NCBI GenBank assembly: GCA_030059665.1
Contig: JANVYR010000002.1
Location: 192,001-256,000, forward strand
Origin: Candidatus Calditenuis fumarioli
Lineage (GTDB): Archaea; Thermoproteota; Nitrososphaeria_A; Caldarchaeales; Calditenuaceae
Length of the DNA stretch: 64,000 bases
Reading direction: 5' to 3'
Part shown: piece by piece, positions 1-64,000 of the stretch
Layout: every line of letters starts with the position of its first letter
How positions within the stretch are numbered: the stretch's first letter is position 1
Notes under the pieces: model-generated
What the model was told of the DNA's origin: nothing
Database searches by the model: none
What the model saw: the letters and a program-made list of their open reading frames with translations, nothing else
Made by a program: the position numbers and the translations under genes

Positions 1-6
1 TGCTGG

Positions 7-1092
7 TCACGCAGATCGGTTGATCTGGTCCAGCAACCTCTTCAGCAGCTTGATCTCGTCGCTTATCTGGCCCAGCAGGTCCACGGCCTTGTTCGTCCGG
101 ACCTCCATCGCGTCGAGCAGCGCCTTCTCGACCCGCTGACCCCGCGACCTTATCCCCCTGATCGCGTCCAGCTGCTCCCTGAGCTGCGCTATCCCGGCCT
201 CGATCACCCTCAGGTAACCTTCCAGGTCGCCACCGGAACCAACGCCGAACTTCCGCAGCAACTCGTTGTAGAGGTACTCGTACTCCTCCTTCGAGATCTC
301 GCCCAGGTTAAGCCTGGTCCTGAGGAGCTCTATCTCCACCTCGACGAACGGTGGCAGCGTCACGGCCTCGTCCTGCTGGAAGTACTTGCCCAGGGCCTGA
401 ACGATCTCATCCAGGCGCTCCGTGACCTCGGCCTTCGTGGCCTCGAGTTGCTTCGGATCTAGGTCGCCGATGGTGGTCCGTAGGAAGTCCTCCTCCAACC
501 GCTCGCGGAGGTGCCTGAGACCGCTCAGCATCTCAGACCAGATGCCTCCCCCTCCACCCTCTATCTGATCGATCGTCGCCTCTATCTCCTGAAGCCCCCT
601 CACCACCTCGTTCACGAGCTTCTGGTCCTGCTCCTTTGATGAGGTTAGGTTCAGCAGCGAGGTCACCAGCTGAGACCTCCTCCTGATGAGCCCGCCGAGG
701 ATTATCGGGGACGGAGGAAGGTCGTTAAGGTTCACGGACTCGAGGCCGAGGGCGAGCTCGACAGCGGCCCTCCTGAGGCTTTCGTACTCGGTCTCGGTCA
801 TCCTCCCGGCGAGGAACCTGAAATCGATGGTCCTGATCAGCTGGATGAGCTTGGACCTCAGCGCCGGGTCGTTCGGGACGGACGCGATCGATATCAGTCC
901 CGTTGCCTGGAGGTTCAGAAGCCGCTCGATGACGCGCTCCTCAGTGGTTTGCAGGCTCGCGGCCAGATCGGACACGTTCACGCTGACCCTCCCCGACCTC
1001 CTCGGCAATTCGGCCAGGTAGCGCACCAGCGCCATGTCCTCGGCTGTGAGGTGCAACTCCCACGCACTTGGCTTGCCATGGTTATTAAGCAT
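7..1092 (-). CDS. Helical/coiled-coil protein with putative N-terminal winged-HTH and repeated SHOCT/CdvA-like motifs
   Basis: 361-aa ORF, host-like codon usage. N-terminal VSDLAASLQTTEERVIERLLNLQATGLI resembles a wHTH. Motifs FRFLAGRMTETEYESLR and LRTRLNLGEISKEEYEYL. Confidence 0.6.
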   Translation of the reverse strand: MLNNHGKPSAWELHLTAEDMALVRYLAELPRRSGRVSVNVSDLAASLQTTEERVIERLLNLQATGLISIASVPNDPALRSKLIQLIRTIDFRFLAGRMTETEYESLRRAAVELALGLESVNLNDLPPSPIILGGLIRRRSQLVTSLLNLTSSKEQDQKLVNEVVRGLQEIEATIDQIEGGGGGIWSEMLSGLRHLRERLEEDFLRTTIGDLDPKQLEATKAEVTERLDEIVQALGKYFQQDEAVTLPPFVEVEIELLRTRLNLGEISKEEYEYLYNELLRKFGVGSGGDLEGYLRVIEAGIAQLREQLDAIRGIRSRGQRVEKALLDAMEVRTNKAVDLLGQISDEIKLLKRLLDQINRSA

Positions 1093-1230
1093 TGAACCAA
1101 GGGAGACGGAGCGGGTTTTCCGGTCGCATCGAGCCGGCCATCGCCAACCCGCGTTGTTCTAAGCGGTTGACGCCCTTTGGAACGACTTATTAACAGGCTT
1201 TTGCCTCTTCTGAGTTCGAGGTAGGACGTT

Positions 1231-2049
1231 GTGATCATAACCGTGAACGAGCTGACCACGAGAAGGAGCGTGAAGCTAGAGGTCGAGCCGGGACACACCG
1301 TGCGTGTGGTGGTCGAGGAGGTTATGAAGGCCCTCAAGATACCGCCGACAACGACGTACCGGCTCGTGCTCGGCGGCAAGGAGATCGGCCCTGAGCTCTT
1401 CGACAAGACGCTCGGCGAGCTGGGCATCTCGGACGGCGCCATCATGGACCTGGTACCGAGGCCGGTGGGTGGAGCGATGCTGCCGCAGGACAAGCTGCTG
1501 AAGAGGCTCGAGCGGGAGGAGCAGGAGATGAGGCAGCAGGGGTACGAGTTCGTCCGGGAGGAGGTCTGGAGGCAGATGAGCTTCCCGATGGTTTACAGCG
1601 CCGGGCTCGAGACCCTCGACGTAGCGCTGAGGTACGTCGTCACCTTTCAGGCACGCGGTTTCGTGCTGACCAAGAAGGGCGTGGAGGAGCAGCTCACCCA
1701 CACCGCCAGCATCTACGTGCTCCGGTACTACCCATACCCCGATCCGAAGCACGGTGCGCCGATGAGGATCTTCTGGGAGAGCAACATCTTCCATCCGAAC
1801 ATCTGCCCCGGGCCCAGATACGGCGGAAACGGGCTCGTCTGCTGGAAGATGATCAGGGAGTGGGGGAAGAACTTCTCGCTGTCGACGCTGGTGAGGGGCC
1901 TCCAGCTTCTCGTTGAGAACCCGAACCCCGAGGACCCGCTCAGCAAGATCCCCATCTGCATGCAAGCGACCGCCTTCTTCAAGGAGAACCCGCACCTCAT
2001 GGGATCCATGCAGGCTCCTGCCGGGGGCAGGCCGCGCGTCGTCGAATAG
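1231..2049 (+). CDS. Ubiquitin-like protein (aa 1-81, ends RPVGG) fused to a ubiquitin-conjugating E2 (UBC) domain
   Basis: Beta-grasp-like N-terminus ending Gly80-Gly81. E2 hallmarks follow: KRLEREE helix, YYP..P, IFHPNI (188-190), GLVC204, LQLLVENPNPEDPL. GAGGT RBS upstream of the GTG start. Confidence 0.9.
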   Translation: MIITVNELTTRRSVKLEVEPGHTVRVVVEEVMKALKIPPTTTYRLVLGGKEIGPELFDKTLGELGISDGAIMDLVPRPVGGAMLPQDKLLKRLEREEQEMRQQGYEFVREEVWRQMSFPMVYSAGLETLDVALRYVVTFQARGFVLTKKGVEEQLTHTASIYVLRYYPYPDPKHGAPMRIFWESNIFHPNICPGPRYGGNGLVCWKMIREWGKNFSLSTLVRGLQLLVENPNPEDPLSKIPICMQATAFFKENPHLMGSMQAPAGGRPRVVE

Positions 2050-2059
2050 CACGCCGATC

Positions 2060-2530
2060 ATGTGCGCCGAAGAGAGGCCGGTTTACCCAGTTTACATCGA
2101 CCTAGAGGTTTTGCTGGACGTGACGAAGCACGCACTGGAGGAGCTGCCGCGTGAGGTGATTGGGTTTCTGCTGGGGAGGGCCTACACGTGGAACGGCGAG
2201 ACGTATGTCCACGTGACCGGTTCGATAAGAGGTCGGTCCATCGCCTCCGAGACCTCAGTCGCCTTCGCTCCCGATTCACTGGCCGAGGTGGCCGAGTCTC
2301 TCAGGCGAGATCATCCCGACAAGGAGATCGTCGGATGGTACCACTCGCACCCGGGATACGGATGCTTTCTGTCACCGACCGACATAACGTCGCACAAATC
2401 TTGCTTCGCGATGCCGCATCACGTCGCGCTGGTGGTGGATCCGGTGAGGAAGGAGGCAGCCTTCTTTCGCGTCTCGGAGGGATTCGGCTACGAGGGCGTG
2501 AGGTCGGCCATCGTGAGGAGGCGGGTGTGA
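2060..2530 (+). CDS. JAB/MPN+ (JAMM) metallo-isopeptidase, Rpn11-like
   Basis: REVIGFLLG glutamate plus IVGWYHSHPGYGCFLSPTD, close to the Rpn11 motif. ATG at 2060 lies inside track ORF 1913..2530. Confidence 0.92.
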   Translation: MCAEERPVYPVYIDLEVLLDVTKHALEELPREVIGFLLGRAYTWNGETYVHVTGSIRGRSIASETSVAFAPDSLAEVAESLRRDHPDKEIVGWYHSHPGYGCFLSPTDITSHKSCFAMPHHVALVVDPVRKEAAFFRVSEGFGYEGVRSAIVRRRV

Positions 2531-2531
2531 A

Positions 2532-2705
2532 ATGGTCAGGGTGTTGGACGTCACGGAGCCGCAGCCCGAGCAGAGGCCTCCCCCTGACATAACGGACGAG
2601 TACGAGGTGATATCGCGCGATGAGGAGGGAGACGGTTACGACATCTCGGAGATCGTGGACATGTTGAAAGGCATGGAAAGCGGCGAGGGGGACGCTCAGC
2701 CCTGA
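2532..2705 (+). CDS. Small acidic protein, 57 aa (not in ORF track)
   Basis: Hand translation MVRVLDVTEPQPEQRPPPDITDEYEVISRDEEGDGYDISEIVDMLKGMESGEGDAQP. Starts 1 nt after the JAB stop. Confidence 0.65.
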   Translation: MVRVLDVTEPQPEQRPPPDITDEYEVISRDEEGDGYDISEIVDMLKGMESGEGDAQP

Positions 2706-3430
2706 ATCCTCTCCAGAACCTCCCTTCTCAGCACCGCTTCGCTCTCCTCGATCGCCCTCATGACGCTCTGGACCCTCGAGGCCGGCTTGATGCCGCCCAG
2801 CGCGCGCTTTGATAACTCGATCTCCTGTTGCATCAGCAAAGCCACCTCCAGTATTATGTCCGAGAGGCCGGTCGAACCGCCCTCGTATTCCCTCATGAGG
2901 ATGGCTAGGTCGTCACCGACGTACGAGGAGAGCCAGATCCACCTGTCCAGACCCTCATAGGCTCTCCTGGCGTTCTGCAGGTCCTCGATCTCCAGCTGCG
3001 CTAGCCTCAGAAGGTGAAGCCCCTCCTCCTTCTTGCCCAGCTGGTGTAGTATGCCGGCGGCAGCTGCGAGCCTCAGCAGCAACTTCAGCGATGCGCCCGC
3101 CTCCACGACGTTCCTCGGCATCCTCTTGCTCAGGAGACGGTACGACATGTCGGCGGCGCTCAAGGTGAGCAGGAATTCCGCCGCCAGGCGATTCAGTTCC
3201 TCCAACACCTCCTCGTTTCCCGACTTTTCAGCCGCAACGCGGTTCAGCACCAGCGAGAGTGACGTCCTGAGCTGTTCCAGCCTCGAGACCTTCTCCAGCA
3301 GGCTGCCGAGCGACGCCTCACCGAGTAAGGGCGAATCGAAGACCTGAAGGACTACGGGGGGACGCAGGCTGTACTCCGCGACGCTCACGACCCTAGGGTT
3401 TTTCCCCCGCCTCCTGCCTCTCCTGACCAT
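2696..3430 (-). CDS. Hypothetical all-helical protein
   Basis: 244-aa ORF with host-like codons. AT-rich TATA-like stretch upstream at about 3450-3458. Confidence 0.6.
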   Translation of the reverse strand: MVRRGRRRGKNPRVVSVAEYSLRPPVVLQVFDSPLLGEASLGSLLEKVSRLEQLRTSLSLVLNRVAAEKSGNEEVLEELNRLAAEFLLTLSAADMSYRLLSKRMPRNVVEAGASLKLLLRLAAAAGILHQLGKKEEGLHLLRLAQLEIEDLQNARRAYEGLDRWIWLSSYVGDDLAILMREYEGGSTGLSDIILEVALLMQQEIELSKRALGGIKPASRVQSVMRAIEESEAVLRREVLERIQG

Positions 3431-3813
3431 TTGATTGCTTATTATGGTGATAATATATAGGTCTTTTCAAGGACGGGGTTTCCGGTCACGGAGTGGGTGT
3501 TGCTGGCGCTTTCGTCGTCCTCCTGTGACGGACCGCATCGAGCCTTTCCTGTTATCCTCCGGTGCATGCCGCTTTGGTCGAAACTCCGTTCCGCAGCGAT
3601 CACCGACCATCGCGAGGACTCCTATCAGACACCCGGGTTACGCTCGAAACGGCCGAAGCCATACCGGGCGAGGTGCGGCGTTCTGACAGCCTCTAACGCC
3701 ACTCCTTTCTCTCTACTGTTTGTATCACAGTAGAACTCAACGGGCCGGAGACTCCTCGCACGTCAGTTGGCCGGGCTCGGACGTCTCTAGTCCCGCTCGA
3801 TTAGCGTCCGGAA

Positions 3814-3825
3814 TTTCTTAAATAA
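3814..3825 (+). promoter_or_regulatory. Probable TATA box for the pilus ATPase operon
   Basis: TTTCTTAAATAA about 25-35 nt upstream of GTG 3851 in otherwise GC-rich DNA. Confidence 0.45.
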
Positions 3826-3850
3826 TGGATGGCATCAATCATCAAGCCCC

Positions 3851-5704
3851 GTGGCAACATTTAACAGTCAGCACATTTGTGTACCATCAATGGGTAAGGG
3901 CGATTCCTCCGATAAATCTAGGCGCATCGTTCCGATAAAATTCAAGCGCTGGGATGTGCCCCCGAACGTTGAGGTCTTCGACCGGTACAAGTCCGCGATG
4001 AGCGAGATCGTCATCGGCAGGGAACCCGGCTCACCGGTTCTGAAGTACTTCGTCCAGGACCCGCCGGTGAGCGAAAAGGAGCTCGAGCAGCTGGGCGAGC
4101 TGGCGGGTGAGCTGATCTACACCGCTCGCGGGCAGCAGGACTTCACCCGGGAGAAGTTCGAGGAAGTGCTGAAGAAGCGTAACTTGTACAACCCGATCCT
4201 GATGCACTACATCGAGAGGGAGCTTTGGGGATACGGCCCGCTCACCGCGGTAATGGCGGATCCTAAGATAGAGAACGTGGAGTGCAACAAGGCCGACTCA
4301 CCGGTGACCGTGACCCACACGGATTACGGGAGGATCGAGACCAACATGGCCTTCGCTGCGGACGAGCTCGACCGGCTGGTGATGCGGCTTGCCCATCTGG
4401 CGGGAAAGAGCGTGTCGGTGTTCAAGCCCTTCCTGGACGGCGTAACCATTCCCGGTGGTCACAGGTACACCTGCACCTACCGGACCGAGATATCGTCCAG
4501 CAGCACCTTCGCCATCAGGAAGTTCCCGGAGAAGCCCTGGACGATCGGAAAGCTGCTGTTGAACGAAACCATAACGCCGGAGATGGCTGCGTGGATCTGG
4601 CTGATGATCGAGACGAGGCAGGCGATACTCGTGGCAGGGGTGATGGGATCGGGCAAGACTTCGCTGATAAACGCCTTGGCCTCATTCACGCCTCCTCACA
4701 TGAAGATCGGGACCGCGGAGGACGTGCCGGAGTTCAGGCTGCCCCACACGTACTGGCTGAGGTACGTGATCAGGGAGGCGCAGACGATAGAGGGGACAGG
4801 GGCTGTGACGATCTTCGATTTGCTCAAGCTGCTCCTGAGGAGCAACGTGGACTACATCATGGTCAACGAGATCAGGGGAGAGGACGCCAAGGTCTGGATG
4901 CAGGCCGTTGCCACCGGACACGGAGGCGTCACGAGCATCCACGCGGAGGACCCGGACACGGTGTTCGCCAGGCTGGAACAGCTCGGCATACCGACCGCCC
5001 ACCTTTCGGCGCTGAGGGGAATAGCCTTCATTGGCTTCATCTTCCAGGACATCGGCAAGGGTTACTTCAAGCGGATCAGGAAGGTTAAGGAGTTCTTCGA
5101 GGTGAAGATCGACGAGTCCGGCAGGGAGGTCCGCAGGCTTTTCTGGTACGAGACAGGACCCAACGGAGGTCCCAGGTCGCTCAGCCTCGAGGAGCTGCTC
5201 GAGAGCAACTCCGCCCAGCTGATGATGCAGTACCTCGGCCTCTCGAAGGAGAGGCTGGCGGAGGAGTACAGGACGAGGGTCGACTTCCTCAGGTGGGTCG
5301 CTGGCATGTCACGGGCTAACCCGGAGGTGGCCGAGATGGATAGCATCAAGCAGCTGATGGCAAACTTCTACCTCGACAAGAACTTCTTCAGGTCGATACC
5401 GGTTCCAGCGCCGGCGAGGCCGAAGGAGCAGGAGAAGGCCGAGGTGCGGCCCGTCAAGCCTAAGGTGACCATACCGGTAGCCGTCAGGGAGGCGACGGCG
5501 AAGGAGCAGAAGGAGGGGGAGCAGAAGGAGGCGAAGGAGGTCGAGGCGAAGAGGCTCGGCGACGTGAGACTGGTGGGAATGGGCGACATGGTCCTGAGAC
5601 CGCCGCGCGTGGTGAAGAAGGGCAAGATGAAGTCTCAGGAGGAGAAAGAGAGGAAGGTGATGGGCGCACTGGCGTCCAAGCTCCGCAGGTCGGGTGAGGG
5701 GTGA
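3851..5704 (+). CDS. Type IV pilus/T2SS assembly ATPase (VirB11/TadA/FlaI family) with Lys/Glu-rich C-terminal tail
   Basis: Walker A GVMGSGKTS, Asp box EDVPE, Walker B YIMVNEIRG, His box TGHGGVTSIHAE. Alternative start ATG 3890. Confidence 0.93.
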   Translation: MATFNSQHICVPSMGKGDSSDKSRRIVPIKFKRWDVPPNVEVFDRYKSAMSEIVIGREPGSPVLKYFVQDPPVSEKELEQLGELAGELIYTARGQQDFTREKFEEVLKKRNLYNPILMHYIERELWGYGPLTAVMADPKIENVECNKADSPVTVTHTDYGRIETNMAFAADELDRLVMRLAHLAGKSVSVFKPFLDGVTIPGGHRYTCTYRTEISSSSTFAIRKFPEKPWTIGKLLLNETITPEMAAWIWLMIETRQAILVAGVMGSGKTSLINALASFTPPHMKIGTAEDVPEFRLPHTYWLRYVIREAQTIEGTGAVTIFDLLKLLLRSNVDYIMVNEIRGEDAKVWMQAVATGHGGVTSIHAEDPDTVFARLEQLGIPTAHLSALRGIAFIGFIFQDIGKGYFKRIRKVKEFFEVKIDESGREVRRLFWYETGPNGGPRSLSLEELLESNSAQLMMQYLGLSKERLAEEYRTRVDFLRWVAGMSRANPEVAEMDSIKQLMANFYLDKNFFRSIPVPAPARPKEQEKAEVRPVKPKVTIPVAVREATAKEQKEGEQKEAKEVEAKRLGDVRLVGMGDMVLRPPRVVKKGKMKSQEEKERKVMGALASKLRRSGEG

Positions 5705-7368
5705 TGGCGTCGATCACAGAAGCGCTGGAGCGCTCCCTGGCCAACTACATCTACCTGAGCGGGATACCCACCACGCCCCGCGATTACATCCGAAGGGTGT
5801 TCAATCTGCTCGTCGCTTCGGCCGTCGTGACCGCTGTGGTAACGTACCTCGCCCTGGCGGTGGCACGCGTTCCTGCCATGCTGATAGTGGGCGTCATGCC
5901 GTTGGCCTACTCCCTGTACCTCCTCTTCAGACCGATGGTCAAGGCCAGGTCGTTCGAGTCCCAGTGCATGCGCGAGCTGCCGTACGTTGCGGCGTTCATG
6001 ACGTCGTACGCCGCGGTCGGGATACCGCCCCACAGGTCAATGGCCTCCGTCTCCCTGAAGGAGCGGATATTCCCTGCGTTCGCGAGGCTGGTGAAGCGGA
6101 TGGAGGCGGTACGCATGATCACGGTGAAGGACCCCCTGGAGACGATAGAGGAGGAGGCGGACAAGATCAGCAGCCTGCCGCTGAAGGACTTCCTCCAGTC
6201 CGCGGTCGGAGCGGAGAGGGGAGGCGGCGGGATGTACAACGTATTGAAGGACAAGATGCGCAGCCTGTTCAACGAGCTGAAGGAGAGGTACAAGGCGCTC
6301 GGGGATCAGTTGAAGCTCTTCGGGGACCTGCTGCTGGTCTTCTTCGGCGTGCTGCCGCTGCTCCTCTACACGATGCTCACCGTCTTCGCGAGCGACATGG
6401 CCATCACGACCTCCAGGCTCTTCACGTTCATGGTGACGCCGTTGCTGGTGGTGACGCTGGCCGTGATGATAGACACCGGATATCCCTCTACGCCGCAGTC
6501 CTTTAACAGGTACTACGTCAGGGCGCTCATGCTGGGCCTTCCGATCGGCGCGGCTGTGGCCTCGGTCTTCTACCTCTCACCGGTCCTCGTTGAGACGCTG
6601 CTGGGCGCTAGGTTCGTCCAGTACAAGCTCGCCATCTCGCTGGGTGCGGGCCTGGTTGCGTTCTCGCTGGTCGCGACCTGGGTCTTTTACAGAGACTACA
6701 AGTTCATGAACGACGTGGACTACGCTCTCCCAAGCTTCGTGAGGGACCTGACCGAGGAGGTGAAGAAGGGGAAGAGCCCGACGCAGGCGACCATCTACCT
6801 CTCGGAGGTCCGAAGCTACAACAGAGCGTTCAACTTCGTCCTTCAGCAGATCGCCGCCCAGCTCAGGGTCGGGAGGAGCCTGAGGGAGGCCCTGGAGCCC
6901 TTCAGGGGGAAGGTCTCCTGGAGGTCCGAGCTGATACTGGACCTCGTGGCCGACGCGGAGGAGCTGGGAGCCCAGAAGGAGATCTTCGAGGAGGTGACCG
7001 AGATAAGCAGGGAGACGCGTGACGCGATCAGGGTCGCCAAGGCCAAGACGACCGGCATCAAGTACTTCGGGTTCATGGTGGCGCTGCTGATGATCTTCAT
7101 CGCCTCGCTACTGATCAAGCAGATCATCGTCCCGCTGGCGAACATGGCCGTAACCGTGCCCCAGAGCATCGGTCTCGGCAACATAAGGCTCCTCAGGCCC
7201 GAGCAGCTTCCGGAGCTGATCGACACCATCTCGGCCGGGATCGTCCTGAACGCGACGTTCCTCGGCGTGCTGACGGGGAAGATGAGCGACGGCATAACTG
7301 CGGCCGGGTTCCTCTACGCCTTCGTCTACACGCTGGCGGCGCTGGTGGCCATGGTGTTCCTCTTCTGA
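5701..7368 (+). CDS. Type IV pilus membrane platform protein (TadC/FlaJ/GspF family)
   Basis: Two T2SSF-like repeats (ELPYVAAFM...; LPSFVRDLTEEVKKG) with multiple TM helices. Overlaps the ATPase stop. Confidence 0.9.
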   Translation: MMASITEALERSLANYIYLSGIPTTPRDYIRRVFNLLVASAVVTAVVTYLALAVARVPAMLIVGVMPLAYSLYLLFRPMVKARSFESQCMRELPYVAAFMTSYAAVGIPPHRSMASVSLKERIFPAFARLVKRMEAVRMITVKDPLETIEEEADKISSLPLKDFLQSAVGAERGGGGMYNVLKDKMRSLFNELKERYKALGDQLKLFGDLLLVFFGVLPLLLYTMLTVFASDMAITTSRLFTFMVTPLLVVTLAVMIDTGYPSTPQSFNRYYVRALMLGLPIGAAVASVFYLSPVLVETLLGARFVQYKLAISLGAGLVAFSLVATWVFYRDYKFMNDVDYALPSFVRDLTEEVKKGKSPTQATIYLSEVRSYNRAFNFVLQQIAAQLRVGRSLREALEPFRGKVSWRSELILDLVADAEELGAQKEIFEEVTEISRETRDAIRVAKAKTTGIKYFGFMVALLMIFIASLLIKQIIVPLANMAVTVPQSIGLGNIRLLRPEQLPELIDTISAGIVLNATFLGVLTGKMSDGITAAGFLYAFVYTLAALVAMVFLF

Positions 7369-7374
7369 GGTGGG

Positions 7375-8931
7375 ATGATGAGGCGCTCCTCTTCGGGTCA
7401 GGTCCTGATCGGCTCCGCGACCGTGATGCTCGTGATACTGCTGGTGATGGCAGCATCGCTTCCGGTGATGAACACCAGCGTCGATCCATCGAGCGAGGTG
7501 TATAACGTTATGGAAGCCATCTCCCAGACCCTCGCAAAGCACTTCTTCCGAAAATTTGGAGCCCAACAGTGCGTTTTTCAAATGGCTTACGGTAAGGCTA
7601 AACCCTCTTACATAAAGTATGATGAAACAATTGAAAACGTCCTCAAGAAAACGTTAGAAAGTTATTATAAAATGCCAATAAAAGATTTTAAGGTTGACCT
7701 TCGCTATGTAGATTTCGAAATCAAGCTTCCGAAGTACGGCGGTCCAGCCATAATTAGCGGAGAAACAGGAAAAGTTGAGCAACAACCTCTTGGTGACATC
7801 TCAGCCAGCGTTTCCATAGAGGTCAGCGTGTCCTATAAAGTCGTTAAAACCACAAGGCAAGGTCCAACGGAAGTTTTTAAGAAGTTTATTTATAGAGAAT
7901 CCTTCGGAGTAAGAACCCAGACGATAGAACCGACATTGATATATAATCATGTCAAGGAATTCGTGCAAGCGATGCCTGGATGGGTACAATTTAGCATAGG
8001 CTTTATTCCTGTTGTGGGCGACGTTGTACAAATAGAGAATGCGAGAACATATTACAAGTATTATTGGTATTTCAATGCAGGCGCCCGAAAAGAAATTGTA
8101 CAGTACGATGGTAATGGCAACGAGGTCGCTAGGGTCTCGAAGGAATGGGGTTATATGAATTATGAAATAGACCCGAAATTCAACGAAAAGCTAGTCGTTT
8201 TGTTCTTCAATAGACCAGCCTATAAGGTCCAACTAAATAAAATTCCTCTTACAATTACTTATGGTCTAGTATATGTTGAATTGACCGAATACTATAACAT
8301 AGATTGGGTAGCCGTAGTACTGGGTCTGTTGGGTCTTATCTCAGTTGGTGATCTAGCTAAAGTGATTCGTATAGTCAAGTCGGATGCCCTAGACGATGAG
8401 GGGGCCGAAGAGACACTTAAGTTCTTCAAAATTCCCGAAGGAGGATTCTGGGATTGGAAATTTTTTAAGAAGGAGGAGCCACCATGGGCCGTAAAGAAGC
8501 CTAAGGAAACACAAGCAAGTAATATGCATAATGAGGGTGCGTTTACGTTTGGAAATGCTGACCGTTTTATGACACTTTCCGAGCAGGAGGGTTCCTGGGA
8601 AAAAATAATGCGTACCGTTAGGGAGTATGCGGAGAAAAAATTGACAGATCAAGAGTTTAAGGCTGCTGCCGATGAAATTAATAAGGCTGCAAGGGATCAG
8701 TTTCTTCAAGAAGCTGAAGATATAGATGCCACAGATTACCTTTACTCGAATGAACTCGGTCAGGGCCTCTTCCAGTCAACAGGTTCTAAGTGGTGGAAGT
8801 TCTTCGATCCTAACGAACAGGACCCATTCATGTACATTATTTATCCACGCAACGGTGGCGGCGTTTACCATATGTGCGTTTGGCTTGAAGGCTTCCATCC
8901 AAGAATCGAGTACGTAGAGGAGGGACAATAA
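7375..8931 (+). CDS. Large pilin-like protein (class III signal peptide) with an AT-rich variable body
   Basis: MMRRSSSG|QVLIGSATVMLVILLVMAA N-terminus. Codon usage becomes AT-rich after about 7500. Confidence 0.7.
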   Translation: MMRRSSSGQVLIGSATVMLVILLVMAASLPVMNTSVDPSSEVYNVMEAISQTLAKHFFRKFGAQQCVFQMAYGKAKPSYIKYDETIENVLKKTLESYYKMPIKDFKVDLRYVDFEIKLPKYGGPAIISGETGKVEQQPLGDISASVSIEVSVSYKVVKTTRQGPTEVFKKFIYRESFGVRTQTIEPTLIYNHVKEFVQAMPGWVQFSIGFIPVVGDVVQIENARTYYKYYWYFNAGARKEIVQYDGNGNEVARVSKEWGYMNYEIDPKFNEKLVVLFFNRPAYKVQLNKIPLTITYGLVYVELTEYYNIDWVAVVLGLLGLISVGDLAKVIRIVKSDALDDEGAEETLKFFKIPEGGFWDWKFFKKEEPPWAVKKPKETQASNMHNEGAFTFGNADRFMTLSEQEGSWEKIMRTVREYAEKKLTDQEFKAAADEINKAARDQFLQEAEDIDATDYLYSNELGQGLFQSTGSKWWKFFDPNEQDPFMYIIYPRNGGGVYHMCVWLEGFHPRIEYVEEGQ

Positions 8932-9512
8932 TGAGGGACAGCAATTACCCCTCTGCTCTCAGCGCCAAAACCTTAGCGAGGTCATCCGTGAAGAGCGTGG
9001 GACAGGCCTCCGTCACCTTCGTCGTCCTCGTGGTGCTGCTGGGACTGATAGGCACCGCCTTCTACATGGCAAACCAGTACATGGGGATCTTCGAGCCGTC
9101 GGTCTGGGACGCGGTCGAGGCGTTCAACAGGGCCGTCCAGAGGGTCTACGGTCTGCCCGAGAGGTCGGCCACCATATCGATCTACATTCCCTCCCACGCG
9201 TCGCTGAAAATATCCAGGTCGGGCTCAGGCGACGGCCTAGTCCTGGAAGCGACCGGCGCCTTCGGCGACAGGAGGTACCGGCTGATCGAGCAGGACGGAT
9301 GGGAGCTGATAAACGAGGGCTCCACCACGCTCTCCACCGACGGCCGGCTCAGGGTCGTCTACGGATCGCAGGATAGGCCCCTGAGGCTGGGCTCGGTCGA
9401 TCTCACCCTCGGCCCCGGAAGGCACACGCTCGTGATCAGGAACCTGAACGGCGTCACCGTGGCTGTCCAGCCCGTTCCCCACGGGATCCCCACGGAGGTG
9501 ATGAGCAGGTGA
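8931..9512 (+). CDS. Minor pilin-like protein (class III signal peptide)
   Basis: KSVG|QASVTFVVLVVLLGLIG. Coupled to the upstream stop; the true start may be the internal GTG (MKSVGQ). Confidence 0.75.
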   Translation: MRDSNYPSALSAKTLARSSVKSVGQASVTFVVLVVLLGLIGTAFYMANQYMGIFEPSVWDAVEAFNRAVQRVYGLPERSATISIYIPSHASLKISRSGSGDGLVLEATGAFGDRRYRLIEQDGWELINEGSTTLSTDGRLRVVYGSQDRPLRLGSVDLTLGPGRHTLVIRNLNGVTVAVQPVPHGIPTEVMSR

Positions 9513-12500
9513 GGCTGAAGGTCGCACTGCTCTTCGCGACGGTTCTCATCGCGATGCTGCTCCAGCCAGCGCACTCCCAGACGCAGCTCCCGCCAGGCGA
9601 ATCGGAGGACCTCGGCGTCTCGGTCCTTCCAGATGGGACGCTGACGGTCTGGTACGCGGCCGCCTACCCGATAGGGGCCCTCAACCGCTCCGCCACGCTG
9701 CTCGAGGAGCTGGGAATGTCAGGAGCTACAATGACGGTCTACTACGACGGCTCGCAGGGGCCGTTCACCCTCCAGCTGGAAATCTACGGCGAATCGCTCA
9801 ACGAGAAGAAATCGTCAGACCTGGCGATGACAATAGGCCGGGACCTCGGCATACCCCTCAGCCTGAACAGATCGACGGAGACCTCCCACATCTACACCGC
9901 AACGCTTTCCAGGAAGCAGCTTGAGGACCTGATATCCGAGCTCAGGCCGCTCACGAAATCCGGCGGGTTCTCCGCCAACTTGAACCTGGATTACCTCCGG
10001 AGGTTCAGGGGCTCCTACGTCGTGGTCGAGCTGGTCAGGATGGGCTGGGGGGTGTCCACGTCCTTCGAGGTCAGGGCCTTCGGGCCCACCCTCAACCAAA
10101 CCGGAGGAACGTATGTTGTGGACGTCCTCGCAGCGTTGGGGGTCAGCGAGCTCAGGCCCTCCGAGCAGGCGCTGATGAACGTGATGTTCGTGCCGCCGAT
10201 CGGATCCGACTCCGTCTCCTACTCGGTCTCACCTCCCTCTGCCAAGGTGAGGGACCTGGTGCCCGGACTGAACGTCCTGTACGTCCAGCTCAGCGGAGGC
10301 GAGGTCCTCAGGAGGTTCCAGGTGGAGTTCAGCTACAACGGCTCCTCCCTGACGGGCATAGCGGGGAAGCTCACCGACTTCATGGCCTTCGTCGAGGAAC
10401 TGGAGAGCTCCGGCTCCCTGGTGAACAGGACGTCCCACATGGTACCCACATCTGGCGGAGGACGGGGGACGGCTTCAACCGAGACCGAGAGCACCACGAC
10501 GGCCGAGACCGAGGCGCCTGCACCCGGTCAGCAGGGCGTAGAGACGCGGCAGACCACCACGACCACCAGGAACAGGGTCGGCTCCCTGCCGCCGGTCACC
10601 AGCCCGGAGAGGGGCCAGGCGATCGATCCCCTGCTGGTCCTCGGAATCGCGGTCCTCGCGGTGGCCGTAATAGCCCTCGGGACGGTCTACGTGAACCGCG
10701 GGAGCAAGCTGACGGCCAAGGGGGCTGCGACCGTAGCCCTCTCGACGCTGATGATCGCCGCCGTGGTGCTTCCGGTCCTCACGATGGACGTCGCGAACGC
10801 GCAGCAGGGTCTGGGTCAGGGAGGTCTGGAGCCGCTAGTCGAGGTGAAGCAGTTCAGGCCCGGAGGAGCCCCGCCGGACCTGGAGGTACCGCTGCTCTTC
10901 CCGGGCTTCAAGCAGATAGACAAGATCAGCAAGACCTTCATCTCCTTCGAGGAGATCAAGCTCCTCGCCACGCCCTCCCTCTATGCCCCGTACACGCCCC
11001 AGGGATTCGCGAAGCTCCTGGCAACGCTCGGCATAGATCTCAGGCTGATACAGGCCGCCGGGCTGATAGTGGGAGGAGGCCTCAACCCCCTCGGGATGTT
11101 CAAGGGGTTGACCCTGGCCCACGGAGGCACATCGGCCTTCATCGCCGGAGAGGCGGTCGGTGCCAACGTCTACCTGGTCTTCAAGGCCAAGCCCTCCTCG
11201 ACCCTCGAGTCGATGCTCGACGTCATAAACGCGGTCTACAAGATGGGCTACATCCTCTACCACTCGACGATCTGCTTCCCCGGTGACGGCTGCCTCCACC
11301 CGATAGGTCAGGCCATGATGATAACCGCAATCCTCGCGTCCGTGTACCTCGCGATAACCGCTCCGGGCTTCATGGTCTACGCCTACGCCTCCTACCCCTC
11401 GCTGGTCAACGACCTCTACGTGACGTGGGGAGCGGTGGACGGTCCAGTTGTGAGGGACAAGGAACGGGTCTGGCTGGCCGAGAACCGGTACATGGTCTCC
11501 CTTCCGATCCTGATAATGATCCTCAGGGCTCCCACTTTGTCCGGTTGGAGGGGTTCCAAGGGCCTTGCCGAGACGCCGATGACCGCGTCCTTCCACGTCT
11601 CTTCCGACGCGGACTCCGGGTGGAAGCTCACGGGGTTCCTGGGAGTCTACTCTGGGGACAGAGGCCTCAAGGTCGGCATCGACTTCAGGGACGCGATGGG
11701 GATATGGCAGCTCTTCCAGGTCATCTCGGGTGCGTTCTCCAGCACCTGGTCCAGCATGGCAGGCATCATCGCCGGGTCTCTGGGCGAGGTAGAGGCCACG
11801 CTGCAGCAGGCGGAGTCGTCGCTTTCGGCCATCGGCGCTGAGAGGAGCCCCTACCTGAGCAGTGCCCTCTCCAAGGTGCGTAACGCCATACAGCTGGTGA
11901 GGGACGCTCGGACGAAGCTGATCAGCTACAACTGCGCCGGAGCGATTTCGAACGTAGAAGGCGCGAGGGAGAACGTCGAAGGCGCCATTCAGGACCTCCA
12001 GGAAGCAGCGGCCAGCAGCCCAGCGCTCGGGCTTATGGTCCAGCCCATCATCCAGCAGTTGGAGAGGACCCTCGGTTCGCTGCAGGAGTTCGACGAGAGG
12101 ATAGCCGGCGTCTGCGCGCCCTTGAACTTCAAGGCCGACCCGCCGACTGACCCGGAGTCGCTTCCCGAGGAGCAGAAGTTGACGCTCACGTTCCTCGTGT
12201 TCACCGCAACCCCGCTCGTAACTGAGGCCGTCAACCAGAAGGGCTTCTCGGTCATCAGGCTCAGGGCCTACTACGGCTGGAACCCGTTCCCGGGGATCGT
12301 CCAGGGCGTTGCGGTCAAGGTGCGGTCCGTGTTCGAGACCGTCAGGTCGGTCGCCTACAACGAGCTCGACATGCTCTCAGAGGCCACCTCCACGATCAGC
12401 GAGGTCACCGAATCCGGGTTCAACACGGCAGCTGAGGGGTTGCTGGGCAACCTGGGGAGCTCCTTCGCTGGCGAGCTCATCGGGTCATTGAGCCAGGTTT

Positions 12501-13957
12501 TCGGTCCCCTCGTGAACATGATCAACGACGTCAAGTCGGCCCTCACCTCGCTCAAGGACAGGCTCGTCAGCTTCCTTGACAGGATAGCCGAGCAGATAAG
12601 GGCGGTCTTCGACGCCATCAAGCGCACCATCCAGCAGATCGTCGGCCAGCTCGTCTCGGCCATCACCAACCTGATCAGCTCCTTCGTCGGGTCCATCGTC
12701 AATGCCATCCTCGGCCCCCTCATAAGCGGGCTGGTGCAGCCGCTCGTCAGCCAGTTCAACTTCATCGGCCAGATGATCGGCCAGATCATCAAGGACATGA
12801 TAGAGAACTACATCAAGGAGCTGATCAACGACGTCATCCAGGACATAATCAACGAGCTGATGAAACCCATCAACCAGCTCCTTGGAGCAATAGACCAGCT
12901 GGTCGCGAAGATACTCGAACCGATCAACGCGATCAAGGAGAAGATTAACGAGTGGCGCCAGCAGATAATGGACGCGATCGACAAGTGGGCGGACCAGATT
13001 CTGGGTCCAATCTACAACGTCCTTTCGTTGGTCAAGGTGGACCTCAGCTCTCTCCCCGGATCCGGAGGTACGAGCAATCTGGGCTCCTCGGTGAAGTCCG
13101 TCATCAACGAGTTCGCTGGAGCGGCGCTGACCAAGGTCCGCAAGACCGTTGAAGAGGGGGTTAGGAAGCTGAACGAGCAGGAGAGGAAGATCCTCGGAGC
13201 CCTCGTGAGGGTCAGGGACGCGATGACCTACGCCTCGAGCATGATCAGGATACCGATCATAGGGAGAGGTGGGATGATGCAGGCCACACTGTTGGAGATC
13301 GGCGAGAGCGCTGTCTCCGACGACTACGGCTACCTGGGTGAGATAGCTGTGCCCCATGACCTCGTCAAACCCGTGGCCGGATGGTACAACGAGTTCACGC
13401 TCGTGCTGCACCCCGTCGGAGGCCTGGTGCCCTTCATGGCGGACTACAGCTACGCGGCTCCCTTCATACAGGACCTGATGGATCTGGTCGATGCGCCCCC
13501 GCCATCCGTATTGTGGGTGAAGGTCAACGAGGTCGGCCCGGTCCTCAGAGGGTCGAGCATCGACATCGCGATATTCGGTGACCCGGACAGGCCCTCTCTC
13601 CCCGGAGGCAAGGGCGTTTCGTCCACCTACTTCACGCTCCCCGACGGAACGACCGTCGAGCGTTCGATCGACGACGCACCGGTGATATCGCCGTATTTGC
13701 CCTTCCCGCCTGAAATCACGCCGCTCCTCTCGCCTTACCTCCCCTTCCCACCAGAGATCGGGCCGATGCTGTCACCTTACCTCCCGTTCCCCCCGGAGAT
13801 CACGCCGACCGCTTCTGTCGACGTTTTCACCAGACCCTACCAGGACCCCTCGGCACGAGGAGTGCCTCAGGTCCTCGTTCCCGCCGACACGGCCACAGGA
13901 ACGGTGCTTCTCTCTCCTTACCTGCCGTTCCCCCCTGAAATTACGCCCACGTCTTAG
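9509..13957 (+). CDS. 1482-aa secreted/membrane protein with internal TM hairpin, long amphipathic helical rod and C-terminal SPYLPFPPEI repeats
   Basis: N-terminal signal peptide (AHS|Q), Thr-rich linker, TM pair at about 10630-10800, amphipathic repeats at about 12400-13200, four C-terminal decapeptide repeats. Confidence 0.85.
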   Translation: MRLKVALLFATVLIAMLLQPAHSQTQLPPGESEDLGVSVLPDGTLTVWYAAAYPIGALNRSATLLEELGMSGATMTVYYDGSQGPFTLQLEIYGESLNEKKSSDLAMTIGRDLGIPLSLNRSTETSHIYTATLSRKQLEDLISELRPLTKSGGFSANLNLDYLRRFRGSYVVVELVRMGWGVSTSFEVRAFGPTLNQTGGTYVVDVLAALGVSELRPSEQALMNVMFVPPIGSDSVSYSVSPPSAKVRDLVPGLNVLYVQLSGGEVLRRFQVEFSYNGSSLTGIAGKLTDFMAFVEELESSGSLVNRTSHMVPTSGGGRGTASTETESTTTAETEAPAPGQQGVETRQTTTTTRNRVGSLPPVTSPERGQAIDPLLVLGIAVLAVAVIALGTVYVNRGSKLTAKGAATVALSTLMIAAVVLPVLTMDVANAQQGLGQGGLEPLVEVKQFRPGGAPPDLEVPLLFPGFKQIDKISKTFISFEEIKLLATPSLYAPYTPQGFAKLLATLGIDLRLIQAAGLIVGGGLNPLGMFKGLTLAHGGTSAFIAGEAVGANVYLVFKAKPSSTLESMLDVINAVYKMGYILYHSTICFPGDGCLHPIGQAMMITAILASVYLAITAPGFMVYAYASYPSLVNDLYVTWGAVDGPVVRDKERVWLAENRYMVSLPILIMILRAPTLSGWRGSKGLAETPMTASFHVSSDADSGWKLTGFLGVYSGDRGLKVGIDFRDAMGIWQLFQVISGAFSSTWSSMAGIIAGSLGEVEATLQQAESSLSAIGAERSPYLSSALSKVRNAIQLVRDARTKLISYNCAGAISNVEGARENVEGAIQDLQEAAASSPALGLMVQPIIQQLERTLGSLQEFDERIAGVCAPLNFKADPPTDPESLPEEQKLTLTFLVFTATPLVTEAVNQKGFSVIRLRAYYGWNPFPGIVQGVAVKVRSVFETVRSVAYNELDMLSEATSTISEVTESGFNTAAEGLLGNLGSSFAGELIGSLSQVFGPLVNMINDVKSALTSLKDRLVSFLDRIAEQIRAVFDAIKRTIQQIVGQLVSAITNLISSFVGSIVNAILGPLISGLVQPLVSQFNFIGQMIGQIIKDMIENYIKELINDVIQDIINELMKPINQLLGAIDQLVAKILEPINAIKEKINEWRQQIMDAIDKWADQILGPIYNVLSLVKVDLSSLPGSGGTSNLGSSVKSVINEFAGAALTKVRKTVEEGVRKLNEQERKILGALVRVRDAMTYASSMIRIPIIGRGGMMQATLLEIGESAVSDDYGYLGEIAVPHDLVKPVAGWYNEFTLVLHPVGGLVPFMADYSYAAPFIQDLMDLVDAPPPSVLWVKVNEVGPVLRGSSIDIAIFGDPDRPSLPGGKGVSSTYFTLPDGTTVERSIDDAPVISPYLPFPPEITPLLSPYLPFPPEIGPMLSPYLPFPPEITPTASVDVFTRPYQDPSARGVPQVLVPADTATGTVLLSPYLPFPPEITPTS
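13688..13942 (+). repeat. Four in-frame copies of the peptide SPYLPFPPEI
   Basis: Copies at 13688-13717, 13730-13759, 13772-13801 and 13913-13942. Identical amino acids, different synonymous codons. Confidence 0.95.
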
Positions 13958-13971
13958 GAGGTCGCGATGGC

Positions 13972-14793
13972 TTGAGGCGTAGCGAATCCGGTCTGAGCGT
14001 GGCCGTACAGACTGCAGCGATGATAGTGATAACTGTGGCCATAGCAGGGGCCATCGTAGCCCTGTGGAGGCCATGGGAAACGGGAAGTCAGGTCCAAGCC
14101 GGAGACATATCCTACGTCATGCAGAACGTCCATGAGGCTGTCCTCAGGCGAGAGGGTTCGGTCCAGCCACATTTCTCGCTCACGGTTTACCCGCTCAAGG
14201 AGACCCACAAAGTGGAAATCGAATGGAACGGCAATAGAATGCCTGTTATGGTGTCAGTAAGCACTATAGAATATCATGGCGACAAGATGAGACTCCCAGG
14301 CGTGTACTTCCTCGACAAGGGGAGCGTCGACGTTCTCGGGACCTACATCGCGGACAGGAAAAGGAACTACACGGTCAATGGGGTGGATACGGTATCCTAT
14401 GTCGAGTACGATGAAAAGGGGATGAAATACGTCGTCAAGGCCCTGCCATACGTTAACGTGGCCGTTGACAGAGTGTACCACGACGTTGTCGTTAACGTCA
14501 TGATAAGGTTCGTGGTGCTCGCGCCCTATCCGCTGAACGCGATGGAGTTCCCAGACTCGGTTAAGCGAGGATACACCATCGGAGCGGGGCAGATGATCAC
14601 CCTCAGGATGAACAACACCTACAGGTTCTACATGCAGCAGCCCGAGTCGGTGGGCGGAGGGACCCTCAGGCTCTACTTCGATGGCGAGCCAATCCTCAAC
14701 GCGCAGAACGAGGCCCTGGAGGTCAGGACTACAGAGCACACCATAGTGAGGGTGTTCGTGGACATGGTCGTGCTGAACGTATGGGGGAGGTAG
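13972..14793 (+). CDS. Minor pilin-like protein (class III signal peptide)
   Basis: MRRSESG|LSVAVQTAAMIVITVAIAGAIV. GGAGG RBS upstream of TTG. Confidence 0.75.
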   Translation: MRRSESGLSVAVQTAAMIVITVAIAGAIVALWRPWETGSQVQAGDISYVMQNVHEAVLRREGSVQPHFSLTVYPLKETHKVEIEWNGNRMPVMVSVSTIEYHGDKMRLPGVYFLDKGSVDVLGTYIADRKRNYTVNGVDTVSYVEYDEKGMKYVVKALPYVNVAVDRVYHDVVVNVMIRFVVLAPYPLNAMEFPDSVKRGYTIGAGQMITLRMNNTYRFYMQQPESVGGGTLRLYFDGEPILNAQNEALEVRTTEHTIVRVFVDMVVLNVWGR

Positions 14794-14794
14794 C

Positions 14795-15271
14795 TTGGCC
14801 TCGACCTACGTATACATCGTCACGATAGGCGTTCTGATGCTGATCGGCATGACTTCCGCATACCTCCTCATGCAGCAGGTCGGATCGATGACGTACGTCG
14901 GCCAGAGGAACGCCCTCGCGGTAGCGGCCTCGCACGTCCTTTCGGGGATGTGGAGCGCGGTGGAGGAGGCCAAACTCGTTCCCGGCGGGGGAGTGGAGTA
15001 CAAGGCCGTCTCGGTGGGGTTCTCGTTCAGGGCTGAGGTGGGGAACAGCCCGAGGACGGGCCAGCTCTCCCTCTGCGTCACGGCGTTCGGCATCGCCTAT
15101 GAGAGGCCTCTCCCCACCATTCCCGGTGTCACGTACAGGCCCTCGGGTTCGGGAGGTGAGGTGGTTACGATCAGGGCCTCCGTATCGGAAGGGTCGATCG
15201 AAATAACGCTTGGAAACATGGACCAGAACAGTCAGTTCACAGAGGGCCAGCCAACGGAATGCTTCAAATGA
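14795..15271 (+). CDS. Pilin-like protein with N-terminal hydrophobic helix
   Basis: MASTYVYIVTIGVLMLIGMTSAYLL. Coupled to the previous gene; no charged leader visible. Confidence 0.6.
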   Translation: MASTYVYIVTIGVLMLIGMTSAYLLMQQVGSMTYVGQRNALAVAASHVLSGMWSAVEEAKLVPGGGVEYKAVSVGFSFRAEVGNSPRTGQLSLCVTAFGIAYERPLPTIPGVTYRPSGSGGEVVTIRASVSEGSIEITLGNMDQNSQFTEGQPTECFK

Positions 15272-16746
15272 ACAGGACGCGCTGTTTTCTGCTTCTGCTG
15301 TCGTTGCTTATTTTGCAGCATATTGTCTATTCAACTGCGAACGCTTTAGAAGAGTCCCCCAACAACGGCCATGGGGTCAACTACGATTACCTGATCGAGT
15401 TCGGCCGGGACTGTGTGGCCGAGGTCAGGGTCCTGGTGAGGACATGGGACAGCGAGGCCAGGGCATGGATGCTCCTCCCGAGGCTCGAGAAGGGTTTCTC
15501 CACCAACGCGTCGTTGACAAAGGTGGAGGGTGCTAACCTGGAAGGCAGGAGGCTGGCGCTTTACGTGAACGTTTCGTTCCACCTTCCTCGTGGGACTACG
15601 GCCGCATTCAACTACTCGTTACCCCACGTCTGTCTGGTCCACCGCGGAAAGGCCGTCTTCCTCTCGCCGTTGATGGTGTTCTCACCCGGAGGCAGCGGAA
15701 CGGTATCCGTTAACGTGAACTGGCCCGGGTCGTCCTTCGCAGGAGCCGATGCCGCGCTCTCATCTGTCAGGAGATCGGATGACGGGTTCGGCGTCACCAG
15801 GAGGCTGCCGCTGCTGTCGGGAAGGCTCTCGTTCGTCTTCTCGGTCCCAGAAGAGGAGCTGAGGGAATACGTGAACTGCTCCCTGACGTTCGTCCTGCCC
15901 GAGAGGTACAGCTGGATCGCCGAGAGGTTGATGGCGTTCAATTCGAAGGTGGACGGGAAGCTCGCGGAGCTTTTCCAGCGAAAACCCTCGAGGTTGACGG
16001 TTTCGTTCTTCCTGCCCGACAGATACGACGAGGGGCCAGAGGGGTTCGTAACTCCGCCGAACGGCGACAGCACAGGAAGGATCTCGCTCAACCTCTACCT
16101 GTTGAGGATGGTCGACGGCATGCTCGAGGTCACCTTCCTCCACGAGCTCATCCACCAGTACCTCTTCGCGAACGGCGTCGGGGCCGGCGCCACCTGGCTC
16201 CACGAGGGTCTAGCGACCTACCTCTCGGTGAGGCTGGCGATGGGTACGGGGCTGGAGGCACCCGCGTACGTCCGTGAGCTGTTCGACTGGGAAAACGCGA
16301 GCCTTCAGGAACTCCGAGGCCTTCTCGGCTGGAGGCCGGGTGAGGAGAGGGGCAGGAGGTGGTACGCGATGGCCTACAGGGCCGTGGAGCTGCTCTTCTC
16401 GGCCGACAGCGACGGGATGAGGAAGGCCGTTTCCTCGCTCGGGGACGCAACGGTGAGGACGCCGGAGGACGCCGCGGTGCACGTCTTCGATCACCTCAAC
16501 GCAGAGGGGAGGAGTTTAATGATTGAGATGGGGCTGGTGAGCGCACAGGATCTCGCTCAGGAGATCGGCTCCGAGCCCATGACACCACGTAACGAGACGC
16601 CCGGGAGCGCTGTGATGAACGGCACCGCGCAGACGGTTCAGGGCATCCCACAAACCGTTACGCACGAGCACCTCGTTCTCGTGTTAGCGACCGTCCTGAC
16701 CGTATCGGTGATAGCGCTGATCCTGATCGACGTCAGGCGGACTTAG
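15259..16746 (+). CDS. Secreted, C-terminally anchored gluzincin-type metallopeptidase
   Basis: Signal peptide. FLHELIHQY followed by WLHEGLATY (HEXXH...E). C-terminal TM LVLVLATVLTVSVIALIL. Confidence 0.85.
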   Translation: MLQMNRTRCFLLLLSLLILQHIVYSTANALEESPNNGHGVNYDYLIEFGRDCVAEVRVLVRTWDSEARAWMLLPRLEKGFSTNASLTKVEGANLEGRRLALYVNVSFHLPRGTTAAFNYSLPHVCLVHRGKAVFLSPLMVFSPGGSGTVSVNVNWPGSSFAGADAALSSVRRSDDGFGVTRRLPLLSGRLSFVFSVPEEELREYVNCSLTFVLPERYSWIAERLMAFNSKVDGKLAELFQRKPSRLTVSFFLPDRYDEGPEGFVTPPNGDSTGRISLNLYLLRMVDGMLEVTFLHELIHQYLFANGVGAGATWLHEGLATYLSVRLAMGTGLEAPAYVRELFDWENASLQELRGLLGWRPGEERGRRWYAMAYRAVELLFSADSDGMRKAVSSLGDATVRTPEDAAVHVFDHLNAEGRSLMIEMGLVSAQDLAQEIGSEPMTPRNETPGSAVMNGTAQTVQGIPQTVTHEHLVLVLATVLTVSVIALILIDVRRT

Positions 16747-17576
16747 CCCTGCTCCTCGATCTTCGTGGTGTCGTATCCGAGCTCCTTCAGCCTCGTCACG
16801 TACTCCGATCTCAGCCTCTCGTACACCTCCTTCTTGACGCGACCGTCCTTGTACGCCAGCTCGAGGCTCGAGAGGAAGTTAAGGTATCTCGTGACCATGA
16901 CGTTCCGGCCCTCATCGATGACCTCCTTGGAAACCGCCTCGCCGCCAACCCTCGCCTCAACCCCTGCGGTCCCCTCCTCGACCTCAGCAGCTCCTTCATG
17001 GGGCTCAGTCACGGGGACGTATGTGGCCCTCTCCCACGTCGCACGCACCTTCATGCGTAGGACCTGGAAGCCCTCGCTCGGCCGCGTGAGGATCAGCTTC
17101 AACGTGAACGGAGATATCCTGCCCGACCACATCAACAGGCCGAGGAGTACCAGTGACGTGGAACCGATCGCAGCGATCGGGTAGTAGCCGGGAAGGAAAA
17201 CATATGCCGCAGAGACGGCCGCGATCATCGCTGCCAGCGTCGCGATCGTCTTCCGGTCGAGCGTGAGGTTCACGATGCCCCTGCTTGCCAGAAAGGTCGT
17301 CACCAGCAGCGCGATCACCAGACCTGCGACCCCTGCGGCCACGAAGGAGATCGCCGTGAAGAACAACGCGAAGACCGTGTAGAAGATCAGAACGTCAGGT
17401 CCCTTAGCGAGCGAGACGAAGGCGGCCAGTATCGCCACCTCGATGACGATCAAGACCAGCCCCAGGACACCGCCGATCGTATAGGCAGCACCGACCGCGG
17501 TCAAGAGGAAGGAGACCATGGCTATGTCCGACCTCAGTGCGTTCTTGATCCTCGCTCCTCCCGTGATCTCCGCCAT
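16743..17576 (-). CDS. Multi-pass membrane protein with C-terminal SHOCT/CdvA-like helix
   Basis: About 5-6 TM segments, then LELAYKDGRVKKEVYERLRSEY. Likely start MAEITGG at 17576 (track ORF begins at 17651). Confidence 0.7.
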   Translation of the reverse strand: MAEITGGARIKNALRSDIAMVSFLLTAVGAAYTIGGVLGLVLIVIEVAILAAFVSLAKGPDVLIFYTVFALFFTAISFVAAGVAGLVIALLVTTFLASRGIVNLTLDRKTIATLAAMIAAVSAAYVFLPGYYPIAAIGSTSLVLLGLLMWSGRISPFTLKLILTRPSEGFQVLRMKVRATWERATYVPVTEPHEGAAEVEEGTAGVEARVGGEAVSKEVIDEGRNVMVTRYLNFLSSLELAYKDGRVKKEVYERLRSEYVTRLKELGYDTTKIEEQG

Positions 17577-17738
17577 CGAATGCGAAAGAACTCGCCAAAA
17601 TAAAATTCTTTTTCTGAAAACAGTCCAAATCTGCCCATGCGGACAGCTCATCCCTCTCGTATGAGCGTCGAGGATCGAACCGTCCGTGGCGGGCGCAACA
17701 GGGGAACGTTTTTGAAGGGCTCAGGGGCATGAGGTTCG

Positions 17739-18425
17739 ATGGAGGGAGCGGTCAGAATAGCAGCGTCGGCCGTGATCGCCTTCATTGCGGCACTGGGGCT
17801 CGTCATCGCTTTCCCGGGGATCGTTCCCGGAACGATGAGGGTGACCACTGTTCAGGTTCCCGTGGTGGTAACGCAGACGCTCAGGGTGAACGTCACCCAT
17901 ACCGCCTTCCAGACCGTCCTGAAGGACACCGCAGGACCTGTGTGGGAGCTGGTCTTCGTCGAGTTGCCCCGCGAGCCACGAGAAGGCTCGATAACGGTGT
18001 ACAACGCGACGCTCGGCCTCGGACGCAGCGGTATAGCGGCGGCCATCGTGGTCAAGGCCCCTGACGGATACCAGTTCGCGCCGACGGTGAACGGGTTCGT
18101 GTTCAGGCTTGAGACCAACCTACCGGTAAAGGCTCTGGTGCTGTACTCCGACGTCTCGGTCCCCGTTGTGCCGGGGCTCGACAGGAGCAACTACAGGACG
18201 ATGCTCGCCGAGAAGGCCTTCTCGCCCACCGCGCTCCTGCCGTACCAGAACCCGAGGAGGGCCGACGCTTCACCGGGCGCCTTCACGCTCCAGCGCGAGC
18301 GGGGCAACTTCCAGCCGTATTCGTGGCTCGCGATCTGGCCGCTTTCGGTCTACTTCCACGGCATCGAGGGCCACGAGACGAAGGTGCGGGTCGTGCTGAC
18401 CTACAGCCTGGTGGAGGCGAGGTGA
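17739..18425 (+). CDS. Membrane-anchored/secreted beta-rich hypothetical protein
   Basis: N-terminal hydrophobic helix IAASAVIAFIAALGLVIAF, then a Val/Thr-rich stalk. Confidence 0.7.
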   Translation: MEGAVRIAASAVIAFIAALGLVIAFPGIVPGTMRVTTVQVPVVVTQTLRVNVTHTAFQTVLKDTAGPVWELVFVELPREPREGSITVYNATLGLGRSGIAAAIVVKAPDGYQFAPTVNGFVFRLETNLPVKALVLYSDVSVPVVPGLDRSNYRTMLAEKAFSPTALLPYQNPRRADASPGAFTLQRERGNFQPYSWLAIWPLSVYFHGIEGHETKVRVVLTYSLVEAR

Positions 18426-18426
18426 G

Positions 18427-19278
18427 GTGTCAATGTCATCCGGCACAGGTCTGAGGGGGCTCCCCGTCCTGCAGGTCTACAGGATGGACGACGACGTCTA
18501 CGAGAGGCAGCGTCGTATCTGGAACCAGGACAGAATAGGCGCGATGCGGGTCCTGGTGGGAGGTGCGGGCGCGCTCGGGAACGAGATCGTCAAGAACCTC
18601 GTTCAGATCGGGGTCAAGCGCGTTTACGTAATCGACTTCGACCGTGTGGTCGCGTCCAACCTTAACAGGTGCCTCTTCTTCCGGAGGAGCGATGCCCTCA
18701 GGAGGAGCAAAAAGGTGGAGGTGCTCGCGAGAAGGGCGAGTCAGATCAACAGCGACGTCGAGGTGGTCCCGATCCACGGCGACATCAGGGACCTGAGTGA
18801 CGACGTCATCAGGGACGTGGACATCGCGCTAGGTGCCTTCGACAACTTCCACGCAAGGCTGGTCCTGAACCTGCGGTGCTACGAGAGGCAGGTCCCCCTC
18901 ATCGACGGTGGCATCGAGGGACTGCTCGGGACGGTGCAGGTGGTGGTGCCTCCCTTCACGCCCTGCATCGAGTGCGGCATCACCGACATGGACCTCCAGC
19001 ACCTTTGGGAGAGGTTCTCGTGCGGCGGCGAGGCCACCGGGCTGGAGGGGCCGAAAATCCCGTACGTTCCGATGACGGGGGCGGTCGTCGCAGGCATTCA
19101 GGTCGCCGAGTGCGTCAAGGTCCACCTCGGGCTGGAGCGCTTCAAACGGGAGGGGAACTGGAGCGACAGCGTTGGCGAGCCCATGGCGGGCAAATCCCTG
19201 CTGATAGACCTCAGAACGGGTTCGTTCTACGCGTATGACCTCCAGCGGAGGAGCGACTGCAACGTCTGCTCTCTTTGA
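18427..19278 (+). CDS. Ubiquitin-activating E1-like enzyme (ThiF/UBA family)
   Basis: YERQ, VLVGGAGALGNE, DFDRVVASNLNR, Zn pairs CIEC and CNVC, candidate catalytic Cys in RFSCG. Confidence 0.92.
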   Translation: MSMSSGTGLRGLPVLQVYRMDDDVYERQRRIWNQDRIGAMRVLVGGAGALGNEIVKNLVQIGVKRVYVIDFDRVVASNLNRCLFFRRSDALRRSKKVEVLARRASQINSDVEVVPIHGDIRDLSDDVIRDVDIALGAFDNFHARLVLNLRCYERQVPLIDGGIEGLLGTVQVVVPPFTPCIECGITDMDLQHLWERFSCGGEATGLEGPKIPYVPMTGAVVAGIQVAECVKVHLGLERFKREGNWSDSVGEPMAGKSLLIDLRTGSFYAYDLQRRSDCNVCSL

Positions 19279-19317
19279 ACGGAGTAAGGTTATATGATCC
19301 AGTAAGGCACCACAATC

Positions 19318-21576
19318 ATGGGAAGAGACCCGCAAAGCACGAGCGAGATCGTTGCACGGAGCGTTCCGATCTTCCTCCTCCTGGTCCTCCTATTGACGCA
19401 GTCGGCACAGGTTCTGGTGGCGCACGCTCAACAGGACTCGTCACCTCCCATCAGTTTGCCGCTCAGGGCACCGCTTCCGGTGAACGTGATCACCGTTGGA
19501 CTCAGGCCGGAGGTGCTGGGGCTGAGGACGATGGCGGAGCTTCAGCAGATACTCAGCACGCACGTCAGGTCAAAGGCCGCTTCCTACGTCGGCTTCAGCC
19601 TCGACGACCCGATCCTGATCGCCGAGTTCGACGTCCATCTCCAAGTTCTGGAGGCCCCCCAGCGGTTCGTGGCCGAGTTCGCCAACGATTTGTCCTTGGT
19701 CACATATGATCCGGCGAGGCTCCCGCTGGAGGCCAAGCAGGAGAACCAGAGGTACAGGGACTTCGTCAGGTCGGCTTACGGCGGCACCGTGGCTGGCAGC
19801 CTGACGTTCACCCTGACCGACATGGAGGCTGTCGTTCAGCTCATGGCCTACTACACCGAGAAGTACATACCCGCGGTCCTGAACGACTACAACGTCTACC
19901 TCCTCTGCGGTAACTCTTTCTTCGATGGAAAGGTCCCGGTGTACTTCACGGTGGGCTACACGCCAGAGAGGCAGGTGCCCAACGCGGTGGTGGGCCTCAA
20001 CCTGTACGGAGGCATGTGGACCGGCCGGCACGTGGTGATCGACGTCTGCGCGGTGCCTAACCCTTACGGCAACTTCGCGCCGAAGGGCCAGCAAGAGGTC
20101 CTCGAGTACCTGCCGGTATGGGTCTCCAACGACCCTGAATTCAGGATCGGGATGGTGGTGAAGTACGTGGACGAGGTCATCGACAACCTCTTCGTCAAGT
20201 CCCTGCTCTACCTGCCCCGGTATCAGGTGACCTACCTCTTCGACGTCGTGGTGATCGACCTGACCACCTCCGGTGGAGGGCCCTCCTTCTTGGTGAACAA
20301 CTTCTCCCCTGAGCTCTTCGAGTACGCCATGAGGCAGCTGGCGCCCTACAACTACTACACGAGCAGGTACAGCTACTACCACATAAGCGATGTGCCGCAG
20401 ATGAGGCAGGTCATCCGCTCCTCTAGGGGATACCAGGTAATAGACGTGGAAGCGGCGCTCGACACAGCCCAGCGTCTCGGGATAATCAAGGAGACCGTGA
20501 AGGGTGTCGCTTACACGCCGATACTGATCTTCGTCTCGGACTCGGACATTTTCCCTGATGCGCCAGGCGTGCTCGGCATAGCATGGGCTGACAGGGAGGA
20601 CCCCAGATATCCACGGGGGGTGGTGGTCGGGGCCGTGTTCAGCGCAATTCAGCGCGAGGGCCTCACGTTCACCGTCATCCACGAGGCAGGGCACACGCTT
20701 GGGCTGGCACACCCGTTCCAGGACCTCGACGAGTCGCAGATGGCCCCCGGCAGGTCCGGAAACCTCAGGCCGACGTTCGTGAACAGGTGGATCTACGCCT
20801 ACGTCGACTCCGCGATGACCTACGCTAATGTGCTTCAGGTCACCGATTACCGGGACCTCTTCACATACAAGTACCCGATGAGGACCTTCTTCAGCACCTT
20901 CGACCTGGACGCGCTGGACAGGACCACGATCTCCCTCCTGCTGTACTACTACCTGCTCTACAGACAGGAGGCTCTTGCGGAGCTCAACAAGCTCAACAGG
21001 CCGCTTGAGGCCTTCGAGAAGGGGAAGGAGCTTCTAAAGCTGGCTGACCAGGCCGCCGTCGATGCGGTCAGGCTATTCGAGCAGCATATGTACTTCGATC
21101 GGCTGGAGTTCGAGGGACTGGGATCGCAGCTGGTCTCCTCGTTCGATCACGCCTGGCTCGCATACGTCTCGGCTTACACCCTGTACAACCTGATCGTGGG
21201 CGTTCAGGACGCAGCGGCCTTTTACGAGCCCCAGATCGAGGAGCTGCAGCGCACGGTTGCGAATCTGAACGGCAGGATCAACGATCTGAGCTCCCAGCTC
21301 GAGGACTCGAGGAGGCAGACGGAGCAGCTGAGGACGGCGCTGGAATCGGAACGCCAGCAGAGGAATGCCATCCAGGCGGAGCTTGACCGGACGAAGGGCG
21401 AGCTGCAGCGGGCACAGCAGGATCTCGCGGCGAAGGAGAGGGAACTCTCCGACGCCAACGCCAGGGCAACGACCTACCTCTACGGCATGGTGGGGGTCGC
21501 CGTCGGCGCAGCGGTCGCGGTCGCGTCCGTGGTCGTCCTCAGCAGCAGGAGAAGGCCGAAACCGACGGTAGCCTGA
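19318..21576 (+). CDS. Secreted metzincin metallopeptidase with C-terminal coiled coil and TM anchor
   Basis: Signal peptide (AHA|QQ). HEAGHTLGLAH (HEXXHXXGXXH), Met-turn SAMTY, heptad coil, terminal TM. Confidence 0.88.
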   Translation: MGRDPQSTSEIVARSVPIFLLLVLLLTQSAQVLVAHAQQDSSPPISLPLRAPLPVNVITVGLRPEVLGLRTMAELQQILSTHVRSKAASYVGFSLDDPILIAEFDVHLQVLEAPQRFVAEFANDLSLVTYDPARLPLEAKQENQRYRDFVRSAYGGTVAGSLTFTLTDMEAVVQLMAYYTEKYIPAVLNDYNVYLLCGNSFFDGKVPVYFTVGYTPERQVPNAVVGLNLYGGMWTGRHVVIDVCAVPNPYGNFAPKGQQEVLEYLPVWVSNDPEFRIGMVVKYVDEVIDNLFVKSLLYLPRYQVTYLFDVVVIDLTTSGGGPSFLVNNFSPELFEYAMRQLAPYNYYTSRYSYYHISDVPQMRQVIRSSRGYQVIDVEAALDTAQRLGIIKETVKGVAYTPILIFVSDSDIFPDAPGVLGIAWADREDPRYPRGVVVGAVFSAIQREGLTFTVIHEAGHTLGLAHPFQDLDESQMAPGRSGNLRPTFVNRWIYAYVDSAMTYANVLQVTDYRDLFTYKYPMRTFFSTFDLDALDRTTISLLLYYYLLYRQEALAELNKLNRPLEAFEKGKELLKLADQAAVDAVRLFEQHMYFDRLEFEGLGSQLVSSFDHAWLAYVSAYTLYNLIVGVQDAAAFYEPQIEELQRTVANLNGRINDLSSQLEDSRRQTEQLRTALESERQQRNAIQAELDRTKGELQRAQQDLAAKERELSDANARATTYLYGMVGVAVGAAVAVASVVVLSSRRRPKPTVA

Positions 21577-21685
21577 GAGCGATACTAACCTGCTTCTATT
21601 CTTTTTGCAGTGTTGGTCGGTGTTGCTGCGATCGGCCCGAATTTTTCGTATATGTTTAATTATTGGACAATTGAAATGAGTTCGC

Positions 21686-22105
21686 ATGGGGAAGGGAAGC
21701 AGAAGGAACGAAGGGCTGAGCGAGGCCGTGACGACGATTCTGCTCGTCGTGATCGGGATAGCGATGGCGTTGATGATATGGCAGTTCTTTACGCCGCGAC
21801 CCTCTGAGGAGCTCAGGATAGGGCCCATAGACGTCTCCGGCGGGACGGTCATCTTCACCGCCCAGAACGTGGGCAGCGTGGACGCCGAGATCGTCGGCGT
21901 GGCCTGCTATCCGCCGGGGAGCGCACCGCCTTCGACCGGGGGCGCAGTAACGCCGCTCGGCGGTGCGGACACAAAGCTGCAGCAGGGCGAGTCGAGCAGT
22001 TTCTCGGGCAGCTGTGCGGGTTCCGAGCCTGGCAAACCGATCAACGTGCTGGTCTTCACGAAGAACAAGGCCTACGGACCGTTCACGGTCATAGTCAGGA
22101 GCTGA
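21686..22105 (+). CDS. Archaeal type IV pilin (probable major pilin)
   Basis: Canonical class III signal RRNEG|LSEAVTTILLVVIGIAMALMIW, 139 aa, preceded by an AT-rich promoter-like tract. Confidence 0.9.
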   Translation: MGKGSRRNEGLSEAVTTILLVVIGIAMALMIWQFFTPRPSEELRIGPIDVSGGTVIFTAQNVGSVDAEIVGVACYPPGSAPPSTGGAVTPLGGADTKLQQGESSSFSGSCAGSEPGKPINVLVFTKNKAYGPFTVIVRS

Positions 22106-22464
22106 GAGCCGACTCGCGGTCCATATTTCGGTCCATATTTTGCTCCTCCATTTTCAACGTGATATGGTTCTCCAGGGCGCACGTCACCCGCCGTTTGGGA
22201 GGAGGTCAGTTGGCGACTGAAGCACCTCCGTGTAGGTTCGCGATGCGACGGGACGGATGGTGTTTGATGTCAAGCCCTGACTGTTAGGCAGTCGAGACGC
22301 AGGCTGGTTCACGGAGCGTCTGAAGGCCGGATTCATGCCCAGGAACTTCGTGTAGACGCTGGCGGTGCGTTGCCGGCCGTTTTCGTGGCGTCGCGGAGAC
22401 CTCTCGACCGCACTTCGCGCCCCTTGAGCAGCCCTCCGGAGGACCAGAACTGGTGTAAAGGCTC

Positions 22465-23490
22465 GTGAAGGCGTTCCGGCGAAAAGTGATGGAACCTAGT
22501 AACTGGATCATTTTGATATATCAGATGGTATTTTGCTACCACGTGCCAATCCGTCCGGTCGCGTTCGTGCTGAGGGCTGTGGAGACGCGAGAGGGCGCGG
22601 GAGTGAAGGTCAGGAGGGCCTTCGGCGACCCGCTGGTGGCGCACGAGACCGACCCGTTCCTCCTCCTGGACGACTTCGGCTCGAGGTACCCGCACGAGTA
22701 CCTCGCAGGGTTCCCCTGGCACCCCCACCGTGGCTTCGAGACCGTCACGTACGTCATCAAGGGCGAGGTTCACCACGAGGACAGCACCGGGATCAGGGGC
22801 GTCCTCAACAGCGGCGACGTCCAGTGGATGACCGCCGGAAGCGGGATCTTCCACTCCGAGATGCCCAAACCAGCGAGGAGGGTGGTAGGCGACCGCGTCG
22901 AGAAGGACCCGGAGCACAGGGGAATCCAGCTCTGGATCAACCTGCCGCCGAGGCTTAAGATGGTCAGGCCGCACTACCGGAACCTCCGCGGAGGCAACGT
23001 CCCCTCGGGTACCACGGACGACGGCATCGAGGTCAGGGTCATCGCGGGTCGCGTCAGCGGTCTGCCCGGAACCGGAACCATCGAGGGCCCGGTCGCGAAC
23101 GTCTCGATCGAGGCTCAGGACGTCAGCTACCTCGAGCTCCTGATGCCGCCTGAGAGCAGGTTCGAGTATCCCGTGAGGGAGGGCTACACCGCCATAGCTT
23201 ACGTGCTGGAGGGCGAGGTGCTGGTTCCGGAGTCTCCGGAGAAGTCGGTGAGGGTTCGGGAGAGGAGCGCCGTCCTCTTCGAGCGTGAGGGCGACAGGGT
23301 GGTCGTCACGGCAGGGGAATCTCCGGCGAGGCTGATCCTGCTGTCGGGCAGGCCCATCGGCGAGCCCATCGCCTGGTATGGCCCCATAGTGATGAACACG
23401 AGGGAGGAGCTGATCCAAGCCTTCAGGGAGCTGCGGGAAGGGACCTTCGTGAAGCACAAAGCCACCGAGGTCGACGACCTGAACCCGTGA
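22465..23490 (+). CDS. Pirin family protein
   Basis: DPFLLLD, FPWHPHRGFETVTY, QWMTAGSGIFHSE, YGPIVMNT. Likely start GTG 22543. Confidence 0.93.
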   Translation: MKAFRRKVMEPSNWIILIYQMVFCYHVPIRPVAFVLRAVETREGAGVKVRRAFGDPLVAHETDPFLLLDDFGSRYPHEYLAGFPWHPHRGFETVTYVIKGEVHHEDSTGIRGVLNSGDVQWMTAGSGIFHSEMPKPARRVVGDRVEKDPEHRGIQLWINLPPRLKMVRPHYRNLRGGNVPSGTTDDGIEVRVIAGRVSGLPGTGTIEGPVANVSIEAQDVSYLELLMPPESRFEYPVREGYTAIAYVLEGEVLVPESPEKSVRVRERSAVLFEREGDRVVVTAGESPARLILLSGRPIGEPIAWYGPIVMNTREELIQAFRELREGTFVKHKATEVDDLNP

Positions 23491-23525
23491 ACCTTTTTCA
23501 TCGAGTTTCGTGACGGGTTTGTTCT

Positions 23526-23963
23526 GTGAGGGCCTTCGTGATCGCTGCTGCAATGGTCCTCGTCGTCGCAACGTTGCTCTTCCTCCTCGTCTTGAGTTGG
23601 AACCCTGACAGCGGAGACCGTGGACAAGGGGTTCTGCTCAAGCTGGACAAGACCGAGCTTCGGGGTGAGCGGACACTCACCTACACGCTCGTTAACGGTG
23701 CTGGTTCCGAGGGGGACGTCTGCTTCGGCGAGCCTTACGACGTCCAGATCCTGAAGGACGACTCGTGGGCCACGGCGGAGTGGATGAGGGACAGGGTATG
23801 GATTGCGATACTGTGGCGGCTGAAGCCAAACGAGTCCTTCAGTAGGCAGGTCCAGCTCCCGGACGACGTCAAGCCTGGGACATATCGGCTCGTGAAGGAG
23901 GTTCAGTTCTGCGATTCGGGACAGAGGCTCACGCTCACCGCCGAGTTCGTCGTGCTCGAATGA
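23526..23963 (+). CDS. Membrane-anchored Ig-like domain protein
   Basis: N-terminal TM, then CFGEPY...LKPNESF...PGTYRLVKEV. Confidence 0.75.
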   Translation: MRAFVIAAAMVLVVATLLFLLVLSWNPDSGDRGQGVLLKLDKTELRGERTLTYTLVNGAGSEGDVCFGEPYDVQILKDDSWATAEWMRDRVWIAILWRLKPNESFSRQVQLPDDVKPGTYRLVKEVQFCDSGQRLTLTAEFVVLE

Positions 23964-24112
23964 CTTTCACGGGCCCTGCAGGTCTTCCTCGTTTTGCAGC
24001 CTTCCTCGCAACAGGATTGATGTCTCCCTTACTGCTTCTTCTTCACGCTCAGGCCTCTGACATATGATGCAAACCAACCAACAATAAAACTGGAATATCC
24101 TTTCTTGGGAAC

Positions 24113-24289
24113 TCAGAAGTCCTCCTTGATGATGGTCTTCCTGCCGTTGGCCTGGCAACGCTTCACCGCCTTGTCGATCGCCTCCTTGACCAGCTCGTTC
24201 AGTCCCTCCAGCGCGTCGCTGCTGAGCCTGATTCCCTCCGGCAGCAGTTGCCTGACCTTGGACTCCACCACGAGCAGTTCCCTCGCCAA
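24113..24289 (-). CDS. Short histone-fold protein, face-to-face/alpha3 type, 58 aa (not in ORF track)
   Basis: TTG-started MARELLVVESKVRQLLPEGIRLSSDALEGLNELVKEAIDKAVKRCQANGRKTIIKEDF. The LVVxSKV start and RKT..xD end match HTkC/Bd0055-type histones. Confidence 0.85.
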   Translation of the reverse strand: MARELLVVESKVRQLLPEGIRLSSDALEGLNELVKEAIDKAVKRCQANGRKTIIKEDF

Positions 24290-24402
24290 GGCTTCTCACG
24301 GATCGGTCCCAGGGGGCGCTATTTTGGCTTATTGAGCCAGGAGAGCACGGATCTCCCGAGTAATACCGGAAAATTGCTGGGAATGAGAAAAAGGGGTAGG
24401 GG

Positions 24403-24567
24403 TTACGGGACGGGCCTCAATACCTTCTCCAGCAGCTCCCTGTCCTCGAGGACTGCCCTCAGCAACCTGTCTGCGAGGTCGCGCATGGTCAGGTTCCGCT
24501 CGAGCGCCTCCCTCTTCAGCATCGCGTAAGTGGACCTCCTCACGTAAACGATCTCCCAGAACTCGTC
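24403..24567 (-). pseudogene. Ribbon-helix-helix protein lacking an in-frame start (remnant)
   Basis: DEFWEIVYVRRSTYAMLKREALERNLTMRDLADRLLRAVLEDRELLEKVLRPVP*. No ATG/GTG/TTG upstream of the beta-strand in this frame. Confidence 0.5.
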
Positions 24568-24606
24568 GCGTTCGGCGTCAGCTCGCTCGAGCTGGTTCCG
24601 AGGTTC

Positions 24607-25596
24607 ATGTCGGTCGTCAACGGCCTCTCCGCGCTGGTATCGCTCTCCCCCACGCTCTCGGGTGCCCTCGGTGCCGTCAGGGCAGGGTTCGCGGCGCTCT
24701 ACGCATCGATGGGCCCGGTCGGTTTAGCGCTGCTCGGCATCGGCACAGCCGCAGCGCTCATCGCGGCCAACTGGGAGAGTATCGAGCCACTCTTCGGACA
24801 GGTCGCCTCAACGGTCCAGTCGGCCCTCTCGCCGGCGCTGGACTGGTTGAGGGTTATGTCCTCGAGTCCCCTGGCGTCGCTGCTCGGCAACGTCCTCTCG
24901 TGGGCCCTCGGATACGTCGTGGAGCTGGTTCGGAGCTGGCACGCCGCGACCGCAGGGCTGGGAGATGCGCTCACCTGGTTCTGGAACGAGGTCCTCGTCC
25001 CCCTGCTGACCTACATCGCGGGCCAGGTCATCGGGACGTTCGACCTGGTCTCGAGGGCCGTCGGTTTCCTCGAGGCGGTGTGGCGTTCCCTCGGACGCGC
25101 GATCGAGGCGGTCTGGAAAAACGTCATAGTGCCTCTGGTCGAGTACCTGGTAGGTCAGGTGCTGGGGACGCTGAACGCGGTCTCCGAGGGCGCGAGGACG
25201 ATGGCCGAGGTCCTGACGGGTGCCTTCAGGGCGATCTACGACGCCGCGGTCTCCTTCCTCGGGCCCGTCCTCGACCTAGTGAGGTCCATCGTCTCCGGCA
25301 TCCAGGAGGCCTTCTCTTGGCTCCAGCGCCAGCTCGTGGGAGGCTCGATCGTCCCTGAGACGTGGGAGGGCGTGGTCTCCTGGACCGAGTGGGGCGTCTC
25401 GGAGGTGGCGTCCAGCGTGGACCGGTTGGTCAGGGCCCTCGAGGGGGTTGGCGGCACACCGGCGCCGTCAGTGAGGAGCCTCTCGGTGAACGTCACGCTC
25501 CACGTCAGAGCGCCCGCGCAGGGAGGATACGGCTGGGAGGGGCTGGCCGAGGCGGTGAGCAGGGAGATCCTCCGGCGCCTGCGGCAGCACCTGTGA
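24607..25596 (+). pseudogene. C-terminal part of a viral tail tape-measure protein
   Basis: Gly/Ala-rich GPVGLALLGIG, periodic Trp/Phe amphipathic repeats, GGSIVP, terminal VNVTLHV...LAEAVSREILRRL. The N-terminal part appears absent. Confidence 0.7.
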
Positions 25597-25636
25597 CCCA
25601 CAGGTTTTTTGGTCCGACCTCGGATTCGATAGCGGC

Positions 25637-26239
25637 TTGAGCGGCGAGCTGATCAGGTGCTTCGTGGCGATCGACGTCTTCACACCGGAGATCGTCAGGA
25701 CCGTGACGGGTCTCGGGAGGGAGCTGGAGGAGGCGGGGCTTGTGGGGAAGGTCGTGGACCCCGAATCGCTGCACATCACGCTCCAGTTCCTCGGGGAGAT
25801 AGGGAAGGACCTCGTTGAGCGGGTGAAGGAGGAGCTCTCCCGGATCGAGTTCAGGCCTTTCCCGATCAGGCTGGAGGGGGTCGGCTACTTCCCGGGCGGT
25901 GGGAGGATAAACGTCGTCTGGATCGGCGTCCGGGACCCTTCGGGCGAGCTCCACAGGCTCCAGGGCGAGGTCTCCAGTAGGCTCGGCGCTCTGGGGCTGA
26001 GGCCCGACAAGGAGTTCAGGCCCCACATCACCTTCTTCAGGGTCAAGTCGGTCCGGAACAAGCCGCAGGTCCTCGAGGCGATAACGCGTAGGGCGAACTT
26101 CGAGGTCGGCGAGCTCACGGTCGACCGCTTCAAGCTGAAGAGGAGCGTTCTGAGGCCCGAGGGGCCGCTGTACAGCGACCTCCTCGTGGTCAGGGCCAAC
26201 AGGGGCGAGGAGACTTCAGGCCCGGGACTCACAGGCTGA
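25637..26239 (+). CDS. thpR: RNA 2',3'-cyclic phosphodiesterase (2H family)
   Basis: Two HxT motifs: LHITLQFLG and PHITFFR. Confidence 0.93.
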
Positions 26240-28334
26240 CCCGGTAGAGGGTCATCGAGTTCAGCGTCACCGAGATGGAGCTCATGGCCATAGCAACCGC
26301 CGAGAAGACGGGGTTCAGCAGCACCCCGAACGGGTAGAGGATGCCGGCGGCTATCGGTATGAGGGCCACGTTGTACGCGAAGGCCCAGAAGAGGTTCTGC
26401 TTGATCTTCGCGGTGGTGACCTTGCTCAGCTCTATCGCCCTGACCACGTCCCTCAGGTCGTTCCTGAGCAGGACGATGCTCCCCGCCTGCTTCGCGATGT
26501 CCGTGCCGGAGCCTATTGCTATCCCCACGTCGGCGGCCGTCAGGGCAGGAGCGTCGTTGATGCCGTCCCCCACCATCGCAACCACCTCACCCCTCTCCCT
26601 CAATTCCCTCACAACTTCCGCCTTCTCCTCGGGCATGAGGGAGGCCCTGAACCCGTCGACCCCGACCTCCTCGGCGATCGCCCTCGCGGTCACCTCGTTG
26701 TCGCCCGTCAACATGACCGTCCTGATCCCGCGCCTCCTCAGCTCCGAGATCACCTCCCTCGCCTCCTCCCGCGGCCTGTCCATGAGGGCAACAACTCCCG
26801 CCAGAACCCCGTCGACGGCCACCAGGACCGTCGTCATGCCAGATCCCTGGAGCTCCAGCACCGGATCGAGGAGCTGGCCGTCACCGATCTGCGAGGCGGA
26901 GCCGCTGACCGACGAGGGTTTTCCGACGAGGACCCTCCTCCCTTCCACCTCAGCCTCCACCCCCACACCGGGCCTCGTGACCGCGTTCCTCGGCTCGGCC
27001 ACCTCTATCCCCGACCTCCTGGCGTGGTCGAGTATCGCCGATGCTATGGGGTGGTTCGAGGAGCGCTCGGCCGAGGCGGCGTAGAAGAGCACGTCCCGCT
27101 CGGTGAAGCCGTTGAAGGCGATCACCCTCACCACCTCGGGCCTGCCGCGAGTGATGGTTCCGGTCTTGTCGAGGGCCACCGTGGTAACCCTCCTCAGGAG
27201 GTCCAGGGCCTCGCCGGACCTGATCAGTATCCCCCGCCTCGCGGCCCTCCCCGCGCTTATCATGATGGCTGCTGGTGTGGCGATCCCGAGGGCGCAGGGA
27301 CACGCTATGATCAGGACTGAGACCGCGATCAGCACGGCGAAGCTCGCAGGCATACCCATCGCGAGACTCCAGAAGAGGGAGGCTCCCAACGCGACCGAGA
27401 CTACCACCGGCACGAAGACCGATGCCACTTTATCCGCGAGCCTCTGGAGCGGGACCCTCGAGAGTATCGCCTCCTGAACCGTTCGGATCACCTGGGAGAA
27501 CGTGGTCTCGTGACCGGTCCTGACGGCCCTCACCTTGATCAGTCCCGTTAGGTTGACGGTGCCCGCGATCACCTCGTCGCCGACCGACTTCTCGACGGGG
27601 ACGCTCTCCCCTGTCATGGCCGACTGGTCTACGCTGGTGAAGCCCTCCTCCACCACGCCGTCAACTGGGATCCTCTCTCCGGGCCTGACCAGCACCAGCT
27701 CCCCCGGCTGCACCTCCTCCGCGGGGACCTCGACCTCCTCTCCGTCCCTGATCACCGTCGCCTTGTCCGGGTGCATCTCGTAGAGGGACCTCACCGCCTC
27801 CTCTGCCCTGACCCTGACGGTGTGCTCGAGCGTCCTGCCCAGTAGTATGAGGCCGATGATCAGGGTCGACTCCATGAAGTAGTAACGGTGCGGGCCGGGC
27901 GGCGCCGGTATCAGGACAGGGACGATGCCGAGGTCCTGCAGGACGAGGAGCGCGCTGTAGGCCCAGGCGGTCGTGGTGCCTATGGCTATGAGGCTGTCCA
28001 TGTTGGCCTGTCTCGCCCTGATCGCGTCGATCAGCCCCCTGTAGAAGCGGAGGCCGGCCGTGAACTGGACCGCCGTGGCGAGCGCCATCAGCAGCAGGCC
28101 GCTGGGGTGGAGTCCCAGGAGGACCGGGAGGAGGAACTCGGAGACGGTGATGATGGCACCGGCGGCGAGCGCGAAGGCCACGAGGTACCTGAGCCTCCTC
28201 AGCTCGATCTCAGGTTGCATGAACTGGAGCATGCACGATTGGCTGCAGAAGTAGTAGAGGACGCCGTTTCTGGAGACCTTGAACTCGGCCGTCGACTCGT
28301 CCACGTACATGCCGCAGACTACGTCCCTCGCCAT
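26229..28334 (-). CDS. copA: Cu(+)-exporting P1B ATPase with N-terminal YHS/TRASH domain
   Basis: DVVCGM...[28 protein letters not shown] and MAMSS. Confidence 0.95.
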
Positions 28335-28374
28335 CCTTCCAGTAGAGTTCCGGTTCCCCTGATATAATTATCGA

Positions 28375-28956
28375 GTGGACAAGGCTTCGTTAGATGCGAT
28401 GGGCCAGGTCAGGTCCCGCGTCGGCGTGAGGCGTCAGGCTGCGGTCACGGCGCTACTCACCGCGCTCTCGTACTCGTTGCTCGCATACCTGCTCACCTAC
28501 CACAGGCCCGATCACGCGGAGAGCCCTCTGCTCGGGGTCCTCCCCCACGCGATAGCGCTCGTCAACGCGGCGGGCGTCGTCTCGCTCCAGCTCGGTTACA
28601 GGGCCATAAGAAGGGGCGACGTGAGGGGACACAGGAACTTCATGGGCCTCAGCTTCGCGCTGATAGCGGCGTTCCTCACGATGTACGTCACGAGGCTCGT
28701 CCTGGGAGGCACGGAGGTCTACCGGGGCCCTCAGGTGATCAGGGACTTCGTCTACCTCCCGGTGCTTGCTGTACACCTGGGCCTCTCGATCGTCTCGGTT
28801 CCTATGGTCCTCTTCAACGTCCTCACGGGTCTTACGATCCCCTACGGCTCGATCGGTGATACCCCCCATCCACGTGTCGGAAAGGCGGCGTACGTCTGCT
28901 GGTCCCTCAGCCTCGCGCTGGGGATAGTCGTGTACGTTTTGCTGAGGTGGACGTGA
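28375..28956 (+). CDS. DUF420-family membrane protein
   Basis: Four TMs, HRNFM, FLTMYV, LAVHLGLS, HPRVGK. Confidence 0.8.
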   Translation: MDKASLDAMGQVRSRVGVRRQAAVTALLTALSYSLLAYLLTYHRPDHAESPLLGVLPHAIALVNAAGVVSLQLGYRAIRRGDVRGHRNFMGLSFALIAAFLTMYVTRLVLGGTEVYRGPQVIRDFVYLPVLAVHLGLSIVSVPMVLFNVLTGLTIPYGSIGDTPHPRVGKAAYVCWSLSLALGIVVYVLLRWT

Positions 28957-28969
28957 GCGTTGAGGGCCG

Positions 28970-31471
28970 CTAACCCTTCGCCTCGACGGGCCTGGAGAGC
29001 GCCGCTATCCTCTCCATCATCCTCCTGTTCTCCTCCCTCAGCCTCTCGAGCTCCTCTCTCAGCGCCTTGTACTCGGTTCCCCGCTCCAGCGCCTTCCTCA
29101 CCTTCTCCGCAGCATCCCTCGCGGCCCTCCTCACCATCTCGTACGGGTCCGACTCGGCCATCTGGTTGAGGATGCCGATGACCTGAGGTGTGATCAGCTC
29201 CGCGCAGGCAGCGACCACCGCCCTCCTGACCCTGTAGCTCTCGTCGCGTGAGAGCTCCCTGAGCCTCTCGATCACCTCCCTCCTCCCGGGGAACCTGCCG
29301 AGGAGCGATGCCGCAACGGCCCTTACGTGGCTCGGCCTGTCGTCCTCGGTGTAGCGCATTATGACCCGCAGCGTCTCCTCGTCTCCGATCTCGGCAAGCC
29401 CCCTAAGGCACCCTGCGGTGATCGCGTTGTTGTGCGACGGGTCGTCGATGTGCCTCAGCAGCAGCCCCCTCACCGACTCGCCGCCGACCTTGCCCAGCGA
29501 GCTCGCAGCGGCCTGCCTCGTGTAGTACCCCTCCTTCGGGTCCTCGAGGACGGAGGTGAGGGCCTCGATCACCTCCCTGTCGCCCTTGAAGGCCGAGAGG
29601 GCCTCGCAGATCGCGGTCCGCACCTTCTTGTTGTTGACGGTCCTCAGGGCCTCGAGCAGCTCCCTCCGGGCCGACTCGGTCCTCGCGTTACCGAGGGCCT
29701 TGGCCGCCTCCACCGCGACCCCCCAGAAGGTCTTCGGAGACCTCAGCACCTCTCCAAGCGCCTCCACCGCCCTCTGGCTGCCGCTTTTACCCAGCGCCCT
29801 CGCCGCGAGAACCCTGCAGTACGTGTGCACGTCCTCCTTGAGGATCCTGATCCAGACCTCGTCGCCGAGTTTGCGCTCGATGACCGCGAAGGCCTCGAAC
29901 CTCGGGTCGACGCAGACCCACCTCGGCCTCTCCTCGACCGGGAGGACGAAGACCTCCTCCCTCGACCTCAGCTCGACCCTGAACTCCCTTCTGCCGGAGG
30001 GGAGGTTGACCTCGATCGCGAGCGGCACCCAGTACTCCGGAAGCGAGTCGTCGCCCTGCGTCTGCCTGAACCTGAGCCTGAGGGTTCTGGAGGCCTCGTC
30101 GTACTCCTCCTCCACCGATATCACGGGATGGCCGGCGTTGTAGAGGTACTGCTCGAAGAAGAGCTCGAGGTTCCTGCCGCTCACCTCCTCCAGCACCTTC
30201 CTCAGGTCCTCCGTGTCCGCGGTCCTCCGGGCGAACCTCCTCAGGAACTCGCTGAGGCCCTTCCTGAAGGTCTCGTCGCCGAGGAGGGACCTCAGGGCGT
30301 TCAGCACCAGCGCTCCCTTCGGGTAGGCGTGGGAGTCGAAGAGCTCCGCCGCGTACTTGTAGACCCTCGTGACGATGGGCCTCGCGTACCTCTCCCTGTA
30401 CTCGCTCAGGTAGGAGTCGAGGTCCCTGATCATCTCGTAGACGAACTCGTCCTCGCCCTTGTCGTGGAGCACGAAGAGGTTCTCGAGGTAGGTGGCGAAG
30501 CTCTCGTTCAGCCATATGTGGGGCCAGTCACGGCACGTCACGAGGTCCCCGAACCACTGGTGGACCAGCTCGTGCGCCACCAGCGGGTCGCTCGTGAACT
30601 CCTCGTGCGCCAGCTCGTCGTGCAGGGTCAGGTCCGTGAGCGTGGTGGCCGTTGTGTTCTCCATGCCTCCGAAGATGAACTCGTGCACCACCACCTGCGC
30701 GTACTTCCTGTAGGGGTACGGGTAGCTGAGGTACGAGCTGAGGAAGTCGATCACCTTGGGCGTCTTCGAGAAGCTCAGGTGCGCTTTCTCCCTCCACCCC
30801 CTCGGAACGTAGTACTGGAGCAGGACGCCGTTGTGTCTCTCCTCGATCAGCTCGAACTCGCCGGCGGCCACGCTGATCAGGTACGGCGCGTGCGGAACGT
30901 CCATCAGCCAGTGCCAGACCTCCTCGTCGCCGATCACCTCGTGCCTCACCAGGTCTCCGTTGGAGACCGCGACTAAACCGCGGGGGACGTGGATCACCAG
31001 CTCGGAGGTGTGCTTGACGGATGGGTGGTCGAGCAGCACCATCCAGTACCGGTTGTACTCCGTCTCTCCCTGGCTCCAGCACTGCAACCCCCTCTCCGGG
31101 TTGGCCCTGTCGGGTCCGACGAAGTGGAACCCCTTCCTCGGCGCGGCCCTGTACTCCACCTCTACGACCGGCTCCCTTCCCCTCACCCTCACCGAGAGGA
31201 GCTGGCCGTCGTAGTGCCACTCCGTTTGAGAGCCGTTGGCGGTGACCCGCGAGATCTCCAGCTCGCACGCGTCGAGCCTCACCCATCCATCCCCGTCCTC
31301 GGGCCTGCTCAGCCTGATCTCCTCGCGTCCCCTGATGCTCCTCGAGCGGAAGTCGATCCAGAGCTCCAGCTTCAGGTGCCTGACCGAGAAGCCCCTGTCC
31401 GGCGGGTAAACCGCTGCGTACTCCGGGTAAGCGAAGTCCCTTCCGGGCTTGAGGTAGGGATGGACCTTCAA
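28970..31471 (-). CDS. M1 aminopeptidase with C-terminal HEAT repeats
   Basis: GGMEN, HELVHQWFGD...WLNESFA, HEAT repeats. Likely TTG start at 31471 with GGAG RBS. Confidence 0.93.
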   Translation of the reverse strand: MKVHPYLKPGRDFAYPEYAAVYPPDRGFSVRHLKLELWIDFRSRSIRGREEIRLSRPEDGDGWVRLDACELEISRVTANGSQTEWHYDGQLLSVRVRGREPVVEVEYRAAPRKGFHFVGPDRANPERGLQCWSQGETEYNRYWMVLLDHPSVKHTSELVIHVPRGLVAVSNGDLVRHEVIGDEEVWHWLMDVPHAPYLISVAAGEFELIEERHNGVLLQYYVPRGWREKAHLSFSKTPKVIDFLSSYLSYPYPYRKYAQVVVHEFIFGGMENTTATTLTDLTLHDELAHEEFTSDPLVAHELVHQWFGDLVTCRDWPHIWLNESFATYLENLFVLHDKGEDEFVYEMIRDLDSYLSEYRERYARPIVTRVYKYAAELFDSHAYPKGALVLNALRSLLGDETFRKGLSEFLRRFARRTADTEDLRKVLEEVSGRNLELFFEQYLYNAGHPVISVEEEYDEASRTLRLRFRQTQGDDSLPEYWVPLAIEVNLPSGRREFRVELRSREEVFVLPVEERPRWVCVDPRFEAFAVIERKLGDEVWIRILKEDVHTYCRVLAARALGKSGSQRAVEALGEVLRSPKTFWGVAVEAAKALGNARTESARRELLEALRTVNNKKVRTAICEALSAFKGDREVIEALTSVLEDPKEGYYTRQAAASSLGKVGGESVRGLLLRHIDDPSHNNAITAGCLRGLAEIGDEETLRVIMRYTEDDRPSHVRAVAASLLGRFPGRREVIERLRELSRDESYRVRRAVVAACAELITPQVIGILNQMAESDPYEMVRRAARDAAEKVRKALERGTEYKALREELERLREENRRMMERIAALSRPVEAKG

Positions 31472-31779
31472 CTCCTTCGGCCGCACATCATCTCCGGAGT
31501 TGCAAAATACCTTTGCCGCGCGTCCCTCCTCGGAGCCGTTGGTCGAGCGAAGGTCCTGCGGTCGGCAGCAACCGGTTCGCTGCACGTGGACGTCGTTTCC
31601 GGGCTGAGAGGGGTCTCTGCGAAGGGCGGGTCGGTCACGGCTCCAAGCGGAGGGGGTCGGCGACGCGTCGGGCTGGCGTGGTTCCGGAGCGTCCTCGAGC
31701 GACCATAGGTGGGTCATCGGGAGGGATTATGACGGTATTGGGACCCCCTCTCCCCGAGGTGTGGATATAGGTCAGAGGA

Positions 31780-31795
31780 TGATACTGCAGTATCA
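31780..31795. promoter_or_regulatory. Perfect 16-bp palindrome directly upstream of gins-mcm-hel308
   Basis: TGATACTGCAGTATCA ends 2 nt before the TTG start at 31798. Confidence 0.55.
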
Positions 31796-31797
31796 GG

Positions 31798-32283
31798 TTG
31801 CTGGACGAGCTGGTGACGCTGAGGGTGAGGTTCACGACCGACGTCCAGAGGATCGCCTTCGGAGGGAGGAGACTCGAGGGCATCAGGGCCGGGTCCGTGC
31901 TGGAGGTTCCGGCCTGGGTCGCGGACGTCCTCGGTGAGGCGAGGCTGGCCGAGGTGGTCGATGAGGTCGGGCTCCAGCAGCTCTACCAGCTCCTCGTAAG
32001 GGAGCGGAGGGGCGCGGAGCCGGTCCAGCTTCCGGAGGGTTTCTACCCGAAGGTGAGGAGGGCCCTCTCGAGGGCTCAGAGGGAGGAGGCACAGCGGATC
32101 GAGAACGTCCTGAGGGACGTGGTCAACCTCCGGCTCAGCAAGCTCATCCCCGCAGCGCTGAAGTCGCCCGATCCCGAGTGGATCAGGAACCTCACCCCCG
32201 AGGAGCGCCTCCTCTTCGAGGACCTGAAGGCCCGCATCAGGGAGTTCTACTCCTCGGTTCTGGAGGTGAGGGGACGTGGGTGA
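31798..32283 (+). CDS. gins23: GINS subunit (Gins23-like, B-A domain order)
   Basis: LEVPAWVA..L, LPEGFY, LRLSKL, NLTPEERLLF. Overlaps the mcm start. Confidence 0.88.
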   Translation: MLDELVTLRVRFTTDVQRIAFGGRRLEGIRAGSVLEVPAWVADVLGEARLAEVVDEVGLQQLYQLLVRERRGAEPVQLPEGFYPKVRRALSRAQREEAQRIENVLRDVVNLRLSKLIPAALKSPDPEWIRNLTPEERLLFEDLKARIREFYSSVLEVRGRG

Positions 32284-34273
32284 GCTCCCGGTCGAGGAGA
32301 GGCTCGCCGAGTTCTTCAAGCAGGAGAAGTACAGGGACCTGATAGCCCGGGCCGTTCTGAGCAACCGGAGGTCGGTTCCCGTCGACTTCGGCGATCTCCT
32401 GGTCTTCGACAGCGAGTTCGCCAACTCGCTCCTCGAGTCGCCTGACAAGGGCCTGCCCATCCTGAACGCAGCGCTTAACGAGCAGGTCAGGATCGAGTTC
32501 CCCGACCAGACCACGAGGAGGTACGTCGCCAGGGTCAGGAACCTTCCGGAGACGCTCAGCATCAGGTCGATCAGGGCCCAGCACCTGAGGAAGCTCGTCT
32601 CGGTCGACGGGATCGTGGTCAGGGCCTCATCGGTCAGGCCGATGCTGGTGAGGGCGACGTACAGGTGCAGGTACTGCGGCAAGCTCTACTCCGTCGAGCG
32701 CCAGAGGCCGCCGCCGAGGTGCGAGAGCCCGAGGTGCGCCGACAAGAGGCCGAGCTTCGAGTTCCTCGAGGAGGACTCGGAGTACGTGGACTTCCAGCTG
32801 ATCGGCCTCCAGGAGAAGCCGGAGGAGCTCCCACCCGGTCAGCTCCCCAGGACGATCGAGGTCTCCCTGACGGAGGACCTGGTGGACACCGTCGCTCCGG
32901 GAGACAGGGTTACCGTCTGCGGTGTCGTGAGGGCGATCTCCGACGCGAGGGAGCAGTCTGCGGGCCCCCTGAGGCTCAGGATAGAGGGCATCTCGGTCGA
33001 GACGAGGGGGAAGGAGATGGAGTCGCTCGCGATAACGCCCCAGGAGGAGAGGGAGTTCCTGAGGATGGCCTCCCAGCCGGGGTTCTACGAGACCCTCATC
33101 GAGTCTATCGCGCCGTCGATACAGGGCCACACCCACATCAAGGAAGCGATACTCCTGGCCCTCGTAGGCAGCCGCCAGAAGGTCTTCCCCGACGGCGTCA
33201 GGGTCAGGGGAGACATCCACCTGCTGCTGGTGGGAGATCCGGGAACCGCGAAGTCGACGCTCCTCCTCTACGCCGCCCAGATAGCTCCGAGGGGGGTGTA
33301 CACAACCGGGAGGGGTTCGACCGCGGCTGGCCTCACGGCGGCCGTCATCCGGGAGCAGGGAGGAGGGATGGTCCTCGAGGCCGGTGCCACGGTTCTGGCG
33401 GACATGGGGGTGTGCGTCGTCGACGAGATCGACAAGATGAGGCCGGAGGACAGGGTCGCCATGCACGAGGTCATGGCCAACCAGACCGTGAGCATCGCGA
33501 AGGGAGGGATCGTTGCGACGCTGAACGCCCGCTGCAGCATCCTCGCGGCCGCCAACCCCGAGCTGGGCCGTTACGACCCCTACAGGCCCTTCAACGAGAA
33601 CGTCAACCTCCCCGTGACGCTGCTGAGCAGGTTCGACCTGATCTTCGTCCTGCGCGACGAACCGAACCCCGAGATGGACAGGAGGATCTCGAGCCACATG
33701 CTGGAGCTCCACATGCACGGTAGGGCTCCCGAGAGCAAGGCCCTGCCACCGGAGACGCTGAAGAAGTACATTGCGTTCGCGAAGAGGTTCACGCCGGTCC
33801 TGAGCAGGGAGGCTGCCGAGGAGCTGCAGCGGTTCTACCTCCAGATGAGGTCGGTCTACGAGAGGACCTCGACGGTGGCGATCACCGCGCGGCAGCTCGA
33901 GTCCCTCGTCAGGCTGGCGGAGGCAAGGGCGAGGGCGCTGCTGAGGGATGTGGTCACGAAGGAGGACGCGGAGGTGGCCATCAGGCTGATGAAGAGGAGC
34001 CTCTCCGAGGTGGGGATCGACGTGGAGACCGGGAAGCCCGACATCGACGTGATAATGTCCGGGAAGCCGAGGAGCGTGAGGGAGAAGCTCACGCTGGTCA
34101 TCGACACCATCAGGAAACTCGAGCAGGCCCACGGCTACGCCGACGACGCTGCCCTCCGGCAGGAGCTCGAGGGTAAGGGCCTCACCAAGGCCGAGATCGA
34201 CAGGATCCTGAACAGGATGATCTCCGAGGGGAGGATCTACTCGCCGAAGCCCGGCGCCTACCGGGTCACATGA
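32276..34273 (+). CDS. mcm: Replicative helicase MCM
   Basis: Zn finger CRYC...CESPRC, GDPGTAKS, VDEIDKM, SRFD. No intein. Confidence 0.97.
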   Translation: MGELPVEERLAEFFKQEKYRDLIARAVLSNRRSVPVDFGDLLVFDSEFANSLLESPDKGLPILNAALNEQVRIEFPDQTTRRYVARVRNLPETLSIRSIRAQHLRKLVSVDGIVVRASSVRPMLVRATYRCRYCGKLYSVERQRPPPRCESPRCADKRPSFEFLEEDSEYVDFQLIGLQEKPEELPPGQLPRTIEVSLTEDLVDTVAPGDRVTVCGVVRAISDAREQSAGPLRLRIEGISVETRGKEMESLAITPQEEREFLRMASQPGFYETLIESIAPSIQGHTHIKEAILLALVGSRQKVFPDGVRVRGDIHLLLVGDPGTAKSTLLLYAAQIAPRGVYTTGRGSTAAGLTAAVIREQGGGMVLEAGATVLADMGVCVVDEIDKMRPEDRVAMHEVMANQTVSIAKGGIVATLNARCSILAAANPELGRYDPYRPFNENVNLPVTLLSRFDLIFVLRDEPNPEMDRRISSHMLELHMHGRAPESKALPPETLKKYIAFAKRFTPVLSREAAEELQRFYLQMRSVYERTSTVAITARQLESLVRLAEARARALLRDVVTKEDAEVAIRLMKRSLSEVGIDVETGKPDIDVIMSGKPRSVREKLTLVIDTIRKLEQAHGYADDAALRQELEGKGLTKAEIDRILNRMISEGRIYSPKPGAYRVT

Positions 34274-34274
34274 G

Positions 34275-36422
34275 ATGATCAGGATAGAGGACCTGGGCCT
34301 TCCGGAGGGGCTGACGAGGGCCCTCCGCAACGAGGGCGTTCAGGTGCTCTACCCGCATCAGGAGGAGGCGATCAGGAGGGGTCTACTTGAGGGGAGGAAC
34401 ATGGTGGTCACCGCGCCCACCGCATCCGGCAAGACGCTCCTTGCGATGCTGGCGGCCCACAGGGCGATCTCCTCGGGCAGGAAGGTCCTCTACCTGACCC
34501 CTTTGAGGGCGCTCACGTCCGAGAAGCTGGAGGAGTTCTCGAAGGTCTTCAGGGAGTCGGGGCTCGGGGTGAGGGTGAGGGCCGTCTCGGGGGACTACGA
34601 CGATCCCGGCGAGTGGCTGGCGGAGTACGACCTGATCGTATCGACGTACGAGAAGGCCGACAGCCTGGTCAGGCACGGAGCCAGCTGGCTCGGCAGTGTA
34701 GGGCTGGTGGTGGTCGACGAGGTCCACATGATCGGCGACCGGGACAGGGGACCGACGCTCGAGATGACGGTTGCGAAGCTCCAGGAGGCCTGTAGCGAGC
34801 CGAGCTTCCTCTGCCTCAGCGCGACCGTGAGGAACGGTGAGGAGCTCGCCGGGTGGCTCGACGCGGAGCTGATCAGGTCCGACTTCAGGCCGGTGCCGCT
34901 GATCGAGGGCGTCTTCGCGGGCGGAAGGCTGCTGCTCTCCGATGGCACCACGAGGACCCTCGAGGGCCCTGACCCTCTGATGGAGCTCGTGGCCGAGTCG
35001 CTCCGGGACGGAGGTCAGGTGCTGGTCTTCGCGATGACGAGGAAGAGGGCCGAGGAGTACGCCGCGAGGATCGCGGGGTCGCTCCTGGAGACCGGTGACG
35101 ACCCGAGGCTCGAGGAGTACGCCAGGGAGGTCCTGGAGGAGAGGGAGTCGCCCTTCAGCGAGAGGCTCTCCTTGCTGATTCGGAGGGGAGTAGCCTTCCA
35201 TCACGCGGGCCTCAGCTACCACCACAGGCGGACCGTCGAGGAGGCCTTCCGGTCGAGGGCATTAAGGGTCCTCTGCTCGACCACCACGCTCGCAGCGGGC
35301 GTCAACCTACCGGCCAGAACGGTGATCATACCGGAGTACAGGAAGTTCAGGGGTCCGGGGTACGTGGAGGAGCTGACGGTGATGGAGTACAAGCAGCTCT
35401 CCGGGAGGGCCGGGAGGCCCCAGTTCGACAGGGTCGGGTACGCCATCCTCATGGCCCGGCACGTAACAGACCTCCACTACCTCTTCGAGAAGTACGTGAG
35501 GGGGCTTCCGGAGCGGATCGTCTCCTCCCTCGCAAGCGACAGGCACCTGAGGTCGCACGTCCTCTCCCTGATCGCTTCGGGCATCGCGAGGACCGAGACG
35601 TCCCTCTTCAGGGTCCTCTCTCGGACCTTCTTCGCCCATCAGTTCGGCGCCAGGGTCCTGCTGGCCAAGACGGAGCCCGTGCTGGAGTTCCTCGAGTCGC
35701 ACGGCATGATAACCAGGTCCGGAACGCTCGAGGTCACACCGCTCGGCAGGAGGGTCTCGGAGCTGTACATCGATCCGCTGACCGCTGTGAGGTTGCTCGA
35801 GATCGTACAGGAGCAGGAGAGCCTGACGGAGCTCGGCGCTCTCCTCGCGGTCTCCCTGACGCCAGACATGAGGGACGTGACCTACCCCGCGATACACAGG
35901 TCCAAGGTCGAGTCGATGCTCGACGAGCACGCCGACCAGCTCCCCGTCCAGCCACCCGACCCCTTCGACGACCCTGAGGGCTACGAGCTGTTCCTCGACG
36001 CGTTCGCGCTGTCGCTGCTGCTCCGCGACTGGATCAACGAGGTCCCCGAGCGAGAGATCTACGAGCGGTACCGCATCGAGCCCGGCGACTTCGCAGCCCT
36101 CAGGGAGCGCGCAGAGTGGATCTCGTACGCAGCAGGACAGGTCATGAGGGTCGTGGGCAGGAAGGGGCTTGCGGGGGTCTTCGCGGTCATGAGCGATCGG
36201 ATCAGGCACGGCGTAAGGTCCGAGCTGCTGGAGCTGGTCACGCTTCCGGAGATAGGCAGGGTTAGGGCGAGGGCTCTCTGGAGCCACGGGATAAGGTCGG
36301 TGAGGGACGTGGCTGAGGCTCCGCTCGAACGTCTCACGTCGGTGCCCGGGATCGGTCAGAGGATAGCCGAGAGGATCAAGGAGCATTCCCTCCGGCTCCT
36401 CGGCCCTTCACCGCGTTCCTGA
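34275..36422 (+). CDS. hel308: Hel308/Hjm DEAD-box DNA helicase
   Basis: APTASGKT, DEVH, SAT, AFHHAGL, QLSGRAGRP, C-terminal HhH. Confidence 0.95.
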   Translation: MIRIEDLGLPEGLTRALRNEGVQVLYPHQEEAIRRGLLEGRNMVVTAPTASGKTLLAMLAAHRAISSGRKVLYLTPLRALTSEKLEEFSKVFRESGLGVRVRAVSGDYDDPGEWLAEYDLIVSTYEKADSLVRHGASWLGSVGLVVVDEVHMIGDRDRGPTLEMTVAKLQEACSEPSFLCLSATVRNGEELAGWLDAELIRSDFRPVPLIEGVFAGGRLLLSDGTTRTLEGPDPLMELVAESLRDGGQVLVFAMTRKRAEEYAARIAGSLLETGDDPRLEEYAREVLEERESPFSERLSLLIRRGVAFHHAGLSYHHRRTVEEAFRSRALRVLCSTTTLAAGVNLPARTVIIPEYRKFRGPGYVEELTVMEYKQLSGRAGRPQFDRVGYAILMARHVTDLHYLFEKYVRGLPERIVSSLASDRHLRSHVLSLIASGIARTETSLFRVLSRTFFAHQFGARVLLAKTEPVLEFLESHGMITRSGTLEVTPLGRRVSELYIDPLTAVRLLEIVQEQESLTELGALLAVSLTPDMRDVTYPAIHRSKVESMLDEHADQLPVQPPDPFDDPEGYELFLDAFALSLLLRDWINEVPEREIYERYRIEPGDFAALRERAEWISYAAGQVMRVVGRKGLAGVFAVMSDRIRHGVRSELLELVTLPEIGRVRARALWSHGIRSVRDVAEAPLERLTSVPGIGQRIAERIKEHSLRLLGPSPRS

Positions 36423-36981
36423 GTTCAGCTACCTCGTGCTCCAATGCCTGTACCCTCAGGACCAGCAACGCCACCAGCGCCTTCAGGTCAATTCCTCCCT
36501 CAGCTTTGATGACGTCGGGAGCGGTCTCCAGCTCGAACCCCATCTCCTCCCTCTGTCGGCCGATTTTCCTGCGATACTTGATCACGCGTGGTAACGGGGC
36601 CTGCCTGGCCTCGTCCTCGGAGACCTCGCGCACGTTCTCCTTATCGTCCTTCCTCGAGGGGATCGTGACGTTGGCGGTCACCACCTCGTGAACGTAGCTC
36701 TCAGATGTGCCTATCCTGAGCACGTTGGGCTCGATCGGCTTCAGAACTCCGTCGGACGTCAGCTCCGCGATGGGTTCGCCGGCCGGCGCAAGCCCTATCC
36801 TCGCGCCGCTCTCGTCAACCGTTCTTCTGACTCCTAACTCGATCGACGTTCTCTCGAGAAGGGCCTTCAGCTCCTCCTCCGTCAGGCCCGTCCGGGCATC
36901 CGTGACGCGGATCCTCGGCGCCATCACTCGAACACCAAGGCCGTCATCCTTACCCGGCCGGAAAGGACCTCGGCCTTCCAC
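36376..36981 (-). CDS. Viral tail-fibre-associated protein with C-terminal S74-like chaperone/coiled coil
   Basis: GFELETAPDVI...GIDLKALVALLVLRVQALEHEVAELR. The 3' end overlaps hel308 convergently. Confidence 0.6.
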   Translation of the reverse strand: MEGRGPFRPGKDDGLGVRVMAPRIRVTDARTGLTEEELKALLERTSIELGVRRTVDESGARIGLAPAGEPIAELTSDGVLKPIEPNVLRIGTSESYVHEVVTANVTIPSRKDDKENVREVSEDEARQAPLPRVIKYRRKIGRQREEMGFELETAPDVIKAEGGIDLKALVALLVLRVQALEHEVAELRNAVKGRGAGGNAP

Positions 36982-38060
36982 CAGAGCACCGGGGGATCGA
37001 AGGCCAGCGACGTTCCGCCCGATCCGGAGAACTCCTGCTCGTAGCTGTCGTTGAGCCTAACCCTATTGGTTACCGTTGTGTCGAGGAACTCTATCTTCTG
37101 CAGGTACGCTTCGCTCGCGTAGAACTTATCGATTGTTATGGGGTTGATGTCGTATTTCCACTTGATGTTGGCCACATCCGTCTGCGTGAACGCGGATACA
37201 TCCGCCGTGGTGTAGAAGGTCATGGAGTGCGTGTAGGCGTCGTCAAACTTTACCTCCGTTCCTGCGGTGAGGTTCGTCACGTTGTTTATGCTCTCCCGCC
37301 ATATGGTGAACCCGCTCGGCAAGTTTCTGCTCGTCCATCCGTTGAAATAGCTCCTGAAGGCCTCACTTGATTTCGCTACGGGAACCGTCACGTCGGGAGG
37401 TGTATAATACCACGCATAGGCGATCGTCAAATAATTATATCCATAACTCGTCCAGAATTCACCATCTTGAATAGTCCAATTGGTCCCATTATAATATCCT
37501 CTTTTACAGACGACGAGGAAATCGGAGCCACTACCACAAGCACTCGTATCAATACGGGCGTAATTAGAAGAGTTGGCGGAAGTAGGCACAAGGACGAGGG
37601 CATATAGCTTATTCCACTCGAGCTGATATCCGTTGGTGAAAGCGTTGGGCGGATCGCCGAAATCGATGTAAACTATATCACTACCGATCGACGGTGTGAA
37701 GCTCGTAATATATGTCGTAGGTATATAACTGGTCGGATCAACATAATAGAGGTCGATGCGGAATTGTGGATTTCCGGTTCGGTAACTAAGATAAAATATA
37801 CTCTTGTAGAGATAAGGTCTTGACGCCGTTGCTCCTGAAATAGTTGGTTGCGGAGGAGTTCCGAAGATCCTCGCAACGCGCTTAGAAGTTGAATCGAGAT
37901 AGTATGAACTATCTATTGAGGCAGCCGACGCTCGCCTGAGATTTGATTTAGGTAGGTTACTATAACTCCGCGAGAACGTGACGTCAAAGGTGATCTCCCT
38001 ATTGTATTCCCAGACGAGCGGAACGGCCCTGTTCAGGCTCAGGACGAGGTACTCGGTCAC
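36924..38060 (-). CDS. Putative viral tail fibre/receptor-binding protein
   Basis: Tyr/Thr/Ser-rich beta protein with an AT-rich central block. Its GTG start overlaps the hub stop. Confidence 0.55.
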   Translation of the reverse strand: MTEYLVLSLNRAVPLVWEYNREITFDVTFSRSYSNLPKSNLRRASAASIDSSYYLDSTSKRVARIFGTPPQPTISGATASRPYLYKSIFYLSYRTGNPQFRIDLYYVDPTSYIPTTYITSFTPSIGSDIVYIDFGDPPNAFTNGYQLEWNKLYALVLVPTSANSSNYARIDTSACGSGSDFLVVCKRGYYNGTNWTIQDGEFWTSYGYNYLTIAYAWYYTPPDVTVPVAKSSEAFRSYFNGWTSRNLPSGFTIWRESINNVTNLTAGTEVKFDDAYTHSMTFYTTADVSAFTQTDVANIKWKYDINPITIDKFYASEAYLQKIEFLDTTVTNRVRLNDSYEQEFSGSGGTSLAFDPPVLWWKAEVLSGRVRMTALVFE

Positions 38061-39967
38061 CTGCTGACCACCTCCTCATACGTTATCCGGAGGTCTGAGA
38101 TTTTTGGGGACTGTGATGAGGCGGAGGGCCGCGATAGCGTGAAGCGAACCACCAGTTCTCCGCGGTGATACTGATGGAAGAGGTAATCGCTGTCAACGAG
38201 AATCGGGCCGTTTGTGACGATTCCGATGCGCGTGACGCTCCCGAGGTTAGGATTGCCGGACCTGCTGAAGGTCGAGACGTCAAGCAGGTACTCTCTCCAG
38301 ACGCTCGCGTCGTTTGCCGTCATCACGCCCTCATAATAATCGCCACCGGAGGAATAGAGCCGGAGCCTGACGGATGTGTTGGGCGCGAAGGCGTAGAGGA
38401 AGATATCCGCGAACCGCGCCCAGCCCAGATCGATGGGCTGCGGCAGAGTATAGACCGCCTCACCGGGATTCGTCCCAGTTAGCCTGATCCCCAGACAGGA
38501 GCCCGAGACTATGCCGGCGCTCGCCCTGAAGACCACGGCGTTCACTCCGACCCATTGACGGTAGGCGAGTCCGCGCGTGAGCTCCTGCGCCCTTCCGGGC
38601 CACCTCTTCAAACGCAACCTCTTCGTCAGGTGCCAGCCGCCCATCTTCGGGTCGGTTTTGCCCACGAGCACTCTCCCCTGCGGGTCCCTCACCTCGACGG
38701 CTATGGCACCATCCCCCGGGTAACTGATCCACTCGATGTAGCCCCATTTCCTGAAGGTCTCCGTCGGCGGGTTGAACCTGATCTCGGCCCAGCCGGACGT
38801 GAACCCCGAGGCCAGAACGAGCTGTCCGGTGCTCGGGTCGAGGGTCACGTTCTCCCCCGCGTGTATCGTGAGGGGTCTCCTGTTCCAGTAGGTGACGTAA
38901 CGGTACGCGGACGCCGTGGTCACGCTCTTCACGAGGTAGAGCGTGCTCCTGAGGCCGGCGAGCTCTCCAATGACCGAGGGTCGAGGGCCGAACCGAGCGG
39001 TGGTATCACCGCCAATCGCTTCGTTCAGCAGGTCCTCGAGGAGCTCGAGCCTTCCACCGAGCGTTAATCGGCATCTCTTATTCCTCGGATCATATTCTAT
39101 CTCAACGATAAACATATTTACGTTGTTCAGCCCGAGGTCCGGGAGGTTAACCGTGACCGTGTCGAAGAGGTCGATGCCAAGTGTGTTGAAGGCGTTCTCT
39201 GCCATCTCCACGCGAAGCTCCCTCCCGTACTCCCTGTTCAGTGCGAGCCTGATCCTGGCCCTCCTGAGGGCCTCGTTGGCGTCTGTGAGGAACGGGTCGT
39301 GGACTACGACGGGAAGGTCTCCCGGCGGATCGGAGACGTCCGCAAGAACCTCACCGTTGGCGCCGACGTAGATCACCCGGTTCTTCAGTTTCCATCTGTC
39401 TTCGGAGTACTCGGCGGAGAGGACCTTCGAGCCGTCGATCGTCGCCTTCGGTGTTCCCTCGCTCTTCGGGCGGAAGCGGAGGACCCTGCCAGGGAGCATT
39501 CGGAGGTAGTGGTTCGTTCCTTTCGCCACGTCCAGCATCACCTTCAGAGCCGTCGAGTTCTCTATCGACCACGGCGACGTGATTGATGGGCCTTCAGCAA
39601 CGTCGGTTACGTCGACTCCTGGCTCGAGCGAGGCAAGGTCACGGATTATGGCGCCGGCCGTCGTGCCAGTGTCGTAGACGCGAAAGACGATGTATCGGTC
39701 GTAGAGGATTAAGTCAGAATAGGCCCTGCATTCCACCTCATTCACGTGTCCGTTATCCCTCCTGCGCCTGACCTCCGTGACGACGCCCTCAAAAATGACC
39801 GATGTGCCGACCGAGAACCTGCACCGCCACCCGACCGATGCGTTACGGTCGATGAGGGTGAAGCTAAGGCTCTCGAGGCTCCGCGCGCCAACCTCGTGCC
39901 TCACACTCACCGCATTTCGCGTGACGTCATTCCACGCTGTGCCGTCGCCGAGCTCGAGTTTGATCAC
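38057..39967 (-). CDS. Viral tail baseplate hub/Tal-like protein with C-terminal beta-sandwich (CBM-like) domain
   Basis: IFEGVVTEVRR, TAGAIIRDLA, LRFRP, NRVIYVG, EALRRARIRL, FDTVTV..PDLG pattern of tail hubs. GAGGTGA RBS. Confidence 0.72.
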   Translation of the reverse strand: MIKLELGDGTAWNDVTRNAVSVRHEVGARSLESLSFTLIDRNASVGWRCRFSVGTSVIFEGVVTEVRRRRDNGHVNEVECRAYSDLILYDRYIVFRVYDTGTTAGAIIRDLASLEPGVDVTDVAEGPSITSPWSIENSTALKVMLDVAKGTNHYLRMLPGRVLRFRPKSEGTPKATIDGSKVLSAEYSEDRWKLKNRVIYVGANGEVLADVSDPPGDLPVVVHDPFLTDANEALRRARIRLALNREYGRELRVEMAENAFNTLGIDLFDTVTVNLPDLGLNNVNMFIVEIEYDPRNKRCRLTLGGRLELLEDLLNEAIGGDTTARFGPRPSVIGELAGLRSTLYLVKSVTTASAYRYVTYWNRRPLTIHAGENVTLDPSTGQLVLASGFTSGWAEIRFNPPTETFRKWGYIEWISYPGDGAIAVEVRDPQGRVLVGKTDPKMGGWHLTKRLRLKRWPGRAQELTRGLAYRQWVGVNAVVFRASAGIVSGSCLGIRLTGTNPGEAVYTLPQPIDLGWARFADIFLYAFAPNTSVRLRLYSSGGDYYEGVMTANDASVWREYLLDVSTFSRSGNPNLGSVTRIGIVTNGPILVDSDYLFHQYHRGELVVRFTLSRPSASSQSPKISDLRITYEEVVSR

Positions 39968-40394
39968 GTTTTCATCACCTCTGAGCGGAACCGTGAGACT
40001 CCGTAGACGATAGCTCGGGTGGGCCTGGACGAATGGCCCGTCACGCTGCGGACGTCCCCGGACTGATATTTCGGTAGAGGGTCCCCCACCGGATCGAAGG
40101 TGAAAGTGGACCCAACTGAGAACGGTCTCGTAACCGTGTCACTACACGTGGAGCACGGCCGGGTGGGTGCCCTGAAAACTGCGCCTCATCAGACGTCGTG
40201 GACGGATTGCCTGAAGCCGGTCGTGCCAGAGTGAACGCGATGAGGAGGGCGAACCGCGCATCGTCCCAGACCGACCTACCGCGGGTCGTCGAGAACGGCC
40301 CGAATAGCCGATCTCTCGGTTGCAACGTCCTCCCGAGCGCTCTTGGACCCAGGCCTATCACGTACAGCAATCCTGCTCCAACGGCGACATGCCG

Positions 40395-40817
40395 TCAGTC
40401 CCCCATCGAGAACAGCACCAGAGCGACAACCGCCAGAGCCATGGCCAGGAGCTGCCTGAGCTCTAAGGTCTCTCCGAGGAGAAGGAAAGACAGGAGCACG
40501 GTGACAGCAGGGTAAAGCGAGGTCACGACCACCACGATCGACGACGGGTTGAGCTCCAGAGCCCAGTAGAAGAGCAGAGCTCCCAGGAATCCCAGCGCGC
40601 CTGCGACGAGTGCGGCGATTCCGTGTCCGGTCCCGAGCGAGAGCTCCGGTCTGAGGAGCAAAATGAAAGAGATGCTCGCTGCCATCTGCCCTATCGCGGC
40701 CAGGGCCGTCACCTCGCGCCAGGAGAGGTTCTGCGAGGCGAACCTGCCCAGCACTCCCCAGATGCCCCAGCTGAGGAGGGACATGACCGCCACGAGGAAC
40801 CACTTGACCTCCATCAA
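40395..40817 (-). CDS. EamA/DMT-family transporter (single domain)
   Basis: Five TMs, SIVVVVTSLYPAVTVLLSFLLLGE. Confidence 0.88.
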   Translation of the reverse strand: MMEVKWFLVAVMSLLSWGIWGVLGRFASQNLSWREVTALAAIGQMAASISFILLLRPELSLGTGHGIAALVAGALGFLGALLFYWALELNPSSIVVVVTSLYPAVTVLLSFLLLGETLELRQLLAMALAVVALVLFSMGD

Positions 40818-40854
40818 GCACCACGCCGCAAGAACGAGGAAGCGCCGGGCCCGC

Positions 40855-41391
40855 TCACCACTTGGTTGCCTCTCCCCTCAGCATCTCGCCGATGTGCACC
40901 CTGTCGATGTGCCTGGATAGCTCCCTGGCGTCCCTTAACGTGGCCCCGCAGTAGGGACACGTGAGGCCCTTCTCCTCCTCCAGCTCCGGCAGCAGCGACT
41001 TCTCCACCAGGTCCCCCGCAAGCGATAGCATCGTCAAGATCCCCACAACCTTCTCGCCCTCCGTCACCACCACCCTCCTGATCCCCTTCTGGGACATCAG
41101 GGCTATCGCGTCGCTCACCTTCGTCTGCGGCGAGACCGTCACAAGCGGCGATGACTTGATCTCCCTGAGCCTCACCGACCTCGGGTCTCGTCCCTCCGCA
41201 ACGACCCTGTAGAGGACGTCCCTCTCGGTGACTATGCCCGTGATACGGCCGTCCTTGGAGACGAGGACGCTCGTCACGCCTTTCTCCCGCATCTTCCGCA
41301 CCGCCTCGGTAACGGTGGTCTCCTCGTCCAGCACGACGAAGTCCTTCCTCATGTGGGCGGATACCGGGTCCGAGAGCACCTCGGGCTTCAA
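40855..41391 (-). CDS. CBS-pair protein with C-terminal C2H2 zinc finger
   Basis: Two CBS repeats (GIVTERD, GILT), then CPYCGATLRDARELSRHIDRVH. Confidence 0.88.
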   Translation of the reverse strand: MKPEVLSDPVSAHMRKDFVVLDEETTVTEAVRKMREKGVTSVLVSKDGRITGIVTERDVLYRVVAEGRDPRSVRLREIKSSPLVTVSPQTKVSDAIALMSQKGIRRVVVTEGEKVVGILTMLSLAGDLVEKSLLPELEEEKGLTCPYCGATLRDARELSRHIDRVHIGEMLRGEATKW

Positions 41392-41491
41392 CGGGTCCTA
41401 CCTCGTTCCCACGGGCTCGGAGCAATTAATCTGCTTTCCCCGCCGGAGAATTGCGCTCGGGTGATCCCATGCGTTGGGGATGTCAGATGTG

Positions 41492-41588
41492 TGGGGCCGG
41501 TGGGATTTGAACCCACGTCCTCCAGCGATCCGTGCCGGACGCGCCAGCACCCCAGGCTGGCGTCCACTCCAAGCTGGACCACGGCCCC
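41492..41588 (-). tRNA. tRNA-Pro(GGG) with a 22-nt intron at position 37/38
   Basis: GGGGCCGTGGTCCAGCTTGGAGTGGACGCCAGCCTGGGG[TGCTGGCGCGTCCGGCACGGAT]CGCTGGAGGACGTGGGTTCAAATCCCACCGGCCCCA. CCA is not encoded. Confidence 0.92.
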
Positions 41589-41738
41589 TGCCATCCGATG
41601 GGGCTGGTTTCCCGGTAATAAACGAAATCGGCCTGGTCGGGCACGCCTCAACCTTCGACTCCGCGGGCCTTCAGATCCCACAGCTATCGCGCTCTCACGC
41701 TTATCTTCTCCGTGAGACCTGTGCCACGCTGAAGGGGC

Positions 41739-42149
41739 TTGAGGGTCTCCGTGGGTCAGAAGGCCTCCTACACCAGGGAGATCACCGCGGACATGATCAG
41801 GGCCTTCTCCGACCTCTCAGGCGACAGGAACCCGCTTCACCACGACGAGGAGTACGCCAAGTCGACGGTCTTCGGCAGAGTGGTGGCTCAGGGCATGCTG
41901 ACCGCCAGCCTCATCTCCACCGTTCTGGGAACGGTGCTTCCGGGCCCGGGGTCAGTCTACCTGGAACAGTACCTCAAGTTCACCAGGCCCGTTTACCCGG
42001 GAGACGTGGTCACCGCGGAGGTCGAGGTCACCGAGGTGTCCGAGAGGGGGAACAGGGCCTTCGTCACCCTCAGGACCACCTGCACCAACCAGAGGGGAGA
42101 GGTCGTGATCGACGGCTGGGCTAAGGTCCTCGTGCCGATAGGCGATTAG
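41739..42149 (+). CDS. MaoC-family dehydratase
   Basis: FSDLSGDRNPLH, VAQGML, PGPG, F..PVYPGD. Confidence 0.92.
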   Translation: MRVSVGQKASYTREITADMIRAFSDLSGDRNPLHHDEEYAKSTVFGRVVAQGMLTASLISTVLGTVLPGPGSVYLEQYLKFTRPVYPGDVVTAEVEVTEVSERGNRAFVTLRTTCTNQRGEVVIDGWAKVLVPIGD

Positions 42150-42190
42150 AACGGAAAGGCTTTCTCCCTCCGCGCGAACTCAGCTGGGAC

Positions 42191-42358
42191 ATGGCTTCGA
42201 AGGGGTGCGCCCATGAGGACCTCGAGTTCCTGGGTTCCCAGCGGACCGAGGACGGCGAGAACAAGTACTTCAGGTGTAGGAGGTGCGGCGGCGTTCTGGT
42301 GGTCACGCCCCAGATGAAGGCGTACTACGTCCCCGGAAGGGAGGGCTCTACCGGGTGA
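42191..42358 (+). CDS. Small Zn-ribbon protein, 55 aa (not in ORF track)
   Basis: MASKGCAHEDLEFLGSQRTEDGENKYFRCRRCGGVLVV... with CxH and CxxC motifs, host-like codons. Confidence 0.65.
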   Translation: MASKGCAHEDLEFLGSQRTEDGENKYFRCRRCGGVLVVTPQMKAYYVPGREGSTG

Positions 42359-43349
42359 CCGCGACCGCGCCGCTGTTTTCTGGCTCCGTCCAGATCACCT
42401 CCAGCACCCTGTGGCCTTTCGACTCGAGCGTTGACACCACGTCCGCGAGGGCTCCGTCTATGGGCCTCCTCCCCTCCTCCTGCGCGTTCCTCCGCAGGTC
42501 GTACCAGAGCAGCCTTGATGGTCCTGCGCCGCTGATGGTCATGGCCACGCCGTACCTCCGGAGCAGCCGCGTCTTCTCCCCGAGGAGCTCCTTCCAGTTG
42601 TACCTCCCGTAGAGGCCAGCCTCGGCCCTCGACCTCTCCACCACCGGATCGAAAGGCACAAGGCTGAAGAGCGTTCTCAGGTCGCCGCGCTCGAGCGAGA
42701 GGCAGATCGCCGCCAGCCTCGATGCGACCGTTATGTGGTCTTCCATCCCGACGCTCTCGGGGATCACCCTCCTGCTCGCACCGGTCGACTCCTTCCGGAC
42801 GTCCGGAATCACCACCACGAAGGCCAGGTTCCTGGGAGCGACGATCCGCATCACGTCGATGCCGTTATGGAGCCTGTAGGCTATGGTGAAGCCTCCCAAG
42901 GTCGCTGCGGCCACGTTGTCGGCGTGTCCACCGGGCTCCACCAACGATGCGAGCCGCACGATCTTCCTTCGGTCGATCCTCAACCCCAACGCCAAGTGGG
43001 CCGCCAGCAGGGCTCCCACCGCCTCCGCAGCTGAGGACCCGAGGCCCTTCCTCACGGGTATCCCCGCCTCTATCCTCACCCTCCATCCCATCCTGATGCC
43101 GAGGCTCGAGTTGAGGATCTTCAATGCCCTGCAAGCCGAGTTCAGACCTACGCTCCTCTCGACGTCTGCCGCGTACTTGCCGGAGACGGTGAGCTCGATC
43201 TCCTCACCTTCACCCTTCGACTCCACCTCGACCTCGAGGTACGGCGTTTTGAGGGCGACCGACATGACGTCGAAACCAGGCCCGAGGTTCGCCGAGGTCG
43301 CTGGCACCCTCACCCGCACAGCTCCTCGCGTCATCCGCCACATCATCAT
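42348..43349 (-). CDS. thrB: Homoserine kinase (GHMP family)
   Basis: PATSANLGPGFD, IPVRKGLGSSAA, HADNVAA, ISGAGPS. Confidence 0.93.
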   Translation of the reverse strand: MMMWRMTRGAVRVRVPATSANLGPGFDVMSVALKTPYLEVEVESKGEGEEIELTVSGKYAADVERSVGLNSACRALKILNSSLGIRMGWRVRIEAGIPVRKGLGSSAAEAVGALLAAHLALGLRIDRRKIVRLASLVEPGGHADNVAAATLGGFTIAYRLHNGIDVMRIVAPRNLAFVVVIPDVRKESTGASRRVIPESVGMEDHITVASRLAAICLSLERGDLRTLFSLVPFDPVVERSRAEAGLYGRYNWKELLGEKTRLLRRYGVAMTISGAGPSRLLWYDLRRNAQEEGRRPIDGALADVVSTLESKGHRVLEVIWTEPENSGAVAVTR

Positions 43350-43453
43350 GTGCAGCTGCGGTATTTCTATGGACCGCCCGGTGCGTCGATCAGAAGGCCC
43401 TTCCCTCTGCAGTTACGTTGATCCGTTGGGCATCAGGCCCTCTGTGATGGGAG

Positions 43454-43906
43454 ATGTCCGGAAGCCATCAAGGGTCGAGGGGCTTCGAGTTCCTGGAGCA
43501 CACGAGCGACGTCTACGTCAGGGCCTACGGCAGGGACCTCGCGGAGGCCTTCGAGGAGGCGGGGAAGGCCCTCTTCTCGGTCCTCGTCAGGAACGCAGGC
43601 GCCGCGGAGAGGAGGAGGGAGGTCGAGGTGACCGCGAGGGGATACGACCGCATGTCGCTGCTCTACGACTGGCTCGAGCGGTTGCTGCTGGTCTTCCAGC
43701 TTGAGAAGCTCGTGGCCTCCGACGTGAGGGTCAAGGAGATCTCGGAGGAGTCCGGCGAGCTCGTGATCAGGGGCAGGGCCATCGGCGAGGACTACGATCC
43801 GGAGAAGCACGTCCCCGGGATCGACGTGAAGGCCCCGACTTATTGGCTGATGGAGGTGAACGAGACCAGCGACGGCGTGGAGCTGAAGTTCGTGCTGGAC
43901 ATCTGA
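43454..43906 (+). CDS. Archease
   Basis: FEFLEHTSD, DVKAPTY, FVLDI C-terminus. Confidence 0.92.
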   Translation: MSGSHQGSRGFEFLEHTSDVYVRAYGRDLAEAFEEAGKALFSVLVRNAGAAERRREVEVTARGYDRMSLLYDWLERLLLVFQLEKLVASDVRVKEISEESGELVIRGRAIGEDYDPEKHVPGIDVKAPTYWLMEVNETSDGVELKFVLDI

Positions 43907-43916
43907 GGGTCGAGCG

Positions 43917-44807
43917 GTGACGGGTCAGGAGGGTTCGCCGGAGTTCTTCGCGCCTCCCCTCCCCAGCCCGAGGGTTCACGTCTTCATACCGAGCGCCTTC
44001 GGCACCGAGACCAGCTCGCTCCTCGAGCGGACGATGAGGGTGGGCGTTCTGGCGAGGGCCCTTGCGGTGTTCAGGGTGGAGAAGGTCGTGATCTTCCACG
44101 AGGACCCCAAGAGACCCGATCCCAACGCGAGGTTCCTGAAGACCGTCATCGATTACATGAACACCGCGCCCTACCTCCGGAAGGAGCTCTTCCCCATCAG
44201 GCCGGAGCTGAGGTACGTTGGCGTGCTGCCGCCGCTGAACATACCCACGCATCCCGAGAGCAGAACGATCCCCGTGGGAGGCATGGAGCTGAGGGAGGGG
44301 CTGGTGATGCGTAGGGGGGAGGGCTACTACGTCGAGGCCGGGCTCGAGAGGCCCCTCAGGCTCAGGTCTCCGAGGAGGCCCATGAGCCGGGTCCACCTGC
44401 TGGTGAGGAGGAAGAAGGGAGGCCTGAGCTTCCGCCTCGTCTCGCGCACGAAATCTCCCTACTTCCTCGGGACCACTGCCGAGGTCAGGGACGGCCCTCT
44501 GGACAGGCTGATGGAGGGTTATGCCCTGAGGATCGGTGCCAGCAGGGTCGGGGAGCTGGTGACCGACGGCTGGAGCAGGCTGGGGGAGGCGCTGAGGGGC
44601 GCCAACGGGAACGTCTGCGTCGTCTTCGGCTCCTACAGGAGGGGTCTGAGGGAGATAGCGGAGGTCCAGGGCCTCAGGCTCGACCGCCTCTTCGACTTCG
44701 TGGTGAACTTCATCCCCGACCAGGGCGTCAGGACCGTCAGGACCGAGGAGGCCGTTTACGCGGTACTCTCGATCGTCAACCTGCTCATCTCGATGAGGAA
44801 CCGGTGA
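43917..44807 (+). CDS. SPOUT RNA methyltransferase (DUF171 type)
   Basis: ARALAVFRV, YMNTAPYLRK, GVLPPL, NFIPDQG..TVRTEEA. Confidence 0.9.
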   Translation: MTGQEGSPEFFAPPLPSPRVHVFIPSAFGTETSSLLERTMRVGVLARALAVFRVEKVVIFHEDPKRPDPNARFLKTVIDYMNTAPYLRKELFPIRPELRYVGVLPPLNIPTHPESRTIPVGGMELREGLVMRRGEGYYVEAGLERPLRLRSPRRPMSRVHLLVRRKKGGLSFRLVSRTKSPYFLGTTAEVRDGPLDRLMEGYALRIGASRVGELVTDGWSRLGEALRGANGNVCVVFGSYRRGLREIAEVQGLRLDRLFDFVVNFIPDQGVRTVRTEEAVYAVLSIVNLLISMRNR

Positions 44808-45657
44808 GGAACGTCGAGGCCCTCTCCGCGAACTCCTCAGGTCTGAGGACTCCGAACGACGAGACCGTGAGGACGTTCTCCAGCGGCTCTGTCAGGTCGA
44901 AGAGCTCGAAGGCCACACCTTCCAGCTCGATCGTCTCGTTCCTCCACAGTCCTTTGAGGTCGAGCTTGAGTGGGTCGGTGAGGAAGAGGCATGGGAGGCC
45001 CAGCTCCGATGCCCGCTCGACGAGGGAGGAGGTGCCGCTCCTGTTGACGATCCTTCCGTCCCTGAGGACCGCGTCCGATCCCAGCAGAACCGCATCGCAT
45101 CCCCTCAGCCTCCTCAGGAACTCGAGGTCCTGGCTGACGCTGCACCTCACGCCCGCTCTCCTCAGCTCGGCTGATGCCCTGATTCCCTCGTTGAGGGGCG
45201 AGCAGAAGGGGAGCTCGACGGATGCCGGCTCCAGTGCCTTGATTGCCCGGAGCGCGTGGGAGCTGTAGCTGTAGGTCGCAACCCTGACGCCCTTCCCGAG
45301 GTGCCCCACCAGGCGGGTCACCGATTCGTCGATCCTCTCGCCGATGCCTGCTATCACGCTCTCCGCCGCCCTCTCAGCGTCCATCCCCTCAGCCAAGAGC
45401 CTACGCATCTCCCTCAGCGCGTTCGCTATGACGGGCATCGAGCTCCTCCGGTGCGCCACCTCCATGACCTTCGCCAGAGCTGCTTCCAGCTCCTCGCCGC
45501 TCATGCCCCTCACGAGCTCCGCCGTTTTCCTCAGCACCGCAAAGGCGATCTGCGTGGATCCCATCTCTCGGTCCATCACGATCCTGTTCAGCTCCTCCAG
45601 CGCATCCACCATATCCACCAACGCTCCACCATCACCTCCACCTGCACGCGAATCCAT
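44785..45657 (-). CDS. eIF-2B alpha/beta/delta-like (ribose-1,5-bisphosphate isomerase family) protein
   Basis: TYSYSS, VLLGSDAVLRDGRIVNRSGT, FDLT. The start may lie further downstream. Confidence 0.75.
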   Translation of the reverse strand: MDSRAGGGDGGALVDMVDALEELNRIVMDREMGSTQIAFAVLRKTAELVRGMSGEELEAALAKVMEVAHRRSSMPVIANALREMRRLLAEGMDAERAAESVIAGIGERIDESVTRLVGHLGKGVRVATYSYSSHALRAIKALEPASVELPFCSPLNEGIRASAELRRAGVRCSVSQDLEFLRRLRGCDAVLLGSDAVLRDGRIVNRSGTSSLVERASELGLPCLFLTDPLKLDLKGLWRNETIELEGVAFELFDLTEPLENVLTVSSFGVLRPEEFAERASTFLTGSSSR

Positions 45658-45702
45658 AACTCGATAAGTATATTAGAGTGGTTTTTAGCAGATTACCGGA
45701 AA

Positions 45703-46137
45703 ATGGGGGCTGGGAGCCGGGGGACTCCTGTAAGGAACCTGGACGGGCTCGGGCGTCACGTGATCGGTGAACTGTACGGATGCGACCCAGCCTCCCTCAA
45801 GGACCTCGACGGGATCATCGACGCGGTAAGGAGGGCTGCGAAGGAGGCAGGAGCGACGATCGTTGGCGACTTCGCGAACAAGTACGACAAGGGCGAGGGC
45901 GTCTCGTACATACTGGTGGTGAAGGAGAGCCACCTCTCGGTGCACACGTGGCCCGAGCTCGGGTACGCCTCGGTGGACATCTACACCTGCGGCGACCACG
46001 TCGATCCCTGGAGGGCCTTCGACGTCATAGCAGAGGCGCTGAAGCCGAGGACCGTCAGCGTGATGGAGATCAAGAGGGGCCTGATGGTGAAGGAGGCCGA
46101 GCAACGGGCGAGCATCGCGCTCGAGGAGCTGAGATGA
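45703..46137 (+). CDS. speD: S-adenosylmethionine decarboxylase proenzyme
   Basis: LGRHVIGELYGC, ESHLSVHTWPE (E|S cleavage), DIYTCG. Confidence 0.92.
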   Translation: MGAGSRGTPVRNLDGLGRHVIGELYGCDPASLKDLDGIIDAVRRAAKEAGATIVGDFANKYDKGEGVSYILVVKESHLSVHTWPELGYASVDIYTCGDHVDPWRAFDVIAEALKPRTVSVMEIKRGLMVKEAEQRASIALEELR

Positions 46138-47042
46138 CCGAGTACCTCTGGATCTCGGAGAACGTCGCCGAGGGGCTCAGGGAGTACTACGCGGTCAGGG
46201 AGGTGCTGGTCAGGACCAGGACGAGGTACCAGGACGTCTCCGTGGTCGACACCGTTCCCTTCGGCAGGTGCCTGGTCATCGACGGCAAGCTCCAGTCGTC
46301 GCTGCTGGACGAGCACGTGTACCACGAGGTTCTGGTCCACCCCGCGATGGTGACCCACGGATCGCCGAGGAGGGTTCTGGTGATAGGCGGAGGAGAGGGG
46401 GCCACGGCGAGGGAGGTCCTCAGGTGGAGGACGGTGGAGGAGCTGACGATGGTAGAGATCGACGAGGAGGTCGTGAGCTTCTGCAGGAAGCACATGCCCG
46501 AGCTGAGCGCGGGAGCCTTCGATGACCGGCGGATGAGGCTCGTGTTCGCGGAGGGGAGGAGCTACCTCGAGAAGGCCCCGGACGGCTCCTTCGACGTCAT
46601 CGTCGTGGACGCCACCGATCCGACGGAGGGCGCTGCATCGCTTCCCCTCTACTCGCAGGAGTTCTACCGGATGGCCTCGGAGAAGCTGAGGGATGGCGGA
46701 GTTCTCGTGACGCAGGCGACGTCGATAGTCCACAACCCGTTCGCCTTCAGATCGATCATGGAGACCGTCAGGACAGCGTTCAGCCACGTCACGCCGCTCG
46801 CGGTCTTCGTGGTCTCGTTCTCCTCCGTCTGGGGGTTCGTCGTCGCGTCCGACTCTAGGTCTCCGGAGGAGGTGAGCGGGGAAGAGGTGGACAGGGTACT
46901 GAGGGAACGCGTCTCCGGCGGCCTCAGGTTCTACTCCGGCAGAGTTCATCACGCGTTGATCGAGCTGGCGAGGAGGTACCTCGAGCTCTCGCGGCCGGAT
47001 TACCGCATCATTAGAGACGGCGAGCCGGTTCTGATCCCCTAA
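46134..47042 (+). CDS. speE: Polyamine aminopropyltransferase (spermidine synthase)
   Basis: [37 protein letters not shown]. Confidence 0.94.
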
Positions 47043-47482
47043 AGTTCACCCTGACCCCTGGAGCCCGACCCGAATCTTCCGAGGAAGTGCCTTTCGAGGA
47101 ACTCCTTCGTCGAGTCGGTCATCTCGATGCCCTCCAGCTCCTCCGGCGAGAACCAGCGCGCGTCGATGGCGTCGTCCGATGCCCTCAGCTCGCCGCCGAC
47201 CACCTCGGCCTCGAAGTCGACGATGACGAAGTGCTCGAGCAGCTCTCCCTCCGGGCCCCTCCAGAAGACGTCCACCACGTCCACCACCCTCCTCAGCCTC
47301 ACCTCGAGGCCGGTCTCCTCCCGCATCTCCCTGACGGCCGCGTCCTCGCTCCGCTCCCCGAACCTTACCCTGCCTCCCGGGAGCGACCACTTACCCCTCC
47401 CGGGCTCGTTCCCGCGCCGGACGAGCAGCACCCTCCCGTCCTTGACGACGAACAGGCCCACCGCTGGGATCGGCCACCTCAC
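47039..47482 (-). CDS. Nudix hydrolase
   Basis: Nudix box [23 protein letters not shown]. Confidence 0.93.
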
Positions 47483-47755
47483 ACCCCACCACCCCCTCCG
47501 TTGTCGGAAACGCTTTTACGGGTAATCTGAGCTCGAAAGCCCGTGAGGTCCCTTGCCTTAACGCTCATGCCCGTCCTACTCGTGCCTCACCTCCTCGTCA
47601 TATACTCGGTACTGGGGACTGAGGAGCCGGGCTGGAGCCACCAGGTCAGGGAGATGCCGGTGCCACCGAGACCGGAGGGAGACCGCGTTCCGACTCCGGT
47701 GCCCGCTGACGGACGCAGCGGTATGGTGGTCCGCCTTCGCTCTCTGTGAGGACGC

Positions 47756-48511
47756 TCAGCCGCTGACGAGCTCCCAGCAGGCCTCGAAGTCTGCGGGGTA
47801 GAGCCCGTACATTCCCGTGGGCTTGGCGCCTCCGGGGGCGTGAACGACAGCGGTGACGTGCTCCGAGTGTATGCTGGGCCTCTTCCCCCTGAAGTAGTCC
47901 TCGTCGACGATCTCCTCCGCGGTGATTATCGTGACCTTCGCGGCCCTCGCCTTGAACTCGTCCTCGTACACGGGGCCGAGGATCTCGGCGTTGCCCGAAG
48001 GATCGGCCCGATGGCAGTGGATCACTGCAACGTCAGGGACGATGGCCCTCACGAGCACCACGTCCTCTCCTGTGAATGGATCGCTGACCACCTTCCACGT
48101 CCCAGCCCTCTCGTGAAGGGCCACCAGGTCTGACCCGAGCACCCCCCTCACGGGCATGAAGGGTATCCCGAAGGCTCCGGCCCTGATGCCGGCCATGAAG
48201 GCCCCGCAGGTGTCCTCGAGGAACTCGATTTCTCCCCTCTCGACCGACCTCCTGAAGTTGACGGGTATCCCGAACCACTCGAGCGAGACCATGGCCGCCC
48301 TCACGCGCCTCACCATCCCCCTCTTCACCATGTACTCCAGGCCCACCCCCGGTTCCCGGTCGACGAAGCCGAGGCCCCTCACTCCGGCCTTCTCGAGCGC
48401 GAAGACGAAAGCCATCGGGTTCCGGTAGAAGGAGATGCCGCTGATGGTGATCGTCTGCCCCTCCTTGACGAGGGAGACGGCCTCCTCTATGCTGACCAGC
48501 TTGTCCGGCAT
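47756..48511 (-). CDS. Family I CoA-transferase subunit A (GctA-like)
   Basis: KLVSIEEAVSLV, AGAFGIPFMP, PDVAVIHCHRAD..GNA. Confidence 0.88.
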   Translation of the reverse strand: MPDKLVSIEEAVSLVKEGQTITISGISFYRNPMAFVFALEKAGVRGLGFVDREPGVGLEYMVKRGMVRRVRAAMVSLEWFGIPVNFRRSVERGEIEFLEDTCGAFMAGIRAGAFGIPFMPVRGVLGSDLVALHERAGTWKVVSDPFTGEDVVLVRAIVPDVAVIHCHRADPSGNAEILGPVYEDEFKARAAKVTIITAEEIVDEDYFRGKRPSIHSEHVTAVVHAPGGAKPTGMYGLYPADFEACWELVSG

Positions 48512-48781
48512 CGTCAGATATTGCGCCTTCAGGCCATAAAAAAGTTCTCGGCTCTGGAGGACGGCGTCGGAGGCGCTTGAGGGCTACAGGCAGTTCAACT
48601 CCTTCGTTCCAACAACCAGGATCAGGGACTTCGACTGGGGTCTCTTCGCAAGCCACTACGTCGAGATGATGGCGCCGACGCAAACCCGCTCCACGTCTGC
48701 CAGCACGCGTGACCAATGAGGGTAAAAGAAGATGTGGATGGAGGGCAAAACCCTGTTCTCCCTTTAAGAACGACGTCGAGC

Positions 48782-49893
48782 CTTTCAACTCTCTTCGCGA
48801 GATTCCATCCATCTATCCATAGCTCCGCAACCTCTGGGTCATCCTTTCAACTCTCTTCGCGAGATTCGTTCCGGAGGCACCAAAACGTGCCGATCCCTGT
48901 GCTGACTTTCAACTCTCTTCGCGAGATTCCAAGGATACCAGCAGGAGTGCGGCGAGGAGCGCCGTGAGGAACCCTTTCAACTCTCTTCGCGAGATTCCGT
49001 GGAGCACCTTCGTGGAGTGGCTGTCTAAAGTGGGTACTTTCAACTCTCTTCGCGAGATTCAGTCATAGATCCGGACGAGCGTCTTATTGCGGGATGGGCT
49101 AATGTTGCTTTCAACTCTCTTCGCGAGATTCGGTGATCACAGCCATGAGCGCGGTCTGTCCCGAGTGCTTTCAACTCTCTTCGCGAGATTCTGTATCCGT
49201 ACTTGACGATATCCTCGGCACATTTGATCCTTTCAACTCTCTTCGCGAGATTCAAAAGCCACCACAGTCCCGGCCCAACACAAGAAACCTAACTTTCAAC
49301 TCTCTTCGCGAGATTCCGCGGAGGTTGAGGATGGTATGAGTGCGGTAATAGAGATCTCTTTCAACTCTCTTCGCGAGATTCGCCCGAAGGAGTCCTAAAG
49401 ATCCGCGTCCACGCGCCCACGCCTTTCAACTCTCTTCGCGAGATTCTTTGTGGCGAAAATTGGTCGGGGTGATAACGAATGATTAGCGCTTTCAACTCTC
49501 TTCGCGAGATTCAACTTTCCTGCAAGGGCCACTGCGACTGGGATAATAATGCTTTCAACTCTCTTCGCGAGATTCTGAGCGGATGAGTAGCAGTCTGCCA
49601 CCTGATATGCGGAAGCTTTCAACTCTCTTCGCGAGATTCATTGAGCGAGATGGCTGACGGATCTACGGCGATCAGCGGTACTTTCAACTCTCTTCGCGAG
49701 ATTCGAGCAAGGGTCCACAGTTGGCGAAGGATGTGATAAACTTTCAACTCTCTTCGCGAGATTCCGTCGAGGTTCTGGATAGCCACGGTGACATAATACC
49801 TATCGCTTTCAACTCTCTTCGCGAGATTCCCGGATACGGCTGGGCGGGGAGCCTCGGCGTTTATTGGAACTTTCAACTCTCTTCGCGAGATTC
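48782..49893 (-). CRISPR. CRISPR array: 18 identical 24-bp repeats and 17 spacers of 36-47 nt
   Basis: Repeat CTTTCAACTCTCTTCGCGAGATTC on + (GAATCTCGCGAAGAGAGTTGAAAG in the inferred transcript). First repeat 48782, last 49870. Confidence 0.98.
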
Positions 49894-50200
49894 CGACCCC
49901 AATTTCCGGGAATCTCGCCTTAATTTTAGGATATTTTCAGCTCACCTCCGCCTGCCCCCGTTTTTGCAAGTGGGTATATAAAGAGCAGACGGACCAGCTT
50001 CATCGCAGTTAAGTATTCCTGTAAAAGCTAATTATGCAGAACAAACGATTTCCGCGCGCTGAGAGCCGTCTTGAGAAGGCACGCAGGGTTCCCATAAGTT
50101 CATGTAAAGGCTCCCTTCAACCGGAGAACTGCACTGAAAATCGCCTCTTCAATGCCTAGAGAGCGGAAATAGCCGATGAATTAAGCCACAAGGCAGAGAA
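49894..50200 (-). promoter_or_regulatory. CRISPR leader
   Basis: AT-rich non-coding flank with TTTATATA (minus strand, 49975-49982). Confidence 0.75.
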
Positions 50201-50207
50201 CGCGGGT

Positions 50208-51389
50208 TCAGACGATGACGCCCTTCGCCCGCAGCTCCCTGATCTCCTCAAGGGTGTAGCCGAGGCCGAGCAGGACCTCCTCCGTGTGCTGCCCCAGGAG
50301 CGGTGGCGGTGACCTTACGGGAGGCCTCTCGCCGCTGAAGAGCGCCGGGAACGCGAGAAGTGGTATCCGGCCGGCCCTCGGGTGCTGAACCGTCTGGAGC
50401 ATCCCGCGCTCGATGACGTACGGATCGCTCAGGGCCTGCCTCACGGTCTTGACCGGAGCCACCGGGACGTCGGCCGCCTCCAGCACCGCCACCCACTCCT
50501 CGACGGTTCTCCTCAGGAAGATCGGCTCCAGCAGCGCGAGCAGCTCGGATCTGTTCCTGACCCTGTCGGCGTTGGTCCTGAAGCGCTGGTCCTCCGCGAT
50601 CTCGGGGTGCCCGATCGCCTCGCAGAGCTTCCTGAACTGGTTGTCGTTCGCGACGGCCACGATGACGTAGCCGTTGGAGGCCCTGAAGGCCTGGTACGGC
50701 ACGATCGACGGGTGCGCCGACCCCATCCGCTTCGGCTCCTCGCCGCCGATGAGGTACGCCGAGGCCTGATGCGTGAGCAGGTACAGCTGGACGTCCAGCA
50801 TCGAGACATCGATGTACCTGCCCTTCCCGGTTCTGGAACGTTCCATCAGGGCCGAGAGTATCGAGATGGCTGCGAACATGCCGGCCGTTATGTCGGCTAT
50901 GGGAACCGCGAACTTCACAGGCCCTCCCTCCGGCTCTCCCGTCAGGTCCATCATGCCGCTCATGGCCAGGGCTATCAGGTCGTAACCGGGCTTCTGGGAG
51001 TAGGAACCGGTCTGACCGAAGCCGCTGATGCTGCAGTAGATCAGGGATGGGTTGACCTTGGATAGCGACGCGTAATCCACGCCGAGCCTGCTGGCGACGC
51101 CAGGCCTGAAGTTCTCCACGACGACGTCCGAGACCGCCGCGAGTCTTTTGACGATCTCCACCCCTTCCGGCTTCTTCAGGTCCACCGCGACGCTCTTCTT
51201 GTTACGGTTGACGCTGAGGAAGTACGTGCTCTCGCCGTTGACTGTGACCGCGAACTTCCGCGAGTCGTCGCCCTCCGGAGGCTCGATCTTGATCACCTCG
51301 GCACCGAGGTCACCCAGCAGCATCGTGCAGAAGGGCCCCGCCATGACCCTCGACAGGTCGAGTACCCTCACTCCCTCGAGCGGCAGCAC
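50208..51389 (-). CDS. Family III CoA-transferase (CaiB/BaiF)
   Basis: LEGVRVLDLS..MAGPF, VIKIEPP.GD, NRNKKS, ENFRPG, GYD. Confidence 0.95.
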   Translation of the reverse strand: MLPLEGVRVLDLSRVMAGPFCTMLLGDLGAEVIKIEPPEGDDSRKFAVTVNGESTYFLSVNRNKKSVAVDLKKPEGVEIVKRLAAVSDVVVENFRPGVASRLGVDYASLSKVNPSLIYCSISGFGQTGSYSQKPGYDLIALAMSGMMDLTGEPEGGPVKFAVPIADITAGMFAAISILSALMERSRTGKGRYIDVSMLDVQLYLLTHQASAYLIGGEEPKRMGSAHPSIVPYQAFRASNGYVIVAVANDNQFRKLCEAIGHPEIAEDQRFRTNADRVRNRSELLALLEPIFLRRTVEEWVAVLEAADVPVAPVKTVRQALSDPYVIERGMLQTVQHPRAGRIPLLAFPALFSGERPPVRSPPPLLGQHTEEVLLGLGYTLEEIRELRAKGVIV

Positions 51390-51451
51390 GCTGGACGCCG
51401 TTCATTCCCTCTGAAAACGTTGACGCGGCAGGTCTCCGGGTCGGCCCTCTC

Positions 51452-51934
51452 TCAGAACTTGTAGCCTATCTTCCTCAGGAAAGCCTTCCTCTCGGCGACG
51501 TCCTCCTCTCCCTCTATCCCCAGCGGCTTCATCCCGTCGACCACGCCGAGGACCGATCTGCCCTGCTCCGTCTCTGCGACAATGACCTCGACCGGGTTGC
51601 CCGTGGCGCAGTAGAACCCGACTATCTCCGGAACCTCCCTCAGCCTCGGCAGGACGTTGATAGGATACGCGTTGCGCAGCAGTATCACCAGCAGGTGACC
51701 GCAGCCGATCTTGAGCGCCGTCTCCGCCGCCAGCCGCTCCAGCTCCTCGTCCGTGCCCGAGTGCCTCACCAGCCTCTTCCCTGATGCCTCGCAGAACCCT
51801 ATTCCGAACCTGATCCCCGGAACTGTGGTCACGAGGGCCTCGTGGACGTCCTCGACGGTCTTGATGAAGTGGCTCTGTGCGAGAATTACCTGTACTCCCT
51901 CGGGAACCTCGACCTTTACGGTCTCGAGCTTCAC
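51452..51934 (-). CDS. Adenosine-specific kinase family (DUF355)
   Basis: ILAQSHFIKTVED, FCEASG, NPVEVIVAET.QGR..LGVVDG. GTG start at 51934. Confidence 0.88.
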   Translation of the reverse strand: MKLETVKVEVPEGVQVILAQSHFIKTVEDVHEALVTTVPGIRFGIGFCEASGKRLVRHSGTDEELERLAAETALKIGCGHLLVILLRNAYPINVLPRLREVPEIVGFYCATGNPVEVIVAETEQGRSVLGVVDGMKPLGIEGEEDVAERKAFLRKIGYKF

Positions 51935-51960
51935 GGCTTCTCTCCTATCTGGGACGCTTA

Positions 51961-53028
51961 TCAAACTTCCGAGGGCGAGGGACTCTCGGGGAGGGCCGAG
52001 GAAGTCCAGCTCTCCATTACCCAGCTCTGCGGATAGCTCGAGAGGAAGCCCCTTCGCAGCAGCTCCTCCCACGACGTTAGGCCCAGAGCCACCATGACCT
52101 CTCCCGGCAGCAGCACCGGCACCCTGAACCTGTCCTGGTCCTCGACGCTCAGGCGCGGACAGGCCGTGTTCACCAACGCCTCGTACCTCCCCTCGAGGTC
52201 CTCTGCCCTCACCTCGTCCACCACCACCAGCTCCGCATCAAGCCCCCTCCCTCTCAGTAGGCCCACCAGCCACCGGGCCAGACCGAAGTACCTCTGGCCG
52301 GGCTTGACAGAGACCACGACGCCAACCCTCCTGCACGATCTGAACGCGAGGATCTGCGCGTACCTCTTCCTGAGCACCTTCTCGGCGGTCTCCCTCAGCG
52401 GCACAACCTTCTGAGAGTGGGGGTCGGCCGCGAAGACCTCCTTCCTCGAGATCAGCGCCAGCCCGAGCCCGTGGAAGACCGAGCCGAGGACCAGGTGCGC
52501 GTCCACCTCCCCGTCCAGCGAGGTCATCGTCGAGTAGTCGCATCCCAGCACCTGTCCGCTGTACCTCAGGTGGTTCGACGGCCTGCCGATCATGACAACA
52601 TGCCCTGCTCTCCTCAGGTCCTCCGCGAGCCGCCCGAGGAGATCGAGGTACTGGACCGTCGCTCCCAGCCCCACCCTCCGATAACCCTCAAGCGCTTTAA
52701 GCATCTCCGGCAGCAGGGAGGCCACCGGCTCATAATTCTGGTACCTGTGCTCCAAATAGAATACTGGAATGGACGGTGACCTGACGAACTCGGCGTGACC
52801 CACGTGAACGATCGCGTCGCATCCCAACTCAGCAGCCTCTCGGAGGGCGAGATCGCACCCTCCCCAGCACATCCCACCTGAGACGACCACCTCGACCCCC
52901 ATTTCGCCGAGGGCCCTCGCGGCCTCCCGTGCGACCTCCGTCAGACCGGGTGGGGCCTGCAGCAGAACCCTCCGCGGTGACCTCTCCCTGACCCAAGCCA
53001 ACAGCCTCTCCAGCTCGTCGGACGGCAT
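51961..53028 (-). CDS. dph2: Diphthamide biosynthesis protein Dph2
   Basis: VLLQAPPGL, CWGGCD, HVGH, QVLGC, KPGQ, NTACPR. Confidence 0.92.
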   Translation of the reverse strand: MPSDELERLLAWVRERSPRRVLLQAPPGLTEVAREAARALGEMGVEVVVSGGMCWGGCDLALREAAELGCDAIVHVGHAEFVRSPSIPVFYLEHRYQNYEPVASLLPEMLKALEGYRRVGLGATVQYLDLLGRLAEDLRRAGHVVMIGRPSNHLRYSGQVLGCDYSTMTSLDGEVDAHLVLGSVFHGLGLALISRKEVFAADPHSQKVVPLRETAEKVLRKRYAQILAFRSCRRVGVVVSVKPGQRYFGLARWLVGLLRGRGLDAELVVVDEVRAEDLEGRYEALVNTACPRLSVEDQDRFRVPVLLPGEVMVALGLTSWEELLRRGFLSSYPQSWVMESWTSSALPESPSPSEV

Positions 53029-53048
53029 CCTTTCACCCTCGTCCTACG

Positions 53049-53111
53049 GTGCGCTCAGATAACCTCGGGTCGGTCACTGGCTCACCACTCGGCAATCTCA
53101 TCATCGCGCAC
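53049..53111 (-). ncRNA. Box C/D methylation-guide sRNA
   Basis: gtgcgc-g-ATGATGA-gattgccgagtg-GTGA-gcc-AGTGACC-gacccgaggttat-CTGA-gcgcac: 6-bp terminal stem, boxes C/D'/C'/D, 12-13 nt guides. Confidence 0.85.
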
Positions 53112-53250
53112 TATTACCTCGCCGAGACGGGATTTCAAGGTGACGTCCGTTGGGGATCCCGCCTTCCAGTGCAGTTCGCGACGGCCGGGTCGGCGCTGGA
53201 CCGTGGGCACGTTATTTCTTTATGAGCTGCCGTGGTTTGTGGGAAACGGG

Positions 53251-55275
53251 TTGCCGACGCTGAAGGAGGTCCTGGGACCGCTGATCTCCGCGGCGAGGCA
53301 CGTCTTCATGAAGCCCTACACGATCAAGTACCCCTACGAGAAGGTCCCGGGGATGCTGCAGGAGAACTACCGCTACGACCCCAAGGCGGGCATCGCTTAC
53401 CCAGGGACGAAGGGCAGGCATCTGCTCAGGATGGACAAGTGCACCGGGTGCAGCCTCTGCGACATAGCCTGCCAGAACATCGCCGAGGCGATCACGATGG
53501 TCTACGCTTATGACGTCTTCCTAGACGTCCCTGAAGATGTCTTCAAGGAGTACGGCGACCCGTCCTCGCCCGTGACAGGGGTTGCGGCGGCGCTTGCGGA
53601 GGGCCTCGCGGAGGTGGCAGAGCTCGGAGAGGTCAAGTACGGGTTCTCTCATCCCGTGGTCCCGGTGCTCCCGGACCTGAAGACCGTGACGAAGCACGAC
53701 GGCTACAGCTCGATCAGGCTCGTCAGCGGTCCGGTCTGGGCGAGGGGCATCGACTACCTCGTCTACAACTACCTCGAGGGCGCCTTCGGGGCCCTCCAGC
53801 GTTCGGGATACACGGTCTCCCTCGTCGAGGACCAGTCGCCCGACAGGGTGGTTTACGAGGTTGCCAAGGACGTGAAGGCGGTCCGGATCAGGATCGAGAA
53901 GCGGAACATGAACATCCCCGTCAACAAGAAGTCCTACTTCCCCTCGGTCGATTACGGGAGGTGCGTTTTTTGCGGTTTCTGTGTCGATCCCATGACCCCC
54001 GTTATAGTGAATCCAGGGTTAAAGCCGATAGCGGAGATCGGAATAGGTGATAAGGTTTTGACTCATACCGGAGAATACAGACCTGTTACCAAGATATGGG
54101 AATTGAGCTACACTGGATATCTCTACAAGATCGAGGTCTATGGTCATCCGGACCCGTTGATATGCACTGCAGACCATCCGATACTCGCCGTATGTAGACC
54201 GTTTTCGTCGAGAAAAGACAGAAGGTTGCTGCGTGTTAAAGAACCACTCGGGTTCGTTCTACCAGACCAATTGAAGCGCGGTGACTATGTCGTCCTGCCA
54301 ATTCCAAAGAAGGTCGTGGAATCGCCCCTCTATACTCAACCTGTAAGGCTTTACAGAAACGGTCGGGTTGAGGAAGTACTCAAGCTTCCCAACGAACCCG
54401 ATCTGTACAGACTGATAGGATACTACCTAGCTGAGGGATTTTGCGATGGCGATAGGGAGGTGAACTTTACGTTCGGGGCATACGAAACCGAAGTTATAGA
54501 GGATTGCAAAGCACTCATTTCGAGATACTTCAATAAACAGGTGAAAGAGGAGAAGAACACCGGAAGAGGGATCAGACTAGCTTTGCATAGTGTGAGGGCG
54601 TTCCATTTCTTCAAACAGTTCGGACAGGGCGCTCATAATAAGAGAATCCCCGATTGGGTGTTTTTCGCGGACTTCAGCAAACAGGTCCAGCTAGTCAAAG
54701 GGCTCTGGCTCGGTGACGGCTGCTTAGTCAACCAGCCGCGTCAACGATATTTAAATATTACAACCACATCAAAAACGCTTGCTTACCAGACGCAGCTGGT
54801 CTTGGCAAGATTAGGCGTAGTGGGAGTCGTTGAGCGTCAAAATTGCGCGGGCAAGAAAACCGTTTATAGGGTCAACGTTTTCGGCAAATATGCCCTCGAG
54901 CTCGCTAACAAGATGGGCATAGACATGGTATATGCTCCGACGAAATTCGTCGATAAGTTCCAAATAACAGAGAACTACGTTTACTATCCGATACGAAGCA
55001 TTGATCGGCAATTCGTCGCGAATTACAAGGTGATGGATGTGACTGTGGCGGACGATCACACGTTCGTTCCTGCAGGAGTGACCACCTCCAACTGCGTGGA
55101 CGCCTGTCCCTTCTACGCCCTCGAGATGACTCCAGACTTCGAGCTCTCATCGCTTTCAAGGCAGGGCCTGGTTTACTTCCCTACGGCCCTCGCGGCGCCC
55201 AAGTTCTCCTCTCCTCCCCCCTCGATCAACCCGATAGACGCGATCATGGGCTGGCTGAGGCGCAAGCTCCTCTGA
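53251..55275 (+). CDS. NuoI-like 2x[4Fe-4S] protein containing an intein
   Basis: KPYTIKYPYE, CTGCSLCDIAC, second motif CVFCGF[intein]CVDACP, ALEMTPDFELS. Likely TTG start at 53251. Confidence 0.85.
   Translation: MPTLKEVLGPLISAARHVFMKPYTIKYPYEKVPGMLQENYRYDPKAGIAYPGTKGRHLLRMDKCTGCSLCDIACQNIAEAITMVYAYDVFLDVPEDVFKEYGDPSSPVTGVAAALAEGLAEVAELGEVKYGFSHPVVPVLPDLKTVTKHDGYSSIRLVSGPVWARGIDYLVYNYLEGAFGALQRSGYTVSLVEDQSPDRVVYEVAKDVKAVRIRIEKRNMNIPVNKKSYFPSVDYGRCVFCGFCVDPMTPVIVNPGLKPIAEIGIGDKVLTHTGEYRPVTKIWELSYTGYLYKIEVYGHPDPLICTADHPILAVCRPFSSRKDRRLLRVKEPLGFVLPDQLKRGDYVVLPIPKKVVESPLYTQPVRLYRNGRVEEVLKLPNEPDLYRLIGYYLAEGFCDGDREVNFTFGAYETEVIEDCKALISRYFNKQVKEEKNTGRGIRLALHSVRAFHFFKQFGQGAHNKRIPDWVFFADFSKQVQLVKGLWLGDGCLVNQPRQRYLNITTTSKTLAYQTQLVLARLGVVGVVERQNCAGKKTVYRVNVFGKYALELANKMGIDMVYAPTKFVDKFQITENYVYYPIRSIDRQFVANYKVMDVTVADDHTFVPAGVTTSNCVDACPFYALEMTPDFELSSLSRQGLVYFPTALAAPKFSSPPPSINPIDAIMGWLRRKLL
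53980..55092 (+). mobile_element. Intein with LAGLIDADG homing endonuclease (371 aa)
   Basis: Block A CVDPMTPV, block B CTADHP, EN motifs LIGYYLAEG and LVKGLWLGDG, block F VMDVTV, C-terminal TSN/C. AT-rich relative to the exteins. Confidence 0.93.
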
Positions 55276-55279
55276 AGGT

Positions 55280-56131
55280 TTGAGGGCCTTCAACCCCTTC
55301 GTCGGCTGGGTCGAGTTCAAGGACCTTCCTGATCGCATAGTCTCGCTCAACCCCTCCATCACGGAGACGCTCTTCGAGCTCGGCGCAGGCGACAGGGTCG
55401 TCGGTGTATCCAGCTGGTGCCACAGGCCGAGGGAGGCGCTGAGCAGGCCTAAGGTCGGTAGCTACACGCACCTCCTCGAGGAGAAGCTGATCTCCCTGAA
55501 GCCCGATGTCGTCTTCACGACGACCGGTGCGCAGCGCGGCGTCCTCGAGCGCCTCGTCCAGCTCGGCATACCCACCTATCCAATTCCCTATCCGAGGGAC
55601 CTCTACGCGATACTCTCGATGGTCTCGGAGGTCGGAGGGCTCATCGGCGAGAAGGAGTCGGCGCTCAAGCTGTGCTCTGAGCTCTTCGCAGAGCTCAACA
55701 GGCTCCGTTCGCTCGCGAGGGACGACGTGATGCCGGACGTTTACGTGGAGATCGACCTGGGAGGCCCCACCATACCCGGTTACTTCAACCACATAACCCA
55801 CGCGCTACACCTCGCAGGCCTCAGGAACGCCTTCGGAGACCGCGGGGTCGACTACCTGTACGGAATGGAGGTGAAGGGGTATGAGGTGCTGGACGTGGTG
55901 AGCGGGCTGAGGGAGAAGGACCCCGACGTCATCGTCTTCGAGTCGAAGAGCTTCCATCCGAGGGAGAGCGAGGGCCTTGAGGTGATGGTCTCGAGGGGCC
56001 TCTCGGACCTGAGGGCGGTTAGGGAGGGAAGGGTCCTGACGGTGCCAGCCGACACGCTGGCGCATTACGGGCCTTCCTTTGTGAGGGAAGTGAGGAAGGT
56101 TTTGGAGAGGGTCTGGAGTCTCATCTCTTAA
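55280..56131 (+). CDS. BtuF/cobalamin-iron substrate-binding family protein lacking a signal peptide
   Basis: RIVSLNPSITETLFELGAG..VVGVS, EKLISLKPD, AVREGRV, GPS. Confidence 0.82.
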   Translation: MRAFNPFVGWVEFKDLPDRIVSLNPSITETLFELGAGDRVVGVSSWCHRPREALSRPKVGSYTHLLEEKLISLKPDVVFTTTGAQRGVLERLVQLGIPTYPIPYPRDLYAILSMVSEVGGLIGEKESALKLCSELFAELNRLRSLARDDVMPDVYVEIDLGGPTIPGYFNHITHALHLAGLRNAFGDRGVDYLYGMEVKGYEVLDVVSGLREKDPDVIVFESKSFHPRESEGLEVMVSRGLSDLRAVREGRVLTVPADTLAHYGPSFVREVRKVLERVWSLIS

Positions 56132-56513
56132 CGGTTCACAGCCTTTGGGTGAAGCGCTTCACCGATCATCCCGGGGTTGAGAACGGTGAAGGGCGAAACG
56201 TTGATAGTTGAGCGGTTCTGAGACCGGGGATCTCCATATCAATTATTCACCCACTCTTCACACCCCTACGCTTCCTGTGGAGGAAGTGGAGCCTTCCAAT
56301 CGATCCACCGGAAACAGAGGGGTCCTGTGACCGCTTTCACGGGCTTCACGGGTGTGAAGCGAAGTGAAACGACCCGCACCCCTCGTTTTCCTCTGGAGAC
56401 CTGATCTTCACTGGTTTTCCGGGCCCTTCGAGTTGTTAAGAGTTAAGTTATAGTTGCGAAATTCGATTCGTTTGACCTACTCCTGAGGGCCTGTCAGAGG
56501 TATTCACTGCATA
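56132..56513. other. Probable replication origin (oriC) with ORB elements
   Basis: ORBs at 56304-56323 (+, TCCACCGGAAACAGAGGGGT), 56378-56397 (-, TCCAGAGGAAAACGAGGGGT) and 56262-56281 (-, TCCACAGGAAGCGTAGGGGT). Directly upstream of cdc6. Confidence 0.85.
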
Positions 56514-56576
56514 GTGACTTCGTCCGTTCGAACGGTTGCTAACTTATCTGCTGCAGTGGAAGCAGGACACGCGGAC

Positions 56577-57836
56577 ATGGAGGAGCTCCAGCGGAAGACG
56601 GGGGGTGAGGAGGACCCTCTGACCGACCTGATCCGGAGGAGCCTAAACAGATCGTCCGTCTTCAAGAACAGGGACGTCCTCAGGGCGGACTACATACCCG
56701 GGAACCTGCCGCACAGGTGGGAGCACGTCAGGAGGCTGGGAGAGATCTTGGCGCCGAGCCTTAGGGGCACGAGACCCAGCAACGTCTTCATCTACGGCAA
56801 GACCGGCACGGGTAAGACCGCGGTCGTCAAGCACGTCTTCAAGCGGTTCGAGGAGGAGGCGATGCGGATGAACCTGCCTCTGAAGTTCGTCTATGTCAAC
56901 TGCAGGGTAGCAGGGACGGAGTACAGGGTTCTCTCGGAGCTCTGCGCGTCGCTGGGCGTCAAGGTCCCCTTCACCGGCCTCTCGAAGGCTGAGGTGATGA
57001 ACCGGTTCAGGAACGCCCTCCACAGGTCAGAGGTCCTCATGGTCACGTGCCTCGACGAGATAGACCACCTGGTGAAGTCCAGCGGCGACGAGTCCCTCTA
57101 CCAGCTCACGAGGATCAACGAGGGCTCCCAGGGAGGGCAGATGTCGATCGTCGGCGTCTCAAATGACCTGATGTTCAAGGAGATGCTGGATCCGAGGGTC
57201 CTGAGCAGCCTCAGCGAGGAGGAGATTGTCTTCCACCCCTACACCGCGGTCGAGCTGGTCGACATCCTCAGCGAGCGGGCCAAGGTGGCCTTCCACGAGG
57301 GTGCGGTCTCGGACGGCGTGATACAGCTCTGCGCTGCGCTCGCTGCGGCGGAGCACGGTGATGCCAGGAGGGCCCTCGACCTCTTGAGGGTGGCGGCGGA
57401 GCTGGCTGAGAGGGAGGGCTCTGACAAGGTCGAGGAGAGGCACGTGAGGGCGGCCTTCGGCGTCATCGAGCAGGGAAGGATCTACGAGGCCCTGTCGACG
57501 TTGCCACTGCACGGCAGGATCGTTCTGCTCGCGGTCTACCAGTGCGTGAGGGCGGGCATCCAGAAGGTCACGACCGGCATCGTCTACAACCAGTACAGGA
57601 ACATATGCTCCGCCCTCGGAGTCGAGCCCTTGACCGACAGGAGGGTGAGCTCCATCATCTCTGAGCTGAGCATGCTCGGCGTCCTCAGCAGCGACGTGGT
57701 GAGCTACGGCCGTTACGGCAGGACCAGGAGGATAGCGCTGAACGTCCCACTGGACGAGCTGGAGAACGTCTTCGTGAACGACGAGGCCCTCTCGAACCTG
57801 CTGGAGCTGCCCGTGAGCGAACTGAAGGGCGCTTGA
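56577..57836 (+). CDS. cdc6: Orc1/Cdc6 replication initiator
   Basis: FKNRDVL..DYIP, GKTGTGKT, LDEID, GDARRALDLLR, C-terminal wH. ATG at 56577. Confidence 0.96.
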   Translation: MEELQRKTGGEEDPLTDLIRRSLNRSSVFKNRDVLRADYIPGNLPHRWEHVRRLGEILAPSLRGTRPSNVFIYGKTGTGKTAVVKHVFKRFEEEAMRMNLPLKFVYVNCRVAGTEYRVLSELCASLGVKVPFTGLSKAEVMNRFRNALHRSEVLMVTCLDEIDHLVKSSGDESLYQLTRINEGSQGGQMSIVGVSNDLMFKEMLDPRVLSSLSEEEIVFHPYTAVELVDILSERAKVAFHEGAVSDGVIQLCAALAAAEHGDARRALDLLRVAAELAEREGSDKVEERHVRAAFGVIEQGRIYEALSTLPLHGRIVLLAVYQCVRAGIQKVTTGIVYNQYRNICSALGVEPLTDRRVSSIISELSMLGVLSSDVVSYGRYGRTRRIALNVPLDELENVFVNDEALSNLLELPVSELKGA

Positions 57837-59299
57837 GCTCACACCTCTCCACCAAGTCCAGGATAGCCCGGAGGATCCTCAGCTCAGGGTACCAGGTGAC
57901 GCCGGACGCGCTGGACCGGCTGACCGCTCTCGGCGAGGAGCTGGCTGCGGAGCTCGTGAAGTGGCTCTCGTCGCGGGCGGTGAGGGGGTCTGTTGTGGAC
58001 GCGTCGGTCATCGAGCGCTTCCTCGGCGAGCGGTCACAGCGGAGTATCCCTCACGAGGAGGAGGCAGTCGCAGGGCACGATGGTGTTGCAACCGAGGAGC
58101 TCAACTTGACGGTTCTGAAGCCGACCTACGAGGAGATCAGGATGGAGGGGAAGGCGGAGGAGTTCACGGTCTACCGGGTCACGAGGTTCGGGGCCCTCTG
58201 GAGGATAACGTCCCAGAGGGGGCTGCCGCTGAGGTCGCTGAGGGAGATCCTCGAGTCGGGCGACGAGGGATATGCGGTCTGCGAGGTCAGGGAGGTCTCC
58301 AAGGGCGACGGCTACTACAGGCTCCGGCTTGAGGACCCCAACGGGATCTGGACCGCCGTAGCTTCCGCCAGGGACAGGTCGCTCTCCGAGAAGGTCGAGG
58401 GCCTCTGCAGCGACATGGTGGTCGCGGTGAGGGTCGCAGCGAAAGGTGGGAGGCTGGTGGTGAAAGACGTCATGCTGCCGGACCTCCCCCAATCGGAGAG
58501 GCCCTTCAAAGGCCCGGACGTCAGGGTCTGCGTAATCTCCGACGTCCACGTGGGCAGCTCCCGGTTCAACAGGAGGGCCTTCGAGGACTTCCTCAGCTGG
58601 CTCTCGTCGGAGCACGAGGACCTGAACGTGAGGCTGCTGCTGATCAACGGCGACCTCGTCGACGGCGTCTTCGTCTACCCGGGCCAGAGGGAGGAGCTGG
58701 AGATCAGGACGCTGAGGGACCAGTTCGCCGAGGCGGGGAGGCTTCTGGCGAGGGTGCCGAGGCGGGTGGAGATCGCGTACGTCCCCGGGAACCACGAGCC
58801 GGTGAGGAGGGCGCTGCCGCAGCCGCCGGTCCACGCGGACCACAGGAGACTCCTCGACCCAGAGGGGAGGATCCTCTTCCTGGGAAACCCGGCGCTGATC
58901 GAGGTCGGAGGCGCGAGGGTCCTGCTCTTCCACGGCCAGACGATGGACGACGTGATCCAGTCGAGCATGAGGTTCTCGTACAGCGACCTCCGGAGGACGG
59001 CCGGCGAGGTGATGGAGGTCCTTCTAAGGTCGAGGCACCTGGCTCCCTCGATGGAGGTCACACCGGTGATACCCTGGAGGGAGGACCACCTTCTGCTGGA
59101 GGAGGTCCCGCACGTGCTCGCAACTGGACACATCCACGTCGCGGCCTTCAGGGTCTACAGGGGCGCGAGGCTCGTGAACTCGGGGACCTTCCAGGACCAG
59201 ACCAAACTCCAGAAGGGCGTTGGGCTCGAGCCGACGGTGGGGACGGTGGCGGTGCTGGACCTGAGGGACCTCTCGGTGAGGTTCGAGCGGTTCGCGTGA
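57833..59299 (+). CDS. polB: DNA polymerase D small subunit DP1
   Basis: OB fold plus phosphoesterase motifs SDVHVGS, GDLVDG, PGNHE, FHG, GHIH. Confidence 0.92.
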   Translation: MSSHLSTKSRIARRILSSGYQVTPDALDRLTALGEELAAELVKWLSSRAVRGSVVDASVIERFLGERSQRSIPHEEEAVAGHDGVATEELNLTVLKPTYEEIRMEGKAEEFTVYRVTRFGALWRITSQRGLPLRSLREILESGDEGYAVCEVREVSKGDGYYRLRLEDPNGIWTAVASARDRSLSEKVEGLCSDMVVAVRVAAKGGRLVVKDVMLPDLPQSERPFKGPDVRVCVISDVHVGSSRFNRRAFEDFLSWLSSEHEDLNVRLLLINGDLVDGVFVYPGQREELEIRTLRDQFAEAGRLLARVPRRVEIAYVPGNHEPVRRALPQPPVHADHRRLLDPEGRILFLGNPALIEVGGARVLLFHGQTMDDVIQSSMRFSYSDLRRTAGEVMEVLLRSRHLAPSMEVTPVIPWREDHLLLEEVPHVLATGHIHVAAFRVYRGARLVNSGTFQDQTKLQKGVGLEPTVGTVAVLDLRDLSVRFERFA

Positions 59300-59300
59300 C

Positions 59301-62300
59301 TCAGAAGAAGCTGCTCAGGCTCGTCTGCCTCCCCTTGCCTCCACTCGCGGAGGGTTCTGTGCCGAAGAGCTGGCCGATGTTCAGGAGGGCCTCGTGCGTC
59401 GCCTCCCTGATCACCGGGTCCCTGACGTACCTCTCCAGAAGCCTCAGCACCAGCTCCACGTTCTTCTCCACCATTCCCCTGTAGACCGTCAGGTGGACGG
59501 GTTCTCCGCAGACCACGCACCTCCCCTTCAGCGGCGGCCTCTTGTACTTCGCGTTGCAGCGCCTGCAGACGAAGCCCTGCATGAAGAAGGCCCTGAGGTT
59601 TCCGACCACGTCGGGCAGCAGGTGAGACTCCATCACCCTCTCCGCAACCACCACCGGGTCCACCGCGCTCACCCTCTCGGCGGTCCTCATCTGGGCCTCG
59701 ATCTTCTCGACCAGCGTCCCGAGCCTCCGGTAAGAGGTGGAGGTGACCTCGTGGGTGAGGGAGAAGGCTGGGACCGTGAAGCCGTAGCCCCTGAGGGCGC
59801 CGGGCGTCCCGAGCCTGTCGGCCACCAGCTCGATCCTGCCCTGGAGGGCCTGGGCCTTCTCGCCCCTCGAGGCGGCCTGATAGAACTCCAGGGGGTACCG
59901 GAAAGAGACGTCGACGTTGTGCGACTGCTCGTCCACCTCCTCGGCCCTCAGCACCACCGTGATGAGGAAGGGCGTGTCCATCAGCCCACCCGTCCGGTCG
60001 GGGAGGTAGAGCGTGCTGAAGTTGATCAGCGGGTCCAGCAGCAGCATGAAGCTGTCCTCATCGCCGTCGCAGTCCCTCCTCTTCGCCGCGTGGAGCAGCG
60101 GGTGTGCGTAGGCAACGTCCGCTCTGATCACGCCTATCACCCTGCAGACGACCGCGCCGTAGGTGTGGGGCGAGAGCGCCGCGAGTAGGGCCCCTATGCA
60201 GTCCTCCGGCCCCCTCCACCGGTAGAAGGGCTCGAACCCCTTGAGCTCGAGGTACCTGTCGATGAACCTGGAGACGCGGAAGAGATGCTCGGCCAGGCTG
60301 ATCGGTATGATCACGTCCTGCGGCAGGAGCTCGCAGATCTGGTCATCCGAGACGAGCGGATCGCCCCTGTGGTCGGTCCTGTAGCCGAGCCTCCTCAGGG
60401 TCTCGAGGTCGGTCCCTATCTCTCGCGGCCTGAAGTGGGTGAGCGGCGCGTTGGTCACGTCGAACCTGACGGTTCCGTCCTTGTACACGTACAGCCCGAG
60501 CGAGGCCCTCAGGACGCCCTTCACCAGCTCCTCGGGGACCTTGTGTCTGCTCGTGAGGGACCTGACGCCCTTCACCTCCTCGACCTCGACCCTCACCTTT
60601 CCGAGGACCTCCTCGAGCTCGGACCTGAAGTCGACGACGAACTTCGAGCTGAGCGAGAGGCGCGACCCGCACGAGGGACAGGACGTCGACTGGGGCTCGA
60701 CGAACTCGGAGCCGCAGGCGCTGCAGAACCCGGCCAGCGCGGTGGAGCCACCGCAGGACTCGCACCTCTCCCTCCAAGTCCTCGATCCGCAGTCGATGCA
60801 GACCCTGACGTTCAGCTCCACTGGCCCCTTCCCCGCCCTCGCAGCGGCGACGATCGACCTCCTCATCCCTCCGAGCAGGCCCACCGGGAAGAGGACGTGC
60901 GCGGGAGGCTTCATCCTCCTCTGGTTCGCCTTCTCAGGCCTCCCCATCCTCACGCCGAGGACGGTGCCCATGCGGGGCCTGTAGGGCAGACCCGAGAGGG
61001 CAGCCAAAGCGTCGGCCACGCTCTTCTCCGAGACGTCGACGGGGCTGAACGGCCTGAAGAGGAAGATCAGCGCCTTGATCCATCCGGGCTCGAGGACGAG
61101 ACGACCGTCCCTGACCCTGTGCGGCACCAACATCGCCTCCAGCGCCCTCTTGACCTCGGGATCGTTGGGAAGGGCCCTGTACGACCTGATGTTGCTCCGG
61201 AGCCACCTCCTGATCGATTCGACCTCCTTGCCCGTGGACCTGTCCCAGAACGGCATGTACCTCGGGTGGAGGGGGACGCGCGTTCTGGCCGAGATCCTGC
61301 AGGCCACCTCGACCGGTGGGACGTTCCTGAAGGGGTCCTGGTCGGCGAGCCTGACCCACTCGAGCTCGTCGGGGCGCAACACCTCTCCCAGCTCCCGGAG
61401 GGCGGCCTTCACCTCCTCCACCCACCACTCCTCGCAGTAGCCGGGAGGCTTCAGCTGGACGTTGTTCTCGACGCAGTCGCCGAAGCTGACGAGCAGGTCC
61501 CCCACGAAGAGGACCTTTGTCCCGAACCTGAGGGCCTCCTCCAGCCTCGACGGCGAGTCGACCCTGATCACCGAGTCGTCCTCAAGCTTCACCACCGGCG
61601 GCTCGATGCAGTCCACCGGAACCGCGACCCCTCCCTTTCCCGGGTAGTCGAGCTTCAGCTGGGTGCCGACGACGACGAAGTCCTCGAGGACCCTCATCGT
61701 GTAGGGGTGAACGCCAACCGCCGACATCGACGTGTGGGGCGCCCTGCCGTACCGGAGCCTGAAGCCGCCGAAGGAATCGGCCATCGAGAAGACGGGCCTG
61801 CCGACGATGACCTCCTTCAGCACCGAGGAACCGCCCTTGGTCGAATCCCTCATCATCCTGGCCACCTCCTCGAGCCACTCCCACCCCTCGAGGCCCACCA
61901 TCTGGACCAGCTTCAGCACCTTCTTGGCCCTGCCGGCGACGCCGTCGTTCACCACCCTCAGCGCCCCTCCCCTGACGTAGGGGGTCTCCACCCTCGGAAC
62001 CTCCCTGAAGGACGGGACTGGGACTGGATCCGTCGGAACCCCCGTGATCTCTATCGGGATCCGCCTCACCACGAATTCAAGGACCTCGTCGGAGACGTTG
62101 TACTGGAAGCGACCGACCTTCCTGCGATACGTCCGGGCCTCCTCGATGAACCTCATGACCTCCTCATCGGTCGGCCTGTACCGGTCGAGCCCCAGCAGGT
62201 TCCTGACGTAGTCCGCCAGCACAACGGAGCCTGCGACCTCGGTCCCTCCCGCGGACCTGATGGGGTTGGCGTAGTAGATGGCGAGGTACCTGGTGCCGGT

Positions 62301-62687
62301 GGGGTTGGTCTTGATCCTCACGGCCGCGATGCCCTCGGTCGGTGCTGCGGTCGTCCCGGGGGGCGTCATCACCGCTAGGCAGGTCCTCACGATGTCGGTG
62401 AGCGAGGAGTCGTCCGGATGTTCGAGCTCCGAAACCAGGCTCTCGGCCAGCTTGAAGGGCAGGAGCTCCTTCTGGACGCTCTGCGCGAGGGACCTGATCA
62501 GCCCCGCGATCCCCTTCCTCCCGATCGCCGCCTCGATCCGCTCGGCCATGTCCTCCGCGACCCTCACCTCGACCTCCGGCGTCGGGTAGCGCACCCTCTC
62601 CCTCAGCTTCCTGGCGACCTCGAGGTGACGAGAGAACTCGCTCCTGATGTGCTGGAAGTACTCTTCGAGCTCGGCCCGGTGATCCAT
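59301..62687 (-). CDS. polC: DNA polymerase D large subunit DP2
   Basis: PIRSAGGTE, GGFRLRYGR, RMGRPEK, AKRRDCDGDED, Zn fingers, C-terminal PIP box QTSLSSFF. Start MDHRAE at 62687. Confidence 0.96.
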   Translation of the reverse strand: MDHRAELEEYFQHIRSEFSRHLEVARKLRERVRYPTPEVEVRVAEDMAERIEAAIGRKGIAGLIRSLAQSVQKELLPFKLAESLVSELEHPDDSSLTDIVRTCLAVMTPPGTTAAPTEGIAAVRIKTNPTGTRYLAIYYANPIRSAGGTEVAGSVVLADYVRNLLGLDRYRPTDEEVMRFIEEARTYRRKVGRFQYNVSDEVLEFVVRRIPIEITGVPTDPVPVPSFREVPRVETPYVRGGALRVVNDGVAGRAKKVLKLVQMVGLEGWEWLEEVARMMRDSTKGGSSVLKEVIVGRPVFSMADSFGGFRLRYGRAPHTSMSAVGVHPYTMRVLEDFVVVGTQLKLDYPGKGGVAVPVDCIEPPVVKLEDDSVIRVDSPSRLEEALRFGTKVLFVGDLLVSFGDCVENNVQLKPPGYCEEWWVEEVKAALRELGEVLRPDELEWVRLADQDPFRNVPPVEVACRISARTRVPLHPRYMPFWDRSTGKEVESIRRWLRSNIRSYRALPNDPEVKRALEAMLVPHRVRDGRLVLEPGWIKALIFLFRPFSPVDVSEKSVADALAALSGLPYRPRMGTVLGVRMGRPEKANQRRMKPPAHVLFPVGLLGGMRRSIVAAARAGKGPVELNVRVCIDCGSRTWRERCESCGGSTALAGFCSACGSEFVEPQSTSCPSCGSRLSLSSKFVVDFRSELEEVLGKVRVEVEEVKGVRSLTSRHKVPEELVKGVLRASLGLYVYKDGTVRFDVTNAPLTHFRPREIGTDLETLRRLGYRTDHRGDPLVSDDQICELLPQDVIIPISLAEHLFRVSRFIDRYLELKGFEPFYRWRGPEDCIGALLAALSPHTYGAVVCRVIGVIRADVAYAHPLLHAAKRRDCDGDEDSFMLLLDPLINFSTLYLPDRTGGLMDTPFLITVVLRAEEVDEQSHNVDVSFRYPLEFYQAASRGEKAQALQGRIELVADRLGTPGALRGYGFTVPAFSLTHEVTSTSYRRLGTLVEKIEAQMRTAERVSAVDPVVVAERVMESHLLPDVVGNLRAFFMQGFVCRRCNAKYKRPPLKGRCVVCGEPVHLTVYRGMVEKNVELVLRLLERYVRDPVIREATHEALLNIGQLFGTEPSASGGKGRQTSLSSFF

Positions 62688-62832
62688 CCGGGAGGCTGCG
62701 TCCGCTCGGCCGCTAAAAGAATGCACCGCTCGACAGGAGGGCCCGAGTCCCGGCGCAGGACCGGCGGTATGCCCAAGGGATCCGAGGACGGATATGGATT
62801 GATAAGTGGGACGTGGAAGGGGTGGAGAGGCG

Positions 62833-63255
62833 ATGTCGGAGCAGGAGCAGCAACAGCAGCAGGAGGCGCCGAAGCCGAAGGCAGCCATCAAGATACCGAA
62901 GAGGGTGCTCAGGTTGAGGAAGGAGAGGCCCGAGTTCGTGAGGCAGGAGAGCTGGAGGTACGTGAGGCTCAAGCCGAACTGGAGGAGGCCGAGGGGGAAG
63001 GACAGCAAGATGAGGCTCCAGGTGAAGGGGTGGCCGCCGCTGGTGAAGGTGGGCTACCGGTCGCCCCGGAAGTACAGGGGCCTCCACCCATCGGGCTTCA
63101 GGGAGGTCTTGGTGAGCAACAGGAAGGAGCTGGAGGGGCTTGACCCGAGGGTGCACGCGGTGAGGATCTCCGGCAGGGTGGGGAGGAAGAAGGCCCTCGA
63201 GATCTACGAGGCCGCCACCCAGATGGGCCTCAGGGTCCTGAACCCGCCGGCGTGA
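62833..63255 (+). CDS. rpl32e: 50S ribosomal protein L32e
   Basis: RPEFVRQES, WRRPRGKDSKMR, GYRSP, GLHPSG. Confidence 0.96.
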   Translation: MSEQEQQQQQEAPKPKAAIKIPKRVLRLRKERPEFVRQESWRYVRLKPNWRRPRGKDSKMRLQVKGWPPLVKVGYRSPRKYRGLHPSGFREVLVSNRKELEGLDPRVHAVRISGRVGRKKALEIYEAATQMGLRVLNPPA

Positions 63256-63285
63256 TCCGCTGGGCAGTTCTCCGGCACGGGCCGC

Positions 63286-63579
63286 TCACCTGATCAGACC
63301 CATTACAAATCCAATCAGCAGGCCGAGAGCGAAGGGCGGATGGTCCATTATCACGCCTAGGAAGGTCCTCGCGCTCCTTGCGGCCTGTCCGAAGAGGCCG
63401 AAGAGCTCGCTGAACCCAGGGAGGCCGGCGATCGTGATCCCGAGGAGCAGCAGTATCAGGATGCCGACGAGCACCAGCAGGATGCCCTTCAGGACCCTCG
63501 CGACGCCGTAGCCTATCAACACGCCGATCACCAGCATGACTCCCTGCACTATCACCGACTGGGTGAAGGCGTCAAGCAC
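63286..63579 (-). CDS. Small membrane protein (FUN14-like)
   Basis: GVLIGYGVARVLK pattern, 2-3 TMs. Confidence 0.6.
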   Translation of the reverse strand: MLDAFTQSVIVQGVMLVIGVLIGYGVARVLKGILLVLVGILILLLLGITIAGLPGFSELFGLFGQAARSARTFLGVIMDHPPFALGLLIGFVMGLIR

Positions 63580-63629
63580 GGATGAAAGACTCCGCCCTCG
63601 GGCTTAGACTTTTCCGTGAGGCCGTTCGA

Positions 63630-64000
63630 CTACGCCGAGCCGCCCGAGGTGCCGGCCCTCGCCAGCCTCTCCCGCAGCACGCGGCTCAGAACCGCTCCGT
63701 CGACCCTTCCCCGGTACCTCTTCATCAGCTCTCCCATGATGGGCCCGAACGGGTCGCGCCCCGACAGCCTCGGCAGGACCTCCCTCACCAGCTCGTCGAC
63801 GACCCTCTCGACCTCATCGAGAGGCGGAGCCTCCAGCCCGAGGGCCTTCAGTGCCTCCTCCACCGTGGACCCCGGATGGCCTGCGAGGTAAGCCAGCACG
63901 TCCCTTGCCGACTCCTTTGCCGTCCTGCCCTGCGCAACGAGCTCCAGGTACCTCCGGACCGCCCCGACGCCCACGTTCTCGACCGGAACGCCCTGGCGCC
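63630..64000 (-). CDS. gatE: Glu-tRNA(Gln) amidotransferase subunit E, C-terminal part (runs off the window)
   Basis: GRTAKE...LKALGL...GPIMGELMKRYRGRVDG tail. Confidence 0.75.
   Translation of the reverse strand, partial: RQGVPVENVGVGAVRRYLELVAQGRTAKESARDVLAYLAGHPGSTVEEALKALGLEAPPLDEVERVVDELVREVLPRLSGRDPFGPIMGELMKRYRGRVDGAVLSRVLRERLARAGTSGGSA

Follow-up and report, generated by a model that had tools for sequence, protein, structure and literature searches.

The archaeal ubiquitin operon of the Caldiarchaeum type encodes Ub, E2, E1, a small RING protein and Rpn11 (Nunoura 2011, PMC3082918; Hennell James 2017, PMC5654768; Fuchs 2018, PMC6043591). Archaeal type IV pili have been the subject of a census in which the words ubiquitin, ThiF and JAB are absent (Makarova 2016, PMC4858521). 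The locus considered here occupies positions 1-22105 of a 64,000-nucleotide stretch of the genome of the hot-spring archaeon Candidatus Calditenuis fumarioli (the whole of that stretch being referred to as the window) and encodes a Ubl-E2 fusion, a JAB peptidase, a FlaI-type ATPase, a FlaJ/T2SSF platform protein, pilin-like proteins, large surface proteins and a short ThiF E1. We know of no natural substrate or cellular role for an archaeal eukaryote-like ubiquitin system, and of no such system other than the Caldiarchaeum operon whose enzymology has been reconstituted. Bacterial operons combining E1, E2, JAB and Ubl are mostly antiviral, and sampylation needs neither an E2 nor an E3. The preliminary description of this DNA was aware of no described coupling of ubiquitin to type IV pili, and a search of the searchable literature likewise found none. 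Our principal reading, to which we assign a probability of about 0.56, is that the Calditenuaceae locus is a composite, in which a type IV pilus-like surface apparatus has its own eukaryote-like ubiquitin-type conjugation module. The recurrence of the arrangement in distantly related Desulfurococcales suggests that protein tagging and a cell-surface appendage are connected in a way not described before. All of the genomes compared are uncultured MAGs or metagenome contigs.

Pfam and NCBIfam profiles and motifs place the genes named in the preliminary description, those of the cascade as well as those of the pilus, at or near the positions given there; the window genes discussed below are on the plus strand unless otherwise specified. 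The Ubl-E2 precursor (1231-2049) begins with a beta-grasp Ubl (1231-1473) that ends in RPVGG at aa 81 and continues in frame into a UBC-type E2 (1474-2049) with the HPN motif and a catalytic Cys. The Pfam UQ_con match (E = 3.4e-07) scores 30.4 bits against a cut-off of 27, and Rad60-SLD/ubiquitin matches at aa 9-75 of the Ubl part are below gathering scores. FHPNI and the Cys of the E2 are invariant across 10 aligned sequences. RP[VIPQ]GG is kept in 12 family members, the stand-alone forms stopping right after GG or 1-2 aa beyond it. The fusion is uninterrupted by stops in four genomes and in locus L045; in L047 and L066, a stop closes the Ubl gene and the E2 then follows in the same frame. 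The gene for the JAB/MPN metallopeptidase (2060-2530) starts with an ATG 10 nt past the E2 stop, and in most of the related loci examined JAB is also placed after E2. The protein matches Pfam JAB (5e-16; 59 bits against a cut-off of 22.5), Prok-JAB (4e-10) and the NCBIfam desampylase (1e-09); its JAMM motif, HSHPx6SxxD, is intact and the upstream Glu is present. It is a candidate for both the processing enzyme of the Ubl-E2 precursor and the deconjugase. The E1 (18427-19278; ThiF 5e-46, 157 bits) is only 283 aa long, with two CxxC motifs and a conserved Cys in its crossover loop. Alignment with eight relatives and with the canonical 394-aa E1 of the same genome shows that this loop Cys is common to all of the short E1s and that the long insertion of a separate Cys domain is missing from them.

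The preliminary description also stated that there is no recognisable RING E3, which holds only inside the window. A Prok-RING_1-like gene of 99 aa (E = 1.7e-05; 25.1 bits, below the Pfam cut-off of 29.1) lies at window -1120 to -821, approximately 0.8 kb before the window, and in relatives it is kept next to the same genes. All eight ligand positions are recognizable (C-x2-D...C-x2-C...H-x2-C...C-x2-C), with Asp replacing the second Cys. Directly after it, from window -819, comes a 280-aa wHTH-like/coiled-coil gene whose 3' end occupies positions 1-23. This RING and coiled-coil pair is kept in four same-genus genomes, and RING is also found beside the module in further Ub-module loci. The minus-strand gene at 7-1092 encodes a cytoplasmic protein of 361 aa with weak HTH_Crp_2 and GvpG matches, which the preliminary description had not recognised as part of the module. 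Its homology to the 354-370-aa proteins that adjoin RING or E1 in other archaeal Ub modules identifies it, at the level of sequence, as a conserved member of the module. An AF2 model (pLDDT 79.5) consists of a wHTH and helical hairpins; used in a fold search, it retrieved no PDB match at E <=0.001, only designed helical repeats. PADLOC found nothing among the accessory proteins of the locus.

The components resemble those of the Caldiarchaeum-type operon: a eukaryote-like beta-grasp Ubl with GG, an E2 of UBC fold in which HPN and Cys are present, an E1 of the ThiF family, a JAB/Rpn11-type peptidase of a kind that can cleave a Ubl precursor, and a small RING-like protein. They differ in that the E1 is short and lacks the canonical long insertion, that the Ubl is fused to the E2 (itself only ~31% identical to the canonical E2), that a wHTH/helical protein and membrane proteins with a SHOCT-like tail are added, and that the genes lie scattered across a pilus locus and not in a compact operon. 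A separate canonical operon, Ub (78 aa)-E2 (167)-E1 (394), is located on contig C1 of the same genome. The SAMP/UbaA system of Haloferax has in common with the locus an archaeal E1 of the ThiF type, a beta-grasp modifier that ends in GG, and a desampylase of the JAB family. In contrast with that system, the E1 of the window scores 72 bits with the UbaA model (cut-off 450), the Ubl is ubiquitin-like rather than ThiS/MoaD-like, and an E2 and a RING are present.

The second half of the composite, the pilus machinery, resembles that of archaeal type IV pili (Aap, Ups, bindosome, Epd): an ATPase of FlaI type adjoins a platform protein of FlaJ type, and there are several class-III-type pilin-like genes, associated Zn-ribbon and coiled-coil proteins of the cytoplasm, and large surface proteins; what sets it apart from the pili of the census is the interleaving of E1, Ubl-E2, JAB and RING with the pilus genes. 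The FlaI/BasE-type assembly ATPase (3851-5704; T2SSE 2e-23, 83 bits against a cut-off of 24.9) has a Lys/Glu-rich C-terminal tail; its NCBIfam matches to BasE (9e-65) and FlaI (3e-64), at ~218 bits, are both below the equivalog cut-offs. The polytopic platform protein of FlaJ/TadC type (5701-7368) matches T2SSF in two stretches (2.4e-11; 44 bits against a cut-off of 25.2) and has nine hydrophobic segments. Ubl-E2 and JAB had been placed just upstream of the ATPase; the order stands, but a minus-strand gene (2696-3430) intervenes between JAB and the ATPase. It encodes a helical cytoplasmic protein of 244 aa that has no family match and for which an Atlas search provided no usable lead; in four relatives, its gene is on the same strand as two pilin-like genes and directly downstream of them.

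The platform gene is followed by genes for pilin-like proteins of 518 aa (7375-8931; class-III-like N-terminus and low-GC middle part) and 193 aa (8931-9512; kept in relatives and L045), a surface/membrane protein of 1482 aa (9509-13957) with apolipoprotein/Baculo_PEP_C-like helical repeats, and two more pilin-like proteins, of 273 aa (13972-14793) and 158 aa (14795-15271). (In L082, the gene after JAB encodes an analogue of the 1482-aa protein that is 950 aa long and has the same weak matches in Pfam. The C-terminal SPYLPFPPEI repeats of the 1482-aa protein were considered as a recognition motif akin to the PPxPPEY of other loci and rejected, since its orthologues in L038, L040 and L070 lack the pattern.) Next comes an exported, C-terminally anchored putative Zn-peptidase of 495 aa (15259-16746), so designated from its HExxH motif and topology only, with no Pfam match. 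The E1 starts 1 nt past the stop of a gene for a pilin-like or membrane-anchored beta-sandwich protein of 228 aa (17739-18425). The AF2 model of that protein has an N-terminal helix and a beta-sandwich (pLDDT 69), and a fold search with it found only generic jelly-roll beta-sandwiches (TM ~0.3), which speaks neither for nor against a pilin fold. Beyond the E1 are an exported metzincin-like protein of 752 aa (19318-21576) with HExxHxxGxxH, a coiled coil, a C-terminal anchor and sub-threshold Reprolysin_3 and Met-zincin matches, and the candidate major pilin of 139 aa (21686-22105), with a class-III-type N-terminus. The E1 accordingly lies within the pilus string and ahead of this pilin, as originally described. 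It is also flanked by two putative Zn-peptidases, although the first is two genes away and both assignments rest on motifs and at most sub-threshold Pfam matches.

By inspection only, six to eight locus proteins have an N-terminal basic stretch, a Gly and a hydrophobic helix. One upstream pilin-like gene matches DUF7288 just below cut-off, and the genome has a Peptidase_A24 gene (C2:294141-294479; 40.7 bits, above cut-off). The surface proteins of the locus diverge rapidly (24-50% identity within the genus). No other protein of the locus is as well conserved as the candidate major pilin (80-85% identity within the genus); this pilin sits between E1 and Ubl-E2 in four relatives and is 29% identical to the pilin adjoining the ATPase of G078:C8, a Desulfurococcaceae contig to which we now turn together with the other relatives.

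In the Calditenuaceae, the linkage of ubiquitin and pilus genes persists through at least four gene orders. Same-genus genomes with a different order from that of the window have the 17739-18425-like gene, E1, pilin, Ubl-E2 and JAB contiguous; L045, a 65%-identical relative, presents a third order and L179 a fourth. Metagenome contigs at 90-92% identity have E2 and JAB beside the ATPase. T2SSF orthologues are 74-92% identical within the genus. The E2, E1 and T2SSF orthologues are missing together from G026 (same genus, 84% complete), and the locus is accessory: besides this one genome of the genus, the rest of the class is without it. In G022, the closest species (T2SSF 92% identical), neither a Ubl-E2 nor an E1 orthologue turned up, but with 66% assembly completeness and a 4.4-kb contig this does not signify absence.

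In the Desulfurococcales, G078:C8 and two metagenome contigs, L185 and L188, share an order: a 7-1092-like wHTH gene, RING, E1, a pilin-like gene, a 982-aa surface protein, major pilin, ATPase, T2SSF and five pilin-like genes. G078:C8 also carries Ubl-E2-JAB nearby. The ATPase of the window is 40-42% identical, and its T2SSF 37-39% identical, to the G078:C8 protein. With the window T2SSF as query, G078:C8 scores 370 bits, compared with <=152 bits in the other 324 genomes of the order; the E2 family of the window occurs in only 4 of 325. In two further Desulfurococcales MAGs, L082 and L083, a compact pilin-like operon of six genes, divergent from a T2SSF gene, has E1-Ubl-E2-JAB at its 3' end, with an ATPase and a pilin 9 kb further on in L082; the T2SSF of these two is not clearly apart from Ub-free paralogues. 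A pilin-like gene abuts E1 in all five of these loci. A reverse search that started from the T2SSF subfamily of the window found Ub-module genes on all 7 Calditenuaceae-like and all 3 G078-like contigs that extend far enough (L183, L184, L186 and L187 are left out, their contigs ending before the expected place of E1). Judged from sequence relationships, the platform protein appears to form a subfamily of its own, so far found only in Ub-linked loci.

Pilus locus and Ub module might nevertheless have no functional link, as two accessory modules that are co-inherited, shuffled within one variable island and transferred together. Both are lineage-restricted and could travel jointly by horizontal transfer, and the Ub module occurs in other contexts without pilus genes. 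What makes this explanation distinctly improbable is that the interleaving has outlasted four or more rearrangements and is shared by two orders whose proteins are ~40% identical, that E1 follows a pilin-like gene at 1 nt or closes a pilin-like operon, and that the reverse search yielded no orthologous pilus locus devoid of Ub genes. The survival of linkage through changes of gene order, the reverse search and the Desulfurococcales operons argue together that the linkage is not due to chance. The neighbourhood survey called for in the preliminary description thus speaks for a real coupling, in two archaeal orders and several gene orders, with Ub genes present wherever contigs with platform orthologues are long enough to show them. 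Pilus loci lacking Ub genes, and Ub genes located elsewhere, had been named there as observations that would count against it: the former were not found for the orthologous pilus subfamily; the latter do exist in part, in six loci with the same Ub-module family (E1 44-47% identical, RING, wHTH protein) that have no pilus ATPase or platform gene within ~10 kb. The module is therefore not obligatorily pilus-linked.

These six pilus-free modules adjoin membrane proteins with a SHOCT-like cytoplasmic tail, and the pilus string contains such a protein on its minus strand (16743-17651; 302 aa, four TM segments, SHOCT-like motif at the cytoplasmic C-terminus). An HMM constructed from the membrane proteins beside other Ub modules has it as the sole match among the 20,183 ORFs of the genome (E = 4.7e-08; the next is at 0.56). 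The tail motif has eight matches in 172 kb of family loci, compared with none in 1.02 Mb of other archaeal E2 loci. Since the motif is shared with the membrane proteins beside other Ub modules, it links the pilus string to those modules, and the 16743-17651 protein is a candidate for the bridge between the two.

From these features we infer how the cascade might operate. JAB would cut the Ubl-E2 precursor after Gly81 of RPVGG, generating a Ubl with a Gly-Gly end, and would also reverse conjugation. The short E1 would adenylate the Ubl and pass it, by way of the loop Cys, to the UBC-type E2. The small Prok-RING protein and the two wHTH/helical proteins (that of 7-1092 and that of the gene which ends at 23) would then jointly steer E2~Ubl to parts of the apparatus that are exposed to the cytoplasm. 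By the established topology of pilins, their globular domains are extracellular, beyond the reach of an ATP-dependent cytoplasmic cascade, so that few pilus parts are accessible; this counts against modification of the pilus. The best candidate for a dock or substrate would be the SHOCT-like tail of 16743-17651, others being the Lys-rich ATPase tail and the platform loops, and the cascade could in this way control how the appendage is assembled, how active it is or how it is turned over. A complex prediction for the wHTH protein and the cytoplasmic tail (residues 185-302) of 16743-17651 scored 0.31 against a mark of 0.32 in a run without controls, and speaks neither for nor against binding. 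In a more general and rather doubtful version, the module tags cytoplasmic tails of membrane proteins, the SHOCT-like tail serving as a dock or degron that is read by the wHTH/helical adaptor and RING, and surface-apparatus components are consequently sorted, extracted or degraded.

An equally tentative proposal makes the wHTH proteins themselves (7-1092 and its paralogue ending at 23) the substrates. Held at the membrane by proteins with the SHOCT-like tail, they would be released or destroyed by conjugation or removal of the Ubl, setting transcription of the surface-structure genes nearby; the pilus would be regulated and not modified. It would suit this gene-regulatory switch that a wHTH/MarR-like N-terminus is kept across the family, that the wHTH gene adjoins the RING gene in most family loci examined, that the wHTH proteins match the tail-motif HMM, if weakly (E ~1e-4), and that a general sensor-regulator role would fit a module also found near other surface and membrane proteins where pilus genes are lacking. 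The helix-turn-helix matches are, however, below Pfam cut-offs, and the abutment of E1 and a pilin-like gene in every pilus-linked lineage is left unexplained.

The fast evolution of the surface proteins and the accessory nature of the locus, taken with what bacterial E1/E2/JAB/Ubl operons mostly do, also recall a conflict or defence module: the cascade might guard a pilus that viruses use as receptor, tagging viral proteins as bacterial Bil does or shutting down the pilus on infection. With Bil/Bub and CBASS Cap2-Cap3 the locus does share an operon-encoded prokaryotic Ubl, E1, E2 and JAB deconjugase. The host here is an archaeon, though, the context is a pilus and not a defence island, and the loci examined showed no effector, nuclease, CD-NTase or defence gene of another kind. 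PADLOC has no match for the E2, which differs from those of Bil and Cap2 in being of the eukaryote-like, canonical UBC/HPN type and accompanied by a RING. For the E1, the match to BilD is no better than 2e-04, and Cap2-type models cover just the generic ThiF core. We regard a defence function as very unlikely.

For the composite of pilus and conjugation module, the interleaving with one defined machine reduces the candidate substrates to a short list (ATPase tail, platform loops, SHOCT-like tail protein, wHTH proteins) and offers an assayable readout. With its short E1 and its Ubl-E2 precursor, the locus also extends the known diversity of minimal Ub cascades. A real coupling would be the first ubiquitin-type modification tied to a prokaryotic surface appendage, and would bear on ubiquitin control of membrane proteins before eukaryotes. 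Should tails be tagged as outlined above, the module would be an archaeal forerunner of eukaryotic ubiquitin-dependent membrane-protein control. No retraction ATPase is known to us for archaeal pili, and in this pilus subtype the module would then supply the turnover or disassembly that is otherwise missing.

Both modules are transcribed in situ. In a stranded hot-spring metatranscriptome (a single sample, which speaks to co-expression and not to co-regulation), no reads at >=92% likeness cover 7870-8536, inside the 518-aa pilin-like gene, and coverage of 2696-3430 is low. Sense reads cover Ubl-E2, JAB, ATPase, T2SSF, the 17739-18425 gene, E1 and the metzincin-like gene, as well as the tail protein 16743-17651, which is transcribed from the minus strand; depth is ~5-11x for most of the covered genes and 1-5x over E1.

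The preliminary description placed ubiquitin-cascade and pilus genes together in window positions 7-22105, and domain and motif matches bear out that content with minor corrections. The 7-1092 gene (minus strand) codes for a 361-aa cytoplasmic protein that gives a weak wHTH signal. It precedes the plus-strand gene of a 272-aa Ubl-E2 (1231-2049), of which residues 1-81 are a ubiquitin-like beta-grasp with an RPVGG end; the UBC-type E2 that makes up the remainder has FHPNI and the invariant Cys. Since trypsin cleaves Arg-Pro inefficiently, a conventional diGly search of the kind suggested in the preliminary description would overlook conjugates of this Ubl. The JAB peptidase gene, its JAMM motif intact, starts on the same strand at 2060, 10 nt past the E2 stop, and a minus-strand gene for a helical protein (2696-3430) separates it from two plus-strand genes, one (3851-5704) for an ATPase of FlaI/BasE-like type and the other (5701-7368) for the T2SSF platform protein. 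Class-III-like N-termini mark four of the proteins that follow, the others being a surface protein of 1482 aa and an HExxH protein; 3' of the last lie a four-TM protein (16743-17651, minus strand) and a 228-aa membrane-anchored beta-sandwich protein (17739-18425, plus strand). One nt after the latter starts the 283-aa ThiF E1, also on the plus strand, and the string closes with a protein bearing a metzincin motif and a pilin of 139 aa. The 1482-aa protein carries four C-terminal SPYLPFPPEI peptides (13688-13942) that its orthologues from three relatives (L038, L040 and L070) do not have; on this comparison the peptides appear to be strain- or species-specific.

The absence of a recognisable RING E3, also claimed previously, is a matter of where the window begins: a 99-aa Prok-RING_1-like gene sits 0.8 kb upstream of it, with a wHTH/coiled-coil gene (280 aa) directly behind it that runs to window position 23, and two additional pilin-like genes lie still farther upstream of this pair. 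About 4.2 kb before the window there is also a gene for a 100-aa ThiS/MoaD-family protein (L007:5474-5776 (-), which is C2:187474-187776; Pfam ThiS, 2e-13), whose neighbour encodes a surface protein of 966 aa that contains CarboxypepD_reg repeats. Seven residues extend beyond its AIAGG, so that it would require C-terminal processing.

The 1.57-Mb source genome (91% complete; the window is C2:192001-256000) has as its nearest public relatives MAGs named Candidatus Calditenuaceae or Caldarchaeales, formerly Aigarchaeota. It also carries a canonical, compact Ub-E2-E1 operon at C1:98500-101500 (L006:4524-7505), encoding a 78-aa Ub with a VGG end, a 167-aa E2 and a 394-aa E1, with two small genes without family matches downstream. 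The window E2 and E1 are 31% and 41% identical, respectively, to these enzymes, and the window cascade is thus a second, divergent ubiquitin-type system of the genome. Its parts are of known kinds, a eukaryote-like archaeal Ub cascade and an archaeal type IV pilus; it is their combination that is new. The words ubiquitin, ThiF and JAB are absent from the text of an archaeal T4P census (PMC4858521), and full-text literature searches found no Ub-pilus link. The module is not sampylation, nor is it like Bil/Cap2, since its E2 gives no PADLOC match; that it serves in defence we consider improbable.

Relatives of the Ubl-E2 fusion number only 12 among 5.8 billion proteins, nine of them at least 60% identical. 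The E1 has relatives (44-52% identity) in compact archaeal operons that comprise Ubl, E2, JAB, E1, a small Prok-RING protein and a 354-370-aa protein homologous to the window 7-1092 protein (pairwise E of 4e-13 and 2e-08; two of the operon proteins match each other at E 6e-29). In two loci (L047 and L066) there is a stop at the end of Ubl, with E2 next in the same frame, so that the Calditenuaceae fusion looks like stop loss. All short E1s have in common a loop Cys at the site of the canonical E1's long insertion. A third, paralogous module exists in the genus (L043, which is G022:C91, Calditenuaceae JGI OTU-1), with 31-41% identity to the window proteins; it consists of a membrane protein, Ubl (GG plus 17 aa), E1, E2, JAB and a membrane protein, and then, on the opposite strand, a coiled-coil protein of 351 aa whose C-terminus holds a RING-like Cys/His cluster.

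The Ub-pilus association is broader than could be known from the window. In four species (E2 identity of ~78%), pilin-like gene, E1, pilin, Ubl-E2 and JAB stand in that order, followed on the minus strand by the 244-aa helical-protein gene and two pilin-like genes and, beyond these, by RING, the two wHTH genes, ATPase, T2SSF and the remaining pilus string. E1 lies within the pilus string in the window and in its closest relative, L070; at 65% identity (L045), an inverted pilus string adjoins Ubl-E2-JAB, and L179 presents a fourth gene order. In L070 (13936-15398) the genes after the pilin encode a second JAB protein (213 aa) and a coiled-coil protein of 274 aa, where the window instead has pirin and Big_14 genes. 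Orthologues of E2, E1 and T2SSF are jointly missing from one genome of the genus, G026 (84% complete), and the other Caldarchaeales genomes surveyed outside the genus have the canonical E2 only and paralogous T2SSFs (at most 28% identity).

An E2-alignment scan of 185,579 species genomes yielded 80 loci, among which home-made profiles place pilus genes beside E2 only in four Calditenuaceae loci and in Desulfurococcales MAGs. In two of the latter (L082 and L083), T2SSF is divergent from a tight operon in which six genes encode pilin-like N-termini and E1-Ubl-E2-JAB stands at the end; in L082, genes for a surface protein (950 aa, apolipoprotein repeats), a wHTH protein and a RING protein come after that operon, and a pilin and a FlaI-type ATPase lie 9 kb farther on. 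On contig G078:C8 of a Desulfurococcaceae genome, an operon of ATPase, T2SSF and five pilins stands no more than 5 kb from RING-E1-pilin-like and no more than 11 kb from Ubl-E2-JAB; its ATPase and T2SSF are 40-42% and 37-39% identical to those of the window. The E2 family is present in only 4 of the 325 genomes of that order, and the window T2SSF scores 370 bits against G078:C8 and no more than 152 bits against any of the order's remaining genomes.

It would have told against the preliminary description if homologous T4P loci usually lacked Ub genes and these stood beside unrelated genes elsewhere. On the first count, the 17 contigs that the T2SSF subfamily retrieved from metagenomes include no Ub-free orthologous pilus locus: E2 and JAB are on all seven Calditenuaceae-like contigs with enough flank, and two others (L185 and L188) are syntenic with G078:C8, wHTH, RING, E1 and pilin-like gene included. 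Four contigs that end before the point where E1 would lie (L183, L184, L186 and L187) were left out of the count. The G078-like contigs, with GC of 0.38-0.58, represent several taxa. On the second count the outcome is in part adverse: six loci of the same Ub-module family (L047, L049, L051, L066, L068 and L094) have no ATPase or T2SSF within ~10 kb. That the two modules are merely inherited together is an improbable reading.

The pilus-free loci encode membrane/surface proteins with a cytoplasmic tail bearing a ~40-aa SHOCT-like motif, often with a Zn ribbon after it. A profile built from six such proteins, the window protein excluded, has one match among the genome's 20,183 ORFs, the four-TM protein at 16743-17651 (E 4.7e-08, against 0.56 for the runner-up). 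It finds 8 matches in 172 kb of family loci outside its training set; E2 loci of Asgard, Thermoplasmata and Micrarchaeota, 1.02 Mb in total, yield none. Judged by its tail, the four-TM protein would most likely be a physical bridge from pilus string to Ub module. We favor, at slightly better than even odds (about 0.56), a dedicated functional coupling in which the Ub cascade would act on the cytoplasmic faces of the pilus apparatus; an archaeal ubiquitin system here has a defined set of candidate substrates in its own locus.

Beam et al. (PMC4681859), with ubiquitin only as background, report high transcription of a pilus system in Calditenuis. One hot-spring metatranscriptome, taken as stranded raw data, has 771 reads that match the locus, 431 of them at 99% likeness or better. 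They are strand-specific: the plus-strand genes are covered on one strand, and the minus-strand tail protein on the opposite one. Ubl-E2, JAB, ATPase, T2SSF, the pilin-like gene before E1, E1 and the metzincin-like gene are all covered, at a depth of ~5-11x for most genes and 1-5x for E1. Pilus and Ub modules are thus transcribed in situ, which in this one sample signifies co-expression, not co-regulation; a version of the coupling that works as a transcription switch, for which the wHTH genes might be considered, seems unlikely. Within the 518-aa pilin-like gene, the low-GC central part (7870-8536) has no reads at 92% likeness or above, with both flanks covered; this reflects either a different strain in the sample or a variable part.

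Some minor features remain to be recorded. Type II membrane proteins within other Ub modules (L047:10827-11975, L066:10458-11567 and L043:4414-5202) have in common a cytoplasmic N-terminal PPxPPEY that recalls the PPxY signals of eukaryotes; the window showed no equivalent. A metagenome contig (L065:2695-4221) has a pilin-like gene and then E1 in two ORFs (115 and 166 aa, 61% identical) amid metabolic genes, with 2 kb free of called genes downstream; it is possibly a decayed remnant. The sole RNA gene found within the window is a tRNA-Pro(GGG) at 41491-41588, whose length of 98 nt makes an intron probable.

What the first reader, a model, noticed from the sequence alone, without database searches (positions are those of the whole stretch)
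1231..2049. Ubl-GG|E2 polyprotein: the ubiquitin's C-terminal pro-extension is its own E2
Seen: the Ubl ends RPVG80G81 and runs directly into A-M-E2, which has HPN(188-190) and Cys204 with a short insertion between them. The Gly-Gly codons (GGTGGAG) also form an SD-like site 3-4 nt before ATG 1477, so the E2 could be initiated on its own. Known: Ub precursors need cleavage after GG, and archaeal Rpn11-like JABs trim pro-ubiquitin. Inferred: the adjacent JAB splits the fusion to give Ubl and E2 at 1:1, making the protease an on-switch.
Basis: partly seen in the sequence, partly recalled or inferred. Interest (0 to 1): 0.85.

Follow-up and report, generated by a model that had tools for sequence, protein, structure and literature searches.

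The report
Archaeal ubiquitin fused to its E2
A hot-spring archaeon encodes a ubiquitin-like protein and its ubiquitin-carrier enzyme (E2) as one polypeptide joined at the Gly-Gly, followed by an Rpn11-type protease gene that most likely cuts them apart; this design is proven in bacteria, but I found no description of it for the eukaryote-like archaeal ubiquitin systems.

Summary
ORF 1231-2049 (+) encodes 272 aa: a ubiquitin-fold domain (1-81, ending RPVGG), then after two residues a UBC-fold E2 with HPN188-190 and Cys204. An Rpn11-like JAB with an intact JAMM motif starts 10 nt downstream.

The fusion is not an artefact. It is uninterrupted in five genomes of one Caldarchaeales (Calditenuaceae) genus. 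It also occurs in at least ten more distant metagenomic protein clusters (25-43% identity), where GG, HPN and the Cys are invariant. A JAB gene follows it in all six fused loci read, and none of these holds another ubiquitin-type gene. Split relatives exist, and their E2 starts exactly at the fusion point.

Cleavage after G81 by the JAB, giving Ubl-GG and E2 at 1:1, is the best reading (about 0.7). It is inferred, not shown.

Met83 is replaced by Thr, Ala, Val or Ile in relatives, and SD-like 4-mers precede a third of all internal ATGs here.

The cognate short E1 lies 16.4 kb away (18484-19278). The genome also carries a separate canonical Ub/E2/E1 operon.

Precedent is bacterial Type I Bub (BubAB cut by a JAB), so this is a new variant of a known kind. 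The scan has noted other, different archaeal Ubl/E2 fusions on other DNA.

The parts
1231..1473 (+). Ubiquitin-like beta-grasp domain (residues 1-81) of the fusion protein, ending RPVGG; the predicted scissile bond is G81|A82 (1473|1474)
   Evidence: Pfam ubiquitin and Rad60-SLD near threshold. PDB phmmer aligns it to ubiquitin and to Caldiarchaeum Ub 2mqj. AF2 pLDDT 86-95 with beta-beta-alpha-beta-beta-beta order. Foldseek to ubiquitin TM 0.86, rmsd 1.6 A. G80 and G81 are invariant in the close and the distant fused homologues.
1474..2049 (+). UBC-fold E2 domain (residues 82-272 plus stop): helix alpha1 from residue 86, HPN at 1792-1800, predicted catalytic Cys204 at 1840-1842, disordered tail ending in a conserved P-R-V-V motif
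   Evidence: Pfam UQ_con over its cut-off. H188, P189, N190, C204 and W211 are invariant across the fused family. Foldseek to UbcH5/Ubc13. Stand-alone relatives start at the position of M83 (MLP...).
2060..2530 (+). Rpn11-like JAB/MPN+ metalloprotease (156 aa), the predicted maturase and deconjugase
   Evidence: Pfam JAB 60.1 bits. Best solved relative is Caldiarchaeum Rpn11 6fjv, E 3.9e-18. E32, H95, H97, S105 and D108 (JAMM motif) are invariant in the JABs of the five other fused loci plus split locus L015 that were aligned. It follows the fusion in all six fused loci read.
2532..2705 (+). Small acidic protein (57 aa) with a conserved N-terminal motif (M-VRI..E..EE-PPP..E-EVV); fourth conserved gene of the cassette, function unknown
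   Evidence: A gene with the same motif follows the JAB in L005, L007, L045/L046 and L048; the copies in L045 and L048 are longer and carry a hydrophobic segment, and the 262-aa ORF after the JAB in L015 has a similar PPP motif and a hydrophobic segment by eye but was not aligned. No Pfam or PADLOC match.
18484..19278 (+). Cognate short E1 (ThiF adenylation domain, 264 aa from ATG 18484; the ORF is open from 18427), without the C-terminal ubiquitin-like domain of the canonical archaeal E1
   Evidence: Pfam ThiF 157 bits. It is 65% identical to the ThiF encoded two genes upstream of the fusion gene (one 138-aa ORF between them) in relative L005, and 36% to the E1 next to a stand-alone E2 in L008. 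A Cys in the crossover region (ERFSCGG) is conserved in all six short E1s, beside the two CxxC zinc pairs.
17739..18425 (+). 228-aa ORF of unknown function that travels with the E1
   Evidence: A 229-aa gene precedes the ThiF in L005 as well, but homology between the two was not tested. No Pfam match.
19275..19709 (+). 144-aa ORF of unknown function directly after the E1
   Evidence: A 138-aa gene sits between the ThiF and the fusion gene in L005, but homology between the two was not tested. No significant Pfam match.

Best explanation
The gene encodes a natural ubiquitin-E2 precursor of a second, compact ubiquitylation system in a Caldarchaeales (Aigarchaeota) archaeon. The polypeptide is made as one chain. 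The JAB encoded 10 nt downstream (Rpn11 type) cuts the G81-A82 bond. This frees a ubiquitin-like protein with a C-terminal Gly-Gly and an E2 whose N-terminal helix becomes exposed, in equal amounts. The short E1 at 18484-19278 then adenylates the Ubl and passes it through its conserved Cys to E2 Cys204, and from there to targets, possibly helped by the RING-like protein encoded 1.1 kb upstream of the window. The same JAB probably also removes the Ubl from targets. Shown here: both folds, the catalytic residues, conservation of the fusion and of its GG, the invariable JAB neighbour, the absence of any other Ubl in these loci, and the identity of the E1. Inferred: cleavage, the thioester relay, the targets, and any regulatory role.
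For: Folds and motifs. The junction DLVPRP-GG--LP is invariant apart from V79 in 11 close homologues, and the Ubl half (70-98% identity) is more conserved than the E2 half (60-93%). In 12 fused proteins at 25-65% identity, G80, G81, H188, P189, N190 and C204 are invariant. A JAB gene follows the fusion in the window, L005, L007, L045, L047 and L048, and an E1 is adjacent or one gene away in L005, L047 and L048. A profile of the Ubl domain finds no other ubiquitin-type ORF in any of these six loci, so a free Gly-Gly can only come from cleavage. The JAMM residues are invariant and the nearest solved relative is CsRpn11. CsRpn11 cuts CsUb precursor and linear Ub-GFP, Ub-DHFR and Ub-lactalbumin fusions after GG (PMC6043591; PMC5654768). 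A bacterial JAB cuts BubAB after the conserved Gly (10.1101/2024.11.21.623953). Split relatives have a pro-Ubl with a 16-residue tail, or a Ubl ending in GG, plus an E2 that starts at the fusion point. Residue P1' is small or aliphatic in all family members, which fits the steric rule found for CsRpn11.
Against: There are no biochemical data for this protein or any member of its family. Only four residues separate G81 from helix alpha1 of a folded E2. CsRpn11 processing is sensitive to bulk after the cut site and to the folding state of the attached protein (PMC6043591, abstract seen; section read), so efficient cleavage is not guaranteed. In this genome the E1 is 16.4 kb away, and a second Rpn11-like JAB exists at C1:29766, so which protease acts is not proven. 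I could not inspect a predicted JAB-precursor interface.
Confidence: 0.72

Rival explanations
1. The fusion is never cleaved. The Ubl is a permanent N-terminal domain of the E2, for example a docking or regulatory module, and the modifier that the E2 carries comes from elsewhere, such as the canonical Ub (78 aa, ending in GG) encoded on contig C1.
For: The genome does hold a free, mature-ended Ub on C1. The linker is very short. The scan's unchecked note e1-4422316 reports a non-catalytic Ubl/E2 fusion in other archaea.
Against: GG is invariant at the junction across 25-94% identity, which a mere domain linker would not require. A JAB always follows. A dedicated short E1 travels with the cassette. 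The fused loci have no other Ubl. The canonical Ub is only 31% identical and has its own E2 and E1.
Confidence: 0.1
2. Two products arise by translation, not proteolysis: the full fusion plus a free E2 initiated at ATG 1477, using the GGTGGAG of the Gly-Gly codons as a Shine-Dalgarno site.
For: ATG 1477 sits exactly where stand-alone E2s begin (MLP...). GGTG and GGAG match the anti-SD tail ...GGATCACCTCC of the 16S rRNA.
Against: Met83 is ACC (Thr) in G024 and G027 of the same genus, and Ala, Val or Ile in other fused homologues. SD-like 4-mers lie 3-11 nt upstream of 33% of internal in-frame ATGs, against 34% of crude ORF starts, so the match carries no information and the genome shows almost no SD signal. 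The motif ends only 2 nt before the ATG. Even if used, this route would not free the Ubl's Gly-Gly.
Confidence: 0.08
3. The precursor is cleaved, but by another enzyme: the second Rpn11-like JAB (C1:29766), the Prok-JAB at C1:258819, or another protease. The adjacent JAB would then act only as a deconjugase.
For: Three JAB genes exist in the genome. The two Rpn11-like ones are 38% identical.
Against: The adjacent JAB is the one that co-occurs with the fusion in all six fused loci read, including short metagenomic cassettes. CsRpn11 and CsJAMM are each specific for their own substrate (PMC6043591).
Confidence: 0.07
4. The fusion is an assembly, frameshift or gene-calling artefact that joins two separate genes.
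For: In the canonical operons of related genomes, Ub and E2 are adjacent genes, sometimes in the same frame.
Against: The same open frame is found in five genomes of the genus, in four named MAGs, in proteins from JGI, ENA, NCBI and Logan, and in contigs of runs from ten studies. Distant fused clusters exist too.
Confidence: 0.01

Closest known systems
Caldiarchaeum subterraneum ubiquitylation system (CsUb precursor, E1, E2, small RING finger protein, CsRpn11; PMC3082918, PMC5654768, PMC6043591)
   Same: Same archaeal order. It has a ubiquitin-type beta-grasp ending in GG, a UBC-type E2 with HPN and Cys, a ThiF-type E1 and an Rpn11-type JAMM protease that is the closest solved relative of this JAB. 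The modifier is made as a precursor that must be trimmed after GG.
   Different: There the pro-peptide is nine residues of no known function; here it is the 191-residue E2 itself. The E1 here is short (264 aa), without the C-terminal ubiquitin-like domain, which resembles what that paper's supplement calls Cluster III. This genome also has a separate canonical Ub/E2/E1 operon whose Ub needs no trimming. The two sets are only 27-41% identical.
Bacterial Type I Bub operon ('6E.1'): BubAB Ubl-E2 fusion, BubCD JAB-E1 fusion, BubE DUF6527 (bioRxiv 10.1101/2024.11.21.623953; noted as polyUbl fused to an E2-like domain in PMC1779556)
   Same: The Ubl is fused N-terminally to its E2 and released by the operon's JAB, which cuts after the conserved Gly. 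This is the experimental precedent for the mechanism proposed here.
   Different: BubB has Ser in place of the catalytic Cys, lacks the C-terminal UBC helices, and works through oxyesters. The E1 there lacks a catalytic Cys and is fused to the JAB. A DUF6527 protease is part of that system. Here Cys204 and HPN are invariant, the C-terminal helices are present, JAB and E1 are separate genes, the E1 keeps a conserved Cys, and DUF6527 was not found in the genome.
Eukaryotic ubiquitin fusion precursors (polyubiquitin; Ub-L40/UBA52 and Ub-S27a/RPS27A) (own knowledge)
   Same: Ubiquitin is translated as the N-terminal part of a larger protein and freed by cleavage after Gly-Gly. The partner is a functional protein made in equal amount.
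   Different: In eukaryotes the partners are ribosomal proteins or more ubiquitin, and the cutting enzymes are mostly Cys-type DUBs. Here the partner is the E2 of the same pathway and the protease is a JAMM enzyme.
Bil (BilABCD) and type II CBASS Cap2/Cap3 conjugation modules
   Same: They are compact prokaryotic E1/E2/JAB sets with a GG-type modifier.
   Different: No PADLOC model of these systems matches the fusion protein. The E1 gives only weak generic hits, with BilD at E 1.8e-4. Ubl and E2 are separate genes in Bil, and E2-E1 are fused in Cap2.

Membership tests
Archaeal eukaryote-like ubiquitylation system (Caldiarchaeum type) | Ubiquitin-fold modifier ending in Gly-Gly | tested here: met
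   GG is invariant.
Archaeal eukaryote-like ubiquitylation system (Caldiarchaeum type) | UBC-fold E2 with HPN motif and catalytic Cys | tested here: met
   UQ_con is over its cut-off. HPN188-190 and C204 are invariant. The fold matches UbcH5/Ubc13. Thioester chemistry itself cannot be tested here.
Archaeal eukaryote-like ubiquitylation system (Caldiarchaeum type) | Rpn11-type JAMM protease with an E...HxH...S..D motif, encoded with the system | tested here: met
Archaeal eukaryote-like ubiquitylation system (Caldiarchaeum type) | [quoted passage not shown] | tested here: not met
   The E1 is 264 aa and ends right after the second CxxC. The canonical E1 of the same genome (394 aa) has the extra C-terminal region. 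This fits the paper's description of Cluster III.
Archaeal eukaryote-like ubiquitylation system (Caldiarchaeum type) | Small RING-finger E3 | tested here: inconclusive
   A 99-aa Cys/His-rich protein lies 1.1 kb upstream of the window (L004:12880-13179). It scores Prok-RING_1 25.1 bits against a 29.1-bit cut-off. An orthologue is present in the L005 locus.
Archaeal eukaryote-like ubiquitylation system (Caldiarchaeum type) | Modifier and E2 encoded as separate genes | tested here: not met
   One uninterrupted frame.
Type I Bub (6E.1) | Ubl-E2 fusion protein | tested here: met
   The architecture is the same.
Type I Bub (6E.1) | E2 with catalytic Ser (no Cys) and no C-terminal UBC helices | tested here: not met
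   Cys204 and HPN are invariant. Helices 217-229 and 241-252 are present.
Type I Bub (6E.1) | JAB fused to a Cys-less E1 (BubCD) | tested here: not met
   JAB and E1 are separate genes. The E1 has a conserved crossover-loop Cys.
Type I Bub (6E.1) | DUF6527 protease (BubE) | tested here: not met
   PF20137 was not found in the 91%-complete genome or in the loci read.
Type I Bub (6E.1) | JAB cleaves the fusion after the conserved Gly | not testable with these tools
   This needs biochemistry. It is inferred here.
Bil (BilABCD) | Match to the BilA/BilB models of PADLOC | tested here: not met
   There is no PADLOC hit for the fusion protein. The E1 gives only a weak BilD hit, E 1.8e-4.

The most novel reading that the evidence does not exclude
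In a eukaryote-like, cysteine-based archaeal ubiquitin cascade, the E2 is the obligatory pro-peptide of its own ubiquitin. The uncleaved chain would be doubly inert: the Ubl carboxylate is blocked, and the E2's N-terminal helix, the usual E1- and E3-binding face, is masked by a Ubl four residues away. The Rpn11-type protease would then gate the whole pathway. The fusion would also deliver Ubl and E2 as a pre-formed pair to an E1 that has lost its E2-recruiting ubiquitin-like domain.
Probability: 0.2. Interest if true: 0.75.

Novelty: new variant of a known kind. Interest (0 to 1): 0.55.

Why it matters
Aigarchaeal ubiquitin systems are the best prokaryotic models for how eukaryotic ubiquitylation began. 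This locus shows three things. First, one archaeon can carry two parallel Ub/E1/E2/Rpn11 sets, which raises a testable question of how cross-talk between them is avoided. Second, the 'ubiquitin as N-terminal half of a polyprotein' strategy, known from eukaryotic Ub-ribosomal protein genes and from bacterial BubAB, also exists with a canonical HPN/Cys E2. Third, fusion and fission of Ubl and E2 happened repeatedly in this family. The cassette is small (E1, Ubl-E2 and JAB, about 690 residues) and thermostable. It would be a convenient minimal system for studying Rpn11-type processing next to a folded domain, and E2 charging by an E1 that lacks a ubiquitin-fold domain.

Tried and rejected
1. Complex prediction of JAB, Ubl-E2 and the 57-aa protein, with the 57-aa protein as the scored partner. 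The verdict was 'no answer', because the control with the Ubl-E2 chain replaced scored as high as the real complex.

2. The first structure prediction, on 11 close homologues, gave mean pLDDT 65 with the HPN-Cys region unresolved. It was superseded by the 61-row model.

3. Shine-Dalgarno reading of GGTGGAG: rejected as uninformative.

4. The ThiF at C2:90378 is MoeB plus rhodanese. The ThiF at C1:99302 belongs to the canonical operon. Neither is the E1 of this system.

5. The matches 'with stops inside' in genus g15 and G308 looked like near-fusions. They are canonical Ub and E2 genes that happen to share a frame across a spacer of about 25 codons.

6. The search for related loci with the diverse alignment failed for lack of a conserved stretch. 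The close alignment returned only same-genus MAGs, so the taxa of the distant fused clusters remain unknown.

7. PADLOC and Pfam gave nothing for the small protein or the E1-flanking ORFs.

8. Literature searches and reading of PMC5654768, PMC4327156 and PMC1779556 found no description of an archaeal Ub-E2 fusion with a canonical E2. The library is incomplete, so this is 'not found', not 'never published'.

9. Laying contigs of four runs: one 198-nt contig from an RNA library covers 1338-1534 across the junction. This is only a weak hint of transcription, because DNA carry-over cannot be excluded. The parts without RNA cover mean nothing.

Full report
WHAT IS THERE

ORF 1231-2049 (+), with a GTG start, encodes 272 residues. 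Residues 1-81 end in R-P-V-G80-G81 (codons 1459-1473). A82 and M83 (ATG 1477) follow. An E2 then begins with helix alpha1 at residue 86 and carries HPN188-190 (1792-1800) and Cys204 (1840-1842).

Pfam gives UQ_con above its cut-off, and ubiquitin and Rad60-SLD just below theirs. phmmer against the PDB aligns residues 9-83 to ubiquitin, with G80-G81 on ubiquitin's terminal Gly-Gly. It also finds the Caldiarchaeum ubiquitin 2mqj and many E2s.

A first AlphaFold2 run on 11 close homologues was mediocre. With a 61-row alignment the model reaches mean pLDDT 90.1. It shows a beta-grasp (strands 2-7, 12-17, 42-47, 50-52, 71-77; helix 24-34) and a UBC fold with unusually long beta-strands. Foldseek superposes the N-domain on ubiquitin (TM 0.86, rmsd 1.6 A) and the C-domain on UbcH5/Ubc13 (TM about 0.63). 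Caldiarchaeum Ub from the Ub:Rpn11 complex 6fnn is among the hits.

SURROUNDINGS

Ten nucleotides after the stop codon starts a 156-aa JAB (2060-2530). Its JAMM motif is intact: E32 and H95-x-H97-x7-S105-x2-D108. Its best solved relative is Caldiarchaeum Rpn11, followed by eukaryotic Rpn11 and CSN5. One nucleotide after its stop begins a 57-aa acidic ORF (2532-2705).

No E1 is adjacent. The genome, 1.57 Mb and 91% complete, has three ThiF genes:
- MoeB plus rhodanese.
- A 394-aa E1 in a canonical operon on contig C1. The operon holds Ub (78 aa, ending GG-stop), E2 (167 aa) and E1.
- A short ThiF at window 18427-19278.

The short ThiF is 65% identical to the ThiF that lies two genes upstream of the fusion gene in a relative, with one 138-aa ORF between them (L005). 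It is 36% identical to the E1 beside a stand-alone E2 of the same family (L008). It is therefore the cognate E1, displaced 16.4 kb. A 228/229-aa and a 138/144-aa ORF flank it in both genomes, with a type IV pilus-like gene cluster in between.

This E1 lacks the C-terminal ubiquitin-like region of the canonical E1. It keeps a conserved Cys in the crossover region.

A 99-aa RING-like protein (Prok-RING_1, below threshold) followed by a coiled-coil protein lies 1.1 kb upstream of the window and recurs in L005. The genome has three JABs, two of them Rpn11-like.

The organism thus has two paralogous Ub/E2/E1/Rpn11 sets that are 27-41% identical. By the record titles of 77-78%-identical loci it belongs to the Caldarchaeales, family Calditenuaceae. 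The runs that hold the stretch are mostly labelled hot-spring metagenomes (one is a sediment metagenome).

IS THE FUSION REAL AND CONSERVED?

It is. Proteins at 62-94% identity from JGI, ENA, NCBI and Logan are all fused. One apparent stand-alone E2 (P0011) is a contig-end truncation whose upstream codons read P-V-G-G-L.

- Among 76 genomes of the order, the uninterrupted fusion occurs in five of seven genomes of the window's genus. All other genomes have the canonical separate Ub and E2 genes.
- In a sample of 401 genomes of the phylum it was again found only in this genus.
- An exhaustive search of 1.84 billion representatives found ten further fused clusters at 25-43% identity. In their alignment G80, G81, H188, P189, N190, C204, W211 and P231 are invariant.
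- Their loci are cassettes: Ubl-E2, JAB and a 131-aa gene (L045); Ubl-E2, JAB and E1 next to recombinase and integrase genes (L047); and E1, Ubl-E2, JAB and a 137-aa gene (L048).
- A profile of the Ubl domain finds no second ubiquitin-type ORF in any of the six fused loci.

Split versions also exist. In G022, placed in the same genus, the operon is pro-Ubl (GG plus a 16-residue tail), E1, E2 (starting MLP...) and JAB. In L008 the order is E1, then E2, with a Ubl ending exactly in GG on the other strand.

On an E2-domain tree, fused and split forms interleave. The tool counts 5 changes forced by well-supported branches (8 on the tree as drawn), but one truncated fused protein (P0009) was labelled split, so I take at least four. 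The caveat is that some 'split' representatives may be truncated gene calls; only the two above were checked by eye.

THE INTERNAL START

ATG 1477 is the relic of the ancestral E2 start codon, since stand-alone E2s begin MLP at that position. It is not conserved. It is ACC (Thr) in two genomes of the same genus, and Ala, Val or Ile elsewhere.

The 16S rRNA ends ...GGATCACCTCC. SD-like 4-mers lie 3-11 nt upstream of 33% of internal in-frame ATGs and of 34% of crudely defined ORF starts. GGTGGAG, which is forced by the Gly-Gly-Ala codons and ends 2 nt before the ATG, is therefore no evidence for initiation. Internal initiation would in any case not free the Ubl's carboxylate.

MECHANISM

An E1 needs the free carboxylate of the last Gly (established for all Ubl systems). 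Four facts point to the JAB cutting after G81:
- The only Ubl of the cassette is buried in the fusion.
- GG is invariant.
- The residue after it is small or aliphatic.
- An Rpn11-type JAB with all catalytic residues is always the next gene.

Its closest characterised relative, CsRpn11, does exactly this to pro-ubiquitin and to linear Ub-GFP, Ub-DHFR and Ub-lactalbumin fusions. [quoted passage not shown] In bacterial Type I Bub operons the JAB domain of BubCD cuts the BubAB Ubl-E2 fusion after the conserved Gly (10.1101/2024.11.21.623953).

I therefore put about 0.72 on 'precursor cut after G81 by the adjacent JAB, giving Ubl-GG and E2 at 1:1, followed by an E1-Cys to E2-Cys204 relay'. None of these steps was measured.

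The 'on-switch' idea is possible, because a Ubl four residues before alpha1 should also hinder the E2's E1- and E3-binding face (inference). However, the 10-nt gap between the JAB gene and its substrate gene suggests co-expression and routine maturation.

COMPARISON AND NOVELTY

The system works like BubAB/BubCD but is not a Bub member. It has Cys instead of Ser, HPN and the C-terminal helices are present, JAB and E1 are separate genes, the E1 keeps a conserved Cys, and no DUF6527 was found.

It is a relative of the Caldiarchaeum system. It differs in the fusion and in the short E1, which fits that paper's 'Cluster III' description. No PADLOC defence model matches the fusion protein.

I found no paper describing an archaeal Ub-E2 fusion with a canonical E2, but the library is incomplete. 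The scan itself has unchecked notes of other archaeal Ubl/E2 fusions of different kinds on other DNA.

Verdict: a real, conserved, probably processed Ub-E2 polyprotein. It is a new variant of a known kind, and of moderate interest.

Noticed in passing
2532-2705 (+): A 57-aa acidic ORF starts 1 nt after the JAB stop and has a conserved N-terminal motif (M-VRI..E..EE-PPP..E-EVV). Homologues follow the JAB in L005, L007, L045/L046 and L048, where two are longer with a hydrophobic, probably membrane-spanning, segment; the 262-aa ORF after the JAB in L015 looks similar by eye but was not aligned. It matches no known family.
   Followed up: partly
G000:C1:98523-100456 (L002:722-2655): The same genome carries a canonical Caldiarchaeum-type operon: Ub (78 aa, ending GG-stop, no pro-peptide), E2 (167 aa) and E1 (394 aa). 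A second Rpn11-like JAB lies 70 kb away at C1:29766. One archaeon therefore has two parallel ubiquitin systems.
   Followed up: partly
L004:12880-14023 (1120 to about 1 nt upstream of the window start): A 99-aa Cys/His-rich RING-like protein (Prok-RING_1, 25 bits, below the cut-off) is followed 1 nt later by a 280-aa coiled-coil protein. The pair recurs next to the fusion cassette in L005. It is a candidate E3 plus adaptor.
   Followed up: partly
L004:9474-9776 (-), about 4.2 kb upstream of the window: A ThiS/MoaD-type protein has its Gly-Gly followed by seven more residues (…AGGLAIRSSP). It is a masked SAMP-like protein of a different family from the fused Ubl and is not detected by the Ubl profile.
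   Followed up: partly
2026-2046 (+), C-terminus of the E2: The disordered E2 tail ends in a P-[RK]-[VI]-V motif that is conserved in most fused family members and in the split E2 of L015. It is possibly a short docking motif.
   Followed up: no
3851-17651: A type IV pilus or secretion-like cluster separates the cassette from its E1 in this genome. It comprises a T2SSE ATPase of 617 aa, a T2SSF membrane protein, several large proteins with no family match including one of 1482 aa, and a 518-aa protein at 7375-8931. Relatives L005 and L007 have similar-sized genes in other arrangements, so the region is rearranged between close genomes.
   Followed up: partly
L047 (JGI 3300035199 contig), 7304-15216: A distant fused cassette (Ubl-E2, a 291-aa JAB, and E1) lies next to YqaJ exonuclease, serine recombinase and integrase genes. 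This suggests that some members travel on mobile elements or viruses.
   Followed up: no
1189-1195 (+): TTATTAA lies 36-42 nt upstream of GTG 1231. It is a possible archaeal TATA box that would give a very short leader. This was read by eye only.
   Followed up: no
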